From Anthoceros angustus (lineage: Eukaryota > Plantae > Anthocerotophyta), in the NCBI GenBank assembly GCA_010909165.1, contig MU008215.1:186001-250000 (forward strand): 64,000 nt of DNA. Direction: 5' to 3'. The notes under the pieces are model-generated. The model did not search any database and was not told the DNA's origin. It worked only from the letters and a program-made list of their open reading frames with translations. This document shows, one piece after another, positions 1 through 64,000 of the stretch; the stretch's first letter is position 1, and each line of letters begins with the position of its first letter. A program made the translations under genes and the position numbers.

Positions 1-1299
1 GTCAGAACACGGTCATCATTCATTTAACCTCAAATGCCTAAAATAGGCCCATTACAAATTCGATGCATCCACCTCATCTTATGCCATCATTTTCTAAGGA
101 TGTGCACTCTCATTCAAGGTCCATCAACAGAACTGCTACGCCATCACCATCACGCAACCGCAATTATAAATCATCCAACACCACACGGTACCACCTTATG
201 TCACATGTCTATAATTGTGGGTGTGACTTTGATCTTGATTCAAAGTGCGTTCTTCCTCGCATGCAGTAGCTCTTGAAAATTTGCCGATGTTGAAGCAAAG
301 GAGTTCTTGAAGTCAAAGGACTTGGATGCTATCGGAAGGATTCCTGATATGCAACGAAGATGCATGCGTCGGTGGCGAGCCAAAGGCACTATTTGCATAG
401 ACATTCCATGCGATGTATCATTTGAACTACGGTCGAGGCATCAACGGTTCCTTGAAATGCCTATCGGCTCAAGGTATTCAAGTTGAAGAGGAGAACTAGA
501 TGAAGGTACGTCGTGCAAACTCGTGAAATCGATTGCATTCAAAGGCTCTTGTGAACATGATTCCGGATGTGTGTTATTCGTCTGCAGTGCACGGCCTCCA
601 CCACTTCGACGCGATAATCGCATCCATTCCAAAGACACCGCCGTTTCAAGATGTTGGATTCCATTCACGGAAGTCCTTCTCCGCCAGACAGCTCGCCGTA
701 CATCCCGCCATCCGCAAGACTACTCCTCCGGAAGTGCTCCACGGACGACATGGTCGGATATGGCCGCCTGCTGGGGTGAATGCCAACTCGGTTTTGCACG
801 GTTGTATCTAGAAGATACTGCTTCCACTGCCCGGGCCCAAAGACGTCGGTGGAACTGTGGAGGAAGAGGACTCGGATGATGTGCATTTGAACATCCACCT
901 CCAAAGGCGCATATACAATTTGAAGCCCGGTCCGAATCATTTATCGAGCATGGCGGACCACCACGTAGACGCCAAGTAGACGGCAATCTAAAGTGCCCGA
1001 GATGAAATGTGAAGAGGTTCAGATAACCGTGATTTTCGCAAAACTGTGGTAGACAATGCTTGAGGACAATAGGGAAGGCAACCTTCGAGATTTGAGGTAT
1101 CGGTTCCTTAGAATGTGCGGGCAGGAGGAGATGCACCTACAATCCCTTTTGATGTCGATTATGAGGCGATGGAAGGGTTAGGGTAGACTCGTTTCTGGAC
1201 GAGGAAAAGTGTATTGTTGTAGAGGCCTTGACGCGTTTATGTGTCTAGCGGGTACGAAGAAGAAAGCGAGCGATCGGAACATTGCGTGGTCCGCCTTCC

Positions 1300-3400
1300 G
1301 ACGAAGGCGATGAATCAAGATGTCGCAATGCCCGCGTGGATGAACCAAGCTTATGCTTATTGCCGAGAGAATGCCAAACATTGAAGTGTATCACCCCGAC
1401 TCTTACTCAAAAGGCGAGGTGTTTCAAGAATACAAGCAACATATGCGTGGTCCAAGAAGATCTGTTTCTCATTCCTACTTTTGTCGACTTTGGGCTACGA
1501 CTTTCACAGGTGAAAATTCAAGAGCAATCGGTTTGCCTTGTGCACAACTGCGATTACCTCAAACGAAATATAAAGAGCGAGAAAACAGAGAAAACAAGGT
1601 GAGGCTTGATGTGAAATTGTGTTTTGGCAATGTTGGGGGATGCGCGCCGGCCACCGCGCCAGGTAGGCGCCGGCCACCGCGCCGACGGCCGGCCACGGCG
1701 CACAATATGGCCGGGCCGAGGAGTGTAGTTTGTGACCCACCGGCGACTCAGATGCTATTCCTTCCCGAGCGCGCTTTATTCCTCAACGTTGTTTGGGTGA
1801 TTATTTTGCGAAGCATTTGAACGATCCGAGGCGATGCGCCCATCAAGTCCGAGAGAAAATGCATCAAGCACCGTGAAATGTTATGGAGACCCAAAGTATA
1901 TCGGGATATCCATCGACGGATGGACCAATGAAGACACAGCTTCCACATTTCACGCGTTTACCCAAGGACCCGGATGTAGGTTTGATCGACCATGTTGTGG
2001 GGTGCATGATTTATAACTACACCATGTCGGCGGAACTCTTCATGGCATACGGAACATCCGAACGATGCAAACGACTATAGCCAATATCCGATGTCATTTC
2101 AAATTACGAGGACTACTACCAAAGGTTCTTTATCTTCAACTCAACAATGCACGGGAGAATAAGAATGCACGCTATTCGCTTACGAATATGTTGGTAGAGC
2201 TTAAGGTTTTGAGAAGGTAAAAGTAGGATTCCTCCCGGTTGGGCACACTCATGACCAGTTGACCATGAGGTTTTCGGTTTCAGAAGGAAGCTTTACGCCC
2301 AAACCGACCGGTATTTTGGAGAATGCATATACGCCCAAACCAAAATTATGGAGGTGAAAGAAGTTCCGGACTTCGAAAGTTTGTGTGGCCAATACCTTAT
2401 GGTAAGGTGGCTATAAACAGTTGTCGCGGAAATTGCACAATATATCTTTTCAAAGATTCAAAATAACCCGAAACGCGAGGTGAGCGGACTTATCGTGATG
2501 AGGGGCAAACAATATTCCACGATGAATACCTGGTCACCGGACGAGGGTTTGGAGTTTTGAATAATGTCCCATCTACTCCTATTCAAGTTGCCGCTTGGTT
2601 CATTTGGAGGTCCAAGTAAAAAGCGGTGAGGAGAGATCCGAAAGAAGTCGAATGCGTGGGAAACTAGAGGAAAACGGGACCCATTTGGGCGCAGTGAGGA
2701 TATTTGGTGGGAGGAATGCAGGTGAGCAATCACCATCGTGGACAAGATAGCATGTGAGCATGCGAGGAATTGAAGACCCTTGGCAATGGTACGATAGAAC
2801 ACATAATGAAGAGTTGCATCGCCTTGGTTGTACCGAGGTGAGATTTTACATCAATCGTTCGCAAGTGCCCGGACATGTATGTTGGAGCGCATCGATGATG
2901 ATGCGCGGCGGAACAAGAAAGCTTGAACGGCGATGTGTTGGAGATACAAACAGGTCACATGATTGCGGTGCCTTGTGAGACAGATGCTGACAATCGACCA
3001 TTCTGGCTCGCAAAAGTCCTACAGGTGGACTTCCAATGTGACGCCCCATTCATTAAAGTCCATTGGTGGGTGACTAAATGCACTGACGCATTTGAAGGCA
3101 GGTACCTAGAGGAGATGATTTTACCTGATCAGCCACCAACGCGGCGTCGTGGGGGTCGCTCAACGACGGAGCATGAGGTTGCGAAACACGTCGACAAATT
3201 GCTTCTGACACATTCATCTTGGCATACGGGTTTTCTAACAAAAGAAACTAAATGCAAGGACCAACCATAATACGGAAAAACATGTACGTTTTGCGCTCCT
3301 GCGGGGAGGAAGCTCCGGAACATATGGAAGGAAGGGACGCATGGATGATGGCGCAGAAGATGTTGCATCGGCGAGGACATTGAAACACTTGATGAACATG
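1300..3400 (+). mobile_element. Sola-like (DUF7869-type) DNA transposase, frameshifted, with a probable intron at 1599-1751
   Basis: Motifs read across indels: MPN..YHPDSYSKGEVFQEY..VSHSYFCRLW (1353-1500); IDG(M)DQ.KTQLPHF..LPK (1910-1970); LPKVLYLQLNN.RENKN (2119-2166); VGFLPVGHTHD (2223-2256); C-terminal IAVPCETD..RPFWLAKV..IKVHWW (2960-3070). Family assignment is from recalled motifs, not a search. Confidence 0.6.
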
Positions 3401-3799
3401 GTTCATGGAGTTCGATTAGTTAGTTTTCGTTGACCATGGACTCCTACTAGTCTGGACTGGGAAGGTATCGCTGACCACTTCCGTGAGTGGATAGGTTGTG
3501 TTCCCCATGGACATAACGGCTTAACCAAGTGCAGTATGGGCACACAAATGACGGTACAACAAATTTGCGATTATGTTCCAAATCGCCAAAACCGTGTCTC
3601 TATTCGATGGACCTTATTTTTAGGACAACACATGATAAGACCGGCTGAAGACAAATGTTCAAACGCATCCACGATTCCGGTCCCACACTTTTACGAAGTT
3701 TTGGAGGAATGAATTCAAAGACAATAATTTTTTGGCCACGTTCTTTTCCGGTCCGTCGAAAAGTGGATGCCAAATTTCTTCAAAACCCGCAATAACGTA

Positions 3800-5070
3800 C
3801 ATGGTTTTACGGGACATGCTTTTTGGATATGATGATGGGAAAGTTTATCGCTTTTGCCCAAATTTCATTTCAAGAATCACCGATATTGCGCAGACTGCTT
3901 TGGGCAGTGTAAAAGGACGCATCATATGCTGAAGAGTGCATATTTTTGGTCCGGAATGTATTCCGGCCGAGCGAGTGGTGTCGAGATGTGCTTGTGATGC
4001 GATTAAAGCAAGGTTCAACAATGTGATGTGGTGTTGCATTCGCACGCCTATTCGGTCCGTTTCTTCGATGGTCCGCTGACCTCATGCCGAGCTACCATTG
4101 ACCAAGCAAGGCAACAAGCATTGTATGCTCATGATAGAACACTTCTCCAAGTGGGTGGAATTGGCAATCCTTCCGATCGAACTTCCCAATTCAGACGAGC
4201 TTTCTTCTGTGCGTTTTGAGCAGATATGGAAGTGCGAGGTCTTGAGATCAAGGAAGTCGGAGGAGAGTTCAAGCGTTGTTGGATCGGAGTTTGATAGATC
4301 ACGGGCCGCGTCAGGATCATCCTCGGCGGATGGTTTAGCGGAAAGGCGGTGCAAACTTTCAAGGATTCACTTCGCCAAGTCTTGCACGAGATCGAGCCTA
4401 ATTGTTGGGATGAGTTGCTACCTTACGTTGCCACAGGCTCTGAGATCGTGTCTGAGACAGGCAACCGATCCTACTACATCATGTTTGGCGGGGAATCTTT
4501 GTCTTGCCCAACATAGTGGCGGATATATTCCAAACCGATGGATGGACACAAGATGTGGATGAGTGTTGCTCGAGTTACGAAACCCAAGTTGTTACAACGA
4601 GTGATACCCATGGCGATGGACAACAATCGCGCCATACGACCTGATCAATTGAGGTATGCATTCACGAGGAGGGTCATGGAAGCCAAAGGCGGAAAAGTTC
4701 GATGGGTGATTTCGTGTATCTTCAACCGTCCTTACGGCACTTTGGGCGTAAACACGGGACCAGTTGATTTTGAGAGTGGTGAGCGTTGGTGAGCAAGGGT
4801 CATCGAGTTGGAAGGGCAAGATGGGCGCCGATGCAAGGAGCACATACATCGGCCTGCCACTTGCCAGATCTTGATCACGCATACAACCACAAGCATGGAA
4901 GCCACTGTTGATGCTGCGAACGTGGTCAAATCAGCGACCCAGAACTAATCTTTGTTGTGTGACCGGTGCAACCAAGGACATCATGTCTTTTGTCTTGACC
5001 GTTAAGCGATCCGGAAGGAGAATGGTTTTGTCACAAATGCACGACGGAAAAGTTAGGGGCGGAAAGAAGG
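3800..5070 (+). mobile_element. Ty3/Gypsy integrase fragment (HHCC zinc finger, rve core, C-terminal PHD finger)
   Basis: KRTHHMLKSAYFWSGMY (3910-3960); GNKHCMLMIEHFSKWVELAILP (4110-4175); PHD-like C..LLCDRCNQGHHVFCL..IPEGEWFCHKC (4915-5040); purine-rich tract near 5065-5077. Confidence 0.7.
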
Positions 5071-7399
5071 CGGGGGCAGTAAAAGCAGCGCACTCACGGT
5101 GTGGGCGGCGGGAAGAGTCACTAAAGGGAAGGTCTATAAAACCCGTTACTTGCCTTATCGATACGGGTTGTGTGAGACGTCTGTGGTTGGCGGCGCAAGG
5201 GAAGTAAAGGTGTGGACGGAGGATTGGCGGGCCGAAGGAGGATTCTACAATGGGAGGATTCAGCGATCTGTGGAGAAGGCCGCAATTCTTGGAGAAATAC
5301 GGTGTGAGTGCATCGATGCGGGTAGCGGTGCGAAGGTGAAGCAGTCATCACGGTGCATGTGGGAAAGCTAATTGCGGTGACCGCCGTGTGGGTCTCGAAG
5401 CAAGGAAGGCGGCTGATCCGGGGCATCAACGAGTTGTTGCGGTGAAGGAAGGCGATGACGATGGAACATCGGTGGCAGCACCAGGTGTCAGTTGTTAACG
5501 TGCGTGTAGTTGCGGGTAGATAGGGATAAGAGGCGGCTCAAGTGACGAAAGTGAAAAGGCGGTGATCACGTAAGAACTGGGGTGAAGAACAAGTGCTAGG
5601 GTGGTCATGGCATCAAGCATCTGGATGTGAGCACGAGCAGAGGGTGCATGGTATGTTTGTTGTGTAGAGGCAATAAGCAAGGTGACGACCCATGTGTAAG
5701 ACCAAGTGACATCTTACCGCCGCAATCGCCATGTGTTGACTAACAGTAAGACACTCGCTGCAAGGCCGATTGCAAACATAGGTAGTCTTCTGTGAATCAA
5801 ATCATATGGTTGTTTGACCAACACTAACAACACCGCTTTCTCCGAATTGTGAGAGCATCAAGAGGGATTCCCATTGGGGACAACATGTGTGGTTGACATG
5901 GATATGGAAGGCAGACCACACTTGCAAGTCATGCCCGGAGAATGAGCACAAGTGTTCCACAATTTCGTGCCATGGGAAGACAAATGGAAAACACCTTGGT
6001 AAGGAAGTATCACCGGGAAACCCGAACGACCCGAGACATATCTCGAGCTGCAAGCATTTTTGCTGTATATGGAATCACACCATGAGGGCTGCAACATCGA
6101 GAGTTTTCCTTATGATCATAGAGATCTTTTGAGCCGCGTGAAGGGGCATGAACAGCAAAGCTCGTGGACCGCCATCGTGAAGGGGCCTTCGAAACTGAAC
6201 ATCACCGCTCATGCATCGTGTGTTTGATCACCGCCCATCAAGGGTTCTTAATGTATGCACAAGGAAAACCAGCCGACTTACGAAGTCTCGAAAGTTTGGC
6301 TAAGTCACTGCATGTAGAGAAGGTGTTAAGCCCACCTGACACCCACGAGCTTTTTGTTGTGGTGTTTGTTGCTTATTACGTGGAGTGTTGGAATGGATGA
6401 AGCCACCGAGTCTTGGTATCTTCCGAACGACAATGTGGGTGATTATCCGAGGCATCAAAAACAAGATAAAATGGTTTGAATGGGTGGCTGCCCAGAGTGA
6501 AGACCAACTAGATAGCGATGAAGAAGAAGAGCTCATGGCCGGCATCGAGCCAAAGAACGGGTACACAGTGGCAAAGCATGTTGATGAGTATTTCGATCCG
6601 GAAGAGCGACGTGGTCACGTATTAGCTGTGGAGAATGGATCATGATAAACCGCGAACCACAACCGAGGGATGGTATGTTCCGAGACACGATTCTAATGGC
6701 ATTTGAGAGTGCCAAAGTGGTGCTTACAACATGACGCTTTGCCATCCAAGCCCCAACTTAATGGGCCATTTTTGCAAACGCAGTGAGGTGGAGGTGGTGA
6801 TAACCATGTGGCCCAAGGTTACGAGTTGATAGCAAGTAGTTGAAAGACTTTCTTTTTTGTGGATTTTGATAGGATGGCATATGCGCCATGCCCGCTTATG
6901 CGGCCGTGGCGCCATACCGCCATGGCACACAGGGCAGTAGGGAAGAGGTAGATAAGAACTGAGTGATGGTGTGTGTGTATGTGTGTGGTGGCATGATGAG
7001 TGGCATGGGTATGGAAATAGGATGGTGTCATGGCTATGTGACCATACAAGGAATACTGCTGCACTTAAGGCTCGGCGCTAAGACAATCGAGGGAAACAAC
7101 AAGACGACCTACCTCCTCATCCCTCCACCTTCCTACGGTCTCCTCGTCAGGCTACCGTAGCGACTGATTGTTGGTATGTTCGCCGTGATACTTCATTGAC
7201 ATCCTTGGCCACCTCTATCCGTCTCCCCACGCCATTTCGTGTAGGCGCTCACCTTCCTCGCAATTTTGGCTCCTCTCAGAGGCAACCTTTCCTTGCCTTC
7301 GCCCCTCACGGCGGTCGTACCTCGTCTGCATAACCGGCCGGCCTTAGATTTGAAACATATGAGCCATCCATGGCGTCTTCGAGGCAATGCGAAACATGA

Positions 7400-9134
7400 C
7401 GCGCGCACGCCGCCTTTGACTCATATCCCTTGTTCATTGACTCGGCCTACCATCAGTACACAAGGCCACACCAATGTGCATTCGAGGCATTTAGTGTTCG
7501 TCAGGCCGGAATCGACGTTATTCGTTCATATATGTTGAGGAGATTATCGCAAGTCGCCATATTATGCGTGCAAACCCGTCACTTGCTCGCCATCACCCCA
7601 CCACGATCATTCCTATTCCGCCTTCAATCCATGGGTTCCTCACCTCCATCCCCGTGGCCGGGTGCGAACGCCACCGCCCACCCGATGTTTTCATCCATCG
7701 CCCCGGATGTATGCATTGGGTTACCTGCAGGGCCACAAATGGGCCATCGATGGAGCGACCTTGTATGTGCAAAGTCTCCATGTTTTAGGTCGAATCCAGG
7801 TACGATGTCCGTAATGATGGCTCAGGGTCCACTCGGCTCACACTGCATCAACGAACCTTCAAAGATAACAGATGCTCCTAAGTGTATGCACAAAATTTCC
7901 TCAGAGTGACCATAAAACACTGGCCTCCTTCACAACCTTCATCCGCCTCGCCCCGCTATTAAAGATTTTGCAAGCACTGATCATCCTTAGTGCCCGCGCT
8001 GGCCTATCCGCCTCTATCGTTTCTAAATCGCTGCCTTTCCACATATGCCGATGAGCTACGCTTCCATCTGCGGACCGCCCATGATAGCTGACTTCATCCG
8101 CCATAGCCGGGTGATTCTCCCATGCGTTGGCAGCCCTTCCCCTGACATGCAGCCAAACCTTGAAAGTTCGCCGGTCTCCACGGAACCATACCTCCGACCT
8201 CTTCCTCGACATATCTGAAACGGCCGTGATCACTCCATGTGGTACAACACATACGCAGCGCCTCGCCAGGCCTCCACAGATCCAATTTGTACGGCCTCCC
8301 AAAGACTGAGCACCTTTCTTCCGTCTCGCTCGCTGCCTCCATAGCCCTCCAACGTGACCATAATAACGTAAAATGCCATCCCATAGTGCATGCTCTCCTT
8401 CGGGTACCCCAACGCTATATCGCCTCTCCGGCCGTACGGACCGCCCCAAGGTATCTTTCGGCTGGTACATCCACCTGTGCAAAAGGTCCGAGTACGCCTA
8501 CCTCCACTAGATGGATTATCGTGTGAGTGGATATATCAAACATTTTTGAGGGAATTGCTTTCCAGATCGCACATCACCCTCGCCTCCTTTCATTGCTTGG
8601 ATTTCATGGTCTTCAGATTGTCCCCGGGTAAAAATCCAATTACCCGCCTAACTTGACCACCGCCTTGTACATCGGGGTCTATGCACCCTCGAGGACAACA
8701 GGGAAGACTACTTCCATCATGTGCCGTGCCATGGCACTTCGTGCTCCTAACCTTGGGCCGCATTGCAGCCTATATTAGATCCGTACACTGGCGCCATTTA
8801 CTCGCACAACCCGCTTCAGCCTCCTCTCGACCTGTGACATATGCCGCCGGGGCAATGGCCATCCTCTCCTATGTGCCATAACCACCCTTTCCTCCACTCG
8901 CTTCCATGTCCATCCGTGAGGCTATGTCATCTTGGCCTCTCTCACAACGATGCCAAATGGCTTCAAGGTTGTTTTTCTCGACGGCATAACGCCCTTGGTG
9001 CCCATTTCAAAAAACCGCCAAGATGGAGGTCTACAACAAGGCCGACCTTCCGGGTTCCAACCGCCTCGATGGCGGTCCGCCGGGTCGCTTCACTGGGCCG
9101 CCATATCTTCGATGACATCGCCGAAGATGGCGGG
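7400..9134 (-). mobile_element. CACTA/EnSpm TnpD transposase, 3' half (DUF4218/DUF4216 region), degenerate
   Basis: Minus-strand motifs across indels: VMHVEKNNLEAIW (~8960-8995), PAAYV, YGSNI, RWMYP.ERYLGAVR (8440-8480), TLEEILCIHL (~7890-7915), DGPFVALQV (~7735-7760). Confidence 0.7.
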
Positions 9135-12100
9135 TGTGGAAGACCACATGTGAACTAACCCCGCTCTCAAGTGTCGTGAACGATTTTTTGTTTTGGGTGT
9201 GTTAGAATAGAGTGCTTTGAGAATCGTCGAGTCGTCTTTTATACGGAATGGTCCTTGGCCCTTGGAGATAATAATAATTTTTCGACCTTAGGTTTGACCC
9301 TGAGGGGTGGGGTAGAAATAGAGTCCTTGGGTATTGGGAATTTTAGAATAAAAGGTGTCTATATATGCTAGGGATGCTCACAATATGCCACTTGTGTAGT
9401 CAAGGGTGGTGGCTAGTTCCACCACGGTGGCCGAGAAACGGACGCATGCACTGTGGAATTTACAACCCTAGTGGCGGAGCGGACTACCACCGGAGCGCAA
9501 CTGGGAGAAGGGCACACCCAGCACCGCGAGGTCGCGACTTTCCAGGAGGGGCAGTCGGAGCGGAGCTGCAGCAAGAGGGGCGCGCACACCAACGCCAGCC
9601 AAATCACCGCCTCCCGCGGCAGGAGGAAGGCGCGACGATCGTGAGCGGGCGGGCGGCGGAGGAGAAATCGGGCGCCGGCAAGTTCGCGAGGAGGCGTGGA
9701 AGGAGCGCGCGAGGGCGGCTTTCTGATTTTTTTTCTCTTCGACCGTGATCTGCAGGTAGTCGAGGTTTTGTTTTGGGAGACAACGAGAGAAGGAGATGGC
9801 GCCCGAGCCGCGTCAAATTTACTCACGCAGCGGCCCAACATGGACCATCGGAAAGTGAGAGCCGCGTGCGTGAGCCGGGTCCAAGTTCATGGAGAAGAAA
9901 TGGTGCTACGTACCGCAAGATTGCAAGAGTGCGGCAATTAAGGACCAAGTCGCAAGAGGGTGACGCGAGGAAAAGGCCGCAGAATCTGGATTTGGCCTCT
10001 TCGAGCAAAGGTATGGGCGAGAAGCATCGAGGATGGGAGCTTGGTGATTGACCTCCGAAAAGAAGACTTTGAAAGCCGCAGCGCCATCATGAAGCCCGGG
10101 AAGTGAGAGTGAACAATGGTGGGTGACTCGCCAACTCGTGGTTCGCAGTACTGTGGGATTGGCCAAATGGATTTTGTGCTTCATGTAACCTCGGATCATA
10201 TGGCGGATCACTTCTTGGTTTTCACGAGGTGGTCAAGGGTACACAAATTGATTGGGGAGGATGATTTTCAAAGAGCCTGTGAGGAGAAGGCGACTTACTC
10301 TCTTCCCTCGGCCCTCCTTGATTTCGCCTTTTCCGATTCATGTATTTGCATTCCGTGTGTTTAACTGAGTTGAAGTCGGGTCCCCGCATGGTTGGAAGCC
10401 GGAGGAACTCAAGGTAGAAGAGGAGGAATTGAAGGAGGATTCGGGCAAGGATTCCAGTAGCTTGGGAGTGCGCTCGGAAGGTTCGGAAGAGGAGGGAAGT
10501 TTCCAAGGGTAAGAAGCGAAGGGCTAACGGCCGAACGGGATCGAAGAAGGGAGGGCCGCAGCAGAGGAGGAACCCAGCCACACCTGTGGTCACTGTCAAG
10601 ACTCAGCAGGAACGCGGTAAAGGAGGAGAAAGTAAAGGGAAATGGCAAGTTGCTCCTCCCAGTGGATGAATCCGCCGCTAGGGGAGAATGAAGCGGGAAG
10701 AGGCAAGGGCACCAACCCCTAGGAGAGGAGGGTTAACTTCACGAGACCGCAACGGAGCTCCGGACATTTTTGGCGACATTTCACCGAACCCTACCGAGGT
10801 GGGGATAGGAGACACCGCATACGAGAATTGTTGTGGAGGCGGATGGGCAAGGGACAGCCCAATTTGGGGATTTGCGTGGCCATGGCACAGCGGATCTCCT
10901 CGATCAAGCCATGGCTCTCACTTGGCCGCAAGGCCAACAGGAGAAGTTGCTCAAGGAGAAGTTGGAGAGCCCGGAAGGCGAGAGCAAGGCGGCCGAGGAG
11001 CGCAGACGGAGTGCGGCGGCCTTATGCAAGGCACAGGAGCGAGGCACATGTCCACTCAGCAGAAGCTTTAGTAAATCAGTCAAGGGGCGATGCTACAATT
11101 GAAGAGCTGTGATGAGGTCTCATGAGTCCAGAGGTGGAAGCGATGGCGCCTTGGAGAAATTCAAGAAGGAGAGGTACAAGCGGAAGAGACAGGGCCGAGT
11201 CAAGAGAGAGGTGGCCAAACCAAGAAAGGCCGAGCAATGCCACCGCAGGAGCAAACAACCATGGGGGAAGTAACCACCACGGTGGCTAAACCAGCCACCG
11301 TGGAACGGGAACCGAGGTGGGGAAGTCACCGATGGAGTGTCGCAGATGGAGGGATGATCCCCGGAGAATCAACAGCCGCCTGTGATTGTCCACGGGAGAG
11401 GGTAAGGACCTCGGACGAAGACAGTTACGGGCGTCCGGATGAGGATGCTCATGTCCTGCCGCATGGTGAGCTGCTCACTCTAAACGCATGTGGTTGTTGG
11501 GACAGAGGGGCGTAAACCACTGGGTCAGACATCTTGACCGCCACAGCGCTAGCTGGTTCCTTCGAGTAGGAGCGGCGCCATCCTCCGCAAGTGGTGCCGG
11601 AAGAGATGAGCGAGGCGCAGCGAGCATGGAGGAGGAGCACTGATGGTTGTCCAAATGAGGAGGGACAATGGACATAGAGGTCAAAGGCGCCCGCTGGAAG
11701 GCGCGAGGGAAATTCAAAGGAGAGCGGTGGAGGTTGTAAAAATTTGATCGTAGGCGATCAAGAGCGAGAGGGGTCCCCATGGGCCGAGGGCGAGGCAAAG
11801 AATCGCGAGGCGGCACTGATTTTAGGAGAGTCGCGATAGCCTAGGACCGGGTTTTTCGTAGAGGATAGGGAGTTCCATCAGAGTTGTTGCTTAGATTGGT
11901 AAGGCGCCGTGGTAGGAGCTACTTTTAGACACTAAAGAGAAGTGAGCGTGTTGGACCCCGATGTATAAGAGACCCTCCGGGTGTCTCTCAAGGCATTTAT
12001 TTCGTGTGAACTTCCGTATCGAATCCGAGTGGGGTTGATTGGAGACGCCCAAGATCAAACGGGTTCGGCACCGCCTTCGTCACAAGAAGGCCGGAAGATC

Positions 12101-12752
12101 TCATGGTCGAGAGCGGAGTGGCCAAGCTCCACGCCTGGGTAACGGAAGGCAGCCGCACGAAAGAGGTAGGATGCCGCGACGGCCGAGGCGGAATCGCTGA
12201 AGGCGACCGCCTGACCGCCCTCTTCCGATCCTCTTCCAACCACTGTGTGTGTGTTCATTCCATGAGGGAGGTCGTGTGGCCCAAGGAGGGTCTGTGGCCT
12301 GGGGGTCTGGTGGCCCGTGAGACGAGAGAGAGTTCATTGGGAAGGGAAAGGTTCGGAGGAGAAGCGTGCCGGGAGGGATTGTGAGAGTGAGGGAAAATCG
12401 AAACGTGTGAGGGAGTGGAAGCGTGAGGTAGGATCGCAGAATTCCTAGAAGAGGCGTATAGGTGTCCGATAGCCCCTAGGTCCGTGTTAGAGAAGTCGGT
12501 GACGATAGACTCGCCGGGCGGCGCTTGGGGTGGGGCCGCCACGTCCGAACTGCCACCGCGGTGGCCGAGTCTACCACGGTGGTGGGTTTGGGCAAGGTGG
12601 AGAAGGTGAGGTAGCGAACGGGGGTGTCTAGAATCCATAGATTTAGCACACCTTGACACAACACCATTCCCTTGGGATCGAATCCTAGGACTATAACGAC
12701 ATAGAGGGTAAATGTGGCCTCTTTGCGCCTTCGATGCAAAACCCATTCCACA
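9135..12752 (+). repeat. 5' LTR of the Gypsy element (~3.6 kb)
   Basis: Starts TGTGGAAGACC, ends CCATTCCACA (7-bp inverted termini); colinear with 18491-22147. Confidence 0.9.
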
Positions 12753-12772
12753 TTTTGGCGCCGGTCGGGAAT
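12753..12772 (+). promoter_or_regulatory. Primer-binding site of the Gypsy element
   Basis: TTTTGGCGCCGGTCGGGAAT directly after the LTR; TGGCGCC-type PBS as in Athila/Tat lineages. Confidence 0.7.
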
Positions 12773-13199
12773 GAAACCGAAGGTTATAGGGGACTAACCA
12801 TAGCTTAGGTGTCTAGTTTTGGAGTGTATCTAGTTAGGTAGATGGATGCCACGGTTGAGTCGAGGGTTCAGAGTCAAGTCGGACGGAAGGCCACACGAGA
12901 AGCGACAACGCCAAGCATCGGAAAGGTTAAAAGGGTTGCAAACCGCGAGTTGAGGAGGGTCCAAAGACACGGAAGGAGAAGGAGGTAAGGAAGCAACCGG
13001 ACGGGGTCCGATCTTGTTGGAGCAAGATCCCCAACCTCGGACTTGGACGAGGTACCACCGCCAAGGAACCTCGGACCAATTCCATCCACCGACCTCTTCC
13101 AAAAGTGTGCATGCTGGAGATCAATCGACTCGCAGAACCGTTGTTGGACCAACCACGCCGAATCAAGAACGATAGTCATGACCACCACCACCGGTGGTG

Positions 13200-16100
13200 G
13201 TCACCACCAAGCAACCTTATCTCAGTATGGAGAGGGAAGGGTATGAAGACCCGATGAATTTGTTGAGCGTTTTGAGCTTGACATTTGCAAACCAGAAGCG
13301 GGAGATGCACAACAGATTCATTGTTCTATGGAGTTCTTGGGGTCCAAAAGTGGTATAGGCGAATACCTCAAGTCACCCACACCTCCAAAGAACCTATGAA
13401 GAATTAAAACCGCCTGTGAAAGGTCTGGGGCTTGACGAGAGGATACGTGTTGTCCAAGCTTGAAAACCCGCAGAGGAAAGAAGGAAACCTTGCAGCGTAT
13501 GTGGAGAGGTTTCACCACGCGATCAAGTGGCCCTCACTGAGTGCAATACGGTGGTTCGCTAAAGGCCCGGGTTCTAAGATGGGGAGACACGAAGGTTACA
13601 AGCGGAGAAGAATTTGGGCAAGGCTATCAAGGCGGCGCTAAACTATGAGGAATCCAACCCGCAAGGGAGGAGGAAGGCTAAGAAGGAGAAGAAGAAGCCT
13701 GTGGCGAAAAAAGAAGGGATCCTCATCCTCCTAAGGAAGTTCATCGTGAAGAAAGCTCCAGAAGATTCCACGTAAAGTTCCTGAGGAGGAAACGAGTGAC
13801 AGTGAGGAAGGCCATCGATGAGGAGCGCCAAATGGAAAAAGAAATGAAGGGTCGCACGGACAACAAGGAGCCGGGCAAGGGCAAAACAGGAGTACGCAAA
13901 GAAGGACGCGAATAAAGGAGAAGGGAGGCCGAGGTAGCCAAGAAAGTAGAACAACAGGGAACAAGATGGAGGAGATGATGGCAAAATTCGAGAAATTCCA
14001 TCTTAATGCCAAGGAACATGAGAGGCGGAGAGTCACACCAACCTCTTCAACGTGTGGGCAGGGACACTCCAAAGCTAATTGTCCGACAAGGGTACACCGG
14101 GATATGAGGAAGAGGAGGAAGAGGGTCCGTGGAAGATACATACGATCCGTGGAGGTTCACCAACCCAAGTGTACCCAAAGACCATGTACCCGCCAACCTA
14201 CGTAATTCCACGGGGTAGGCGTCAGAATCACAAGGGTAACAATCCAATGGCACTTGTGCTATAATTGTCGCAACCTTGACACTATGCACGGCCTTATCCA
14301 ACTCGTCAAGGCAATGGAGATTTTGATAAACTATGTCAAGATTAAGCAGGGCAGGTGAAGTGTGCTCGCCAAAGCCCCAAAGACGGTGAGGATCGCAGCC
14401 CACCGGGAGTTCAAGACCAACCCAAGTCCGGTCCGCCATGCATGTTGAGGACGCACTTATGGCGGTATGGGAGGATGCCGAGATTGGAACCCCGAGGAGC
14501 TTGGAGGGATTAGACGCAGAGGAAGCGATTATTATGGGGAAGCCTCCGCCATGGTCGTAGAACAAGGAGCACAAAAGCAAAAGAGAGGCGTGGGGAAAAA
14601 AGAAGAAAGGAGGCGGATACGACCACGGATCGATGAGGGAGAGAGTGTCGCCACCATGGGCGGAAATACCAACACCGCGGAACGCTACAAAGACGAAAAA
14701 CAAGTCCCGCTGACTTGGCGGATGGACCATATGTGCAAAAGAGTGATGCAAGAGACTGAGTGTTCCAAAAGGTGAATGAAGGGGTGACAAGCCGAAGGGG
14801 TGGAACCCTACCGATTTCAGAGAGTTACCGAACCGAGTTAGGGTTTCCACCGGACGACGGGTGAAGTCATGGATATGATACAAGAAGAATTGGCAAGGAG
14901 GCTACGGAAAAGGCGGGGTGTCGATTTCCACCACCCTGTGGGAGTCCACCACCCCACCGGAAGGGCCACCGTACCCCAAGTCATGACGAACCGGAACCCA
15001 CACCAACCAAACTCGGATGGTAGAGGTCGGGCCACCGCTTCTTTCAATCTCGCCGAGGCCATCATGGACCAACATTTCATGATCACATTCGGACAACTCC
15101 TCCGAGACAATCCGCGTATAGGCAATGATCGAGGGCGTTAAAAGAGGCGCAACCCAAAAGAGGCGCAATGTTCCTATACCAGCCGCTCAGTGAACTTGGT
15201 ATCCATGGTGGATCAAGGCCCACCAACCTGTGGAAATTTCGGATGTGTCATCAAAGGAGTGCCTCGACACTGGTAAATATTATGATGTAAGACACGGCTA
15301 GGAAATTGGGCTTGGATATTGAACATACTACCAAGGTTTTGAGGCTAGCCGACATGTCCGTAATGGTGCCGGTGGGGGAACCGAGGGGTGCTAACGACCA
15401 TTGGAACCATCCCTACTTGATGGATTATGTAGTCATCCAAAGAAAATCGCTGTGGTACGACGTCCTAATTGGCCGAACATGGATGTACGATCGCAATGCA
15501 CGCCTGGCAAGGGAAGTCGGTTTTAAACCGCTGGAATGGGATCCCAAGACCAAGGAGGAAGGATGTGCCTATCGTGGAGTAAGGACATGTATGCAGTGAA
15601 ACTCCAATCAAATGTAGGGTACACTCGGCAGAGGACACGGGAGATGGAAGAGGAAGATAGGTTCCTGCTCGCACACATCTCATGGTCCGATGAGGAGCAG
15701 GACTACCGCAGATATCCATATACAATTAACCCTGAGGGTCACGGGTAACCGCCGAATGCTCCGGAAGGGGTCCGGCGATTCGGAACAGCAGTGGAGAAGC
15801 GGAGGAGGCGCCACGCACCACGCGGAGGATTTGTTTAGGGAATGGGGCATGAGAGAAGAGGAACCGCGGGAGCCGTAAGAAGGATTCGGGGTTAGCACCG
15901 CACTGAGAGCGCGAGTGGTACAGCCGATGAAGTCAAGGACGTTGAGGTTCTTCCGAAGGTGCTCAAATTCTTAACAATGGATGCGGCGTTGGAGGAAGGA
16001 ATGAAGCAACCGCGTAATTTATCGATGTTTTCGCCGAGGCAGACATGAAGGGATCCCCAAAGAATGGGGCGAGCATAGGATTGACTTGGAACCGAGCAAT

Positions 16101-18470
16101 TCGAAGGATTCCACAAGACAAGTTAAATCCAAGTACTCCTCAAGGTAAAGGATCGGAGATGTACCTCAAGGCGACGTGATCTATCCTATAGTCAATACCG
16201 AATGGGTGGCTCCAATAGTGGTAGTACCTAAGAGGCGCCAGCAAAATCCGAGTTTGTCGATCGGAGAAGGTTGAATAAGGTCACCAAGAAGGATCACTTT
16301 CCGCTACCCTTCATCGATAATATCCTCGGATCCGTCGCAGTGTAATGGCGATTCATTCCTAGACGGTACTGGGTATAATCACCGCACCTTAGGGAGAGCG
16401 ATTGGCCTCGACCGCTTTTACAACCGATCGGGGACATATGCTTACAAGCGCATTTGGGTTGACGGAGCACTGGTCCTTCATGCGAGCCATCACAAAATTT
16501 TCAAGGACTTCCGCGACTTTATGGAAGTTTTCCGATTCGGGGCCGCCAAGGACCATCCGCCGCACCTCCGGAAGTGCTCGGCCGAGCAACGCAATTATGC
16601 CGCATCCGTAAAAGTGCTACTGTCAGGGGGCATCAATTTCAAGCCGAGGTATAGAAGTAGATCCGGACAAGGTAAAGGTCATCGCCACCCTTAGAGCACC
16701 AATAACGCTAAAGGAACTCCGGGTTCCCGGGATGGTCGGTATTTTGCTCCACCGCCAAGCCCCACTAACGAGCTTGTTAAGGAAGGATCGTGAATGGGAG
16801 GACGACGAACGGAGGAAGCATTTCGTGACTTACGCACCACACCGCTACCCCACGCTAAAAGGACCGGATCGAGTAAGAAGTTCCACGCTGCTGATGTTTC
16901 AGATTTGCAATTGGGCACGCCGGATGAGAAGAAGAAGGATTTTCCGATCTACTATGCCGAGACAACTAACGGAGCGCAATCGGAATGGTTTACTTGGTCG
17001 AAATTCGATACTACCTCTCGTATGAATTTGTGTTCCATGTTGACCACTTTGCCTTGAAACACCTTGTGAATAAACTCGACCTTTCGGACGACAGCGGATC
17101 TTGCCGCTGTGAGTTTACCTTCACAAAGGAAACGAGAGAGGGTAGGAAGCATATCAATGCCGACTTCATATCTCGATTGAAAACAGGAAAGGTGGAAAAC
17201 CAGTGAAGACGACTTTCCCGATGAGACACTGCTCGCAGGAGTTGCAAACCAACCAAAGTGAAGCCCACTGGAAGGAGGAGCCAAGATCGATTGAGAAGGG
17301 AGGGTGGCTTTAAGACCAACATATCGAGATATACGATTATCTTGGCACGGCCAAATTCCTCCAGCCTATCCAAGACATGATTCAAAGCGTTGTCCACTAC
17401 TCCGCACCATTCACACGGCAACAATATGAATTTATACCGAGTCCGGACGGTGGAGCGGTTATGGTACGCATCAAGGTGTGAGCGAGTCCCGAGCTCTTTA
17501 CACGAAGAAGAGGCGGAGGTCATTATGCCGCATGTCACATGGAAAATTTTGAGGTCGGCTATTGGTGGCCTACAATGTACAAGGATGCCTGGAGTTCGTG
17601 AAGCGCGGCCAAAGGGTCGGCAAGCCAACAAAGAACAACCCAATGGCCCCTTGTCCCCATACTTGCACCGCACCATTCGAGAAATGGGGAGGGTCCTATC
17701 CACCCAAAACCAAGGCTCGCCAAAACCAATACATCCCGTGGCCACAGACATCGACGCGGATGGTAGAAGCAGTGCACGCCGGTAGATTCGCCGTAGCGAT
17801 TCTGCTCGAGCAAATCATCACCGATATCACCGGAGAGTCGCTGATGAGGAACACATTTCGTCAATCGTAATCTCCAACATGACCAACCACTTCAACGCCG
17901 CCCACTGTGAAGTCCACGCCTTATAACCCAAAAGCCAATGGGCCGAAAAAGGCAAATGGCTTGTTGTGCAAGATCCTAACCAAACTCATCACCTATGTAT
18001 GATCGATATGAAATCGCATTCAAGACAGGCATCGGACCATGGAAAGGTGACAACGCAGAAACCCCGTATTATCTTACTTACGGCATTCATCATTATGCCA
18101 ATAGAATTCAAGTTCCCACCGAGAATACAGGAACCAAGTCGAATGCGTGGAGGAAAGTCATTGGAAAGGTTGGTGGGTTTCAGACGACACACGGAGGATG
18201 AGAACAAGCCTCCAAGTTATGCGGGATGTCCAAGACAGGAGGAAGGAGTGGCACGACAAGAGATTGAAGCCAAGAATACGTTGTTCCCGGGATCCGCTTT
18301 ACTACGATAACCGATACATGCACTGTAAATTACATCTCGATGGATGGGGCCCTTCGTAGTTTCGTAAGTTACAACGGATCAATTCAACTCAAGATTTTAG
18401 TGGCTCACCCTTGCCAACGCTCCAACGGTTGGCGGGTCAAGAAATATTACCAATAAGTTGGCGAGGACGC
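13200..18470 (+). mobile_element. Gypsy gag-pol (gag, CCHC knuckles, protease, RT, RNase H, integrase), heavily frameshifted
   Basis: YVERFHH gag region (~13495); STCGQGHSKANCP (~14045-14085); EWVAPIVVVPK and KKDHFPLPFIDNIL RT motifs (16200-16330); HINADFISR RNase H (~17150); PFEKWG and GTHF rve motifs (17670-17860); WMGPFVV GPF motif (~18340). Confidence 0.85.
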
Positions 18471-18478
18471 CAACAAAT

Positions 18479-18490
18479 GAGAAGGGAGTA
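18479..18490 (+). promoter_or_regulatory. Polypurine tract
   Basis: GAGAAGGGAG(TA) immediately before the TG of the 3' LTR. Confidence 0.7.
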
Positions 18491-21400
18491 TGTGGAAGAC
18501 CACATGTGAACTAACCCCGCCTCTCAAGTGTCGGTGAACGATTTTTTGTTTTGGGTGTGTTAGAATAGCAGTGCTTTGAGAATCGTCGAGTGTCTTTTAT
18601 ACGGAATGGTCCTTGGCCCTTGGAGATAATAATAATTTTTCGACCCTTAGGTTTGACCCGAGGTGGGTAGAAATAGAGTCCTTGGGTATTGGGAATTTTA
18701 GAATAAAAGGTGTCTATATATGCTAGGGATGCTCACAATATGCCAGCCAGTGTAGTCAAGTGGGTGGTGGCTAGTTCCACCACGGTGGCCAGAAACGGAC
18801 GCATGCACTGTGGAATTTACAACCCTAGTGGCGGAGCGGACTACCACACCGGAGCGCAATCGGGAGAAGGGCACACCCAAAGACCGCGAGGTCGCGACTT
18901 TCCGTGAGGGGCCGGAGCGGGGCAAAGAGGGGCGCGCGCGGCATACGACGCCAGCCAATCACCGCCTCACTGCGGAGAGGAGGAAGGACGATGTAGGCGG
19001 GCGGCGCGGAGGAGAGAAATCGCCGCAAGTTCGCGAGGAGGCGTGGAAGGAGCGCGAGGCGGCTCGATTTTTTTTCTTCTCACCGTGATCCGCAGGTAGT
19101 CGAGGTTTTGTTTTGGGAGACAACGAGAAGGAGATGGCGCCGAGCCGCGTCCCTCATCACGCAGGGCCCAACATGGACCATCGGAAAGTGAGAGCCGGCA
19201 CTGCGTGAGCCGGGTCTCAAGTTCATGGAGAAGAAATGGTGCTACGATGTACCGCATTGGTGCAAGAGTGCGCCCGCAATTAAGGACCAAGTCGCAAGAG
19301 GGTGACGCGAGGAAAAGGCCGCAGAATCTGGATTTGGCCTCTTCGAGCAAAGCAGGGGCGAAGCATCGAGGATGGGAGCTTGGTGATTGACCCCAGAAGA
19401 AGACCTTGAAAGCGCAGCGCCGCGCCATGAAGCCTGGGAAGTGAGAGTGAACAATGGTGGGTGACTCGCCAACTCGCACTGGTGGGATTGGCCAAATGGA
19501 TTTTGTGTTTCCTACGTAACCGGAAGTCGGATCATATGGCGGATCACTTCTTGGTTTTTCTTCACGAGGTGGTCAAGGGTACACAAATTGATTGGGGAGG
19601 ATGATTTTCAAAGAGCCTGTGAGGAGAAGGCGAATTTACTCTCTTCCCTCGGCCCTCCTTGATTTCGCCTTTTCCGATTCATGTATTTGCGCATTCCGGT
19701 GTTTAACGAGTTGAAGTCGGGTCCGCCCGCATGGTTGGAAGCCGTGAACTCAAGGTAGAAGAGGAGGAATTGAAGGAGGATTCGCAAGGATTCCAGTTGG
19801 GAGGCGCCTCGGAAGGTTCTAAGAGGAGGGAAGTTTCCAAGGGTAAGAAGCGAAGGGCGGCAACGGTCGAACGGGATCGCGAAGGGAGGGCAGCAGCAGA
19901 GGAGGAACCCAGCCACACCTGTGGTCACCAGTCAAGACGCAGCAGAACGCGGTAAAGGAGGAGAAAGTAAAGGGAAATGGCAAGTTGCTCCCTCCTGTGT
20001 GATGAATCGCGCCGCTAGGGGAGAATGAATGAGAAGAGGCAAGGCGCACCAACCCCTAGGAGAGGAGGGGTTAACTTCAGCCGAGACCGCAACGAGCTCC
20101 GGACATTTTGGCGACATTTCACCGAACCGTCCTAGAGGTGGGGATAGGAGACACCGCACGAGAATTGTTGTGGAGGCGGATGGGCAAGGGACAGCCCAAT
20201 TTGGGATTTGCGGTGGTTTGACCGGCCATGGCATGACGCAGCGGATCTCCTCGATCAAGCCATGGCTCTCACTGGCCGAGTGTGCAAGGCCAGGAGAAGT
20301 TGCTCAAGGAGAAGTTGGAGAGCCCGAAGGCGAGAGCAAGGCGGCCGAGGAGCGCAGACGGAGTGCGGCGGCCTTATGCAAGGCACAGAGTTAAGGCACA
20401 TGTCCACTCGCAGAAGCTTTAGTAAATCAGTCAAGGGGCGATGCTACAATTGAAGAGCTTCGGATGAGGTCTCGCGAGTCCAGGAGCAGTGGAAGCGATG
20501 GCGCCTTGGAGAAATTCAAGAAATCATGAGACAAGCGGAAAGAGACGGGCTTAGGGCCGAGTCAAGAGAGAGGTGGCCAAACCAAGAAAGGCCGAGCAAC
20601 CACCGCAGAGCCAAACAACCACCGTGGGAAGAACCACCACGGTGGCTAAACCAGCCACCGCCGTGGAACGGGAACCGAGGTGGGGAAGTCACCGATGGAG
20701 TGTCGCAGATGGAGGGATGATCCGGAGAATCAACAGCCCGCCTGTGATTGTCCACGGAGGAGAGGGTAAGGACCTCATCGGCGGGCGACAGTTACGCCCG
20801 GATGAGGATGCTCATGTCCTCGGCCGCTCGCATGGTGAGCGGTGCTCACTCTAAACGTGTATGTGGTTGTTGGGACAGAGGGGCGTAAACCACCGGTCAG
20901 ACATCTTGACCGCCACGCTACTGGTTCCTTCGAGGAGCGGGCGCCTATCCTCCGCAAGTGGTGCCGGAAGAGATGAGCGAGGCGCAGCGAGCATGGAGGG
21001 AGGAGCACACGTATGGTTGTCCAAATGAGGAGGACGGGACAATGGACATAGAGGACAGGCGCGCAACGCCCCGCTGGAAGGCGCGAGGGAAATTCAAAGG
21101 AGAGCGAGGTGGAGGTTGTGGGGAAAATCGCCGGATCGCAGGCGATCAAGAGCGAGAGGGGTCCCCATGGGCCGAGGGGCGAGGCAAAGAATCGCGAGGC
21201 GGCAGCTGATTTTAGGAGAGTCGCGATAGCCTAGGACCGGGTTTTTCGTAGAGGATAGGGAGTTCCATCACCGAGTGTTGTTTAGATTGGTAAGGCGCCG
21301 TGGTAGCTACAATTTTAGACACTAAAGAGAAGTGAGCCGTGTTGGACCACGCGATGTATAAGAGACCCTTTGGGTGTCTCTCAAGGCGACGATTTCGTGT

Positions 21401-22147
21401 GAACTTCCGTATCGAACCGCCGAGTGGGGTTGATTGGAGACGCCGTCAAGATCATCAAACGGGCGACCGCCTTCCGTCAAGAAGGCCGGAAGATCTCGGA
21501 TGGTCGAGAGCGGAGTGGCCAAGCTCCACGCCTGTAACGGAAGGCAGTGGCCACCGAAAAGAGGTAGGAATGCCGCGACGGCCGAGGCGGAACTGGAAGG
21601 CGAATCGCGCACCGGCCGGGTTTCTTCCGATCCTCTTTCCAACCGCTGCCACTGTGTGTTCATTCCATGAGAGGGGTCTGTGGCCCAAGGAGGGTCTGTG
21701 GCCCAAGGGAAAAGGGGTCTGTGGCCCGTGAGACGAGAGAGAGTTCATTGGGAAGGGAAAGGTTCCCGAGGAGTAGTGTGGGAGGGGAGATGTGAGGGAA
21801 AATCGGAAACGCGAGGGGAGTGGAAGCGTGGTGGATCGCAGAAATTCAAGGTGAGGCGTATATAGGTGTCCGATAGCCCCTAGGTCCGTGCAGAGAAGTC
21901 TGACGAGACTCCGCGGCGGCGGGTGGTGGGGCCCGCCATGTTTAACCGCCACGGTGGCCGAGTCTACCACGGTGGTGGGTTTGGGCAAGGTAGCCGGAGA
22001 AGGTGAGGTAGCGGGCGAGGTGTCTAGAATCCATAGATTTAGCACACCTTGACACAACACCATTCCCTTGGGATCGAATCCTAGGACTATAACGACATAG
22101 AGGGTAAATGTGGCCTCTTTGGCCTTCGATGCAAAACCCATTCCACA
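18491..22147 (+). repeat. 3' LTR of the Gypsy element (~3.65 kb)
   Basis: TGTGGAAGACC...CCATTCCACA; colinear copy of 9135-12752 with many small indels. Confidence 0.9.
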
Positions 22148-23600
22148 AGGTGGGGCCGACATCGCCACTCCATTGTACTGTACCACGCCCTGCTCCACCG
22201 CCCACCGCCGTCTACGAGCCACCTCCTCGCAACCAAAGATATATTTCTTTCTTCAAGTCCAAAGAATACCGTGAATCCAAGTCCTCCCAAAGAATCAACA
22301 CATGCACGCCCCTCACTTGCAATCCCGCCGAGTCCCAAGGCCCGGTAACTGCTATGACGTGCAAAATCGATGCTCGTAGTTTGAAATGCCCGCTTGGATG
22401 GTTGACCGTTTGAGAAGTCTTCCGTGTCCATGCCTTCCAAAGGTCCCGCAGTCCTCGATTAAAGGCGCCATAAAGACATCGAATTCCATGCCAGCCCCCG
22501 CACAATCAACGGCATAATCACATTCGCATCCTTTGTGCTGGCCCATGGTGGCATATTGCACGAACAATGACCCATATGGATGTGTTTGCACTGCCAAATG
22601 GATTGAAGCCATCTGCACAATGCAAACCTTACGCTGCTGTTTTCCCCAAAGCCGCCTACTCCATCAAGAGCTGTCCAAGCCGGTGTGTCGCCCATGATGG
22701 TCATCCCCTGCCCCTGCCTCGCTTCCCCACATACTGTCATCATCTCTACAGATGTGGCATTTGAAACATTCAAGGCCAGCGTGCCTTCAACGGAAAATGC
22801 CAAAGCACCTTACGCGTATTTCATCTTCCTCATCAAACCCTTCCCTAAACCGCGGTGTGTCGATTCGCAATGCGTAGTCGGCGATTCAGATAAAACCCTC
22901 TCACAGAAGGATTTTCTGCACTTTGGCCCAAACATGTATAAAAGTGCCTTGGCCTCAGACATGTCTTTGGGCGTGCGCCGTGGCGTAATATCGTGGTAAT
23001 TAGCCGCAAAAGTCCCGCCATGGCGACGCCATCGAGGTCATACATTGATTGCCAAGACAAGAAAGAGTGTGGCGCTTAGCCTCGCTTCAACCATGTCCTT
23101 CGGGATGTGGTACAAGGGCGTTTCACCGCCACAAGACGCACCGTCTCCGCATCGCTTGCCCTCCTGCTCCGCCAGTGGTCCCGCCAACAACTCATCCATC
23201 GTGGTACCCGGTGGCAAGTCTCACCATCCGCCTCTTCCGAATCGCCTAATTACCGCTATCAAGTTAGCATCGCTGTTTTGCGTGCCCCTGACATATGTGA
23301 CACCGTGTCCGGCGGGATGCATGGTGCCCACTATACGGCTGCCCATGCCCATCGTCCCGCACTATTGTGCATGGGCGGCCGCCATTAACCACAATAATTG
23401 AACCATATGGAGCAGCCGATCGTCAAGGTCACAATGGTCCGTACCGCTGGCCGCGCCCTTGCATGACTTGGCGAAGGCAATGAACTCGAGACGTGAGCCG
23501 GAATACGGCCGCGACGCCTCGCACGCACTCGGCAAGGCGTAACATGTACACCAGATTCGCATTCAGGCATTCTCCCCGCGTGACTCGTGGATGACGCGAA
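22148..23600 (-). mobile_element. CACTA/EnSpm TnpD transposase, 5' half (Transposase_21/Tnp2 domain)
   Basis: Minus strand: LEFIAFA (~23470-23490), KVLWHFPLKARL (~22770-22810), VRFALC.DGFNPFGS (~22595-22635), NMPPWASTKDANVIMPLIV, FDVFMAPLIED.RDLWK, GHFKLRASILHVIA. Confidence 0.8.
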
Positions 23601-24250
23601 GAAGAATCGGGAGGAAGAACTTCGCTTAAATGGAAGCGCTTTCCGTGACTTCGACAACAAGCTCAAAAAGAAGTCCGGCACAAGAATAAAATGCTTTCCA
23701 CCATGGACGCGACGGTGGACTCACCCGACTGACCTCGCTGCCTCGGGAACAAAGACTTGGAGGATGCGCAGAGTTAAAGCATCCGCAGCCATGTGTCGAC
23801 AATGGAAGCCTCGACAACACCCTATGGTGTTCTCACTGAATCAAGCTGCTATGCAGACATCACCAGATGTCTCAAGACGCCAAATGCCACCGCCAGATTC
23901 ACCGAGCCATCGAGTGGCATGGAACGGGACTTGTGGGTCCGTGTTTGATTACCGCCAGCCCCGCAGCAGAGTGCTGGAAGACGAGTTCGGGCCAGACACC
24001 GAGATGTATTCCGGATGGACGCCCTCATTGCCGCCACACCCAATTCGCCGCCTCTTCCGGGCAACGATGGGATAGAAAGGGATGACGTCGGCCCGACATC
24101 GAGGGTTGGGGACAACGGCCGGGAATGGTTCGCTTGGGTGACTCCACTTGCAACATTCAATGTCATATGTTTGGCGCATCGCTCATTGACGGTGTCATGC
24201 CTTGTGTCAAGAATGCGGAAAGGCAAAACAGTGCGGGCCACCATCGCTAG

Positions 24251-27200
24251 TGTGCATAACCTCCTTTATCTGCACTTTGTCTACGGCGAGGGAAAGCGTG
24301 GAGCTCATGCTCACACTAACCCCTCTCCGAAGTGTCGGGATGAACGATTTTTTTTGTTTTGGGAGTGTTTGTATAGCAAGGTGCTTTGAGAATTGCCTGG
24401 GTAAGGTCTTTTATACGAGAATGGTCCTTGGCCCTTGGGATAATAATTTTCTTTTTGAACCTTAGGTTTTTCGACAGATAGGTAGGTAGAGATAGAGTCC
24501 TTGGTTTTGGTGATTTTAGAAATAAGAAAGTGTCTATATATGTTAGGTGCTACACCACCTGATTCGCAAGCTGGAGGTAGCTAGTTCCACCACGGTGGCG
24601 AACAACGGACGTCTGCACTGGGAGTTTACAACCCTAGTGGCGAGGCCGGTGCAGAGACATACTGAGATCGAGACACACCCGGCCGCGAGGTCGCGAATTT
24701 CCGAGGCGTATGGGGCGGAGGCTTGACAAGGGGCGCCATGCAACCGCGCTGGAGCCTCGCTTTATTGCAGTTGAATGACGGTCGATCGAGGCCGGCACGG
24801 GCGTGGCGGCCTAATTCTTGAAGGGAGATAGAGTTCAAATGACAATGGGATGGAAGTTTAACCTTTGTAAGGTGCTTGGATTAATAGAGGATGACGAAGG
24901 GCGTGAAGATGACGCGTACAAGCAAGACAAGGTTGATAACATGACACATATCTTATTCATCGCCAAGCTAGATGGAAAGGTGTGGGAGAAAGTGGACATG
25001 ATCTTCATCAAATGGGAAGCCTGTGAGCTGTCAGAGCAACTTAAGCGTGTGATTGCTGGTATGAGCAAGAAGGGTAAGGGAAAATGAAAGGTGACCGATG
25101 AGAGTAACAAGTGGATAGTGCCTATGTGAAGCCCAAAGACATGCTAGCAAAGCCCTAGAAATCCTTCCAAGAAGTACCTTCAGGTGAATGTGGCCAACAA
25201 ATGCTCATAAGTGCAACCGAGAAAGTCTTGACAGGTATCATTGGCCTGAAGGGTATAGTCGATGACATCAGTTCACGGAAGAAGGTTCACATCATCCAAG
25301 TGGCGATGGCAAAACACCTACATTGCAAATCCTTCAACATGGTGAGGTAAGAGTACCCTCAACATTCTCGTGACGAAGTTCTAGCTCGCTTCCAAACAGC
25401 CTTTGAGGGCAAGGTAAAGTATTAGTGTTTTGTTGTTTAATGTTTTGTTGGTTAGTGTTGCAGGAGGGCACCGGCTGGCTGGTGCCACAAGCAACATTCA
25501 AGTGTGATCTACAAGAGTGTGATGCATGAAGGTTTAGGGTCTCCGGGCACAGTTGCAAGGGACGGAGGAGCGACGCCAGGAGCTGGAGGACCGTAAGGAG
25601 ACCCTGGAGCTACAACTCCAGGTAACGATGGAGCGGAACAGGGACCTCCAAGGGAGAATCGAGGACCACGAAAGGGAGATACGCTGCTCCATCTCTGCTG
25701 GAGGGTGGAGGAAGGTCGACGGGCGAACCTGGGAGTGACATCACCGAACCGGAGAGAGACTCTAGAAGCTGTGAGCTCATGAGCCGGGACCGCCTGGAAA
25801 GGGAGATTAGGCCTTTAGGCAAGGATGGATGCCGGGAGAGGGTTCGAGAGGAGTGGTCGCCGGGTCCGCTGCGGAAAGCGCGGGAACGCGCCATGGCCGA
25901 AGTTGGCCGAACCACAGGGACGGCGGGAGGAGGAGCACGCGGAGCAACAATGAGGTCACAGGAAGTAGAAGTGAGGCGCCTCATGGCTCGAGAGACTGCC
26001 AGACCCAACCGTCTTGGCGGAGACGGCCCATGTGCCAACCAAGACGCCAACCAATGAGCACCTTGAGGAGGGAATACCGTGCCCGGCTCATGTGGAGGAG
26101 GCCATTCAACAAGTCGATTGAGACTTTGCCTACCTCCGGAGGGAATACAAGGTGCTGGCTCATGTGGAGGCCATTCAACAAGTCGATTGACTTTGCCTAC
26201 TACCACTCGAGCTCCTTAAACCTTGAGGTCTGACCCACCCACAGCATTGACTGACCGGACGGATCGGAGGGAGGTCGGGATGAAGGCCCGGATAGTGCGG
26301 CCACCGGGACCACAGGCGCTATTCGGAGATGAGCGGCGGAGAGGGGGAACATCAGGAGGAGCGGGATACGGTGGTCCCCACCGGACATGAGGTAAGTCCG
26401 TCGCACCCCACCAGGGAAGGGAGGGAGGAGGGCCCCGAGGGGGTCAGAGAAGGAGAAGCCCAAGGGGACCCAAGACAGGCAGGGGGTCCGGTGGGCGAGG
26501 ACGGACCCCCGGGGAGTGCTCTGGGTGGGATGTTCAGGGACCCGCGAGTCCGGACCCTGAGGTCCGAACTCGGGAGGCACGGACCACTGGGACTCGGGTG
26601 AGGCCGGACACGAGGTCCGGACTCCGAGGCAGACGGACCCTAAGGTCTTGACTCGGAGTCGAGGCGGACCACGAGGTCCGGACTCGGGAGGCGGACCCGA
26701 GGTCCGGACTCGAGAGACCGACCCTAGGTCTTGACTCCGGTCGAGGCCCAGGTCGGACTCAGCGAGGCCGGACCCAGGACCGGACTCGAGGAGGAAAGGG
26801 AGAGGATCACCATCGGCCTACCCAGGCAGGTGACCTCGGTGGACCAGCAGTAGGGACCCACTGAGTTAAGAGGGGGAGAGGAGGAGGACTTGGTGGTCAC
26901 TGCGGTCGTCGAGCCGCCGCCCGTAGCTCAACGGCGGTCTCGGGAAGGGAAGGGGCCGCCGCGCTGATCATCCGATTGGGTCTTGCCAAGACTAGGGATT
27001 GGGCCACCAGCGCCGGGGCGGAATCATGGGCACTCCAGCCGTCGACATAGATAGGGGTGGCTAAGGGAATAGTGGGCGGAAGGCTAGGGCACACTGAGCT
27101 GGACATCAGCTCAGAATAGGAGTGTAATAAAGACGCGCCTTGGGCGTAGTATAAGAGGGCGGGCAGTAAAAGCATCTTTCTTTTGGGGTGGATTCCACGT

Positions 27201-27745
27201 TCTCTGTAGACCCTTGTGTCCTTTGCTAACGCAAGTCCCGAGTCACCGAGCAAGACACCGGAGAGATTGATCAAGGTCCCGTGGATGACCCTAACGTGTG
27301 GTGGTGTGTGGGCGAGCGACGAGACCCTTGCTCTTCCGAGCGGTGGCCGACGTCGGACGGTGAGCTGAGACCAATGGAACTCCGGGAGGGTGTGTAGAGC
27401 CGGACGGAGAGGCTCGGTGGAACAACAAGTGAGGTCCGCACCAAACCCACCCACTCTTCCCCAACCGGTGATGAGCATAGTGAGGTGGTAAGGAAGGCGA
27501 ACTAGGCAACGAAGGGCGGGCTAGTAGGATGACGTAAACGAGTCCTTAAACGTTTGGCCACACCGGCCTGCTCGGTGGGCGCTTAAGAGTAGTTAATAGT
27601 AAAACCGCGAGCGCGTTGAGATCTCGGGTAAGCAGCCACGACGGCATGATCGGTTTGAGGGCAAAAGCAGAACCAATCATTCCCTTGGGAACGGACCTCT
27701 TACCACAGCGACACAGGGCTGCGGTACGTCAGTAGTCGCGTCACA
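24251..27745 (+). repeat. Probable solo LTR of a family related to the 9135-22147 Gypsy element (boundaries approximate)
   Basis: 24318-24700 is clearly similar to the first ~400 bp of the Gypsy LTR (ACTAACCCC..AAGTGTCG..GAACGATTTTTT..GGTCCTTGGCCCTTGG). TTCCCTTGGGA near 27680 matches the LTR 3' end, and the unit ends in ..TCACA. No pol follows. TSD is imperfect (gctag/catag). Confidence 0.5.
26560..26790. repeat. Degenerate GC-rich tandem repeat (GAGGTCCGGACTC-type units)
   Basis: Recurring gaggtccggactc / ggaccc..aggtcttgactc motifs. Confidence 0.6.
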
Positions 27746-29120
27746 CATAGCGGCTCAAGGGAAAGTCTGGAGTAATGTTGACAAGATCTTTTCAAGTGGG
27801 AGGCTTGTGGTGCCTAGGCAAAAAACATGTGGCGGTATGAGCAAGAAGAGCAAAGGGAAGCGCAAAGGCATCAAGACATGAAGCGAAGGAAGGAAGGGTA
27901 TTTGTGGTTCCAATCGGTCCCAATCAACAACCTTGCCTTTGCTTGTAAATTGTTTTCTAAGTGTCCCCAATCATGCATTTAAGAGCGATGAGAAGTTTGC
28001 CTCACTCCTTGAGCAATAGAAAGAGGAGGGATCACATTTTTCCTTATGTCTGTTTGATCTTTGAGAAGAAGAATTTCTTCGGTCACCCTCAATAGCTCAA
28101 GCGCACCTTAGCCCATTTAAACCGCCCTAGGGCCGTTTCTCCTCAAAGCGTCTACCAAGTCTAGCTTCCCAGGGATGCATCAACCTCTTGAAAAGGTTCA
28201 ATTTCGGGGCCTTGGAAAGCGGCCAAGCCTAGGTCTCAAGTCCTTTTGAACTTTGCATTTCTCTTGCATAACTCCACTCCCAACTTACGCAGAAGATAGT
28301 GGAATTGTAGAGGCCTTGACAAATTGCTCAAGATCCTATAAATCCGGTGAGACGATGCTTGTTGTATGCAACTTATGTTACATATATTGCCGTTATGCCA
28401 TGAATAAGTTTAAGCTAGTTAGGGTTCTTGCGTTACATATGTTAGGGTTACTTGTTTGAAGAGAACAAAGTGAACACAATTTTGTATTATTTATTATTCT
28501 AAGTTTCTTTGAGCACTTGGAAGGGGTTAGAAGACATCATGTTGCCAACCGAATGGCTCATTTATTAATTTTAAAATTATTTTTATTATATAATTCCTTC
28601 AAGAATGGATGGTGTTCTCCAAAGATTTGAGCTCTTACAAATCTCCATACCATGAGTTCGTCATGAAACCGATTCCACTATGTGATTTTGGGTTATTCTC
28701 AAATGTAATGGCATCCGTTTCTTGAAGGGTTGGTGTGTTTTCAAAAGATTCTTTCATATTTTGATAGGATATAATTTTTAATATTATTTAATTTTATTAA
28801 ATAAGATAAAGCGCTTGAATTCCGAAGGCAACCTTAACATGAATTCTTGCAAACCCATTTTTCTCAAGGAAGAAATAAAAGGAGGGACAATGTCTTGAAT
28901 CGAGATCCGGTATTGTTTAGAGGTTAAATATACTTAATAATAATATTATTAGGGTTTGGATACATTTATTAACATAAGATATTATATAGTTTAGAGGTTA
29001 AGAAAAATAGGATGATTTATTGAGGTGAAAGAACGATGAAAAGAGACCATCTAGGAGGGACAACAAATAGGAGGTTAAGAAAAGTATATACATTATTACT
29101 GTAAGATAGTATCCATTACG

Positions 29121-29408
29121 GTTCAGGGTTTAGAGTTAAGGGTTGAGGGTTTACAGGATACCGGAAAGAAACTTGGCAAAAAACCGTGCGACTAAAGCAA
29201 GGAGTAAAAGGGAGAATCTGAAAGAGAGATGGAAAACTGAAAACTCCTCGAGAGCAACAGCGGCGGCTGCTAAACATTGCCGGCCTGCTTCACCTGCCGA
29301 GTCTCCAGGCGGATGCTGCGCCCGGAGCCTGTCAGTCTGACTCTAAGCCTCCAGCCCTAGAGTGTTAACCCTAAACTCTAGATCTAAACCCTTCAACCCG
29401 AAACCCTT
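29121..29408. promoter_or_regulatory. Two degenerate telomere-type/telo-box tracts in opposite orientation upstream of PPR gene 1
   Basis: TTCAGGGTTTAGAGTTAAGGGTTGAGGGTTTA (29122-29153) and TAACCCTAAACTCTAGATCTAAACCCTTCAACCCGAAACCCT (29366-29408). Confidence 0.35.
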
Positions 29409-29854
29409 TCACCCCACCTTCTCTCGCTCACCGTCTCTCCCTCTTACGGAGAGTCCTCTCACGTTCGCAGAACGGCCCCAATGCCAATGCAGGCTTCCAC
29501 GTGTCACAGTAAACAGCCAATTCCATGGCTACTCCCAAGTCCATTCCCATTCTTAGCGCCCGTTGATGAGTGCTTTCCAAATAGTATTAAATCCGGTTCC
29601 GGTCGACGTTGTGATGCAAATGAGAATGGATCGCATGAATCGTCTGAAGTTGCAGACAGTTTGTACCTACTACACCGTGAAAGGAAGCGTGAATTTGCAT
29701 CCTTCGAAACCATGACGTGCGTTCCTTTGTAGGTAACCAATGCAGAACAGGCTGCTCATCCCTTCAGGGTGGTCTGGTCATACACAGCACCCGGGGATCC
29801 TGCCATAGCCTTTGTTAAAGTCATCTTCCGACGAGGGTCGACGGTCCTTGAACG

Positions 29855-32240
29855 ATGGCCGCAGTAAGGCAACCGGACCCGTTGTGGACCCAACAAATTG
29901 GAGCGTGTTCAGGGATCCTAGTAGGAACTCGGGCTCACCTCACCTCAGGGAGTTTACCCCTGGCAAACGACCAAGCCTCCAGGTGCGGCAGCGTAAGGAG
30001 CCCAGCACTTCCACTTGCGAAAAAATGTGTGGGTGGGGACGGGATTTTGAACGATGCGCGTCGCCAGGAGCAGGAGCACTTGTGGCAACAATTCTTTCTG
30101 GACCCTACCCTGTGGTGGGACAACAGACGAGATAAGAAGAGCTCCCGTTCGCCTGACTTCCGGCGAAAGGTGTCCGGCGAGGTGCTGTGGTTAAACAGCA
30201 TGCACAAGCCAGCTTGGGTTGATGAGAAGCTCGTTTCATTCGACATTCAGATGGGTCATGGTGTCTCTCCTTCCAAGTCGAGCTCTCCATCTAATCCTGA
30301 ACCTGGCACGCGTCCAGGATCGGAAATGGCCGTCGTTACGGCTGTAACCGTGATCGCTTTATGTAAGCAGGGGAAACTTTCTGAGGCCGTTGGAGCCCTG
30401 GAATCTCTGGCGCAGACAGACTCTGCTATTTCTCTGTCTCTGGTTTGCACTGTGCTCAAACTGTGTACAGCTAAGAAGGATTTGGTTGTGGGGCGACGAG
30501 TTCATGATCTCACTGTCAAACTTGGTTACGAGTCGATTGCATACGTGGGGAACCATATCTTGCGCATGTATGCATGTGGAGGCAGGCTAGAGGAGGCCAT
30601 GGATGTGTTCACCAGGGTAGGCAAACCAGATGTTTTCACGTGGTCTTCCATCATCTCTGCCCATGCTAAACATGGGAAACCTACTGAGGCAGTACAACTG
30701 TACCATGCAATGCGTAGGTCAGGAGTGAAGGCGGATGCTCACGTCTTTGTAGCTGCCCTTCAAGCTTGTGCATTTGCCGCCGACTTGGAATCTGGCAGAA
30801 AAGTGCACTGTGATGTGATGCAGAGTGACATCTCTACGAACTTGTTTGTTGGTAGCTGCCTGGTGGACATGTATGCAAAATGTGACAAAATGAAAGATGC
30901 ACGCCAGGTTTTTGATGGTATGAACACAAAAAATGTGGTGACATGGAATGCCCTGATAGCTGGGTATGCAAAATGTGGTGAACTGAAAGATGCACGCCAG
31001 GTTTTTGACAGCGTGAAGACAAAGAATGTGGTGACATGGAATGCCCTGATAGCTGGGTATGCCCAGCAAGGGCTGGGACATGAGGCGCTTGTTCTGTATG
31101 GACAAATGGAGCAGGAGGGCCTCATTTTGGCGGACCATTTTACTTTTGGTTGCCTTCTGAAGGCCTGTGCAAGCACTGGCGCCTTACAGAAGGGCAGGCA
31201 GCTGCACTCACAGATTGTCGAAAGAGGACTGCTGGATGACGTAGTGGTGGGCACCTGCCTTGTGGACATGTATGCAAAATGTGGTGAACTGGAAGATGCA
31301 CGCCAGGTTTTTGACAGCATGAACACAAAGAATGTGGTGACATGGACCGCCTGATTGCTGGGTATGGTACTTGTGATGAAGCTCACAAGGCACTAGCTTG
31401 TTTTGACGAGATGTTAGTTGCCGGCGTTCAGCCTAATGAGGCTACTTTTTCTTGCCTTCTAGTAGCATGCAGCCATGAGGGACTGGTGGATGAGGGGCGC
31501 AAGCACTTTGATTCCATGGTTGAAGAGCATGGCATCAAACCTACTATTGAGCATTACACCTGCATGATTGATCTTCTTGGGCGTGCTGGCCGTTTAGATG
31601 AGGCTGAGACGATGCTGTTATCGTTTTTGGGCGAAAGTGATGTTGTGGGCTTGACGTCTTTGTTGAGTGCTTGCAAAAGCCACGGGGATATTGAGAGGGC
31701 GTTGTGGTGTTTTGAAAGCATTGTTAGGCTGGACCCCCAGAGGGCGCCAGCCTATGTGCTCATGGCCAGTGCCTATGCAGATGCAGGTAGGTGGAGCGAT
31801 GTAGACAGGATTGAAACACAGAGAATGGTAGCAGGAGCTAACAAGAAACCTGCAGTGGCGACCATTGAGGTGAATAAGGTACATAGGTTCTGGTGGGAGA
31901 AAGGAGAGGATATTGCACTAAAGGTGGAGAGCACGAATGCACGTGTGAAGCAGGAAGGAGGCCATATACCTCACACAAAGTTGGTGTTGAAGCCACTGTC
32001 TGAGAAGGAAAAGGAAGATGCGCTTTGTGGGCATGCTGAGAAGCTAGCTCTGGCGTTTGGTCTCTTGAACACCTGAGTGGGACACCTCTGGTGGTAACGA
32101 AGAATCTACGCATGTGCAGTGACTGCCACAGTTCCACAGAGATCATGTCAAGGCTGGAACAGAGAGACATTGTTGTAAGGGATGGATACCGGGTGCATCG
32201 ATTCGCAGCCGGGTGTTGCAGTTGCAAAGGTCGACCGTGA
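29855..32240 (+). CDS. PPR gene 1: OSB-type PDF motif + PLS-class PPR array (~12 motifs) + E1/E2 + DYW:KP (GRP-type); candidate U-to-C organellar RNA editing factor
   Basis: ORFs 29855-31354 and 31342-32076 are joined by a 1-nt indel; further indels near 31885 and 32075; ends CSCKGRP*. Contains KKPAVATIEV, CGHAEKLALAFGLL and NLRMCSDCH. The true start may lie in an upstream exon. Confidence 0.9.
30065..30245 (+). other. PDF motif (as in the OSB1/OSB2-PTAC9 C-terminus) in gene 1
   Basis: EQEHLWQQFFLDPTLWWDNRRDKKSSRSPDFRRKVSGEVLWLNSMHKPAWVDEKL fits the recalled consensus LWQ.FF..P..WWDNR..K....PDF+.K..GE.LW....P.WV...L. Confidence 0.8.
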
Positions 32241-33899
32241 GAGCAAAGATAAACCAGCTAGTGCTCAAGTGTGTACCCCCTAAAATGTTGGTGTTTTTTC
32301 CCCTTGTGGTTGACTGTGCTGTTCTCCATCCTCTCCAAACTGAGACATGGACATGGATGCCGAGTACTGATCCACCTCCTAGCATGACTCAGATAATCGG
32401 CATCGAAAGAAATGTGTGTCTGGAATGAAGAAATTCCAGACTAATTTAATTATGGTGCGAGTAATGGCACTGGTGAAATAAGGTAGAAAGATGAAAAGTT
32501 GAAAAGGTAAAAAGCTAAGTTAGTAGCTACCCTGTTAAGATGATGCATGTGTTGCATGCTTCGTGCAATCTCTTGTTAGAAAGGAATTGCTCCAGCCACA
32601 AATGAAGAGCTGCCTAGAGAGGACTCTTAGTGATCAGTGGTCTGTAAGAATCCCTAGATTTAACAGCTGCCTAGTTAAGGTCAGGCTGCGGGATATATAA
32701 GGGCTAGAGCAAGGGCTTTGAGAAACAAGTTACAAGTAGGACTCACTCTTTGAGAGAGGGTGCAAGAAGCGCCTGCAAGCCTTGTGTTGAGAGAGCTGTG
32801 GAGAGCTAGTGAGCTTGTCATGGAATGCGCGAGTCCATGAGATAGCCGATTCCATCGTTGTATTCTTGCACAAAGAGTAGCACCTCGAGGAGGTGGCTGA
32901 GTCGTGGACGGGCGGGCTACTTGGAGCCTAGTGATGTGTTGTGAGGTTGAGTGCCGAGAATCGCAAGTCTCTTGTGGAGTGAATTGGCGAGGTCCTAGAC
33001 CGGAAACCACTTTGTCGCTTCCTTCCGGGCCGCATGAGAGGGTGTTACGTATGGGATATATAACCTCAAACACATCGGTCATTACCACACAAACCATATC
33101 AATTTCCTTCCTTGAAAGAGTGACATCTAGACATATCAGTACTTGGATGGGGTGTTATTGATCCCGAGCTATAAATTATAAATCATGCCCTTGTCTTCGT
33201 GGCGCTCTTGGTATGCCTATGGAATACCGATCTGGTCTCGCGGCATCCACATTTTTTTAGGGTTGTGAATAGAAGAATAGTCCCCGCACCTGGAACTATT
33301 TTGATGTCACGCATGACCACATCGGCTGCGCCCCTCGTGTCCCTTGTCAACCTACCCCATGATGCACGAAAAGATTCCACGATACACAAAAAACTTTTCT
33401 TCTCTCGGGTTTAGGGTTGCGTTAGGTCATTTATTGTCGGCCATTGCAACGCAATATGCCATCTCCGCACGAGCATCCACAATTTGTTAGGGTTGTTAGC
33501 GGTTGCGAGCACTACCGTGATACACCGCGCTTTGCGCCCATCATGACAGTAAAAGCGCTGCCTTTACGATCAGTTTAATGTTTATGATGCAACGCTTGGT
33601 CTTTGCAGTGGTTACATAGCACAACTATCCCAAAACAAGCTTATGCCAAGGACCAACAGAGAAGGGCTTCCAAAACAACAGATACATACAAGGCTTGCAC
33701 CCAAAAGCCTGCGTACAAGCGCATGCCCAAAGGGCCTCATCGACTATAACGCAGGTGATCCCAATCCACGCCCAAGAATGGCTTCACCGTCCCACCGGAG
33801 GTACGGGCAAAGGCCTCCCTGCTCCTCGCACTTACAATGTCACACAAGACATATCGGGAGGAAGTCCATGCCCTCCAAGCCCTTCGCATATGCATTGTC

Positions 33900-35690
33900 C
33901 CTCGCAACATGCGCCTCACCGCATGCCAGCGGCGTGCACACGTTTGAGTATCGAGCAACTGCAATGCTCAAGGGATGGAACCTTACATGACGGAAAACAG
34001 CTGCAACCTACACACAAAAGACAAGTGTGCCGCATGAGGACTCCCGACAATTACCAATCACGCCTAGCGGTGGCATCTCGGGGCCACGTATATTGAGGAC
34101 CACAGACATCGAACTCCTCGCCATCGCCCTCGGCAATCCCATATGTGGGTGGTCGCACTATGAGCCGAGCTTCTTGAACCTACATGGGGCACATGGGATG
34201 TCCCGGTCCGTGGCCCTTATCCTGCGCACCCTGTGCCTGTTCCACACCTGCCTCCAACGTTCGAGCTCCGCCCTCATGGTGGGCATGAAGGTGACATGCA
34301 GGGAATGGATGTGCTAGGGGTTGGCGATGTCCAATTCGCTACTCCTCACCAAATCCATCATGTACCCCTTGTACAGGAACACCCACTTCTCCCCTAATGA
34401 CCGCCAAAAATGCTCAATCCTCGCAGAAAGGCCGTAGTTACTACCCTGCACCATTCCTCCTCGCTGACAAAGGCATGGCATGCAACCACAGTCTGACATG
34501 GTTGTGCACGGAGGGGCCGCGGATGAAGTTACTGCCATGTGCCCTTGGCCTCGCACGGTTCATGTCCGCCTCTATCAGGTTGTGCTCTGCTGCATCCGAC
34601 CGAATCCGCTGGGGATGGCCAAACCTCCTCACTGCATCCACATTGGCGTTGAAAATGGTTGTCCCCTACTTGTTATCTTCCAACACCAACCATGGGACGT
34701 ATTAATAGGGTGGCCCCATCTATTGCCCCATGGACTCTGAAGTAAAATTGGTACAGCTTGTCATAGGCTGCACACAATCTAACCACATCCATTTCGGTGA
34801 CAACTGGAGCAATCGCTCCCATTCCACGCGGCATGCACACACCGCGGGTAAAGCCGGAACCACTCACAATCCATGTGCCATATGAACATGGGCGTGCGAG
34901 GTATGCGCCATGCGACACTGCGGTCTCCTCCCATCAAGAACGCATTACGTGTCTCCTTGAAGTATTCATCAATTTGTAGCGCCGCGCTGCGATTCTGCTG
35001 ATGCTGGGCCGTGATGGGCGTGAGCGTTTGGCGGAGGATTACCACGGATAGCCTCCATACACAGCGCCATTCAAAAGGCTGGTGAGCCTTGCCACTCCTC
35101 GAGGCCCGCCGCATTTCTGGCCGCCTGACAGGCCGCAGCCACCAGACATCGGTGATGAGCGTGTTTGAAGCCAGCACGAGTGTCCTTCTCCCGCCATCTG
35201 CTTTGTAGCGCCTCTTTATGCGGTGCATCCATTGCTCGCAGCCCTTCATCCCGGTTGTTCTGCATGGGCGGTTCAAGCACCTTTGCCATTCTGAGCCATG
35301 AGCCGACTTATGCCTGCAGATGGGCACAGTGGCTTGCACACTCGCACACATGGCGGGAAGGCGCCTTGGGCGGTGCGCGGTTTAGGTTTAGGTTTAGGCA
35401 TCGTGCAATGCTTTCAATGCACGCAGAGCCTGTGTAATTCCTGGAGCGATACGCCTTGCACGAGCAGGCCGCACTGTGGCTGGACATGAGACACACTGCG
35501 TGGACAAGAAATTGGCCCTGCGGCTACCTAAATAATGCGTGCACCTCTTCCACAGCCAGGTGTTCAAAATCCTGAGTACTTCCTGGCGCACTTGTGTGCA
35601 CTTCATGCTGTGTGAGCAAGATAGCCCGCTCACAGCAAGATGCCTATGCTTTCCTCGTGGCGGTGCAGCCTTGAAGGCTGCACGCGCCGG
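33900..35690 (-). mobile_element. IS3EU-like (rve integrase-core) DNA transposase, degenerate, with an intron at 34768-34867
   Basis: Spliced WHMD-SYDKLYQFYFRVHGAIDG; AVRRFGHPQRIRSD; GSNFIRGPSVHN..RLW; LHVTFMPTMRAELERWRQVWNRHRVR. Intron is GTGAGT...TGCAG. Confidence 0.65.
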
Positions 35691-35738
35691 TACGGTGGTT
35701 ATCACGATCCCGGGCAGTGACGCACACCACCATGCTGT

Positions 35739-36001
35739 GTTATCCCACCACATGGTAGGGTCCAGAAAGAATTGTTGCCACAAGTGCTCGTGCTCCTGGC
35801 AACGACCATCGCTGGAAAATCCGTCCCGACCCACCCATTTGCTCGGAGGTGGAAGTGCTGAGTTCCTTAATCTGCTGCATCTGGAGGCTTGGTTGTCTAG
35901 GTCCCTAGAGTGATGGGGCGAGCTGGAGCCCCTCGTAGAATCCCTGTACCCTCACCCGTTTGCTGGGTCCACATTGCATCCGGTTGCCATACTGTGGCCA
36001 T
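35739..36001 (-). pseudogene. 5' fragment of a PDF-PPR gene, truncated inside the PDF motif
   Basis: MATVWQPDAMWTQ...QEHEHLWQQFFLDPTMWWDN, then unrelated sequence. Confidence 0.75.
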
Positions 36002-37402
36002 GTCACAGAAACTTCTTGCGCCCTGGAAGAAGTCGCCGCAATCGTCTCGCCGCTTTATCATCAGCCAGACGGCATAAGCTCGTCATCCCCAACTTCCAGT
36101 CCAGATATATGTATTGCGACTCAGCCATTCTACATAGTGTGTCTTATTCCTGAAGTAACGCTCAAGATCAGCAGCAGGAGCAGGGGGGCGGGCGAGTGCT
36201 CGCTGACACGGATGAGGAAACGTTATTGCGTTTTCCATCTTCCGCACTGTACAATCTAGTGTGTAGCTGTATCGGCAGGGTAACACACCACCCTGAACGA
36301 GAGTGCAGACAGTTTTATATTGGGTACCACATGGAAAAGATCAAAACCAAAGAATCCGGACATTAGAGTCTAACATGGTTGCGGAACACATGGCCTACAC
36401 ATTGACGGCAGATCTCTAGCTGGACCTTTGTCCACTACCATCGGTGAAAATTGCAGGGTTGCTTTACACTGATGCACCTGAGTGCTCAGTTGCAAGGTCG
36501 GATGAGCGGGAGCCCTCCAGAGTCTGAGGTTGCCACATCGGTTATGCTGTTACGCTACACCGCTCGCAGTGTATGTAACATCAGCCCTGCTTGTCAGGCC
36601 CTGATACTATAAGCCAAAGGTAGAACCTTGGGACACTTCCCCTGATGGGCGTGCGGCATGAGCGTGCAAACCAGGACAGCCTCATACACAGCGCCATTGA
36701 AATGCTGTGTGGAGCCTTGCACTGCCTCGCAGTAAGTGACTCTTGGGGGCCCCGATTGCAAGTGCATGCCACCAGACATGGGCATGAGCGCCTGATTTTG
36801 AAGCCTCTGCTACCACTGGGCTCCCTTCCTTGGCATCTGAGGCCTCCAAATTCTGCTATGTGCATCCATTGCTCTTGGTTCATGGTTGTTCAGGTGCAGC
36901 CTGGGGTCAAGCCACCCTTCTTCCGCTTGCCATGGGTGAGCCAGCCACGCCATGCCTCCTTCATGTGGCCGCATTGTGATGGGCAAGGTGGCTTGCACAC
37001 TGCACACCATGCGTGGAAGGCGCTCCTTGGCTGCCCGCTTTGTGGGTTTAGGGTTTACCATGTGCAACAATCAGGAGCAGTGTATTCAAATGGAGCGACA
37101 CGCCTTGCACGATATGATTGGGTGGGCTGGACATCGCGACACCTGTGGCGTGTTGGGTTCACAAGAAATTGAGTGGGCTATGTCAAGTGTTGCATTCCAC
37201 AGCCAGTGTTCAAAATCCTGAAGTACTTCCTGGGCGCACTTGAAATTGTGTGCAAAGGGGGCTTCACATGCTGTGTGAGCAAGATAGGGGCCTATGCTCC
37301 CACAGCAAGATAGGGGCCTATGCTTTGTGTGGGTGCAGCCTTGGATGGAAGGCTGCACGCCCACTGGATCATGATCCCGAGTGACGCACACCACCATGCT
37401 GT

Positions 37403-37675
37403 GTTATCCCACCACATGGTAGGGTCCAGAAAGAATTGTTGCCACAAGTGCTCGTGCTCCTGGCAACGACCATCGCTGGAAAATCCGTCCCGACCCACCC
37501 ATTTGCTCGGAGGTGGAAGTGCTGAGTTCCTTAATCTGCTGCATCTGGAGGCTTGGTTGTCTCCCAGCGGTTGCCTCCCTAGAGTGATGAGGCGAGCTGG
37601 AGCTCCTCGTAGAATCCCTGTACCCTCACCCGTTTGCTGGGTCCACATTGCATCCGGTTGCCATACTGTGGCCAT
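37403..37675 (-). pseudogene. Second copy of the truncated PDF-PPR 5' fragment
   Basis: ORF 37292-37675: MATVWQPDAMW...HLWQQFFLDPTMWWDN, with the same breakpoint as the first copy. Confidence 0.75.
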
Positions 37676-38492
37676 GTCACAGAAACTTCTTGCGCCCTGG
37701 AAGATCGCGCAGTCTCGCTGCTTTATCAGCCAGACGGCATAAGCTCGTCATCCCCAACTTCCAGTCCAGATATATGTATTGCGACTCAGCCATTCTACAT
37801 AGTGTGTCTTATTCCTGAAGTAACGCTCAAGATCAGCAGCAGGAGCAGGGGGGCGGGCGAGTGCTCGCTGACACGGATGAGGAAACGTTAGCTGCGTTTT
37901 CCATCTTCCGCACTGTACCTAGTCTAGTGTGTAGCTAGTATCGGCAGGGTAACCACACCACCCTGAACGAGAGTGCAGACAGTTTTATATTGGGTACCCA
38001 CATGTGGCAAAAGATCACCAAAACCAAAGAATCCGGACATTAGAGTCTAACATGGTTGCGGAACACATGGCCTACACATTGACGGCTAAGAGATCTCTAG
38101 CTGGACGTTTTTTCTTTGTCCACTACCATCGGTGCAAAAAACCTTGCCCACCCGGGTTGCTTTACACTGATGCACTCCGAGTGCTCAATAGTTTCCCGGC
38201 AAGGTCGGATGAGCGGGAGCTCCTCCCAGAGTCTGAGGTTGCCACACTGCGGCCATGCTTGTTACATACACCGCTCGCAGTGGTGTATGTAACATCAGCC
38301 CTGCTTGTCAGGCCCTGTATACTATAAGCCAAAGGTAGCAACCTTGGGACACTTGTCTGGCCCTGTATAATATGAGCCAAAGGTAGCAACCTTGGGACAC
38401 TCACGCGGATCAGCGCTGGCCATCCATGTGCATGTGTGTATCAACCAATGTTCTCCTCCGCCCAATCTTGGGCGCTGACTACATCACTATTT

Positions 38493-41400
38493 TCACGGTC
38501 GACCTTTACAACTGCAAGTACCACCTGCGAATCGATGCACACGGTACCCATCTCTCACAACAATGTCTCTCTGTTCGAGCCTTGACATGATCTCCGTGGA
38601 ACTGTGACAGTCACTGCACATGCGTAGATTCTTTGTTACCACCAGAGGTGTCCCTCTGGGAGTGTTCAAGAGACCAAACGCCAGGGCTAGCTTCTCAGCA
38701 TGCCCACAAAGCGCATTTTCCTTTTCCTTCTCAGACACTGGCTTCAACACTAACTTTGTGTGAGGTACGTGGCCTCCTTCCTGCTTCAGACGTGCATTCG
38801 TGCTCTTGACCTTCAACGCAATATCCTCTCTTCTTTCTCCCACCGCAAATGTATGTACCTGCTTCATCACCTCAATGGTCGCCACTGCAGGTTTCTTGTT
38901 AGCTCCTGCTGCCATTCTCTGGGTTTCAACCCTGTCTACATCCGCCCACCTCCCTGCATCTGCGTAGGCATTGGCCATGAGCACATACGCAGGCGCCCAT
39001 TGAGGGTCCAGCCCAACAATGCTTTCGAAACACCGGATAGCCCTCACAATATCCCCGTGACTTTTGCAAGCATTCAACAAAGACGTCAAGCCTACCACAT
39101 CCCTTTGGCCCTTACATGACAATAGCATCTTCTCTGCCTCATCTAAATGGCCTGCACGTCCAAGAAGATCAATGCAATAATGTAATAGTAGGTAGATGCT
39201 GATGCCATGTTCAGCCATGGAATCAAAGTGCTTGCGACCTCATCCACCAGTCCCTCATGACTGCATGCTACTAGAAGGCAGGTAAAAGTAGCATCATTAG
39301 GCTGAACACCAGCTAACATCTCCTCAAAACAAGCTAGTGCCTTGTGACCATCATCACAAGCACCATACCCAGATATCAGGGCATTCCATGTCACCACATC
39401 CTTTGTGCCAAGCTGTCAAAAACCGGCGTGCAGCTTCACCACATTTTGCATACATGTCCACCAGGCAGTTGCCCAACACTACGTTATCCAGCAGTCCTCT
39501 TTCAACAATCTGTGAGTGCAGCTGCCTGCCCTTCTGTAAGGCACCAGTGCTTGCACAGGCCTTCAGAAGGCAAGCAAAAGTAACATGGTCAGCCAAACCA
39601 GGCCCTCCTGCTCCATTGCTCCTTGCTCAACCCAGCAATCACATTCCATGTCACCACAGTGCCCATGTGCTGTGCATACACCAGCTACCCAGATATCAGG
39701 GCATCCATGTCACCACATCCTTTGTTCATGCTGTCAAAAACCTGGCGTGCATCTTCCAGTTCACCACATTTTGCATACATGTCCACCAGGCAGTCAACAC
39801 TACGTCATCCAGCAGTCCTCTTGACAATCTGTGAGTGCAGCTGCCTGCCCTTCTGTAAGGCACCAGTGCTTGCACAGGCCTTCAGAAGGCAAGCAAAAGT
39901 AACATGGTCAGCCAAAATGAGGCCCTCCTCCATTTGTCCATAACAACAAGCGCCTCTTGGCGTCCTTGCTGTGCATACCCAGCAATCAGGGCAGTCCATG
40001 TCACCACATTCTTGTGGCCAAGCTGTCAAAAACCTGGCATCTTCCAGTTCACCACATTTTGCATACATGTCCACCAGGCAGGTGCCCACCACTACGTTAT
40101 CCAGCAGTCCTCTTCGACAATCAGTGAGTGCAGCTGCCTGCCCTTCTGTAAGGCACCAGTGCTTGCACAGGCCTTCAGAAGGCAAGCAATAACATGGTAG
40201 CCAAAAGGCCCTTGCTCCATTTGTCCATACACAACAAGCGCCTCATGTCCGAGTCCTTGCTGTGCATACCCAGATATCAGGGCATTCCATGTCACCACAT
40301 CCTTTGTGGCCATGCTGTCAAAACCTGGCGTGCATCTTCAATTCACCACATTTTGCATACATGTCCACCAGGCCCCCAACACTACGTCATCCAGCAGTCC
40401 TCTTCGACAATCTGTGAGTGCAGTTGCCTGCCCTTCTGTAAGGCACCAGTGCTTGCACAGGCCTTCAGAAGGCAAAAAAGTAACATGGTCAGCCAAAATC
40501 AGGCCCTCCTGCTCCATTTGTCCATACACAACAAGTGCCATGTCAGCCCTTGCTGCATCCAGCAAGGGCATGTCACCACATCCTTTGCCCAAACCTGTGC
40601 ATGTTCACACATTTTGCATACCCAGCAATCAGGGCATTCCATGTCACCACATCCTTTGTGGCTGCTGTCAAAAACCTGGCGTGCATCTTCAGTTCCACAT
40701 TTTGCATACATGTCCACCAGGCAGTGCCCACCACTACGTTATCCAGCAGTCCTCTTCACAATCAGTGAGTGCAGCTGCCTGCCCTTCTGCAAGGCACCAG
40801 TGCTTGCACAGGCCTTCAGAAGGCAAGTAACATGGTTAGCCAAAATCAGCCCTCCTGCTCCATTTGTCCATACAAACAAGCCTCTTGGCCGAGCCTTGCT
40901 GTGCATACCCAGATATCAGGGCATTCCATGTCACCACATCCTTTGTGGCCATGCTGTCAAAAACCTGGCGTGCATCTTCAGTTCGCCACATTTTGCATAC
41001 ATGTCCACCAGGCAGTTGCCAACAAACAAGTTAGTAGGAATGTGCAACACATCAGTGCACTTTTCTGCCAGATTCCAAGTGGCAAATGCACAAGCTTGAA
41101 GGGCAGCTACAAAGACGTGAGCATCCGCCTTCACTCCTGACCTACACATGACATTGTATAGTCGTATGGCCTCCTTGGGTTTCCCATGCTTGGCGTATGC
41201 AGAGATTATGGAAAACCAGACGAAGGCATCTGGTTTGCGCACCCTGGTGAACACATCCATGGCCTCCTGCAGCCTACCTCCACGTGCATACATGCGCAAG
41301 ATTTGGTTCCCCATGTGTGCATTGGACTCGTACCCAAGTTTGACAGTGAGATCATGAACTCGTCGCCCACAACCAAATCCTTCTTAGCTGTACACAGTTT

Positions 41401-41987
41401 CAGCACAGTGTAAAACAGAGACTGAGATGCAGAGTCTGTCTGCGCCAGAGATTCCAGGGCTCCAACGGCCTCAGAAAGCTTCCTGCTGACATAACGTGCT
41501 CACGGTTACAGCAACGACGCCCATTTCCCTGCACGCCTGCCAGGTTCAGGCTTATCCGGAGAGCTGGACTTGGAAGGAGAGGCACCATTACCCATCTGCA
41601 TATCCAAGGAAACGAGCTGCTCATCAACCCAAGCTGGCTTGAACATGTTGTTTAACCACAGGACCGCCGGACCCCGCCGGAAGTCAGGCGAACGGGAGCT
41701 CTTCTTATCTCGTCTGTTGTCCCACCACATGGTAGGGTCCAGAAAAATTGCCACAAGTGCTCCTGCTCCAGGCAACGAGCATCGCTAGAAAAGCCGTCCC
41801 CACCACATTTTGTCGGAAGTGGAAGTGCTGGGCTCCTTTCGCAGCTGCACTTGGAGGCTCTGTTTGCCAGGGGTTGACTCCCTACGACGAGGTGAGCGGG
41901 AGCTCCTGAAAGAATCCCTGTGTATGTACACACACCAATTGCAATGTGTTGGGTCGACAACGAGTCCGGTTGCCATACTGTGGCCAT
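38493..41987 (-). CDS. PPR gene 2: one PDF motif + long PLS array (five ASTGALQKG-type triplets) + E1/E2 + DYW:KP (GRP); many indels in the array
   Basis: Start MATVWQPDS (41987); PDF at ~41598-41770; L-motif marker AGGCACCAGTGCTTGCACAGG at ~39540, 39859, 40151, 40441 and 40792; C-terminal ORF 38493-39218 has KKPAVATIEV, HAEK, CSDC and CSCKGRP. Confidence 0.8.
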
Positions 41988-42534
41988 CGTTCAGGGACCG
42001 CTGCCTGAGGATGAGTCTCACAAGAGACCATGGCAGGATGGCATAGTCAGATTGTGATGGATTACGCCCAGGACAGGGCTGCCCTGTCCCAGGACGGAAC
42101 AATTTGCTTGCAGGCTGGTGAAGATTTGTGGAAGGTACAGGGGCAACGAGGATACTGGAGACCAAAGAGGTGGTGGTAGACCTATCCTATCCGACTTGGG
42201 AAGAAAGTTACATATGGAAGAGAAGGTGAACGATCATGGCGGCTATGTTGTCCGCTGCCCATGGTGTTTTGACAAATTTCTATTAGATGTCATAGCCGCC
42301 GCCAAGGTGGAATGGCAGCTTGCTAGCCACTTTGATGCTGTTTGCGGTGGCCGTGTGGAGGAGACGAAATTGAGAGTGCAGAATTTGTTCAGACTTGGGC
42401 TGTTTGGGCGCAGCGCAGAGAAGTTAGAAGATGTAGAGCGGAAGGGGAAGGGCTGGGGAAGGGGGTCGTATCAATCTAAAAGACACGCTGGCTATTTTCA
42501 ATGCAGAGTCGACTCGTGCTACCTGTTTGCGGCT

Positions 42535-45500
42535 ATGCATGTTCTTAGGCGCCTGGCCTGGACTGGCCAGAGGGTGGTTGCGGCCGTGTCCTTCGCCGCG
42601 ACGGCCCTCTGGCCAGGGATGAACTGGCTCAGCGCTGGATCCGTCATAGCTTCCCGACTGGCTGTGCCCTTCACGGCTGGAGCTTGCTCATCCCGCCGTG
42701 ACACATACACATACTCAGGGATTCTACTAGGAGCTCCCGCTCACCTCATCTTAGGAAGTCAACCCCTGGCAAACAAAGCCTCCAGGTGCAGCAGTGTGAG
42801 CCCAGCATTCACTTCCAGATGTGTGGGTAGGGACGGCTTCTCTAGCGATGCTGGCCGTTGCCAGGAGCTAAAGCAGAAGCAGAAGCAGAAGCACTTGTGG
42901 CAACAATTTTGTCTGGACCCTACCCTGTGGTGGGACAACAGACGAGATAAGAAGAGCTCCCGTTGCCCTGACCTCCGGCATAAGGGGTCCGGCGAGGGGC
43001 TGTGGTTAAACAACATGTTTAAGTAAGCTTGGGTTGATGAGAAGCTCGTTTCCTTGGATACGCACAGGAGTCACGGCGCCTTTCCTTCCGACTCCAGCTC
43101 TCGAGATAATCCTGAACCTGGGAGTCGTGCAGAATCGGGCCCAGGTGCAAGCAGTGACTTCCCAGCACATCCGAGAAAATGGTGGGGACGGATTTAACGA
43201 TGATCGTCGCCAGGAGCAGGAGCACTTGTGGCAATTTTTCTGGACCTACCCTGTGGTGGGACAACAGACGACAAGAAGAGCTCCCGTTCGCCTGACTTCC
43301 GGCGTAAGGGGTCCGGTGAGGTCCAGTGGTTACACAACATGTTCAAGCCAGCTTGGGTTGATGAGAAGCTCGTTTCCTTGGATACGCACAGGAGTCACGG
43401 CGCCTTTCCTTCCGACTCCAGCTCTCGAGATAATCCTGAACCTGGGAGTCGTGCAGAATCGGGCTTCAGGTGCAGCAGTGTAAGGAGCCCAGCACATCCC
43501 AGAAAATGTCTGGCTGGGGACGGGATTTCCACCCATGCTCGTCGCCAGGAGCAGGAGCACTTGTGGCAACAATTTTTTCTGGAGCCTACCATGTGGTGGG
43601 ACAACAGACGAAGTAAGAAGAGCTCCAGTTCGCCTGACTTCCGGCGTAAGGGGTCCGGTGAGGTCCAGTGGTTACACAACATGTTCAAGCCGGTTTGGGT
43701 TGATGAGCAGCTCATGTCCATGGATATGCAGATGGGACATGGTGCCTCCTTCCAGTCCAGCTCCGGATAAGCCTGAACCTGGGAGGCGTGCAGGATCGGA
43801 AATGGGCGTCGTGCTAACCGTGAGCACGTTATGTCAGCAGGGAAGCTTTCTGAGGCCGTTGGAGCCCTGGAATCTCTGGCGCACATGGACTCAGCTATTG
43901 ATCTGTCCCTGGTTTGCACTGTGCTGAAACTGTGTACAGCTAAGAAGGATTTGGCTGTGGGGCGACGGGTTCATGATCTCACTGTCAAACTTGGGTACGA
44001 GTCGAATGCACGAACCATATCTTGCGCATGTATGCTTGTGGGGGCAGCCTAGAGGAGGCCATGGATGTGCTCACCAGGGTGGGGAAACCAGATGCCTTCA
44101 TGTGGTCTTCCATAATCTCTGCACACGCAAAGCATGGGAAACCCAATGAGGCAGTACAATTGTACCATGAGATGCGTAGGTCAGGAGTGAAGGCGGATGC
44201 TCACGTCTTTGTAGCTGCCCTTCAAGCTTGTGCATTGGCTGCCGACTTGGAATCTGGCAGAACAGTGCACCGTGATGTGTTGCACGGTGGCATTCCGACT
44301 GACTTATTTGTTGACAACTGCCTGGTGGACATGTATGCAAAATGTGGCAAAATGAAAGACGCACGCCAGGTTTTTGACAGCATGGCCACAAAGGATGTGG
44401 TCACATGGAATGCCCTCATATCTGGGTATGCAAAATGTGGTGAACTGGAAGATGCACACCAGGTTTTTGACAGCATGAACACAAAGGATGTGGTGACGTG
44501 GAATGCCCTGATAGCTGGTATGCAGCAAGGACTCGCCAGAGGCGCTTGTTGTGTGTATGGACAAATGGAGCAGGAGGGCCAGATTTTGGCTGACCGTGCT
44601 ACTTTTGGTTGCCTTCTGAAGGCCTGTGCAAGCACTGGAGCTTTACAAAAGGGCAGGCAGCTGCACTCACAGATTGTCGAAAGAGGACTGCTGGATGACG
44701 TGGTTGTGGGCACCTGCCTTGTGGACATGTATGCAAAATGTGGTGAACTGGAAGATGCACGCCAGGTTTTTGACAGCATGACACAAAGAATGTGGTGACA
44801 TGGAATGCCCTGATAGCTGGTATGCACAGCAAGGACTCGTACCAGAGGCGCTTGTTGTGTATGGACGAATGGAGCAGGAGGGCCAGATTTTGGCTGACCG
44901 TGCTACTTTTGGTTGCCTTCTGAAGGCCTGTGCAAGCACTGGAGCTTTACAAAAGGGCAGGCAGCTGCACTCACAGATTGTCGAAAGAGGACTGCTGGAT
45001 GACGTGGTTGTGGGCACCTGCCTTGTGGACATGTATGCAAAATGTGGTGAACTGGAAGATGCACGCCAGGTTTTTGACAGCATGGCCACAAAGGATGTGG
45101 TCACATGGAATGCCCTTATCTGGGTATGCAAAATGTGGTGAACTGGAAGATGCACACCAGGTTTTTGACAGCATGAACACAAAGGATGTGGTGACGTGGA
45201 ATGCCCTGATAGCTGGATATGCACAGCAAGGACTCGTACCAGAGGCGCTTGTTGTGTATGGACGAATGGAGCAGGAGGGCCAGATTTTGGCTGACCGTGC
45301 TACTTTTGGTTGCCTTCTGAAGGCCTGTGCAAGCACTGGAGCTTTACAAAAGGGCAGGCAGCTGCACTCACAGATTGTCGAAAGAGAACTGCTGGATGAC
45401 GTGTGGTGGGCACCTGCCTGGTGGACATGTATGCAAAATGTGGTGAACTGGAAGATGCACGCCAGGTTTTTGACATGACACAAAGAATGTGGTGACATGG

Positions 45501-46397
45501 ACGCCCTGATATCTGGTTATGGTACTTGTGATGAAGGTCTCAAGGCACTAGCTTGTTTTGAGGAGATGTTAGTTGCGGTATTCAGCCTGATGCTACTTTA
45601 CTTGCCTTCTAGTAGCATGCAGTCATGCAGGACTAGTCCAGGAGGGTCGCAAGCACTTCGATTCCATATCTGAACAGCATGGCATCAAACCTACTATTGA
45701 GCATTACACCTGCATGATTGATCTTCTTGGGCTTGCGGGCCATTTAGATGAGGCAGAGAAGATGCTATTATCATATGAGGGCAAAAGTCATGTTGTGGGC
45801 TTGATGACTTTGTTGAATGCCTGCAAAAGTCACGGGGATACAGAGAGAGCGGTGTGGTGTTTTGAAAGCTTTGTTAGGCTGGAACCCCTGCAGGCGCCCG
45901 CCCATGTGCTCATGGCCAATGCCTATGCAGATGCAGGTCGTTGGACCGATGTAGACAGGATTGAAACACTGAGAATGGTAGCAGGAGCTAACAAGAAACC
46001 GGCAGAGGGGACCATCGAGGTGAATAAGGAGGTACACAGATTTCTGGTGGGAGAAAGAAGAGAAGATATTGCATTTAAGGTGGAGAGCACGAATGCACGT
46101 CTGAAGCAGGAAGGAGGCCATGTACCTCACACAAAGTTGGTGTTGAAGCCACTGTGTGAGAAGGAAAAGGAAGATGTGTTCTGTGGGCATGTTGAGAAAC
46201 TAGCTCTGGCATTTGGTCTCTTGAACACTCCGAGTGGGACACCTCTGGTGGTGACGAAGAATCTACGCATGTGCAGTGACTGCCACAGTTCCACAGAGAT
46301 CATGTCAAGGCTTGAAAAGAGAGACATTGTTGTAAGGGATGGGTACCGTTTGCATCGATTCGCAAATGGCTGTTGCAGTTGTAAGGGTCGGCCTTGA
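42535..46397 (+). CDS. PPR gene 3: transit-peptide-like N-terminus + three PDF motifs + PLS array + E1/E2 + DYW:KP (GRP, HVE variant); in-frame TAA in PDF1, possibly a pseudogene
   Basis: MHVLRRLAWTGQRVVAAVSF at 42535; PDFs at ~42890-43060, 43210-43385 and 43545-43725; PPR array 43810-45750; DYW ORF 45714-46397 ends CSCKGRP; TAA at 43024-43026. Confidence 0.8.
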
Positions 46398-47269
46398 GAA
46401 CAAGTTTTCAAGTGTGTACGCCAGAGAATACTGCCTTCGTCTTGGGGGGATGAATGGGCTTTATTAACTCCATGCCTTTCCGAACTGGGACGGAGACATT
46501 CCGGTAGATCGCTAGCACTGACCCACCTCTCGTCGTGACAGAAAAGAATAGAATCGTATGAATCTCTTGTGTAATATTCCGCTAGCTAATTGATCAATTA
46601 ATTTTTTTATCCAGGAAAAGTAACCTTTTCTTGGGGGGTCTAAACTAAGCGACTGAGCATTAGGTACTTAACATACCAGTCTCCGGCGGAAATTTGGAAA
46701 CCACAATTTTACTTTAAGCTTGGATGGCCTCCCGCCAAAATAGGCTTCTTGGGCAGCAACAAATAGTACCTCAGGGCAATTGAGCATTTCTATGGCAAAC
46801 AACCCCGACAAATCGTCACCAGCTTGCAGGAGTCCGATTCCCTTGGGAGAGTCTCTGAAGTGGAGACTTATGCAAGGGCTAAGGCGGCATTGTTTGCTTT
46901 GCTGACTATGGATCAGCAGGGCAGCGGGCACCCCAGAATTTTGTGCATGAGCCACGTGAAAACTTGACTCACCGAGAGCCACAAAATCTGCACCACATTC
47001 CAGCTAAAGTGGTCTAAAGTTCTGAAGGTGCCGATTCTCTAATTCAATTGCAATGAGTCAACGTGATTACATCCATATCTCTCTACTCTAATCTTCTACT
47101 AACACATCTTGAAGTTCGAAAAGATTTAAGAAATAATTTGGTGGTGCTGTTGCTGGTATTCCATCAAGACGATCTTCATACACAACCTGAGCATGAAGTG
47201 CTGTATGGTAGAATAGGATGTCAGGTCTATCAAAGGTACCCCATTTGCAAATCCTACTCTAGAGCATAC

Positions 47270-47510
47270 TGATGAAAATCACGCCTTGCTCTTAGCAAAA
47301 GATGTTTTCATTGCTTATGAAATTGAAAGTACAAAGCCTTTATATAGGCTGGGTGGTTACAACCATAAGGTGGTTGTAACCATAAGTAGTTCTAACCTCT
47401 AAGTGGTTGTAACAACTACTTAATAAACTACCTAAAGCCCTAAGAACTAAATTAATTAATAGCCTTAGGTGCCCTAGTGAAGAGTGCCCTAAATAGGTCA
47501 TATTTCATCA
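47270..47510 (-). repeat. Copia 3' LTR
   Basis: Near-identical to 53632-53874; 8-bp inverted termini. Confidence 0.9.
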
Positions 47511-47826
47511 CTCCCTCACTATGAACTAGGTGTGAAGAATCGCTTCAAAATGAGACTAAAAGGTTTAGCTCCCACTAGATTGAAAGTTATCGCTAACTAA
47601 GAAAACAATTAAAACTGGCTTAAGTTACATTTAATCTGTATTAATTTAATTAAAAAGAATTGCCAAAAACTTAATCAGAAATGGTAAAACTAAGTAAGGT
47701 AAAATAATAACAAGGTTAAATATAACTTTGGGTAAAAGGTTGAGAACATTTAATGATAACCTCATGGGTCATGTGGATGCCGGTTTGTATGCCATGGGGA
47801 GGACATACGATTTATACCTCATACGT

Positions 47827-48693
47827 TTATTTTGCTCCCGCTCCCGCCGGCGCTCCGCTCCTCCGCTCATGCAACGGAAGCGCCTTGCGCGGCCCAGGGT
47901 GGGAAAGGCGCGCCGTGGTGGGCGGCCGGGTCGCGCCTCCGTGGCCCCATGTGCGGCTGCGGTCGGGCGCCGGTCGCAAGGTGGTGGATGCCCGGTGCAC
48001 TGCGTGGAAAAGAAAAAAAGGGGCGCCCACAGGAGGACCATGCCTCGAGGAGCGCCCCTCACCGGCGCCACGATGCTCCTCTGCATCTTGGATTCCAACC
48101 TTTGTGGAGGCCCACCATTTCGGTGGATGAAGTGGTGTGGCTCGTGTCGAGGTTGAAGTCACCTGGGAGAGGTGGAATTTGTCTCGCAGTCGAAGATCGC
48201 CAATTGATGTGTGAGTCTTTATATGCGGAAGTCTCACCAAGGAGATTGGAGAAGATGATGCCTGTCTTGTCTCAATTTCTTGAAGGTGCCTTGCTAATCC
48301 AATGCTCTGCATGTCCACAGTTGTGCGGATGAGAGATCGTCGATGGAGATTCCGCACTGTGGAGAAGAAATCGTGAGGTTGAAGATCGAGATTGTTCTCG
48401 TCTGAGTGCCTCGATTCTTCATGAAGAGTCTTCATGGAAAAGCTTTGTTCATGTGATGAGGAGATCTCAAGTAAGATACTCGTGTGGGGTTGTGTGTAGC
48501 ATGATAGAATGTGGCATGTAGCTGCATGAAGGGAGGCACTTGGGCAGGATGCCCTGTCATGAGGAGGCACATTTTGTGGGCATATTTTAATGACCAGAAA
48601 TTTTAATTGAGTAAATTGATTTTGCAGATTTATGTATGGAAAATGGGAAAAAGGAATGAAATGGAAAATGAGAAAATGAAAAAAAGGTGACAT
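47827..48693 (-). CDS. Possible extra ORF (288 aa) between Copia pol and the 3' LTR
   Basis: Uninterrupted ORF in the same orientation as pol, at the position of env-like ORFs in SIRE elements; no recognisable domain. Confidence 0.3.
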   Translation of the reverse strand: MSPFFHFLIFHFIPFSHFPYINLQNQFTQLKFLVIKICPQNVPPHDRASCPSASLHAATCHILSCYTQPHTSILLEISSSHEQSFSMKTLHEESRHSDENNLDLQPHDFFSTVRNLHRRSLIRTTVDMQSIGLARHLQEIETRQASSSPISLVRLPHIKTHTSIGDLRLRDKFHLSQVTSTSTRATPLHPPKWWASTKVGIQDAEEHRGAGEGRSSRHGPPVGAPFFLFHAVHRASTTLRPAPDRSRTWGHGGATRPPTTARLSHPGPRKALPLHERRSGAPAGAGAK

Positions 48694-51600
48694 GCTTTTA
48701 TAAAACTAAAAGTTCTAACTTATTTTCTCTTGCTAAAACTTGCCCATTTTTAGGTTTTTTTTAAGAAAACATAGGATAGGAAACATAGGTTAAGAGCGGC
48801 AGAATTTCCCAAGGGTGATGATAAAGCTCATCTATATAATCACTAATATGAAAGGGGAATTTGGGCGGACTTACCACCTTGTTACATATGCAAACGAATC
48901 TTCATGTTGAGGTAATATCGTGTGAGAATTTCCGGCATATGATCCATGTGTCGTGAGTATTCTTGAGGCTAAAATGGGTAAAAGTTTTAATTAGCAAAAT
49001 ATTATTTAATATTTTAATATTATTTTCGAATGTGATTGAATGAATGGAAGACTTGGATTACATGGGCGAGGAAGATGTTTGACTTAGAATAGGTGATAGG
49101 TTGAACTCTATTTAGGAGAGTTTGTGTGTGTCCAATATACCTAAACATTTCATGTGTTTCCTATGAGTTCAATTCCTAATGACTTTGTTAATAAATCATC
49201 AATTCTAAAGTTTGAACATAACTAATATCTATAGTTTTATCCTCTAATTTTTCTCTAATGTAATGATATTCGACATATGTTTTTGTTCTAGAGTGGAAGA
49301 CAAGGTTCCTTGACAAGGCTATAGCTCACGACTATCACTCAACAAGAGTAGGCTTTGCTTGTGATGAAGTTCACTCAAAACTAGCCTAGTCCATACTATG
49401 TCTTTTGCCGAGGTTAGTACTCTATACACTCGATTGACAAGGCTATGGTTGGTTGTTTCTTACTTGACCGGGATATTGGTGCTCCTCCCAATAGCGACAC
49501 GATACGGATCTGCGTGTGTCGGTCATGATAGTCGGCGTCGGCATAAGGTCAAGGTTAATGTTTATGTGGTGTATGCTGTCTGTGTAATAGTACCCTTTAA
49601 GGTACGAATATGCGCTTAGGACATCCAATGCTCACGTCCGGTTCTCGAATTGTGAGCGAGCTCTTCAAAGATATATCGGTCGTAAAATTGGATAAATATA
49701 TAAGTGCCAGGGCATGTCGATATGGACATTTCTATTTTCTTGTCTTTGGGACTCATATCCATGAGGTAAGCCTAACACCACTTGCAAAGGTGTAGGTGCG
49801 AGGCTTAGCATCCTCAAGTCAAATTTAACTAAACTCTTTATGTACTTGGTTTGAACAATCTCAGTCTTGTTTGCTCGATCTCTAATAATTAACACCAAGT
49901 GCATATGTCATTTCTCCTAAATCGGACATCTCAAAAGTCTTGAGCCATGCTTTTGATCTCGGCTAGGAGAAGAGAGTTTGTTGCCATAAAACATCATCAA
50001 CATAAATAAGATAAAATATTGCGGATATTAGGATATACAATGCATCAGCTTTGCTTAAATCCTCTTTACATATGTATATTCCAATTTTACGCTTGTGGCC
50101 ATACAACCTTTGATGAGTCGGCATACCCAATCTTCTTGCCTTTAACTTCATAACCTCGGGTTGTCTCATGTATATTTCTTCTTGAAGGCGCCCATAAATA
50201 TCTTGTCTTAACATCCATCATGGAGCTCAAGATCATGTGAATAAGGCAAATATCATTCAAGTAGCAAATTTGCTCTTTGGGCATAAGTGGCCCAAGGTAA
50301 TCTAAACCCGTTTGTGTAAAGCCTCACTAGGCGTGCTTTATATCTCAATGGAACCATCTCCTTTTCTCTTAATTTTGAATACCCATTTGCTGGTTGACTA
50401 TCTTCCTACCCTTAGGTGGCTTAACCAATTCCATGTAGAGTTACTAATGAGAGAATTATATTCGAATCTCTGACTACCTTCCATAAGTCTTTTTCGGAGA
50501 AGAAAGCTTGTTTTAAGGTAAGAGGTTCTTACGGATCTATAGTTGCCTTGTATGACTTGTGAGTGATATAGGGGAATAGGATCATCAAAAAAAGGTATCC
50601 TAAAGGAGGTTCCTTCCAACTCAGGACCGAGATAGTAGGTCGGGATCTGAGGTTGTACCTTTGTGCAGTTGCATCTTCCACAGGCGGGACATCATAGGAT
50701 CTTGCTCCATGTCATCCTCGAGGGTCATCAAACTCATCATCTTGAGAGTGTCTGGCTCCTCTGTGGGGATGTCCATATCAGGTATTGGTTGTGGAATAGA
50801 TGCTAACTCCTCCTCCTCCTGCATAATGGGTTCAACAACAGGAACACAAGAAGTGAATCGGAAAATAGGTGATGAAGTCATCTTCACCAAAGAAGGAAGA
50901 GTCAATGGTCTCATCAAGAGGAGGAACTATCGGCTCCCCTGTGGGGAAAAGAGGTAAGACTCATGAAAAGTAACACTCCATAAAGTTGCCTTGTAGAAGG
51001 GTTGAAATAATTTGTACCTTTGATGCCTTGGTGTAGCCAATAAAAGATACTTGGCTGGATCTAACTTGATGCTTTGGGAATAAGACATATGCGAGATCCA
51101 AAAATTCGAAGGTGGATCAATAGAAGGCTCTTGCCAATGAATGCTTCATATGGAGTCACCTTGACTGAAGATGTGAGATTCATGAGATAGGTTCGGAGGG
51201 CCTCAATAAGCTTTGATAACTTAGCTTGTTGTAATAAGCAACTGATCTCTTGGAGGCGTAGATTCTTGTTCTCGCTCGCCATTTTGTTGAGGAGTGTATA
51301 CAAGCGAGTTGTTGAGCTATACCTTGATCGACAAAATCAAAATTAGATGTAAACTCTCCACCATTGTCGGAAAAGGTCTTGAGTTTGTGATCGTAAGTCT
51401 CTCGCCCATGCCATGTAATCCTTGAAAAGTGAAAGCATCACTCTTGTTTTGAGGATGTAGGAGGACAAAAGAATCATCATGAAGGTCAAAAATATCTACT
51501 ACCACTAAAGGAGGGTGTAGAGAGGGTCCACAAATGTCTGTGTACTATCTCTAAAGGTGACTTGGCCCTTTGTGGAGATGGATTTTGAAAGGCTCTTGAT

Positions 51601-53631
51601 GTCAGTGAGGACACAAGTTTCGCACCAAGGTAGGTGTTCAACCTTGCAAGGCAAGGGTTCTATATATTCCCTCTAGACATTTGGATTAATTTTGACTATT
51701 AGGATGACCAATCTACAATGCCAAAGCATGGTTTGGGTAGGTGTCAATGTTTGGGAGGCAACATTATGAATGGGTGGCTCTACTTGCATAATCTATAGAG
51801 GCCCATCTTCTCAAGTATTGTGTTCTATCACTTAAAAAGAGAGAAACAAGATATAAAGGATCACGCAATGTTTTTGAAAGACTTGCAAAGATACTAGATT
51901 TTGCACATGAAGGAACATGGAGGACTTGATGAAGATGAAGATGACCCGAATCACATCACTTGAATACAATGAACCAACCCGCTATGGGAAGGTTGTGATC
52001 ATCACCCGCAGATGTCCTGGTCCTGTGGGTGTAAGACTCAAAGAGTCTTGTTGTAACATATGTGATGTTGCTCCACCCTGTGAGGTATTGGGGCGGAAGG
52101 AGAGAGGATGAAGGCAGATTTGAGGAAGATGTTGATGAAGATTTCGCAATGTTAGCTGTGGGCCTCCTCTAGGTTCCCATTCTTCTTTACTCCTTTTCCA
52201 TGTGATTTGGGATTCGCACCAATTACAAATTCCCTTTTGTTACCTCGAAGGTGAAGAAGATCTCGCCATATTTGTTTGTGGAATATGGTCAGGGAAGAGA
52301 ACTGCCGCGCCTCTTCCTACCCTTTGTGAATACATCGCTTGTTGGCTCAGTGTCACCGCTGACTCCTCCTCAATCAATGCTCCAATAAGTTCGCGATCCG
52401 GCTTAATGTCTGGATCTTCATCCGCTTTTCGACCAACAGCATTTTGAGTTGTAATGAAAGCCCTATAAGAAGGTGGCAATGAAGATAAGAGAAAAGCAAC
52501 TCTGGACAAGGTGAGCTTCATATTGAGATCGCCAATAGAAATGCATTGATATGATGTTCGATGGTCATCCTTCATTGAGAGGTTGAGTTACGGAAGGCTC
52601 ATCATACTCATTACATCTCTTGAGAGAATTGAGCAAGGTGAGTCCACATATCCTGAGGTCTTTGCATTGTCTCACCATTGTCCAGAAGTCCACGAAATAA
52701 ATCTTGAGCTTCTCTGGCATCCCGGAAGGTTGAAGTGTGCTCAAATCGTGGGGCCGAATTGATCCATCGACTATGCCCAGGTCTCGCCAAAGCTCATCGA
52801 TTCGCCAAACATCATAATCCTTCCATTGAATCTATCTTCTCTTAAACTCACCATAATGATAATGCAAAGGTCGATTATCATTTGGTGGGGATCATTGTGT
52901 GTTAGGAAGCTTGTTCTTCATTATATCACCCAGGTGATTTAGAGGACTAGGCTGCGCCTTTCTTCTTCTCTATTGCATGCTCGAAACTCCTCTGCAATAA
53001 CTTGTGATGATGATGAGAGCTCTCAAATCTAAGTTATCAACCTTAGAGAGATAGACAATTTTGTCCTTAATTCAGATAATTCTCCTTAAGATCAAGATGT
53101 TGGATTCTAAGAGTGTGTTCTATCTTATCAATTTTATGAGTTTCTCTTGTCTGCACTAGAAGATAGGAGTAATACCGATTCAAATTTGGGATATGTTGGA
53201 GCTAATTCTAATGCTTGACGTGAATTGACTAAAACTTCTAGCAAATCACGCCTAGCTAGCTTGATAAACTTCCCTTGATCGGTTTAGAAATTAGAATAGA
53301 TGCAATGAAGTTAGCAGAAGAGGTTTCTTCTATCTCTGCAATGATGTGTAGACTTCTATTTCTAATGTTCTTATTCCTAACTTGTTCTTGTTGTCTTGGC
53401 AATCTCTTCCAATTCTAGCCTTCTAAGGAAAACATCCATGGAGGAGGACAAGGAATTAGTGCATAAAAGCATTGTTAGAAAAGAAAAATGTTTAAAGAAG
53501 AAAACATAAAAGAGGCAATTCTAAGATGCACAATCCATCTAGCAAGGTGCTAGATGGGAAAGTGCCTCCTAGATAAGCTCCTTAGATGCTAAAAGCTGCG
53601 CACGCACAATGGAGAGCAATGCTCGATACCA

Positions 53632-53874
53632 TGATGAAAATCACTCCTTGCTCTTAGCAAAGATGTTTGCATTGATTATAAATAGAAAGTACAAAGCCTT
53701 TATATAGGCTAGGTGGTTATAACCATAAGGTGGTTGTAACCATAAGTAGTTCTAACCTCTAGGTGGTTGTAACAACTAACTACTTAATAAACTACCTAAA
53801 GCCCTAAGAACTAAATTAATTAATAGTCTTAGGTGCCCTAGTGAAGAGTGCCCTAAATAGGGTATATTTCATCA
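53632..53874 (-). repeat. Copia 5' LTR
   Basis: Followed on the minus strand by the iMet PBS. Confidence 0.9.
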
Positions 53875-54646
53875 CATACTACATCCCACGTATTGTTGTG
53901 AATATATCCTATGGTTTTGGGCCTTAAAGAACGTTCCCCAAAAGACACAATCTGGGTAGGGGTATCTGGATAGGGGTATAGCATCCATTATTCTAAATAG
54001 ATATCAGCACTCTCATAGGAATGCTCGCAGAAATGCTATGTATCAATGCTATCATACTACTTGAGTTGCCTTGGCCAAGTCAACCTTTGGATTTCTTACT
54101 GCTTTTGCCATGGCCATAGTTGCTAATGTTATCACTACACCGTGACTGTAGAGATGGGAGGTCCTTCAGCGAATTGAGAGGGGCGCATCTCCTCATCCTG
54201 CTCGCGGTAAAAATGGTCATGGGAAGAATCGTTTCTGATCCGATAGATGCTATAATGATGCATGCCTTTCAGGAACAATATTTTGCGCCGACTTTACTTG
54301 TTGCGTGAAGGGGTTGGCCGTTGCCAACGATTGTTGCTTTGCCTTTCAAGAAACGTGAAACCCGTTTTCCACTTCTTCAATGTTGGATAGAGTACCGGAA
54401 TGTGAGAGAGATACAACACATTGAGAGCAAGAAAGCAGTGGCTATCATTTGCGAGGTTGGCAACTATTGGTGTCTGTGGACAAGGGAAGAATGGTAGACT
54501 CCCCTTAGGAAGGTAATATTAGTGTGTTTTTTGTTTTCTTTAGTGTTCGGTGTGAGGAATAAGGCGGAAAAAGGGGAAATAAGGCTAAACGCTAAGCACA
54601 AGATGCTTAATCACAAAGTTCTTGTAAATGTGTGTCCATTTGGCCT

Positions 54647-55110
54647 CACAAAGAGTGGTGACATGGAGTGCCTTGATAGCCGTGTATCTTGAGCAAATTT
54701 CCTAGATCATACCGTGTGGTAAAAGGAGGAATGCTTCGCTATTCTTCAAGCTTGTGCCTTGGTAACTCTCTGCGCCGGCTTGGGTTGATGAATAGCTTTT
54801 TGTCTACAAATGCAGATGGGTCATGGTGCCTCTCCTTCCAAGCCGAGCCCTCCGAATAGCTTGGAGCCTTGTAGGCATGTAGGATCGGGAATGAGCATCA
54901 TAGCAATTGGGATCATGGGTGCATTCAGACTCATCAAGCTGAACTGTGGGTAATCATGTCACTTATTTCCTGGTTTTTGAATGCATGCAAGTGCCAATGT
55001 TGGAGGTTCGTATGAGGGAAAGTAGCTTCATCTGAGACTGAGGATAAGGATCAATATTCTAATGTGGTTGTCGGCAACTGTCTGGTGGACATGTATGCAG
55101 AGCTTGAAAG
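54647..55110 (+). pseudogene. Scrambled remnants of a PDF-PPR paralog
   Basis: VVTWSALIA (~54655-54681), LQAC (~54742), post-PDF linker WVDE.L..QMGHGASPSK (54781-54910), NVVVGNCLVDMYA (~55060-55100); the pieces are not in gene order. Confidence 0.55.
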
Positions 55111-55646
55111 GTGCTCCAAGCTCCAAGAAGGAGAAGTTACCCCACTTTCAGAGCTGCTCGTGCTGCCGGTCAAGTGGCTTTCTTTTGTGGGGATGAATTG
55201 ATGGTGTTTAGCCCTCGTCCACGCATTTTCATGAACATTGTTGATTGATTGATCTTATTTGAATTTTACCTTTGCATTCAGACCATTTTACCACAATCTA
55301 TTTCAATCCCATGTCGGAAATCCGTCCTTAGTGGACTTCAATAAAATTCTTCACCTTCTTCTTCCATAAAGAAGAACCCTAAGCAATGGATAACAACATC
55401 CAAACACCATAGGCCAAGTTGTGTCACACAACGTTTTCTGCCGCATACGACCCGGCTTGTGATGGTCTGGCATATAATACAAGGGAATCTTAAGATGCCG
55501 AGGCATCTAAGTGTACAATCCAGGCGCAAAACAATTCACAAGTCGCCTGCTGACGAGATCATATTCCATACGACCGACAAACCATAACAAATTTTTTTGT
55601 GAGTGTTTTGTTAGCCTCATCATCTTCCAGCAGCGATCCCTGAAGG

Positions 55647-58600
55647 ATGGCTAAAGTATGGCAACCGGACCCGTTGTGGACCCAACAAATTGGTGTGCGT
55701 ACAGCAATTCTACGAGGAGCTCCCGCTTACCTCACGTCAGGGAGTCACCTGGCAAACAACCAATCCTTGAGGTGGTGCAGCATTGTAAGGAGCTCAGCAA
55801 TTCCACTTCCGATGAAGGTTGTGGGTGGGGACGGGTTTTGCAGCGATGGTCGTGGCCAGGAGCAGGAGCACTTGTGGCAACAATTTTTTCTGGAACCTAC
55901 CATGTGGTGGGACAACAGACGCGATACGAAGCGCTCCCGTTCGCCTCACTTCCGGCGCAAGGGGTCCGGCGAGGTCCTGTGGTTAGACAACCTGTTCAAG
56001 CCAGCTTGGGTTGATGAGCAGCTGGTTTCCTTGGATATGCAGATGGGTCAAGGTGCCTCTCCTTCTAAGTCGAGCTCTCCGGATATGGTCGAAGGATCCG
56101 TAATGGGCTCCATATGCTGCAGTGTAAGGAACCCAGCACTTGCACTTCCGGGAAAATGTGTGGGTGGGGACGGGTTTTCCAGCGATGGTCGTCGCCAAGA
56201 GCAGGAGCACTTGTGGCAACAATTTTTTCTGGACCCCGCAATGTGGTGGGACAACAGACGAGATAAGAAAACCTCCCGTTCGCCTGACTTCCGGCGTAAG
56301 GGGTCCGGCGAGGTTCTGTGGTTAAACAACCTGTTCAAGCCAGCTTGGGTTGATGAGCAGCTCGTTTCCTTGGATATGCAGATGGGTCAAGGTGCCTCTC
56401 CTTCCATGTCGAGCTCTGCGCATAAGTCTGAACCTGGCAGGCGTGAAGGATCGGAAATGGGCGTCGTGACGACGGCTGGAACTGTGAGCATGTTATGTGA
56501 GCAGGGGAAGCTTTCTGAGGCTGTTGGAGCCTTGGAATCTCTGGCACAGACTGATTGCGCCGTTTCTCAGTCTGTGTTTTACACAGTGCTGAAGCTTTGT
56601 ACAGCTAAGAAGGATTTGGTTGTGGGTCGACGAGTTCATGATCTCACTGTCAAACTTGGATACGAGTCGAATGCATACTTGGGGAACCATATCTTGCGCA
56701 TGTATGCTTCTGGAGGTAGGCTCGAGGAGGCCATGGATGTGTTCACCAGGTGGCAAACCAGATGCCTTCATGTGGTCTTCCATCATCTCTGCCCATGCTA
56801 AACATGGGAAACCTGTTGAGGCCGTACAACTGTACCACGAGATGCGGAGGTCGGGAGTGAAGGCGGATGCTTACGTATTTATAGCTGCACTTCAAGCTTG
56901 TGCATTTGCTGCTGACTTGGAATCTGGCAGAAAAGTGCACTGTGATGTGTTGCGCAGTGGCATTCCCACGAACTTGTTTGTGGGCAACTGCCTCGTGGAC
57001 ATGTATGCAAAATGCGGGGAACTGAAAGATGCCAGGTTTTTGACAGCATGGCCACAAAGGATGTGGTGACATGGAATGCCCTGATATCTGGGTATGCACA
57101 GCAAGGACTCGGACAGGAGGCTTGTATGGACATGGAGCAAAAGAGGGCCTGATTTTGGCTGACCATGTTACTTTTGCTTGCCTTCTGAAGGCCTGTGGAA
57201 GCTGGTGCCTTACAGAAGGGCAGGCAGCTGCACTCACAGATTGTTGAAAGAGGACTGCTGGATAACGTATTGGTGGGCAACTGCCTGGTGGACATGTATG
57301 CAAAATGTGGTGAACTGGAAGATGCACGCCAGGTTTTTGACAGCATGGCCACAAAGGATGTGGTGACATGGAAGCTGATTGCTGGGTATGAGCAAGGGCT
57401 CGGCCAAGAGGCTTGTTGTGTATGGACAAATGGAGCAGGAGGCCTGATGGCTAACCATGTTACTTTTGCTTGCCTTCTGAAGGCCTGTGCAAGGCACTGG
57501 TGCCTTACAGAAGGGCAGGCAGCTGCACTCACAGATTGTCAAAGAGGACTGCTGGATATAGTGTTCAACTGCCTGGACATGACATGTAAAATGTGGTGAA
57601 CTGGAAGATGCACGCCAGGTTTTTGACAGCTTGGCCTCAAAAGGATGTGGTGACATGGAATGCCCTGATTGCTGGGTATGCACCAAGGACGCCAAGAGGC
57701 GCTTGTTGTGTATGGACAAATGGAGCAGGAGGCCTCATTTTGGCTGACCATGTTACTTTTGCTTGCCTTCTGAAGGCCTGTGGCACTGGTGCCTTACAGA
57801 AGGGCAGGCAGCTGCACTCACAGATTGTGGAAAGAGGACTGCTGGATAATGTAGTGGGCAACTGCCTGGTGGACATGTATGCAAAATGTGGTGAACTGGA
57901 AGATGCACGCCAGGTTTTTGACAGCATGAACACAAAGATGTGGTGACATGGAATGCCCTGATTGCTGGGTATGCACAGCAAGGACTCGCCAAGAGGCGCT
58001 TGTTGTGTATGGACAAATGGAGCAGGAGGCCTCATTTTGGCTGACCATGTTACTTTTGCTTGCCTTCTGAAGGCCTGTGAAGCACTGGTGCCTTACAGAA
58101 GGGCAGGCAGCTGCACTCACAGATTGTGGAAAGAGGACTGCTGGATAATGTAGTGTGGGCAACTGCCTGGTGGACATGTATGCAAAATGTGGTGAACTGG
58201 AAGATGCACGCCAGGTTTTTGACAGCATGAACAAAGAATGTGGTGACATGGAATGCCATGATTTCTGGGTATGGTACTTGTGATGACGGTCAAAGAGCTC
58301 TAGCTTGTTTTGACGAGATGTTAGCTGCTGGCATTCAGCCTGATGGGACCACTTTTTCTTGCCTGCTAGTAGCATGCAGTCATGAGGGTCTTGTCCACGA
58401 GGGTCGCAAGCACTTTGATTCCATGGCTGAACAGCATGGCATCAAACCTACTACTGAGCATTACAATTGCATGATTGATCTTCTTGGGCGTGCAGGCCAT
58501 TTAGATGAGGCTGAGAATATGTTATTGTCATGTGAGGAAGAAATTAATGTTGTAGGCTTGAGGTCTTTGTTGAATGCCTGTAAAAGTCACGGGGATATAG

Positions 58601-59154
58601 AGAGATCAATGTGGTGTTTTGAAAGCATTGTTAGGCTGGACCCCCAGGAGGCGACCGCATATGTGCTCATGGCCAATGCCTACGCAGATGCAGGTAGGTG
58701 GAGCGATGTAGACAGAATTGAAAGACAGAGACGAGCAGCAGGAGCTAACAAGAAACCTGCAGTGGCGACCGTCGAGGTGAATACGCAGGTACATAGCTTT
58801 GTGGTCGGAGAAAGGAGAGAGGATATTGTGGTTAAGGTAGAGAGTACGAATGCACGTGTGAAGCATGAAGGAGGCCATATACCTCACACAAAGTTGGTGT
58901 TGAAGCCACTGAGTGAAAAGGAAAAGGAAGATGTGCTTTGTGGGCATGCCGAGAAACTGGCTCTGGCATTTGGCCTCTTGAACACCCCGAGTGGGGCACC
59001 TCTGGTGGTAACGAAGAATCTACGCATGTGCAGTGACTGCCACAGTTCCACGGAGATCATGTCAAGGCTTGAGCAGAGAGACATCGTTGTAAGGGATGGG
59101 TACCGTCTGCATCGATTCTCATCTGGTTCTTGCAGTTGCAAAGGTCGACCGTGA
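55647..59154 (+). CDS. PPR gene 4: two PDF motifs + PLS array (four ASTGALQKG-type triplets) + E1/E2 + DYW:KP (GRP); many indels in the array
   Basis: ORF 55647-56801 has two LWQQFF..WWDNRRD..SP(H/D)FRRKGSGEVLW motifs; ORF 58240-59154 has P2-L2-S2-E1-E2, KKPAVATVEV, HAEK, CSDC and CSCKGRP. Confidence 0.85.
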
Positions 59155-61899
59155 GAGGAATGAAGATGTAAGCAGTTTTAAGACTGTGTGTACGCTACAG
59201 AGAAGGCTGCTTTTTCTCTAGGGCGTGAATGTGCTTGCTGAACACCTTCATTCTTGTCCAAACTGAGACATGGACACAAGTTAAGCTGCAAACTCACAGG
59301 GTTATTAAGACACAGGGTGAAAATGAATTCCAGGGGTGTGCCCCACTCTGTTAGCGCTTAGACTTTCAAAGATGCGGATGGCCTTGTGATGGATATGCGT
59401 TTAGGGGTGGGTGCATGGATATAGACGGTCAGACTACCTGGTTGGGCTCCAGTGTAGCCTGAAGGTAGCAGCAAAGGGACTGTGTACTACGGGAGTCGGG
59501 GACTACAAGTGCTCAGGGCCTGGCTCCTACTCCACCAAATGGGCGTCTTAGGCTGGAAAGCTGAGTAAGAGGGAGGGAGCCGTCCCTGACTTCGTGGGTG
59601 GAGAGTGGCCAGCAGTATGAGGCTGCCTGTCTGCATCATCTGGTTCTTTGCTGCCGCTCCTGCTGTGGCAGGTGTATGCGACCCAGGCTCCCCTGATTGT
59701 TGCTATGCTGCTGCTGCTTCTGCTGTGCATGTACAGGACTGTGTACTACGGTGAGTGTGCAAGTGCTTGTGGCTGTCTTGGGCGCTCGGAAGCTGAGTAT
59801 GTAGACTAATAAGAAGGAAGCGAAGCCCTTTCCTGACGCTCGACTTCATCGGTGAGGAGTGGACTGGCCAGCACTAGGAGGCTGCCTGCACGGTATCGAT
59901 GTGGGCCTTCGCGCAGGTTTTTCGCAGTCTAAACTCAAAAGGTAGTGTCAAAGCTGCTCACACTGAACGGAAGTGTCAATCCGGTACATTTTATGTACAC
60001 ACGACGTACATTTTATGTACACACGACGGTTAGTGTCACCCTTGAGACATATGTACAGGTCCGACACTCATGCTCTTGCTCAGGTATGGTACTTGTGATG
60101 AAGGTCACAAGAGCTAGCTTGTTTTGAGGAGATGTTAGTTGCCGGTATCCAGCCTAATGATGCTACTTTTACGAGCATTTTAGTAGCATGCAGTCATGAG
60201 GGGCTGGTCCACGAGGGTCGCAAGCACTTTGATTCCATGGCTGAACAGCATGGCATCAAACCTACTATTGAGCATTACAATGCATGATTGATCTTCTTGG
60301 GCGTGCAGGCCATTTAGATGAGGCAGAGAAGATGCTATTGTCATGTGAGGGCCAAAGTAATGTTGTGGGCTTGACGTCTTTGTTGAATGCCTGCAAAAGT
60401 CACGGGGATATAGAGAGCGATGTGGTGTTTTGAAAGCATTATTAGGCTGGACCCCCAGGAATCGCCCGCCTATGTGCTCATGGCCAATGTCTACGCAGAT
60501 GCAGGTAGGTGGGCCGATGTAGACAGGATTGAAAGACACAGAACGTTAGCTGGTGCTAACAAGAAACCTGCAGTGGCTACCGTCGAGGTGAACAAGCAGG
60601 TACATAGATTTGTGGTGGGAGATAGAAGAGAGGATATTGCGCGAAAGGTAGAGAGCACGAATGCACGTTTGAAAGAGGAAGGAGGCCATATACCTCACAC
60701 AAAGTTGGTGTTGAAGCCACTGTGTGAGAAGGAAAAGGAAGATGTGCTTTGTGGGCATGCTGAGAAATTAGCTCTGGCTTTTGGTCTGTTGAACACTCCG
60801 AACGGGACTCCTCTGGTGGTAACGAAGAATCTACGCATGTGCAGTGACTGCCACAGTTCCACGGAGATCATGTCCAGGCTTGAAAAGAGAGACATTGTTG
60901 TAAGGGATGGGTACCGTCTGCATCGATTCTCATCTGGTTCTTGCAGTTGCAAAGGTCGACCGTGAGAGGAATGAAGATGTAAGCAGTTTTAAGACTGTGT
61001 GTACGCTACAGAGAAGGCTGCTTTTTCTCTAGGGCGTGAATGTGCTTGCTGAACACCTTCATTCTTGTCCAAACTGAGACATGGACACAAGTTAAGCTGC
61101 AAACTCACAGGGTTATTAAGACACAGGGTGAAAATGAATTCCAGGGGTGTGCCCCACTCTGTTAGCGCTTAGACTTTCAAAGATGCGGATGGCCTTGTGA
61201 TGGATATGCGTTTAGGGGTGGGTGCATGGATATAGACGGTCAGACTACCTGGTTGGGCTCCAGTGTAGCCCGAAGGTAGCAGCAAAGGGACTGTGTACTA
61301 CGGGAGTCGGGGACTACAAGTGCTCAGGGCCTGGCTCCTACTCCACCAAATGGGCGTCTTAGGCTGGAAAGCTGAGTAAGAGGGAGGGAGCCGTCCCTGA
61401 CTTCGTGGGTGGAGAGTGGCCAGCAGTATGAGGCTGCCTGTCTGCATCATCTGGTTCTTTGCTGCCGCCCTGCTGTGGCAGGTGTATGCGACCCAGGCCC
61501 CTGATTGTTGCTATGCTGCTGCTGCTTCTGCTGTGCATGTACAGGACTGTGTACTACGGTGAGTGTGCAAGTGCTTGTGGCTGTCTTGGGCGCTCGGAAG
61601 CTGAGTATGTAGACTAATAAGAAGGAAGCGAAGCCCTTTCCTGACGCTCGACTTCATCGGTGAGGAGTGGACTGGCCAGCACTAGGAGGCTGCCTGCACG
61701 GTATCGATGTGGGCCTTCGCGCAGGTTTTTCGCAGTCTAAACTCAAAAGGTAGTGTCAAAGCTGCTCACACTGAACGGAAGTGTCAATCCGGTACATTTT
61801 ATGTACACACGACGTACATTTTATGTACACACGACGGTTAGTGTCACCCTTGAGACATATGTACAGGTCCGACACTCATGCTCTTGCTCAGGTATGGTA
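59086..61899. repeat. Near-identical direct repeat (59086-60091 and 60897-61899) covering the DYW C-terminus and 3' flank
   Basis: Only a handful of differences by eye over ~1 kb; includes a 22-bp tandem duplication TACATTTTATGTACACACGACG. Confidence 0.9.
60083..60965 (+). pseudogene. PPR gene 5: 3' partial copy (part of P2, L2, S2, E1, E2, DYW:KP)
   Basis: Starts abruptly at GGTATGGTACTTGTGATGAA (GYGTCDE); ORF 60420-60965 ends CSCKGRP; no upstream PPR array or PDF motif. Confidence 0.8.
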
Positions 61900-62020
61900 A
61901 ACGTCTGCGTCTCAATCTCCGAAGCAATCAATGCTTCGCGCGTGGCATGCCATGCCTTGCCCATCACGATTCTCTCTCATCATGGTGTACTTTAAACACA
62001 ACACGATGTATCGGTCCATA

Positions 62021-62332
62021 AAGGATGTGGTGAACTGGAAGATGCACGCCAGGTTTTTGACAGCATGGCCACAAAGGATGTGGGACACCCTAAATTGTCT
62101 AGAGCTCCTTGGATCTCGAAAGAGAAAAAGGATTGAGTTAAACATTGTCTTTATTGCAAGGAAGAAGATTTGGGCAGCTCTTGCGGAGATCATGTCAAGA
62201 TGGTACGTCGCATGTTTGCAAATGTGGTGAACTGGAAGATGCACGCCAGGTTTTTGACAGCATGGCCACAAAGGATGTGGTGAACTGGAAGATGCACGCC
62301 AGGTTTTTGACAGCATGGCCACAAAGGATGTG
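62021..62332 (+). repeat. Three copies of a 53-bp PPR S-motif fragment interleaved with MULE-derived sequence
   Basis: ATGTGGTGAACTGGAAGATGCACGCCAGGTTTTTGACAGCATGGCCACAAAGG at 62025, 62222 and 62275; 62148-62215 resembles MULE 62838-62910. Confidence 0.8.
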
Positions 62333-62339
62333 TTGAACA

Positions 62340-63900
62340 TGAAGCGACAAGTGGAAGCGGGTGAGTGGAAACTAGACCGATGATGTAAAGTCCCGAGATG
62401 TGGCTCAAAGTGAATGCCGACCTTATCTTCCATAGATCGTAACCTCGTGAACCTTTTGTTTTAGGGTTGCAAACTCCTTTCATGCGGCAGATGTTCATCA
62501 AGCATGATAACAATAGTGTTTTAGCCATGGACGCCACATTTGGTATGAACAAGTATAGGTACTACTTATTTACGGTGATGGTTTTTGATCAACACCTTAA
62601 TGGTATTCCAGTTGCTTGGGCACAGGAGCCTACTATACTTTCTTTGGTGTCATGGTTGACGCAGCTCCGGCATGTCGCTCTTACAACATGTGCAACATGG
62701 GTCCCTAGTTGCTTCCTAGTTGATGATTGTTTAGCAGAGATAGGTGCCTTTAAACAGATATGGGGGGCCAACATACATGTTGTGTTGTGTCTATGGCATG
62801 TAAGGAAGGCCAAACCTTTTAAAGAAGGTAAAGTGCATTATTGCAAGGAAGAAGATTTGGGCAGCTCATGATTATGTAGAGGCCATAATACGCAAGATGG
62901 TACTGTCGCATGGGGTAAGGTATTGTTAGAGTTCTTCTACAAGGAGTGGCATGGAAGTCAACTAGCCTTTGTTGAGTATTTCAAGAAGCATTGGGGTGAC
63001 TCTATAGGTATTATTCTTTGCCCAAAGTGCACTAGTTTTTTGTGAAGGGTTGCTTGAATGGATGTTCACATGGTGTCGGTGTGTGTAATAATGTTTCGCA
63101 TTTCTTTATGCCATAGTGGTTGAAGAAGCAGGATCTTTCCCATCCGGACAAGATACCACATCCGCCTCTGAGGCCTTTCATCGATTCTTGAAGGAAAAGT
63201 ATCTTTTACCAAGCGCGTTGCGGAAGGCGTATGGATTGGCTTCGCATCAACTTGTGAACGAGGTAGCACGACACTGGTACCTTGATTTCACCAAAATTTG
63301 GAGGTTACAAGCGAATTTAAAACTCGAGAAGGTATATGAGCATGTTTTGTCTGCGAGCACCATCCTGCATTGGCCGTCATATTCTGCCTATAGTTGGGTC
63401 TTTGCTGCATAGCATGACCTCCGAGGATAGTGACAAGGTTCGCCATCCGCCCTCGGAGGAGGCGAGGCCGAGGGGCAGGCGAGGCCGAGGGGCAGGCGAG
63501 GCCGAGGGGCAGGCGAGGCCGAGGGGCAGGCGAGGCCGAGGGGCAGGCGAGGCCGAGGGGCAGGCGAGGCCGGGAGGGCTTGAGGACAGGCGAGGCCGAG
63601 GCGCCTGGGCGAGGCCGAGGGGCAGGCGAGGCCGAGGGGCAGGCGAGGCCGAGGGGCAGGCGAGGCGCTTGTCGTTGGTGAAGGAAGCGGAGGAACGAGA
63701 TGGGTGCCAAAATCAGAGATCATTTGCGGTATTCTTGAGAAAGAGAAGCATGCCCCATTCCCACAATGTGGGCAGAAATGTTGAATAGGATGTTGCACCA
63801 ATCGATAGGACTAAGCAGAACCTTGCCCACACGGTTGTATGCATATACTTGTTTTGCGCTCGGATTGGGTATTATGATAATTTGTGAAACATGCTAGTGA
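62340..63900 (+). mobile_element. Mutator-like (MULE) transposase with SWIM zinc finger, degenerate
   Basis: LGLQTPFMRQM..NNSVLAMDATFGMNKY..LFTVMVFDQHLNGIPVAW; FLVDDCLAE; HVVLCLWHVRKA; SWIM-like C.C...ICKH remnant (~63830-63895). Confidence 0.85.
63462..63666. repeat. 17-bp G-rich minisatellite GCGAGGCCGAGGGGCAG (9 perfect plus 2-3 degenerate units)
   Basis: Read directly from the sequence. Confidence 0.95.
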
Positions 63901-64000
63901 AGGAGTCCAGGCTATACAAGGCCAGACATAGTCTGAACAAATTTCTCAGCCCTCGATTGCAAAATTCCTCAGCCCTCAGCCCAATTTCTCAGCCCTCGGT

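Follow-up and report, generated by a model that had tools for sequence, protein, structure and literature searches.

The window analysed here, 64,000 nucleotides of Anthoceros angustus contig MU008215.1 (assembly GCA_010909165.1, positions 186,001 to 250,000 of the forward strand), harbours a gene cluster from a family of hornwort-type (GRP subtype) PLS-PPR-E-DYW:KP RNA editors, made up of four decayed paralogs plus three gene fragments (Table 1); the family has expanded recently and is now mostly decayed. Every position given in the original prediction for a short motif ahead of the PPR arrays, termed the PDF, was recovered by a regular-expression search of all six frames, and its seven copies are indeed present, but three of the seven are damaged. 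The two 5' gene fragments on the minus strand were missing from that earlier list, and Pfam returned no match for five other ORFs in the window. The PPR array of copy 2 is enlarged with a tandem period of ~290 bp. The two PDFs of copy 4 arose when 339 bp (113 codons) were duplicated in tandem and in frame across 55776-56424.

Table 1. Genes, gene fragments and PDF units of the cluster, in window coordinates
Feature	Position	Strand	Content and state
Copy 1	29855..32236	+	presequence, one PDF, PLS-PPR array, E motifs, DYW:KP ending GRP; least damaged
PDF of copy 1	30065..30250	+	intact, in frame; 5/5 invariant and 8/8 nearly invariant family columns kept
5' gene fragment	35716..36225	-	presequence and first half of PDF; stops after WWDN
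5' gene fragment, duplicate of the preceding	37380..37890	-	98-100% identical, 1664-1674 bp apart; PDF stops after WWDN
Copy 2	38493..42039	-	pseudogene; one damaged PDF, expanded PPR array, DYW:KP domain
PDF of copy 2	41598..41770	-	damaged: frameshift before WWDN, short internal deletion after PDFRR
Copy 3	42715..46403	+	pseudogene; three PDF units, PPR array, DYW:KP domain
PDF 3a	42895..43060	+	damaged: in-frame stop; PDL replaces PDF
PDF 3b	43181..43400 (approx.)	+	damaged: first half frameshifted
PDF 3c	43546..43731	+	intact, in frame
Copy 4	55634..59163	+	pseudogene; two PDFs, PPR array, E, DYW:KP ending GRP
PDF 4a	55857..56042	+	in frame; reads PHF (family-invariant Asp to His)
PDF 4b	56196..56381	+	intact, in frame
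3' fragment of a further paralog, isolated	60083..60974	+	last PPRs, E, DYW:KP

The PDF and the PPRs are joined in one frame in the ORFs 29855-31354 (copy 1) and 55647-56801 (copy 4), the latter comprising the presequence, both PDFs and the first PPRs. Matches of the window ORFs to the Pfam families PF01535 and PF13041 (PPR), PF20431 (E_motif) and PF14432 (DYW_deaminase), with E-values down to 4e-34, bear out the proposal that the PDF is joined in frame to the N-terminal side of a PLS-PPR-E-DYW:KP editor. The translations read KKPAVAT at the KP box, CGHAEK around the HAE, CSDCH and a KGRP ending; by these sequence marks, namely a KP box replacing the PG box, an HAE motif and a C-terminal GRP, the deaminase is a DYW:KP domain of the hornwort GRP subtype as defined in PMC9478123. 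The structure model places high confidence in the PDF and in the PPR array, and low confidence (pLDDT <50) in residues 1-61 and 135-154. The ancestral gene was a single exon with a single frame, encoding a disordered presequence of ~60-70 residues, at least one PDF, a disordered Ser/Pro-rich linker of ~20 residues, the PPR array and the deaminase.

The claim of four full-length genes is not borne out, as none is intact, and the family of editing factors postulated for this locus has its frames disrupted in all four copies of this assembly. Copy 1 is spread over three frames as a consequence of two apparent 1-nt deletions, identified by paralog alignment near 31350 (GCCCTG to GCCTG) and near 32072: its ORFs are 29855-31354 and 31342-32076, and the DYW domain goes on past 32076 in another frame. 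Copy 2 contains many frameshifts and stops and copy 3 several. In copy 4 the PPR array is frameshifted many times after 56801 and also bears stops, but the reading frame is open over the final 304 codons, which encode PPR, E and DYW:KP ending GRP. Since the genes are broken, they do not constitute a working gene family here, and most likely they are non-functional relics, to which copy 1 may be an exception.

The view that the frameshifts are assembly errors and that the genes actually work is doubtful for the cluster as a whole, but could hold for copy 1 alone, which has no more than two 1-nt deletions (one within a CCC run) and whose three segments are free of in-frame stops. Some read-derived contigs do contain an additional nucleotide at 31349 and at 32072. 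However, 40-110 contigs overlap each of these sites and those with the extra base may originate from paralogs: tens of PDF-bearing paralogs at least 90% identical occur in several related organisms, and the contigs matching copy 1 include thousands from paralogs. Moreover, the indels of the window copies measure 1, 2, 4, 7 and 8 nt, mostly outside homopolymer runs, and in copies 2-4 the combination of 2-, 4-, 7- and 8-nt indels outside homopolymers with in-frame stops is not an error pattern. An exact-product look-up of the two long window ORFs gave no identical record, which likewise counts against working genes while providing independent confirmation neither of the frameshifts nor of transcription.

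The past of these sequences can be gauged from their substitutions. With the fragment at 60 kb and the linker segments of copy 3c excluded, and with 7-17 substitutions per class, the PDF gives a dN/dS of 0.19-0.48, E-DYW 0.27-0.41 and the first PPRs 0.20, as compared to 1.0 in the presequence and 2.2 in the linker, which suggests, from these few substitutions, that the PDF was formerly under constraint.

What, then, is this domain? The proposal that it is homologous to the PDF of the OSB proteins is upheld both by sequence profile and by predicted fold. Whereas a word-indexed protein search with the motif region only gave no match, so that an exhaustive HMMER search was needed, a profile of 62 columns built from the four intact window copies yielded, among 1.84 billion proteins, 591 matches at E<=1e-3, of which 144 reach E<=1e-10; as sequence matches, these numbers are far above chance. 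Multi-PDF proteins attain E-values down to 1e-56, and many proteins among the matches carry PDFs in tandem repeats. A Populus nigra 'protein OSB1, mitochondrial-like' (P0148) matches in two C-terminal stretches at E 1.7e-23; a Pfam SSB domain is present in P0142, P0143 and P0148, the OSB matches consisting of an SSB/OB domain followed by C-terminal PDF repeats. The window domain and OSB1-OSB4 have in common the signature LW..F..NP..WWDNR..K..P..PDF[KR]HK..GE.LWL..P.WV over ~60 residues, which lines up position for position in the alignment.

The AlphaFold (AF2) model of the copy 1 PDF has a pLDDT of 92.5. In Foldseek comparisons with Swiss-Prot models, hence between predicted structures on both sides, its only significant matches are the PDF regions of A. 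thaliana OSB1-4 (TM 0.70-0.84, 38-47% identity), the closest being residues 183-243 of OSB1 (TM 0.84, rmsd 1.2, 47% identity). Among the significant matches from the AFDB cluster library, those bearing a name are again OSB proteins, the remainder being mostly uncharacterised. No solved relative of the fold was found in the PDB by Foldseek or VIA-align (best Z 3.7), and consequently there is no mechanism to borrow from a structure. By these models, the ~60 residues of the PDF form a self-contained domain with a predicted order of helix, small beta sheet and helix, in which aromatic and basic residues are invariant or nearly so. We conclude that the window motif genuinely belongs to the OSB-type PDF domains, an identity that no test performed here contradicts. 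On a poorly resolved tree of 145 PDF domains, in which only 9 of 141 branches are supported, the PPR-linked PDFs cluster more than under shuffled labels (7 changes versus 12.6), and they may have a single origin.

The fusion is found in other plants too. P0202, a protein of 753 aa encoded by one ORF of a 9-kb contig, comprises PDF, PPR, E and DYW:KP ending GGRP, with 49% identity over the aligned N-terminal part. An N-terminal PDF (1-2 units) leading into a PLS-type PPR array also characterises Selaginella moellendorffii XP_024517303, Ceratopteris richardii KAH7429238 and KAH7415344, and Adiantum capillus-veneris KAI5076972 and KAI5061374, with partial examples in Diphasiastrum complanatum KAJ7231026 and an assembled Pteridium transcript. 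Across the N-terminal stretches that align, the Selaginella, Ceratopteris, Adiantum and Diphasiastrum proteins are only 29-41% identical to copy 1. While in the window the DYW:KP domain follows, the full-length models from Selaginella, Ceratopteris and Adiantum (KAI5076972) have nothing beyond the PPR/E region, and those of Adiantum KAI5061374 and Diphasiastrum, which may be incomplete, are shorter and have no DYW domain. Intact proteins with PDF and then PPRs thus exist in a hornwort-like sample, in lycophytes and in ferns, some with the DYW domain and some without. Conversely, P0288, a close GRP-type relative, is devoid of the PDF, which is therefore dispensable for at least some editors. 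The co-occurrence of PDF and PPR, which the original prediction proposed to look for, is accordingly real, but its tie to DYW:KP does not stand, since the DYW-less lycophyte and fern proteins together with P0288 imply that the fusion is not special to DYW:KP (U-to-C) editors.

The same PDF-PPR junction recurs in the four window paralogs, in annotated genomes of several species and in one assembled transcript. We also considered the PDF likeness as a product of chance, a mis-joined gene model or an assembly chimera, and rejected this as wholly improbable in view of the E-values (1e-56 for multi-PDF proteins, 1e-23 for a named OSB1), the TM of 0.84 and the recurrent junction; nothing was found in favour of such a reading. 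As suspected in the original prediction, the architecture appears undescribed, no paper in the searchable literature linking PDF to PPR. The Selaginella, Ceratopteris, Adiantum and Diphasiastrum proteins are annotated merely as PPR or hypothetical. The Pfam copy searched returned no PDF model, which would explain why the domain was overlooked although it resides in annotated public proteins.

Taken together, the best explanation of the locus, and in our judgement a probable one, is a decayed PDF-PPR-DYW:KP family, represented here mostly by relics, in which the PDF would act as a grip on single-stranded nucleic acid. These proteins would be targeted to organelles, and the PDF would hold single strands irrespective of sequence, flexibly tethered to the N-terminal end of the PPR tract. 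Since such tracts run parallel to the RNA they bind, their N-terminus facing its 5' end, the PDF would touch single-stranded RNA 5' of the recognition element. Such a contact could raise the affinity or keep the editing site unfolded, an accessory role with an outcome comparable to that of the MORF helpers of seed plants. Counting against an RNA grip, the documented activity of the OSB PDF concerns ssDNA and not RNA.

Indeed, the sole reported PDF activity, ssDNA binding in OSB1 (PMC6963530; PMC13393729), underlies the main alternative to RNA contact: that the PDF tethers the editor to ssDNA of the nucleoid (transcription bubbles, R-loops, or replication and recombination intermediates), coupling editing to transcription or concentrating the enzyme near nascent RNA. 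The predicted model, in which the PDF sits on a flexible linker separate from the RNA-reading tract, is compatible with this proposal. Yet an N-terminal PDF lies beside the 5' end of the bound RNA, and RNA contact fits equally well; we regard the tethering as rather unlikely, the number of PDF units per paralog (1 to 3) being neutral on this question. Nucleoid or R-loop tethering and action on ssDNA, as roles of the PDF, are speculation. Still less probable is a module for protein-protein contact or oligomerisation, engaging partner OSB proteins or other PDF-bearing editors instead of nucleic acid. The tetramers reported for OSB2 (PMC6963530) and the tandem PDF repeats of many proteins would suit such a module, but nothing connects tetramerisation to the PDF, and the conserved aromatic and basic residues of exposed type (W, F, R, K) are of a kind that typically contacts single-stranded nucleic acid.

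Returning to the single-strand grip, a wider form of the idea, which we likewise regard as rather unlikely, is that the PDF is a general grip added by seedless land plants to many PLS-PPR editors as a built-in stand-in for the seed-plant MORFs. If this were true, the PDF would bind RNA besides DNA, and the OSB proteins might have RNA roles too. In a bolder variant, the PDF would dock editors on R-loops or transcription bubbles and so bring about co-transcriptional editing.

Programmable RNA base editors are being developed from PPR editing factors, among them U-to-C editors based on hornwort, lycophyte and fern DYW:KP proteins, and both their design and evolutionary surveys depend on Pfam-type domain calls. 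If the PDF aids RNA capture or localisation, it would be a candidate add-on for synthetic editors as well as a clue to the very heavy editing loads of seedless plants. The window itself, its copies being relics, adds little beyond the PDF-PPR fusion; the fusion would widen the known role of a domain discussed so far solely in organellar DNA maintenance.

Three further known systems invite comparison. OSB1-OSB4 of A. thaliana (Q9SX99, Q8GXH3, Q8GWJ4, Q9FYJ2) share with the window the ~60-residue PDF, its signature, its predicted fold and its arrangement in tandem repeats of 1-3 units. In the OSB proteins, however, the PDF is C-terminal behind an OB-fold/SSB-like domain, whereas in the window copies it is N-terminal ahead of the PPR array; with the PDF at their N-terminus and no SSB/OB domain detected by Pfam, the products of the window ORFs are not OSB proteins. 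The GRP-subgroup DYW:KP editors of hornworts (Gerke et al. 2020 and Gutmann et al. 2020, following the summary in PMC9478123) exhibit PLS-PPR, E motifs, KP box, HAE, CxxC and C-terminal GRP as in the window, but that summary mentions no N-terminal PDF for them, whereas the window copies possess it in disrupted frames; U-to-C editing by KP proteins is in PMC9478123 demonstrated for designer KP proteins only. Finally, the likeness to the MORF/RIP helpers of seed-plant editosomes would be one of function only, that is, accessory aid to RNA binding by PLS-PPR editors: the MORFs are separate polypeptides of unrelated fold, whereas the PDF is built into the PPR protein.

Judging by its sequence profile and modelled fold, the motif ahead of the PPR arrays in the window is a genuine PDF domain, as the original prediction had it, the domain being that of the organellar ssDNA-binding proteins OSB1-4. 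Because Pfam gave no match over the motif region, in either the window ORFs or OSB proteins, we searched 1.84 billion representative proteins by HMMER with a profile built from the four intact PDF units. This yielded 591 matches at E<=1e-3 (144 at E<=1e-10), including Populus nigra 'protein OSB1, mitochondrial-like' (E 1.7e-23), and the residue patterns of the window PDFs and OSB proteins agree column by column. Most of the matches listed bear the motif, single or repeated, towards their C-terminal end, and several of those examined by Pfam additionally contain an SSB/OB domain. An AlphaFold2 model computed from 145 PDF sequences (pLDDT 92.5) runs helix, small sheet, helix, and its sole significant matches among Swiss-Prot models are Arabidopsis OSB1, OSB2, OSB3 and OSB4, each at the C-terminal PDF region; the match to OSB1 covers residues 183-243 (TM 0.84, 47% identity). 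The named significant matches in the AlphaFold cluster library are likewise OSB proteins, the remainder being mostly uncharacterised, and the search of solved structures returned no similar fold. Two weaker PDF-like fold matches among the clusters, A0A7S2HFR7 (253 aa) and A0A3M1NXI7 (171 aa), at 30-31% identity and E of 4e-3 and 2e-2, might lie outside the land plants.

The fusion of this domain to PPR proteins is both real and old. The expectation that the PDF is joined in frame to the PPR array is borne out by the first of the four paralogous gene copies, in which the start codon, the PDF and part of the array share one ORF (29855-31354), and by the fourth, in which one ORF (55647-56801) contains two PDFs and the first PPRs. 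In the model of the copy 1 ORF (499 residues), the PDF (62-133) and the PPR solenoid are confidently predicted, and the presequence (1-61) and the linker (135-154) are disordered. PDF and PPRs also occur together elsewhere: among the best 150 of the 591 profile matches, 10 from other sources combine an N-terminal PDF with PPRs. Annotated proteins of this type occur in Selaginella moellendorffii, Ceratopteris richardii (two), Adiantum capillus-veneris (two) and Diphasiastrum complanatum, and an assembled Pteridium aquilinum mRNA carries PDF and PPRs together. An intact single ORF of 753 residues on a 9-kb contig (P0202) encodes PDF, PPR, E and DYW:KP with a GGRP end, and is 49% identical to copy 1 in an alignment that begins at the end of the presequence and takes in PDF, linker and PPRs.

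Pfam identifies PPR repeats, an E motif and a DYW deaminase domain in open pieces of the window genes. Their C-terminal domains, as read from translations, have KKPAVA where the PG box would stand, together with HAE, CSDCH and a terminal GRP, and so classify as DYW:KP type, GRP subgroup, the latter known from hornworts, by published criteria (PMC9478123); the best named relative of this part is a transcript of the hornwort Nothoceros aenigmaticus (60% identity). The PDF was first noticed on such editors, but the fusion is not restricted to U-to-C editors: the full-length fern and Selaginella proteins end past the PPR/E region without a DYW domain, and P0288, a close GRP-type relative, has a presequence and lacks the PDF. 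It is apparently undescribed so far, in keeping with the original suggestion, as no paper joining the PDF motif or OSB with PPR/DYW was found in the searchable literature, outside which Gerke et al. 2020 falls; PMC13393729 (2026), on OSB evolution, does not mention PPR, and PMC13386178 (2026), a kingdom-wide survey of editing factors and domain fusions, mentions neither OSB nor PDF.

Gene copies, fragments, repeats and PDF units in the window
Feature	Position	Strand	State
Copy 1	29855-32236	+	
Copy 2	38493-42039	-	
Copy 3	about 42715-46403	+	
Copy 4	55634-59163	+	
5' fragment	35716-36225	-	
5' fragment, near-identical to preceding	37380-37890	-	
3' fragment	60083-60974		
PPR tandem repeats, copy 2	39686-40539		
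PPR tandem repeats, copy 3	44426-45116		
PPR tandem repeats, copy 4	56975-58273		
PDF, copy 1	30065-30250	+	intact, in frame
PDF, copy 2	41598-41770	-	damaged: frameshift, internal deletion
PDF 3a	42895-43060	+	damaged: in-frame stop
PDF 3b	about 43181-43400	+	damaged: frameshift
PDF 3c	43546-43731	+	intact, in frame
PDF 4a	55857-56042	+	intact, in frame; PHF instead of PDF
PDF 4b	56196-56381	+	intact, in frame

The four intron-less copies (84-90% DNA identity) all lie between 29.8 and 61 kb. A six-frame scan recovered the motif at every position first listed for it, but only four of the seven units are intact. PDFs 4a and 4b are the product of a clean tandem duplication (339 bp, 113 codons). 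Nor are the loci four sound genes, the frame being broken in all four in this assembly. Copy 1 has 1-nt deletions near 31350 (GCCCTG to GCCTG) and 32072, at which read-derived contigs carrying the missing bases exist, possibly of paralog origin. Relative to copy 1, whose own deletions account for a few of the gaps, copies 3, 4 and 2 contain 11, 12 and 24 gaps, respectively, that are not multiples of three (1, 2, 4, 7 or 8 nt, mostly outside homopolymers), and their translations contain many stops. In copies 2-4 this is decay and not assembly noise, and in copy 1 the two deletions may be either mutations or assembly errors. The loci in the window are mostly dead copies.

Paralog similarity around copy 1 (29797-32249) begins ~60 bp 5' of the start codon and stops ~10 bp past the stop codon. 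The copied unit is essentially coding sequence alone; no poly(A) tail was seen 3' of the copy 1 stop codon. Both 5' fragments end inside the PDF immediately after WWDN, and since they are 98-100% identical, at a spacing of ~1665 bp, their local duplication is recent. Copies 2, 3 and 4 expanded their PPR arrays independently, each array containing 2.3-4.4 tandem units that are 87-96% identical and, at 290-304 bp, correspond to about one P-L-S triplet. Over 29600-32400, individual positions within the PDF and PPR parts are covered by 40-110 distinct read-derived contigs (>=90% identity), which come from DNA runs and putative RNA runs in four related organisms; the family is large. Long ORFs are scarce in 1-29000 and 46400-55600, where five of 175-288 aa gave no Pfam match; GC and AT skew are strongly positive at 12-28 kb, and GC drops to 0.41-0.43 in the interval separating copies 3 and 4.

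Pairwise dN/dS between the window paralogs, based on small substitution counts, is 0.19-0.48 for the PDF, 0.27-0.41 for the E-DYW part and 0.20 for the first PPRs, with 1.0 for the presequence and 2.2 for the linker. These values suggest past protein-level constraint on the PDF, as on the catalytic and RNA-reading parts, predating the death of the copies. A PPR tract lies parallel to the RNA that it binds, its N-terminus facing the 5' side. The Trp, Phe, Arg and Lys positions conserved in the PDF are compatible with contacts to single-stranded nucleic acid, and the PDF of OSB1 is reported to be sufficient for ssDNA binding (PMC6963530; PMC13393729). On these grounds we favour the reading that the PDF, on its tether, would grip single-stranded RNA irrespective of sequence just 5' of the recognition element, and would thereby increase affinity or hold the site unfolded. 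Rival readings are that the PDF tethers the protein to ssDNA in nucleoids, or that it is a protein-contact module.

A Coptis chinensis protein (P0168, KAF9616283, 1526 aa) has three PDF units N-terminal to a kinesin motor domain, and may reflect either shuffling of the PDF onto other protein types or a merged gene model. P0122 (Kingdonia uniflora, 1160 aa), P0121 (ENA, 719 aa) and P0129 (908 aa) contain 9-13 PDF stretches, well above the 1-5 reported for OSB proteins.
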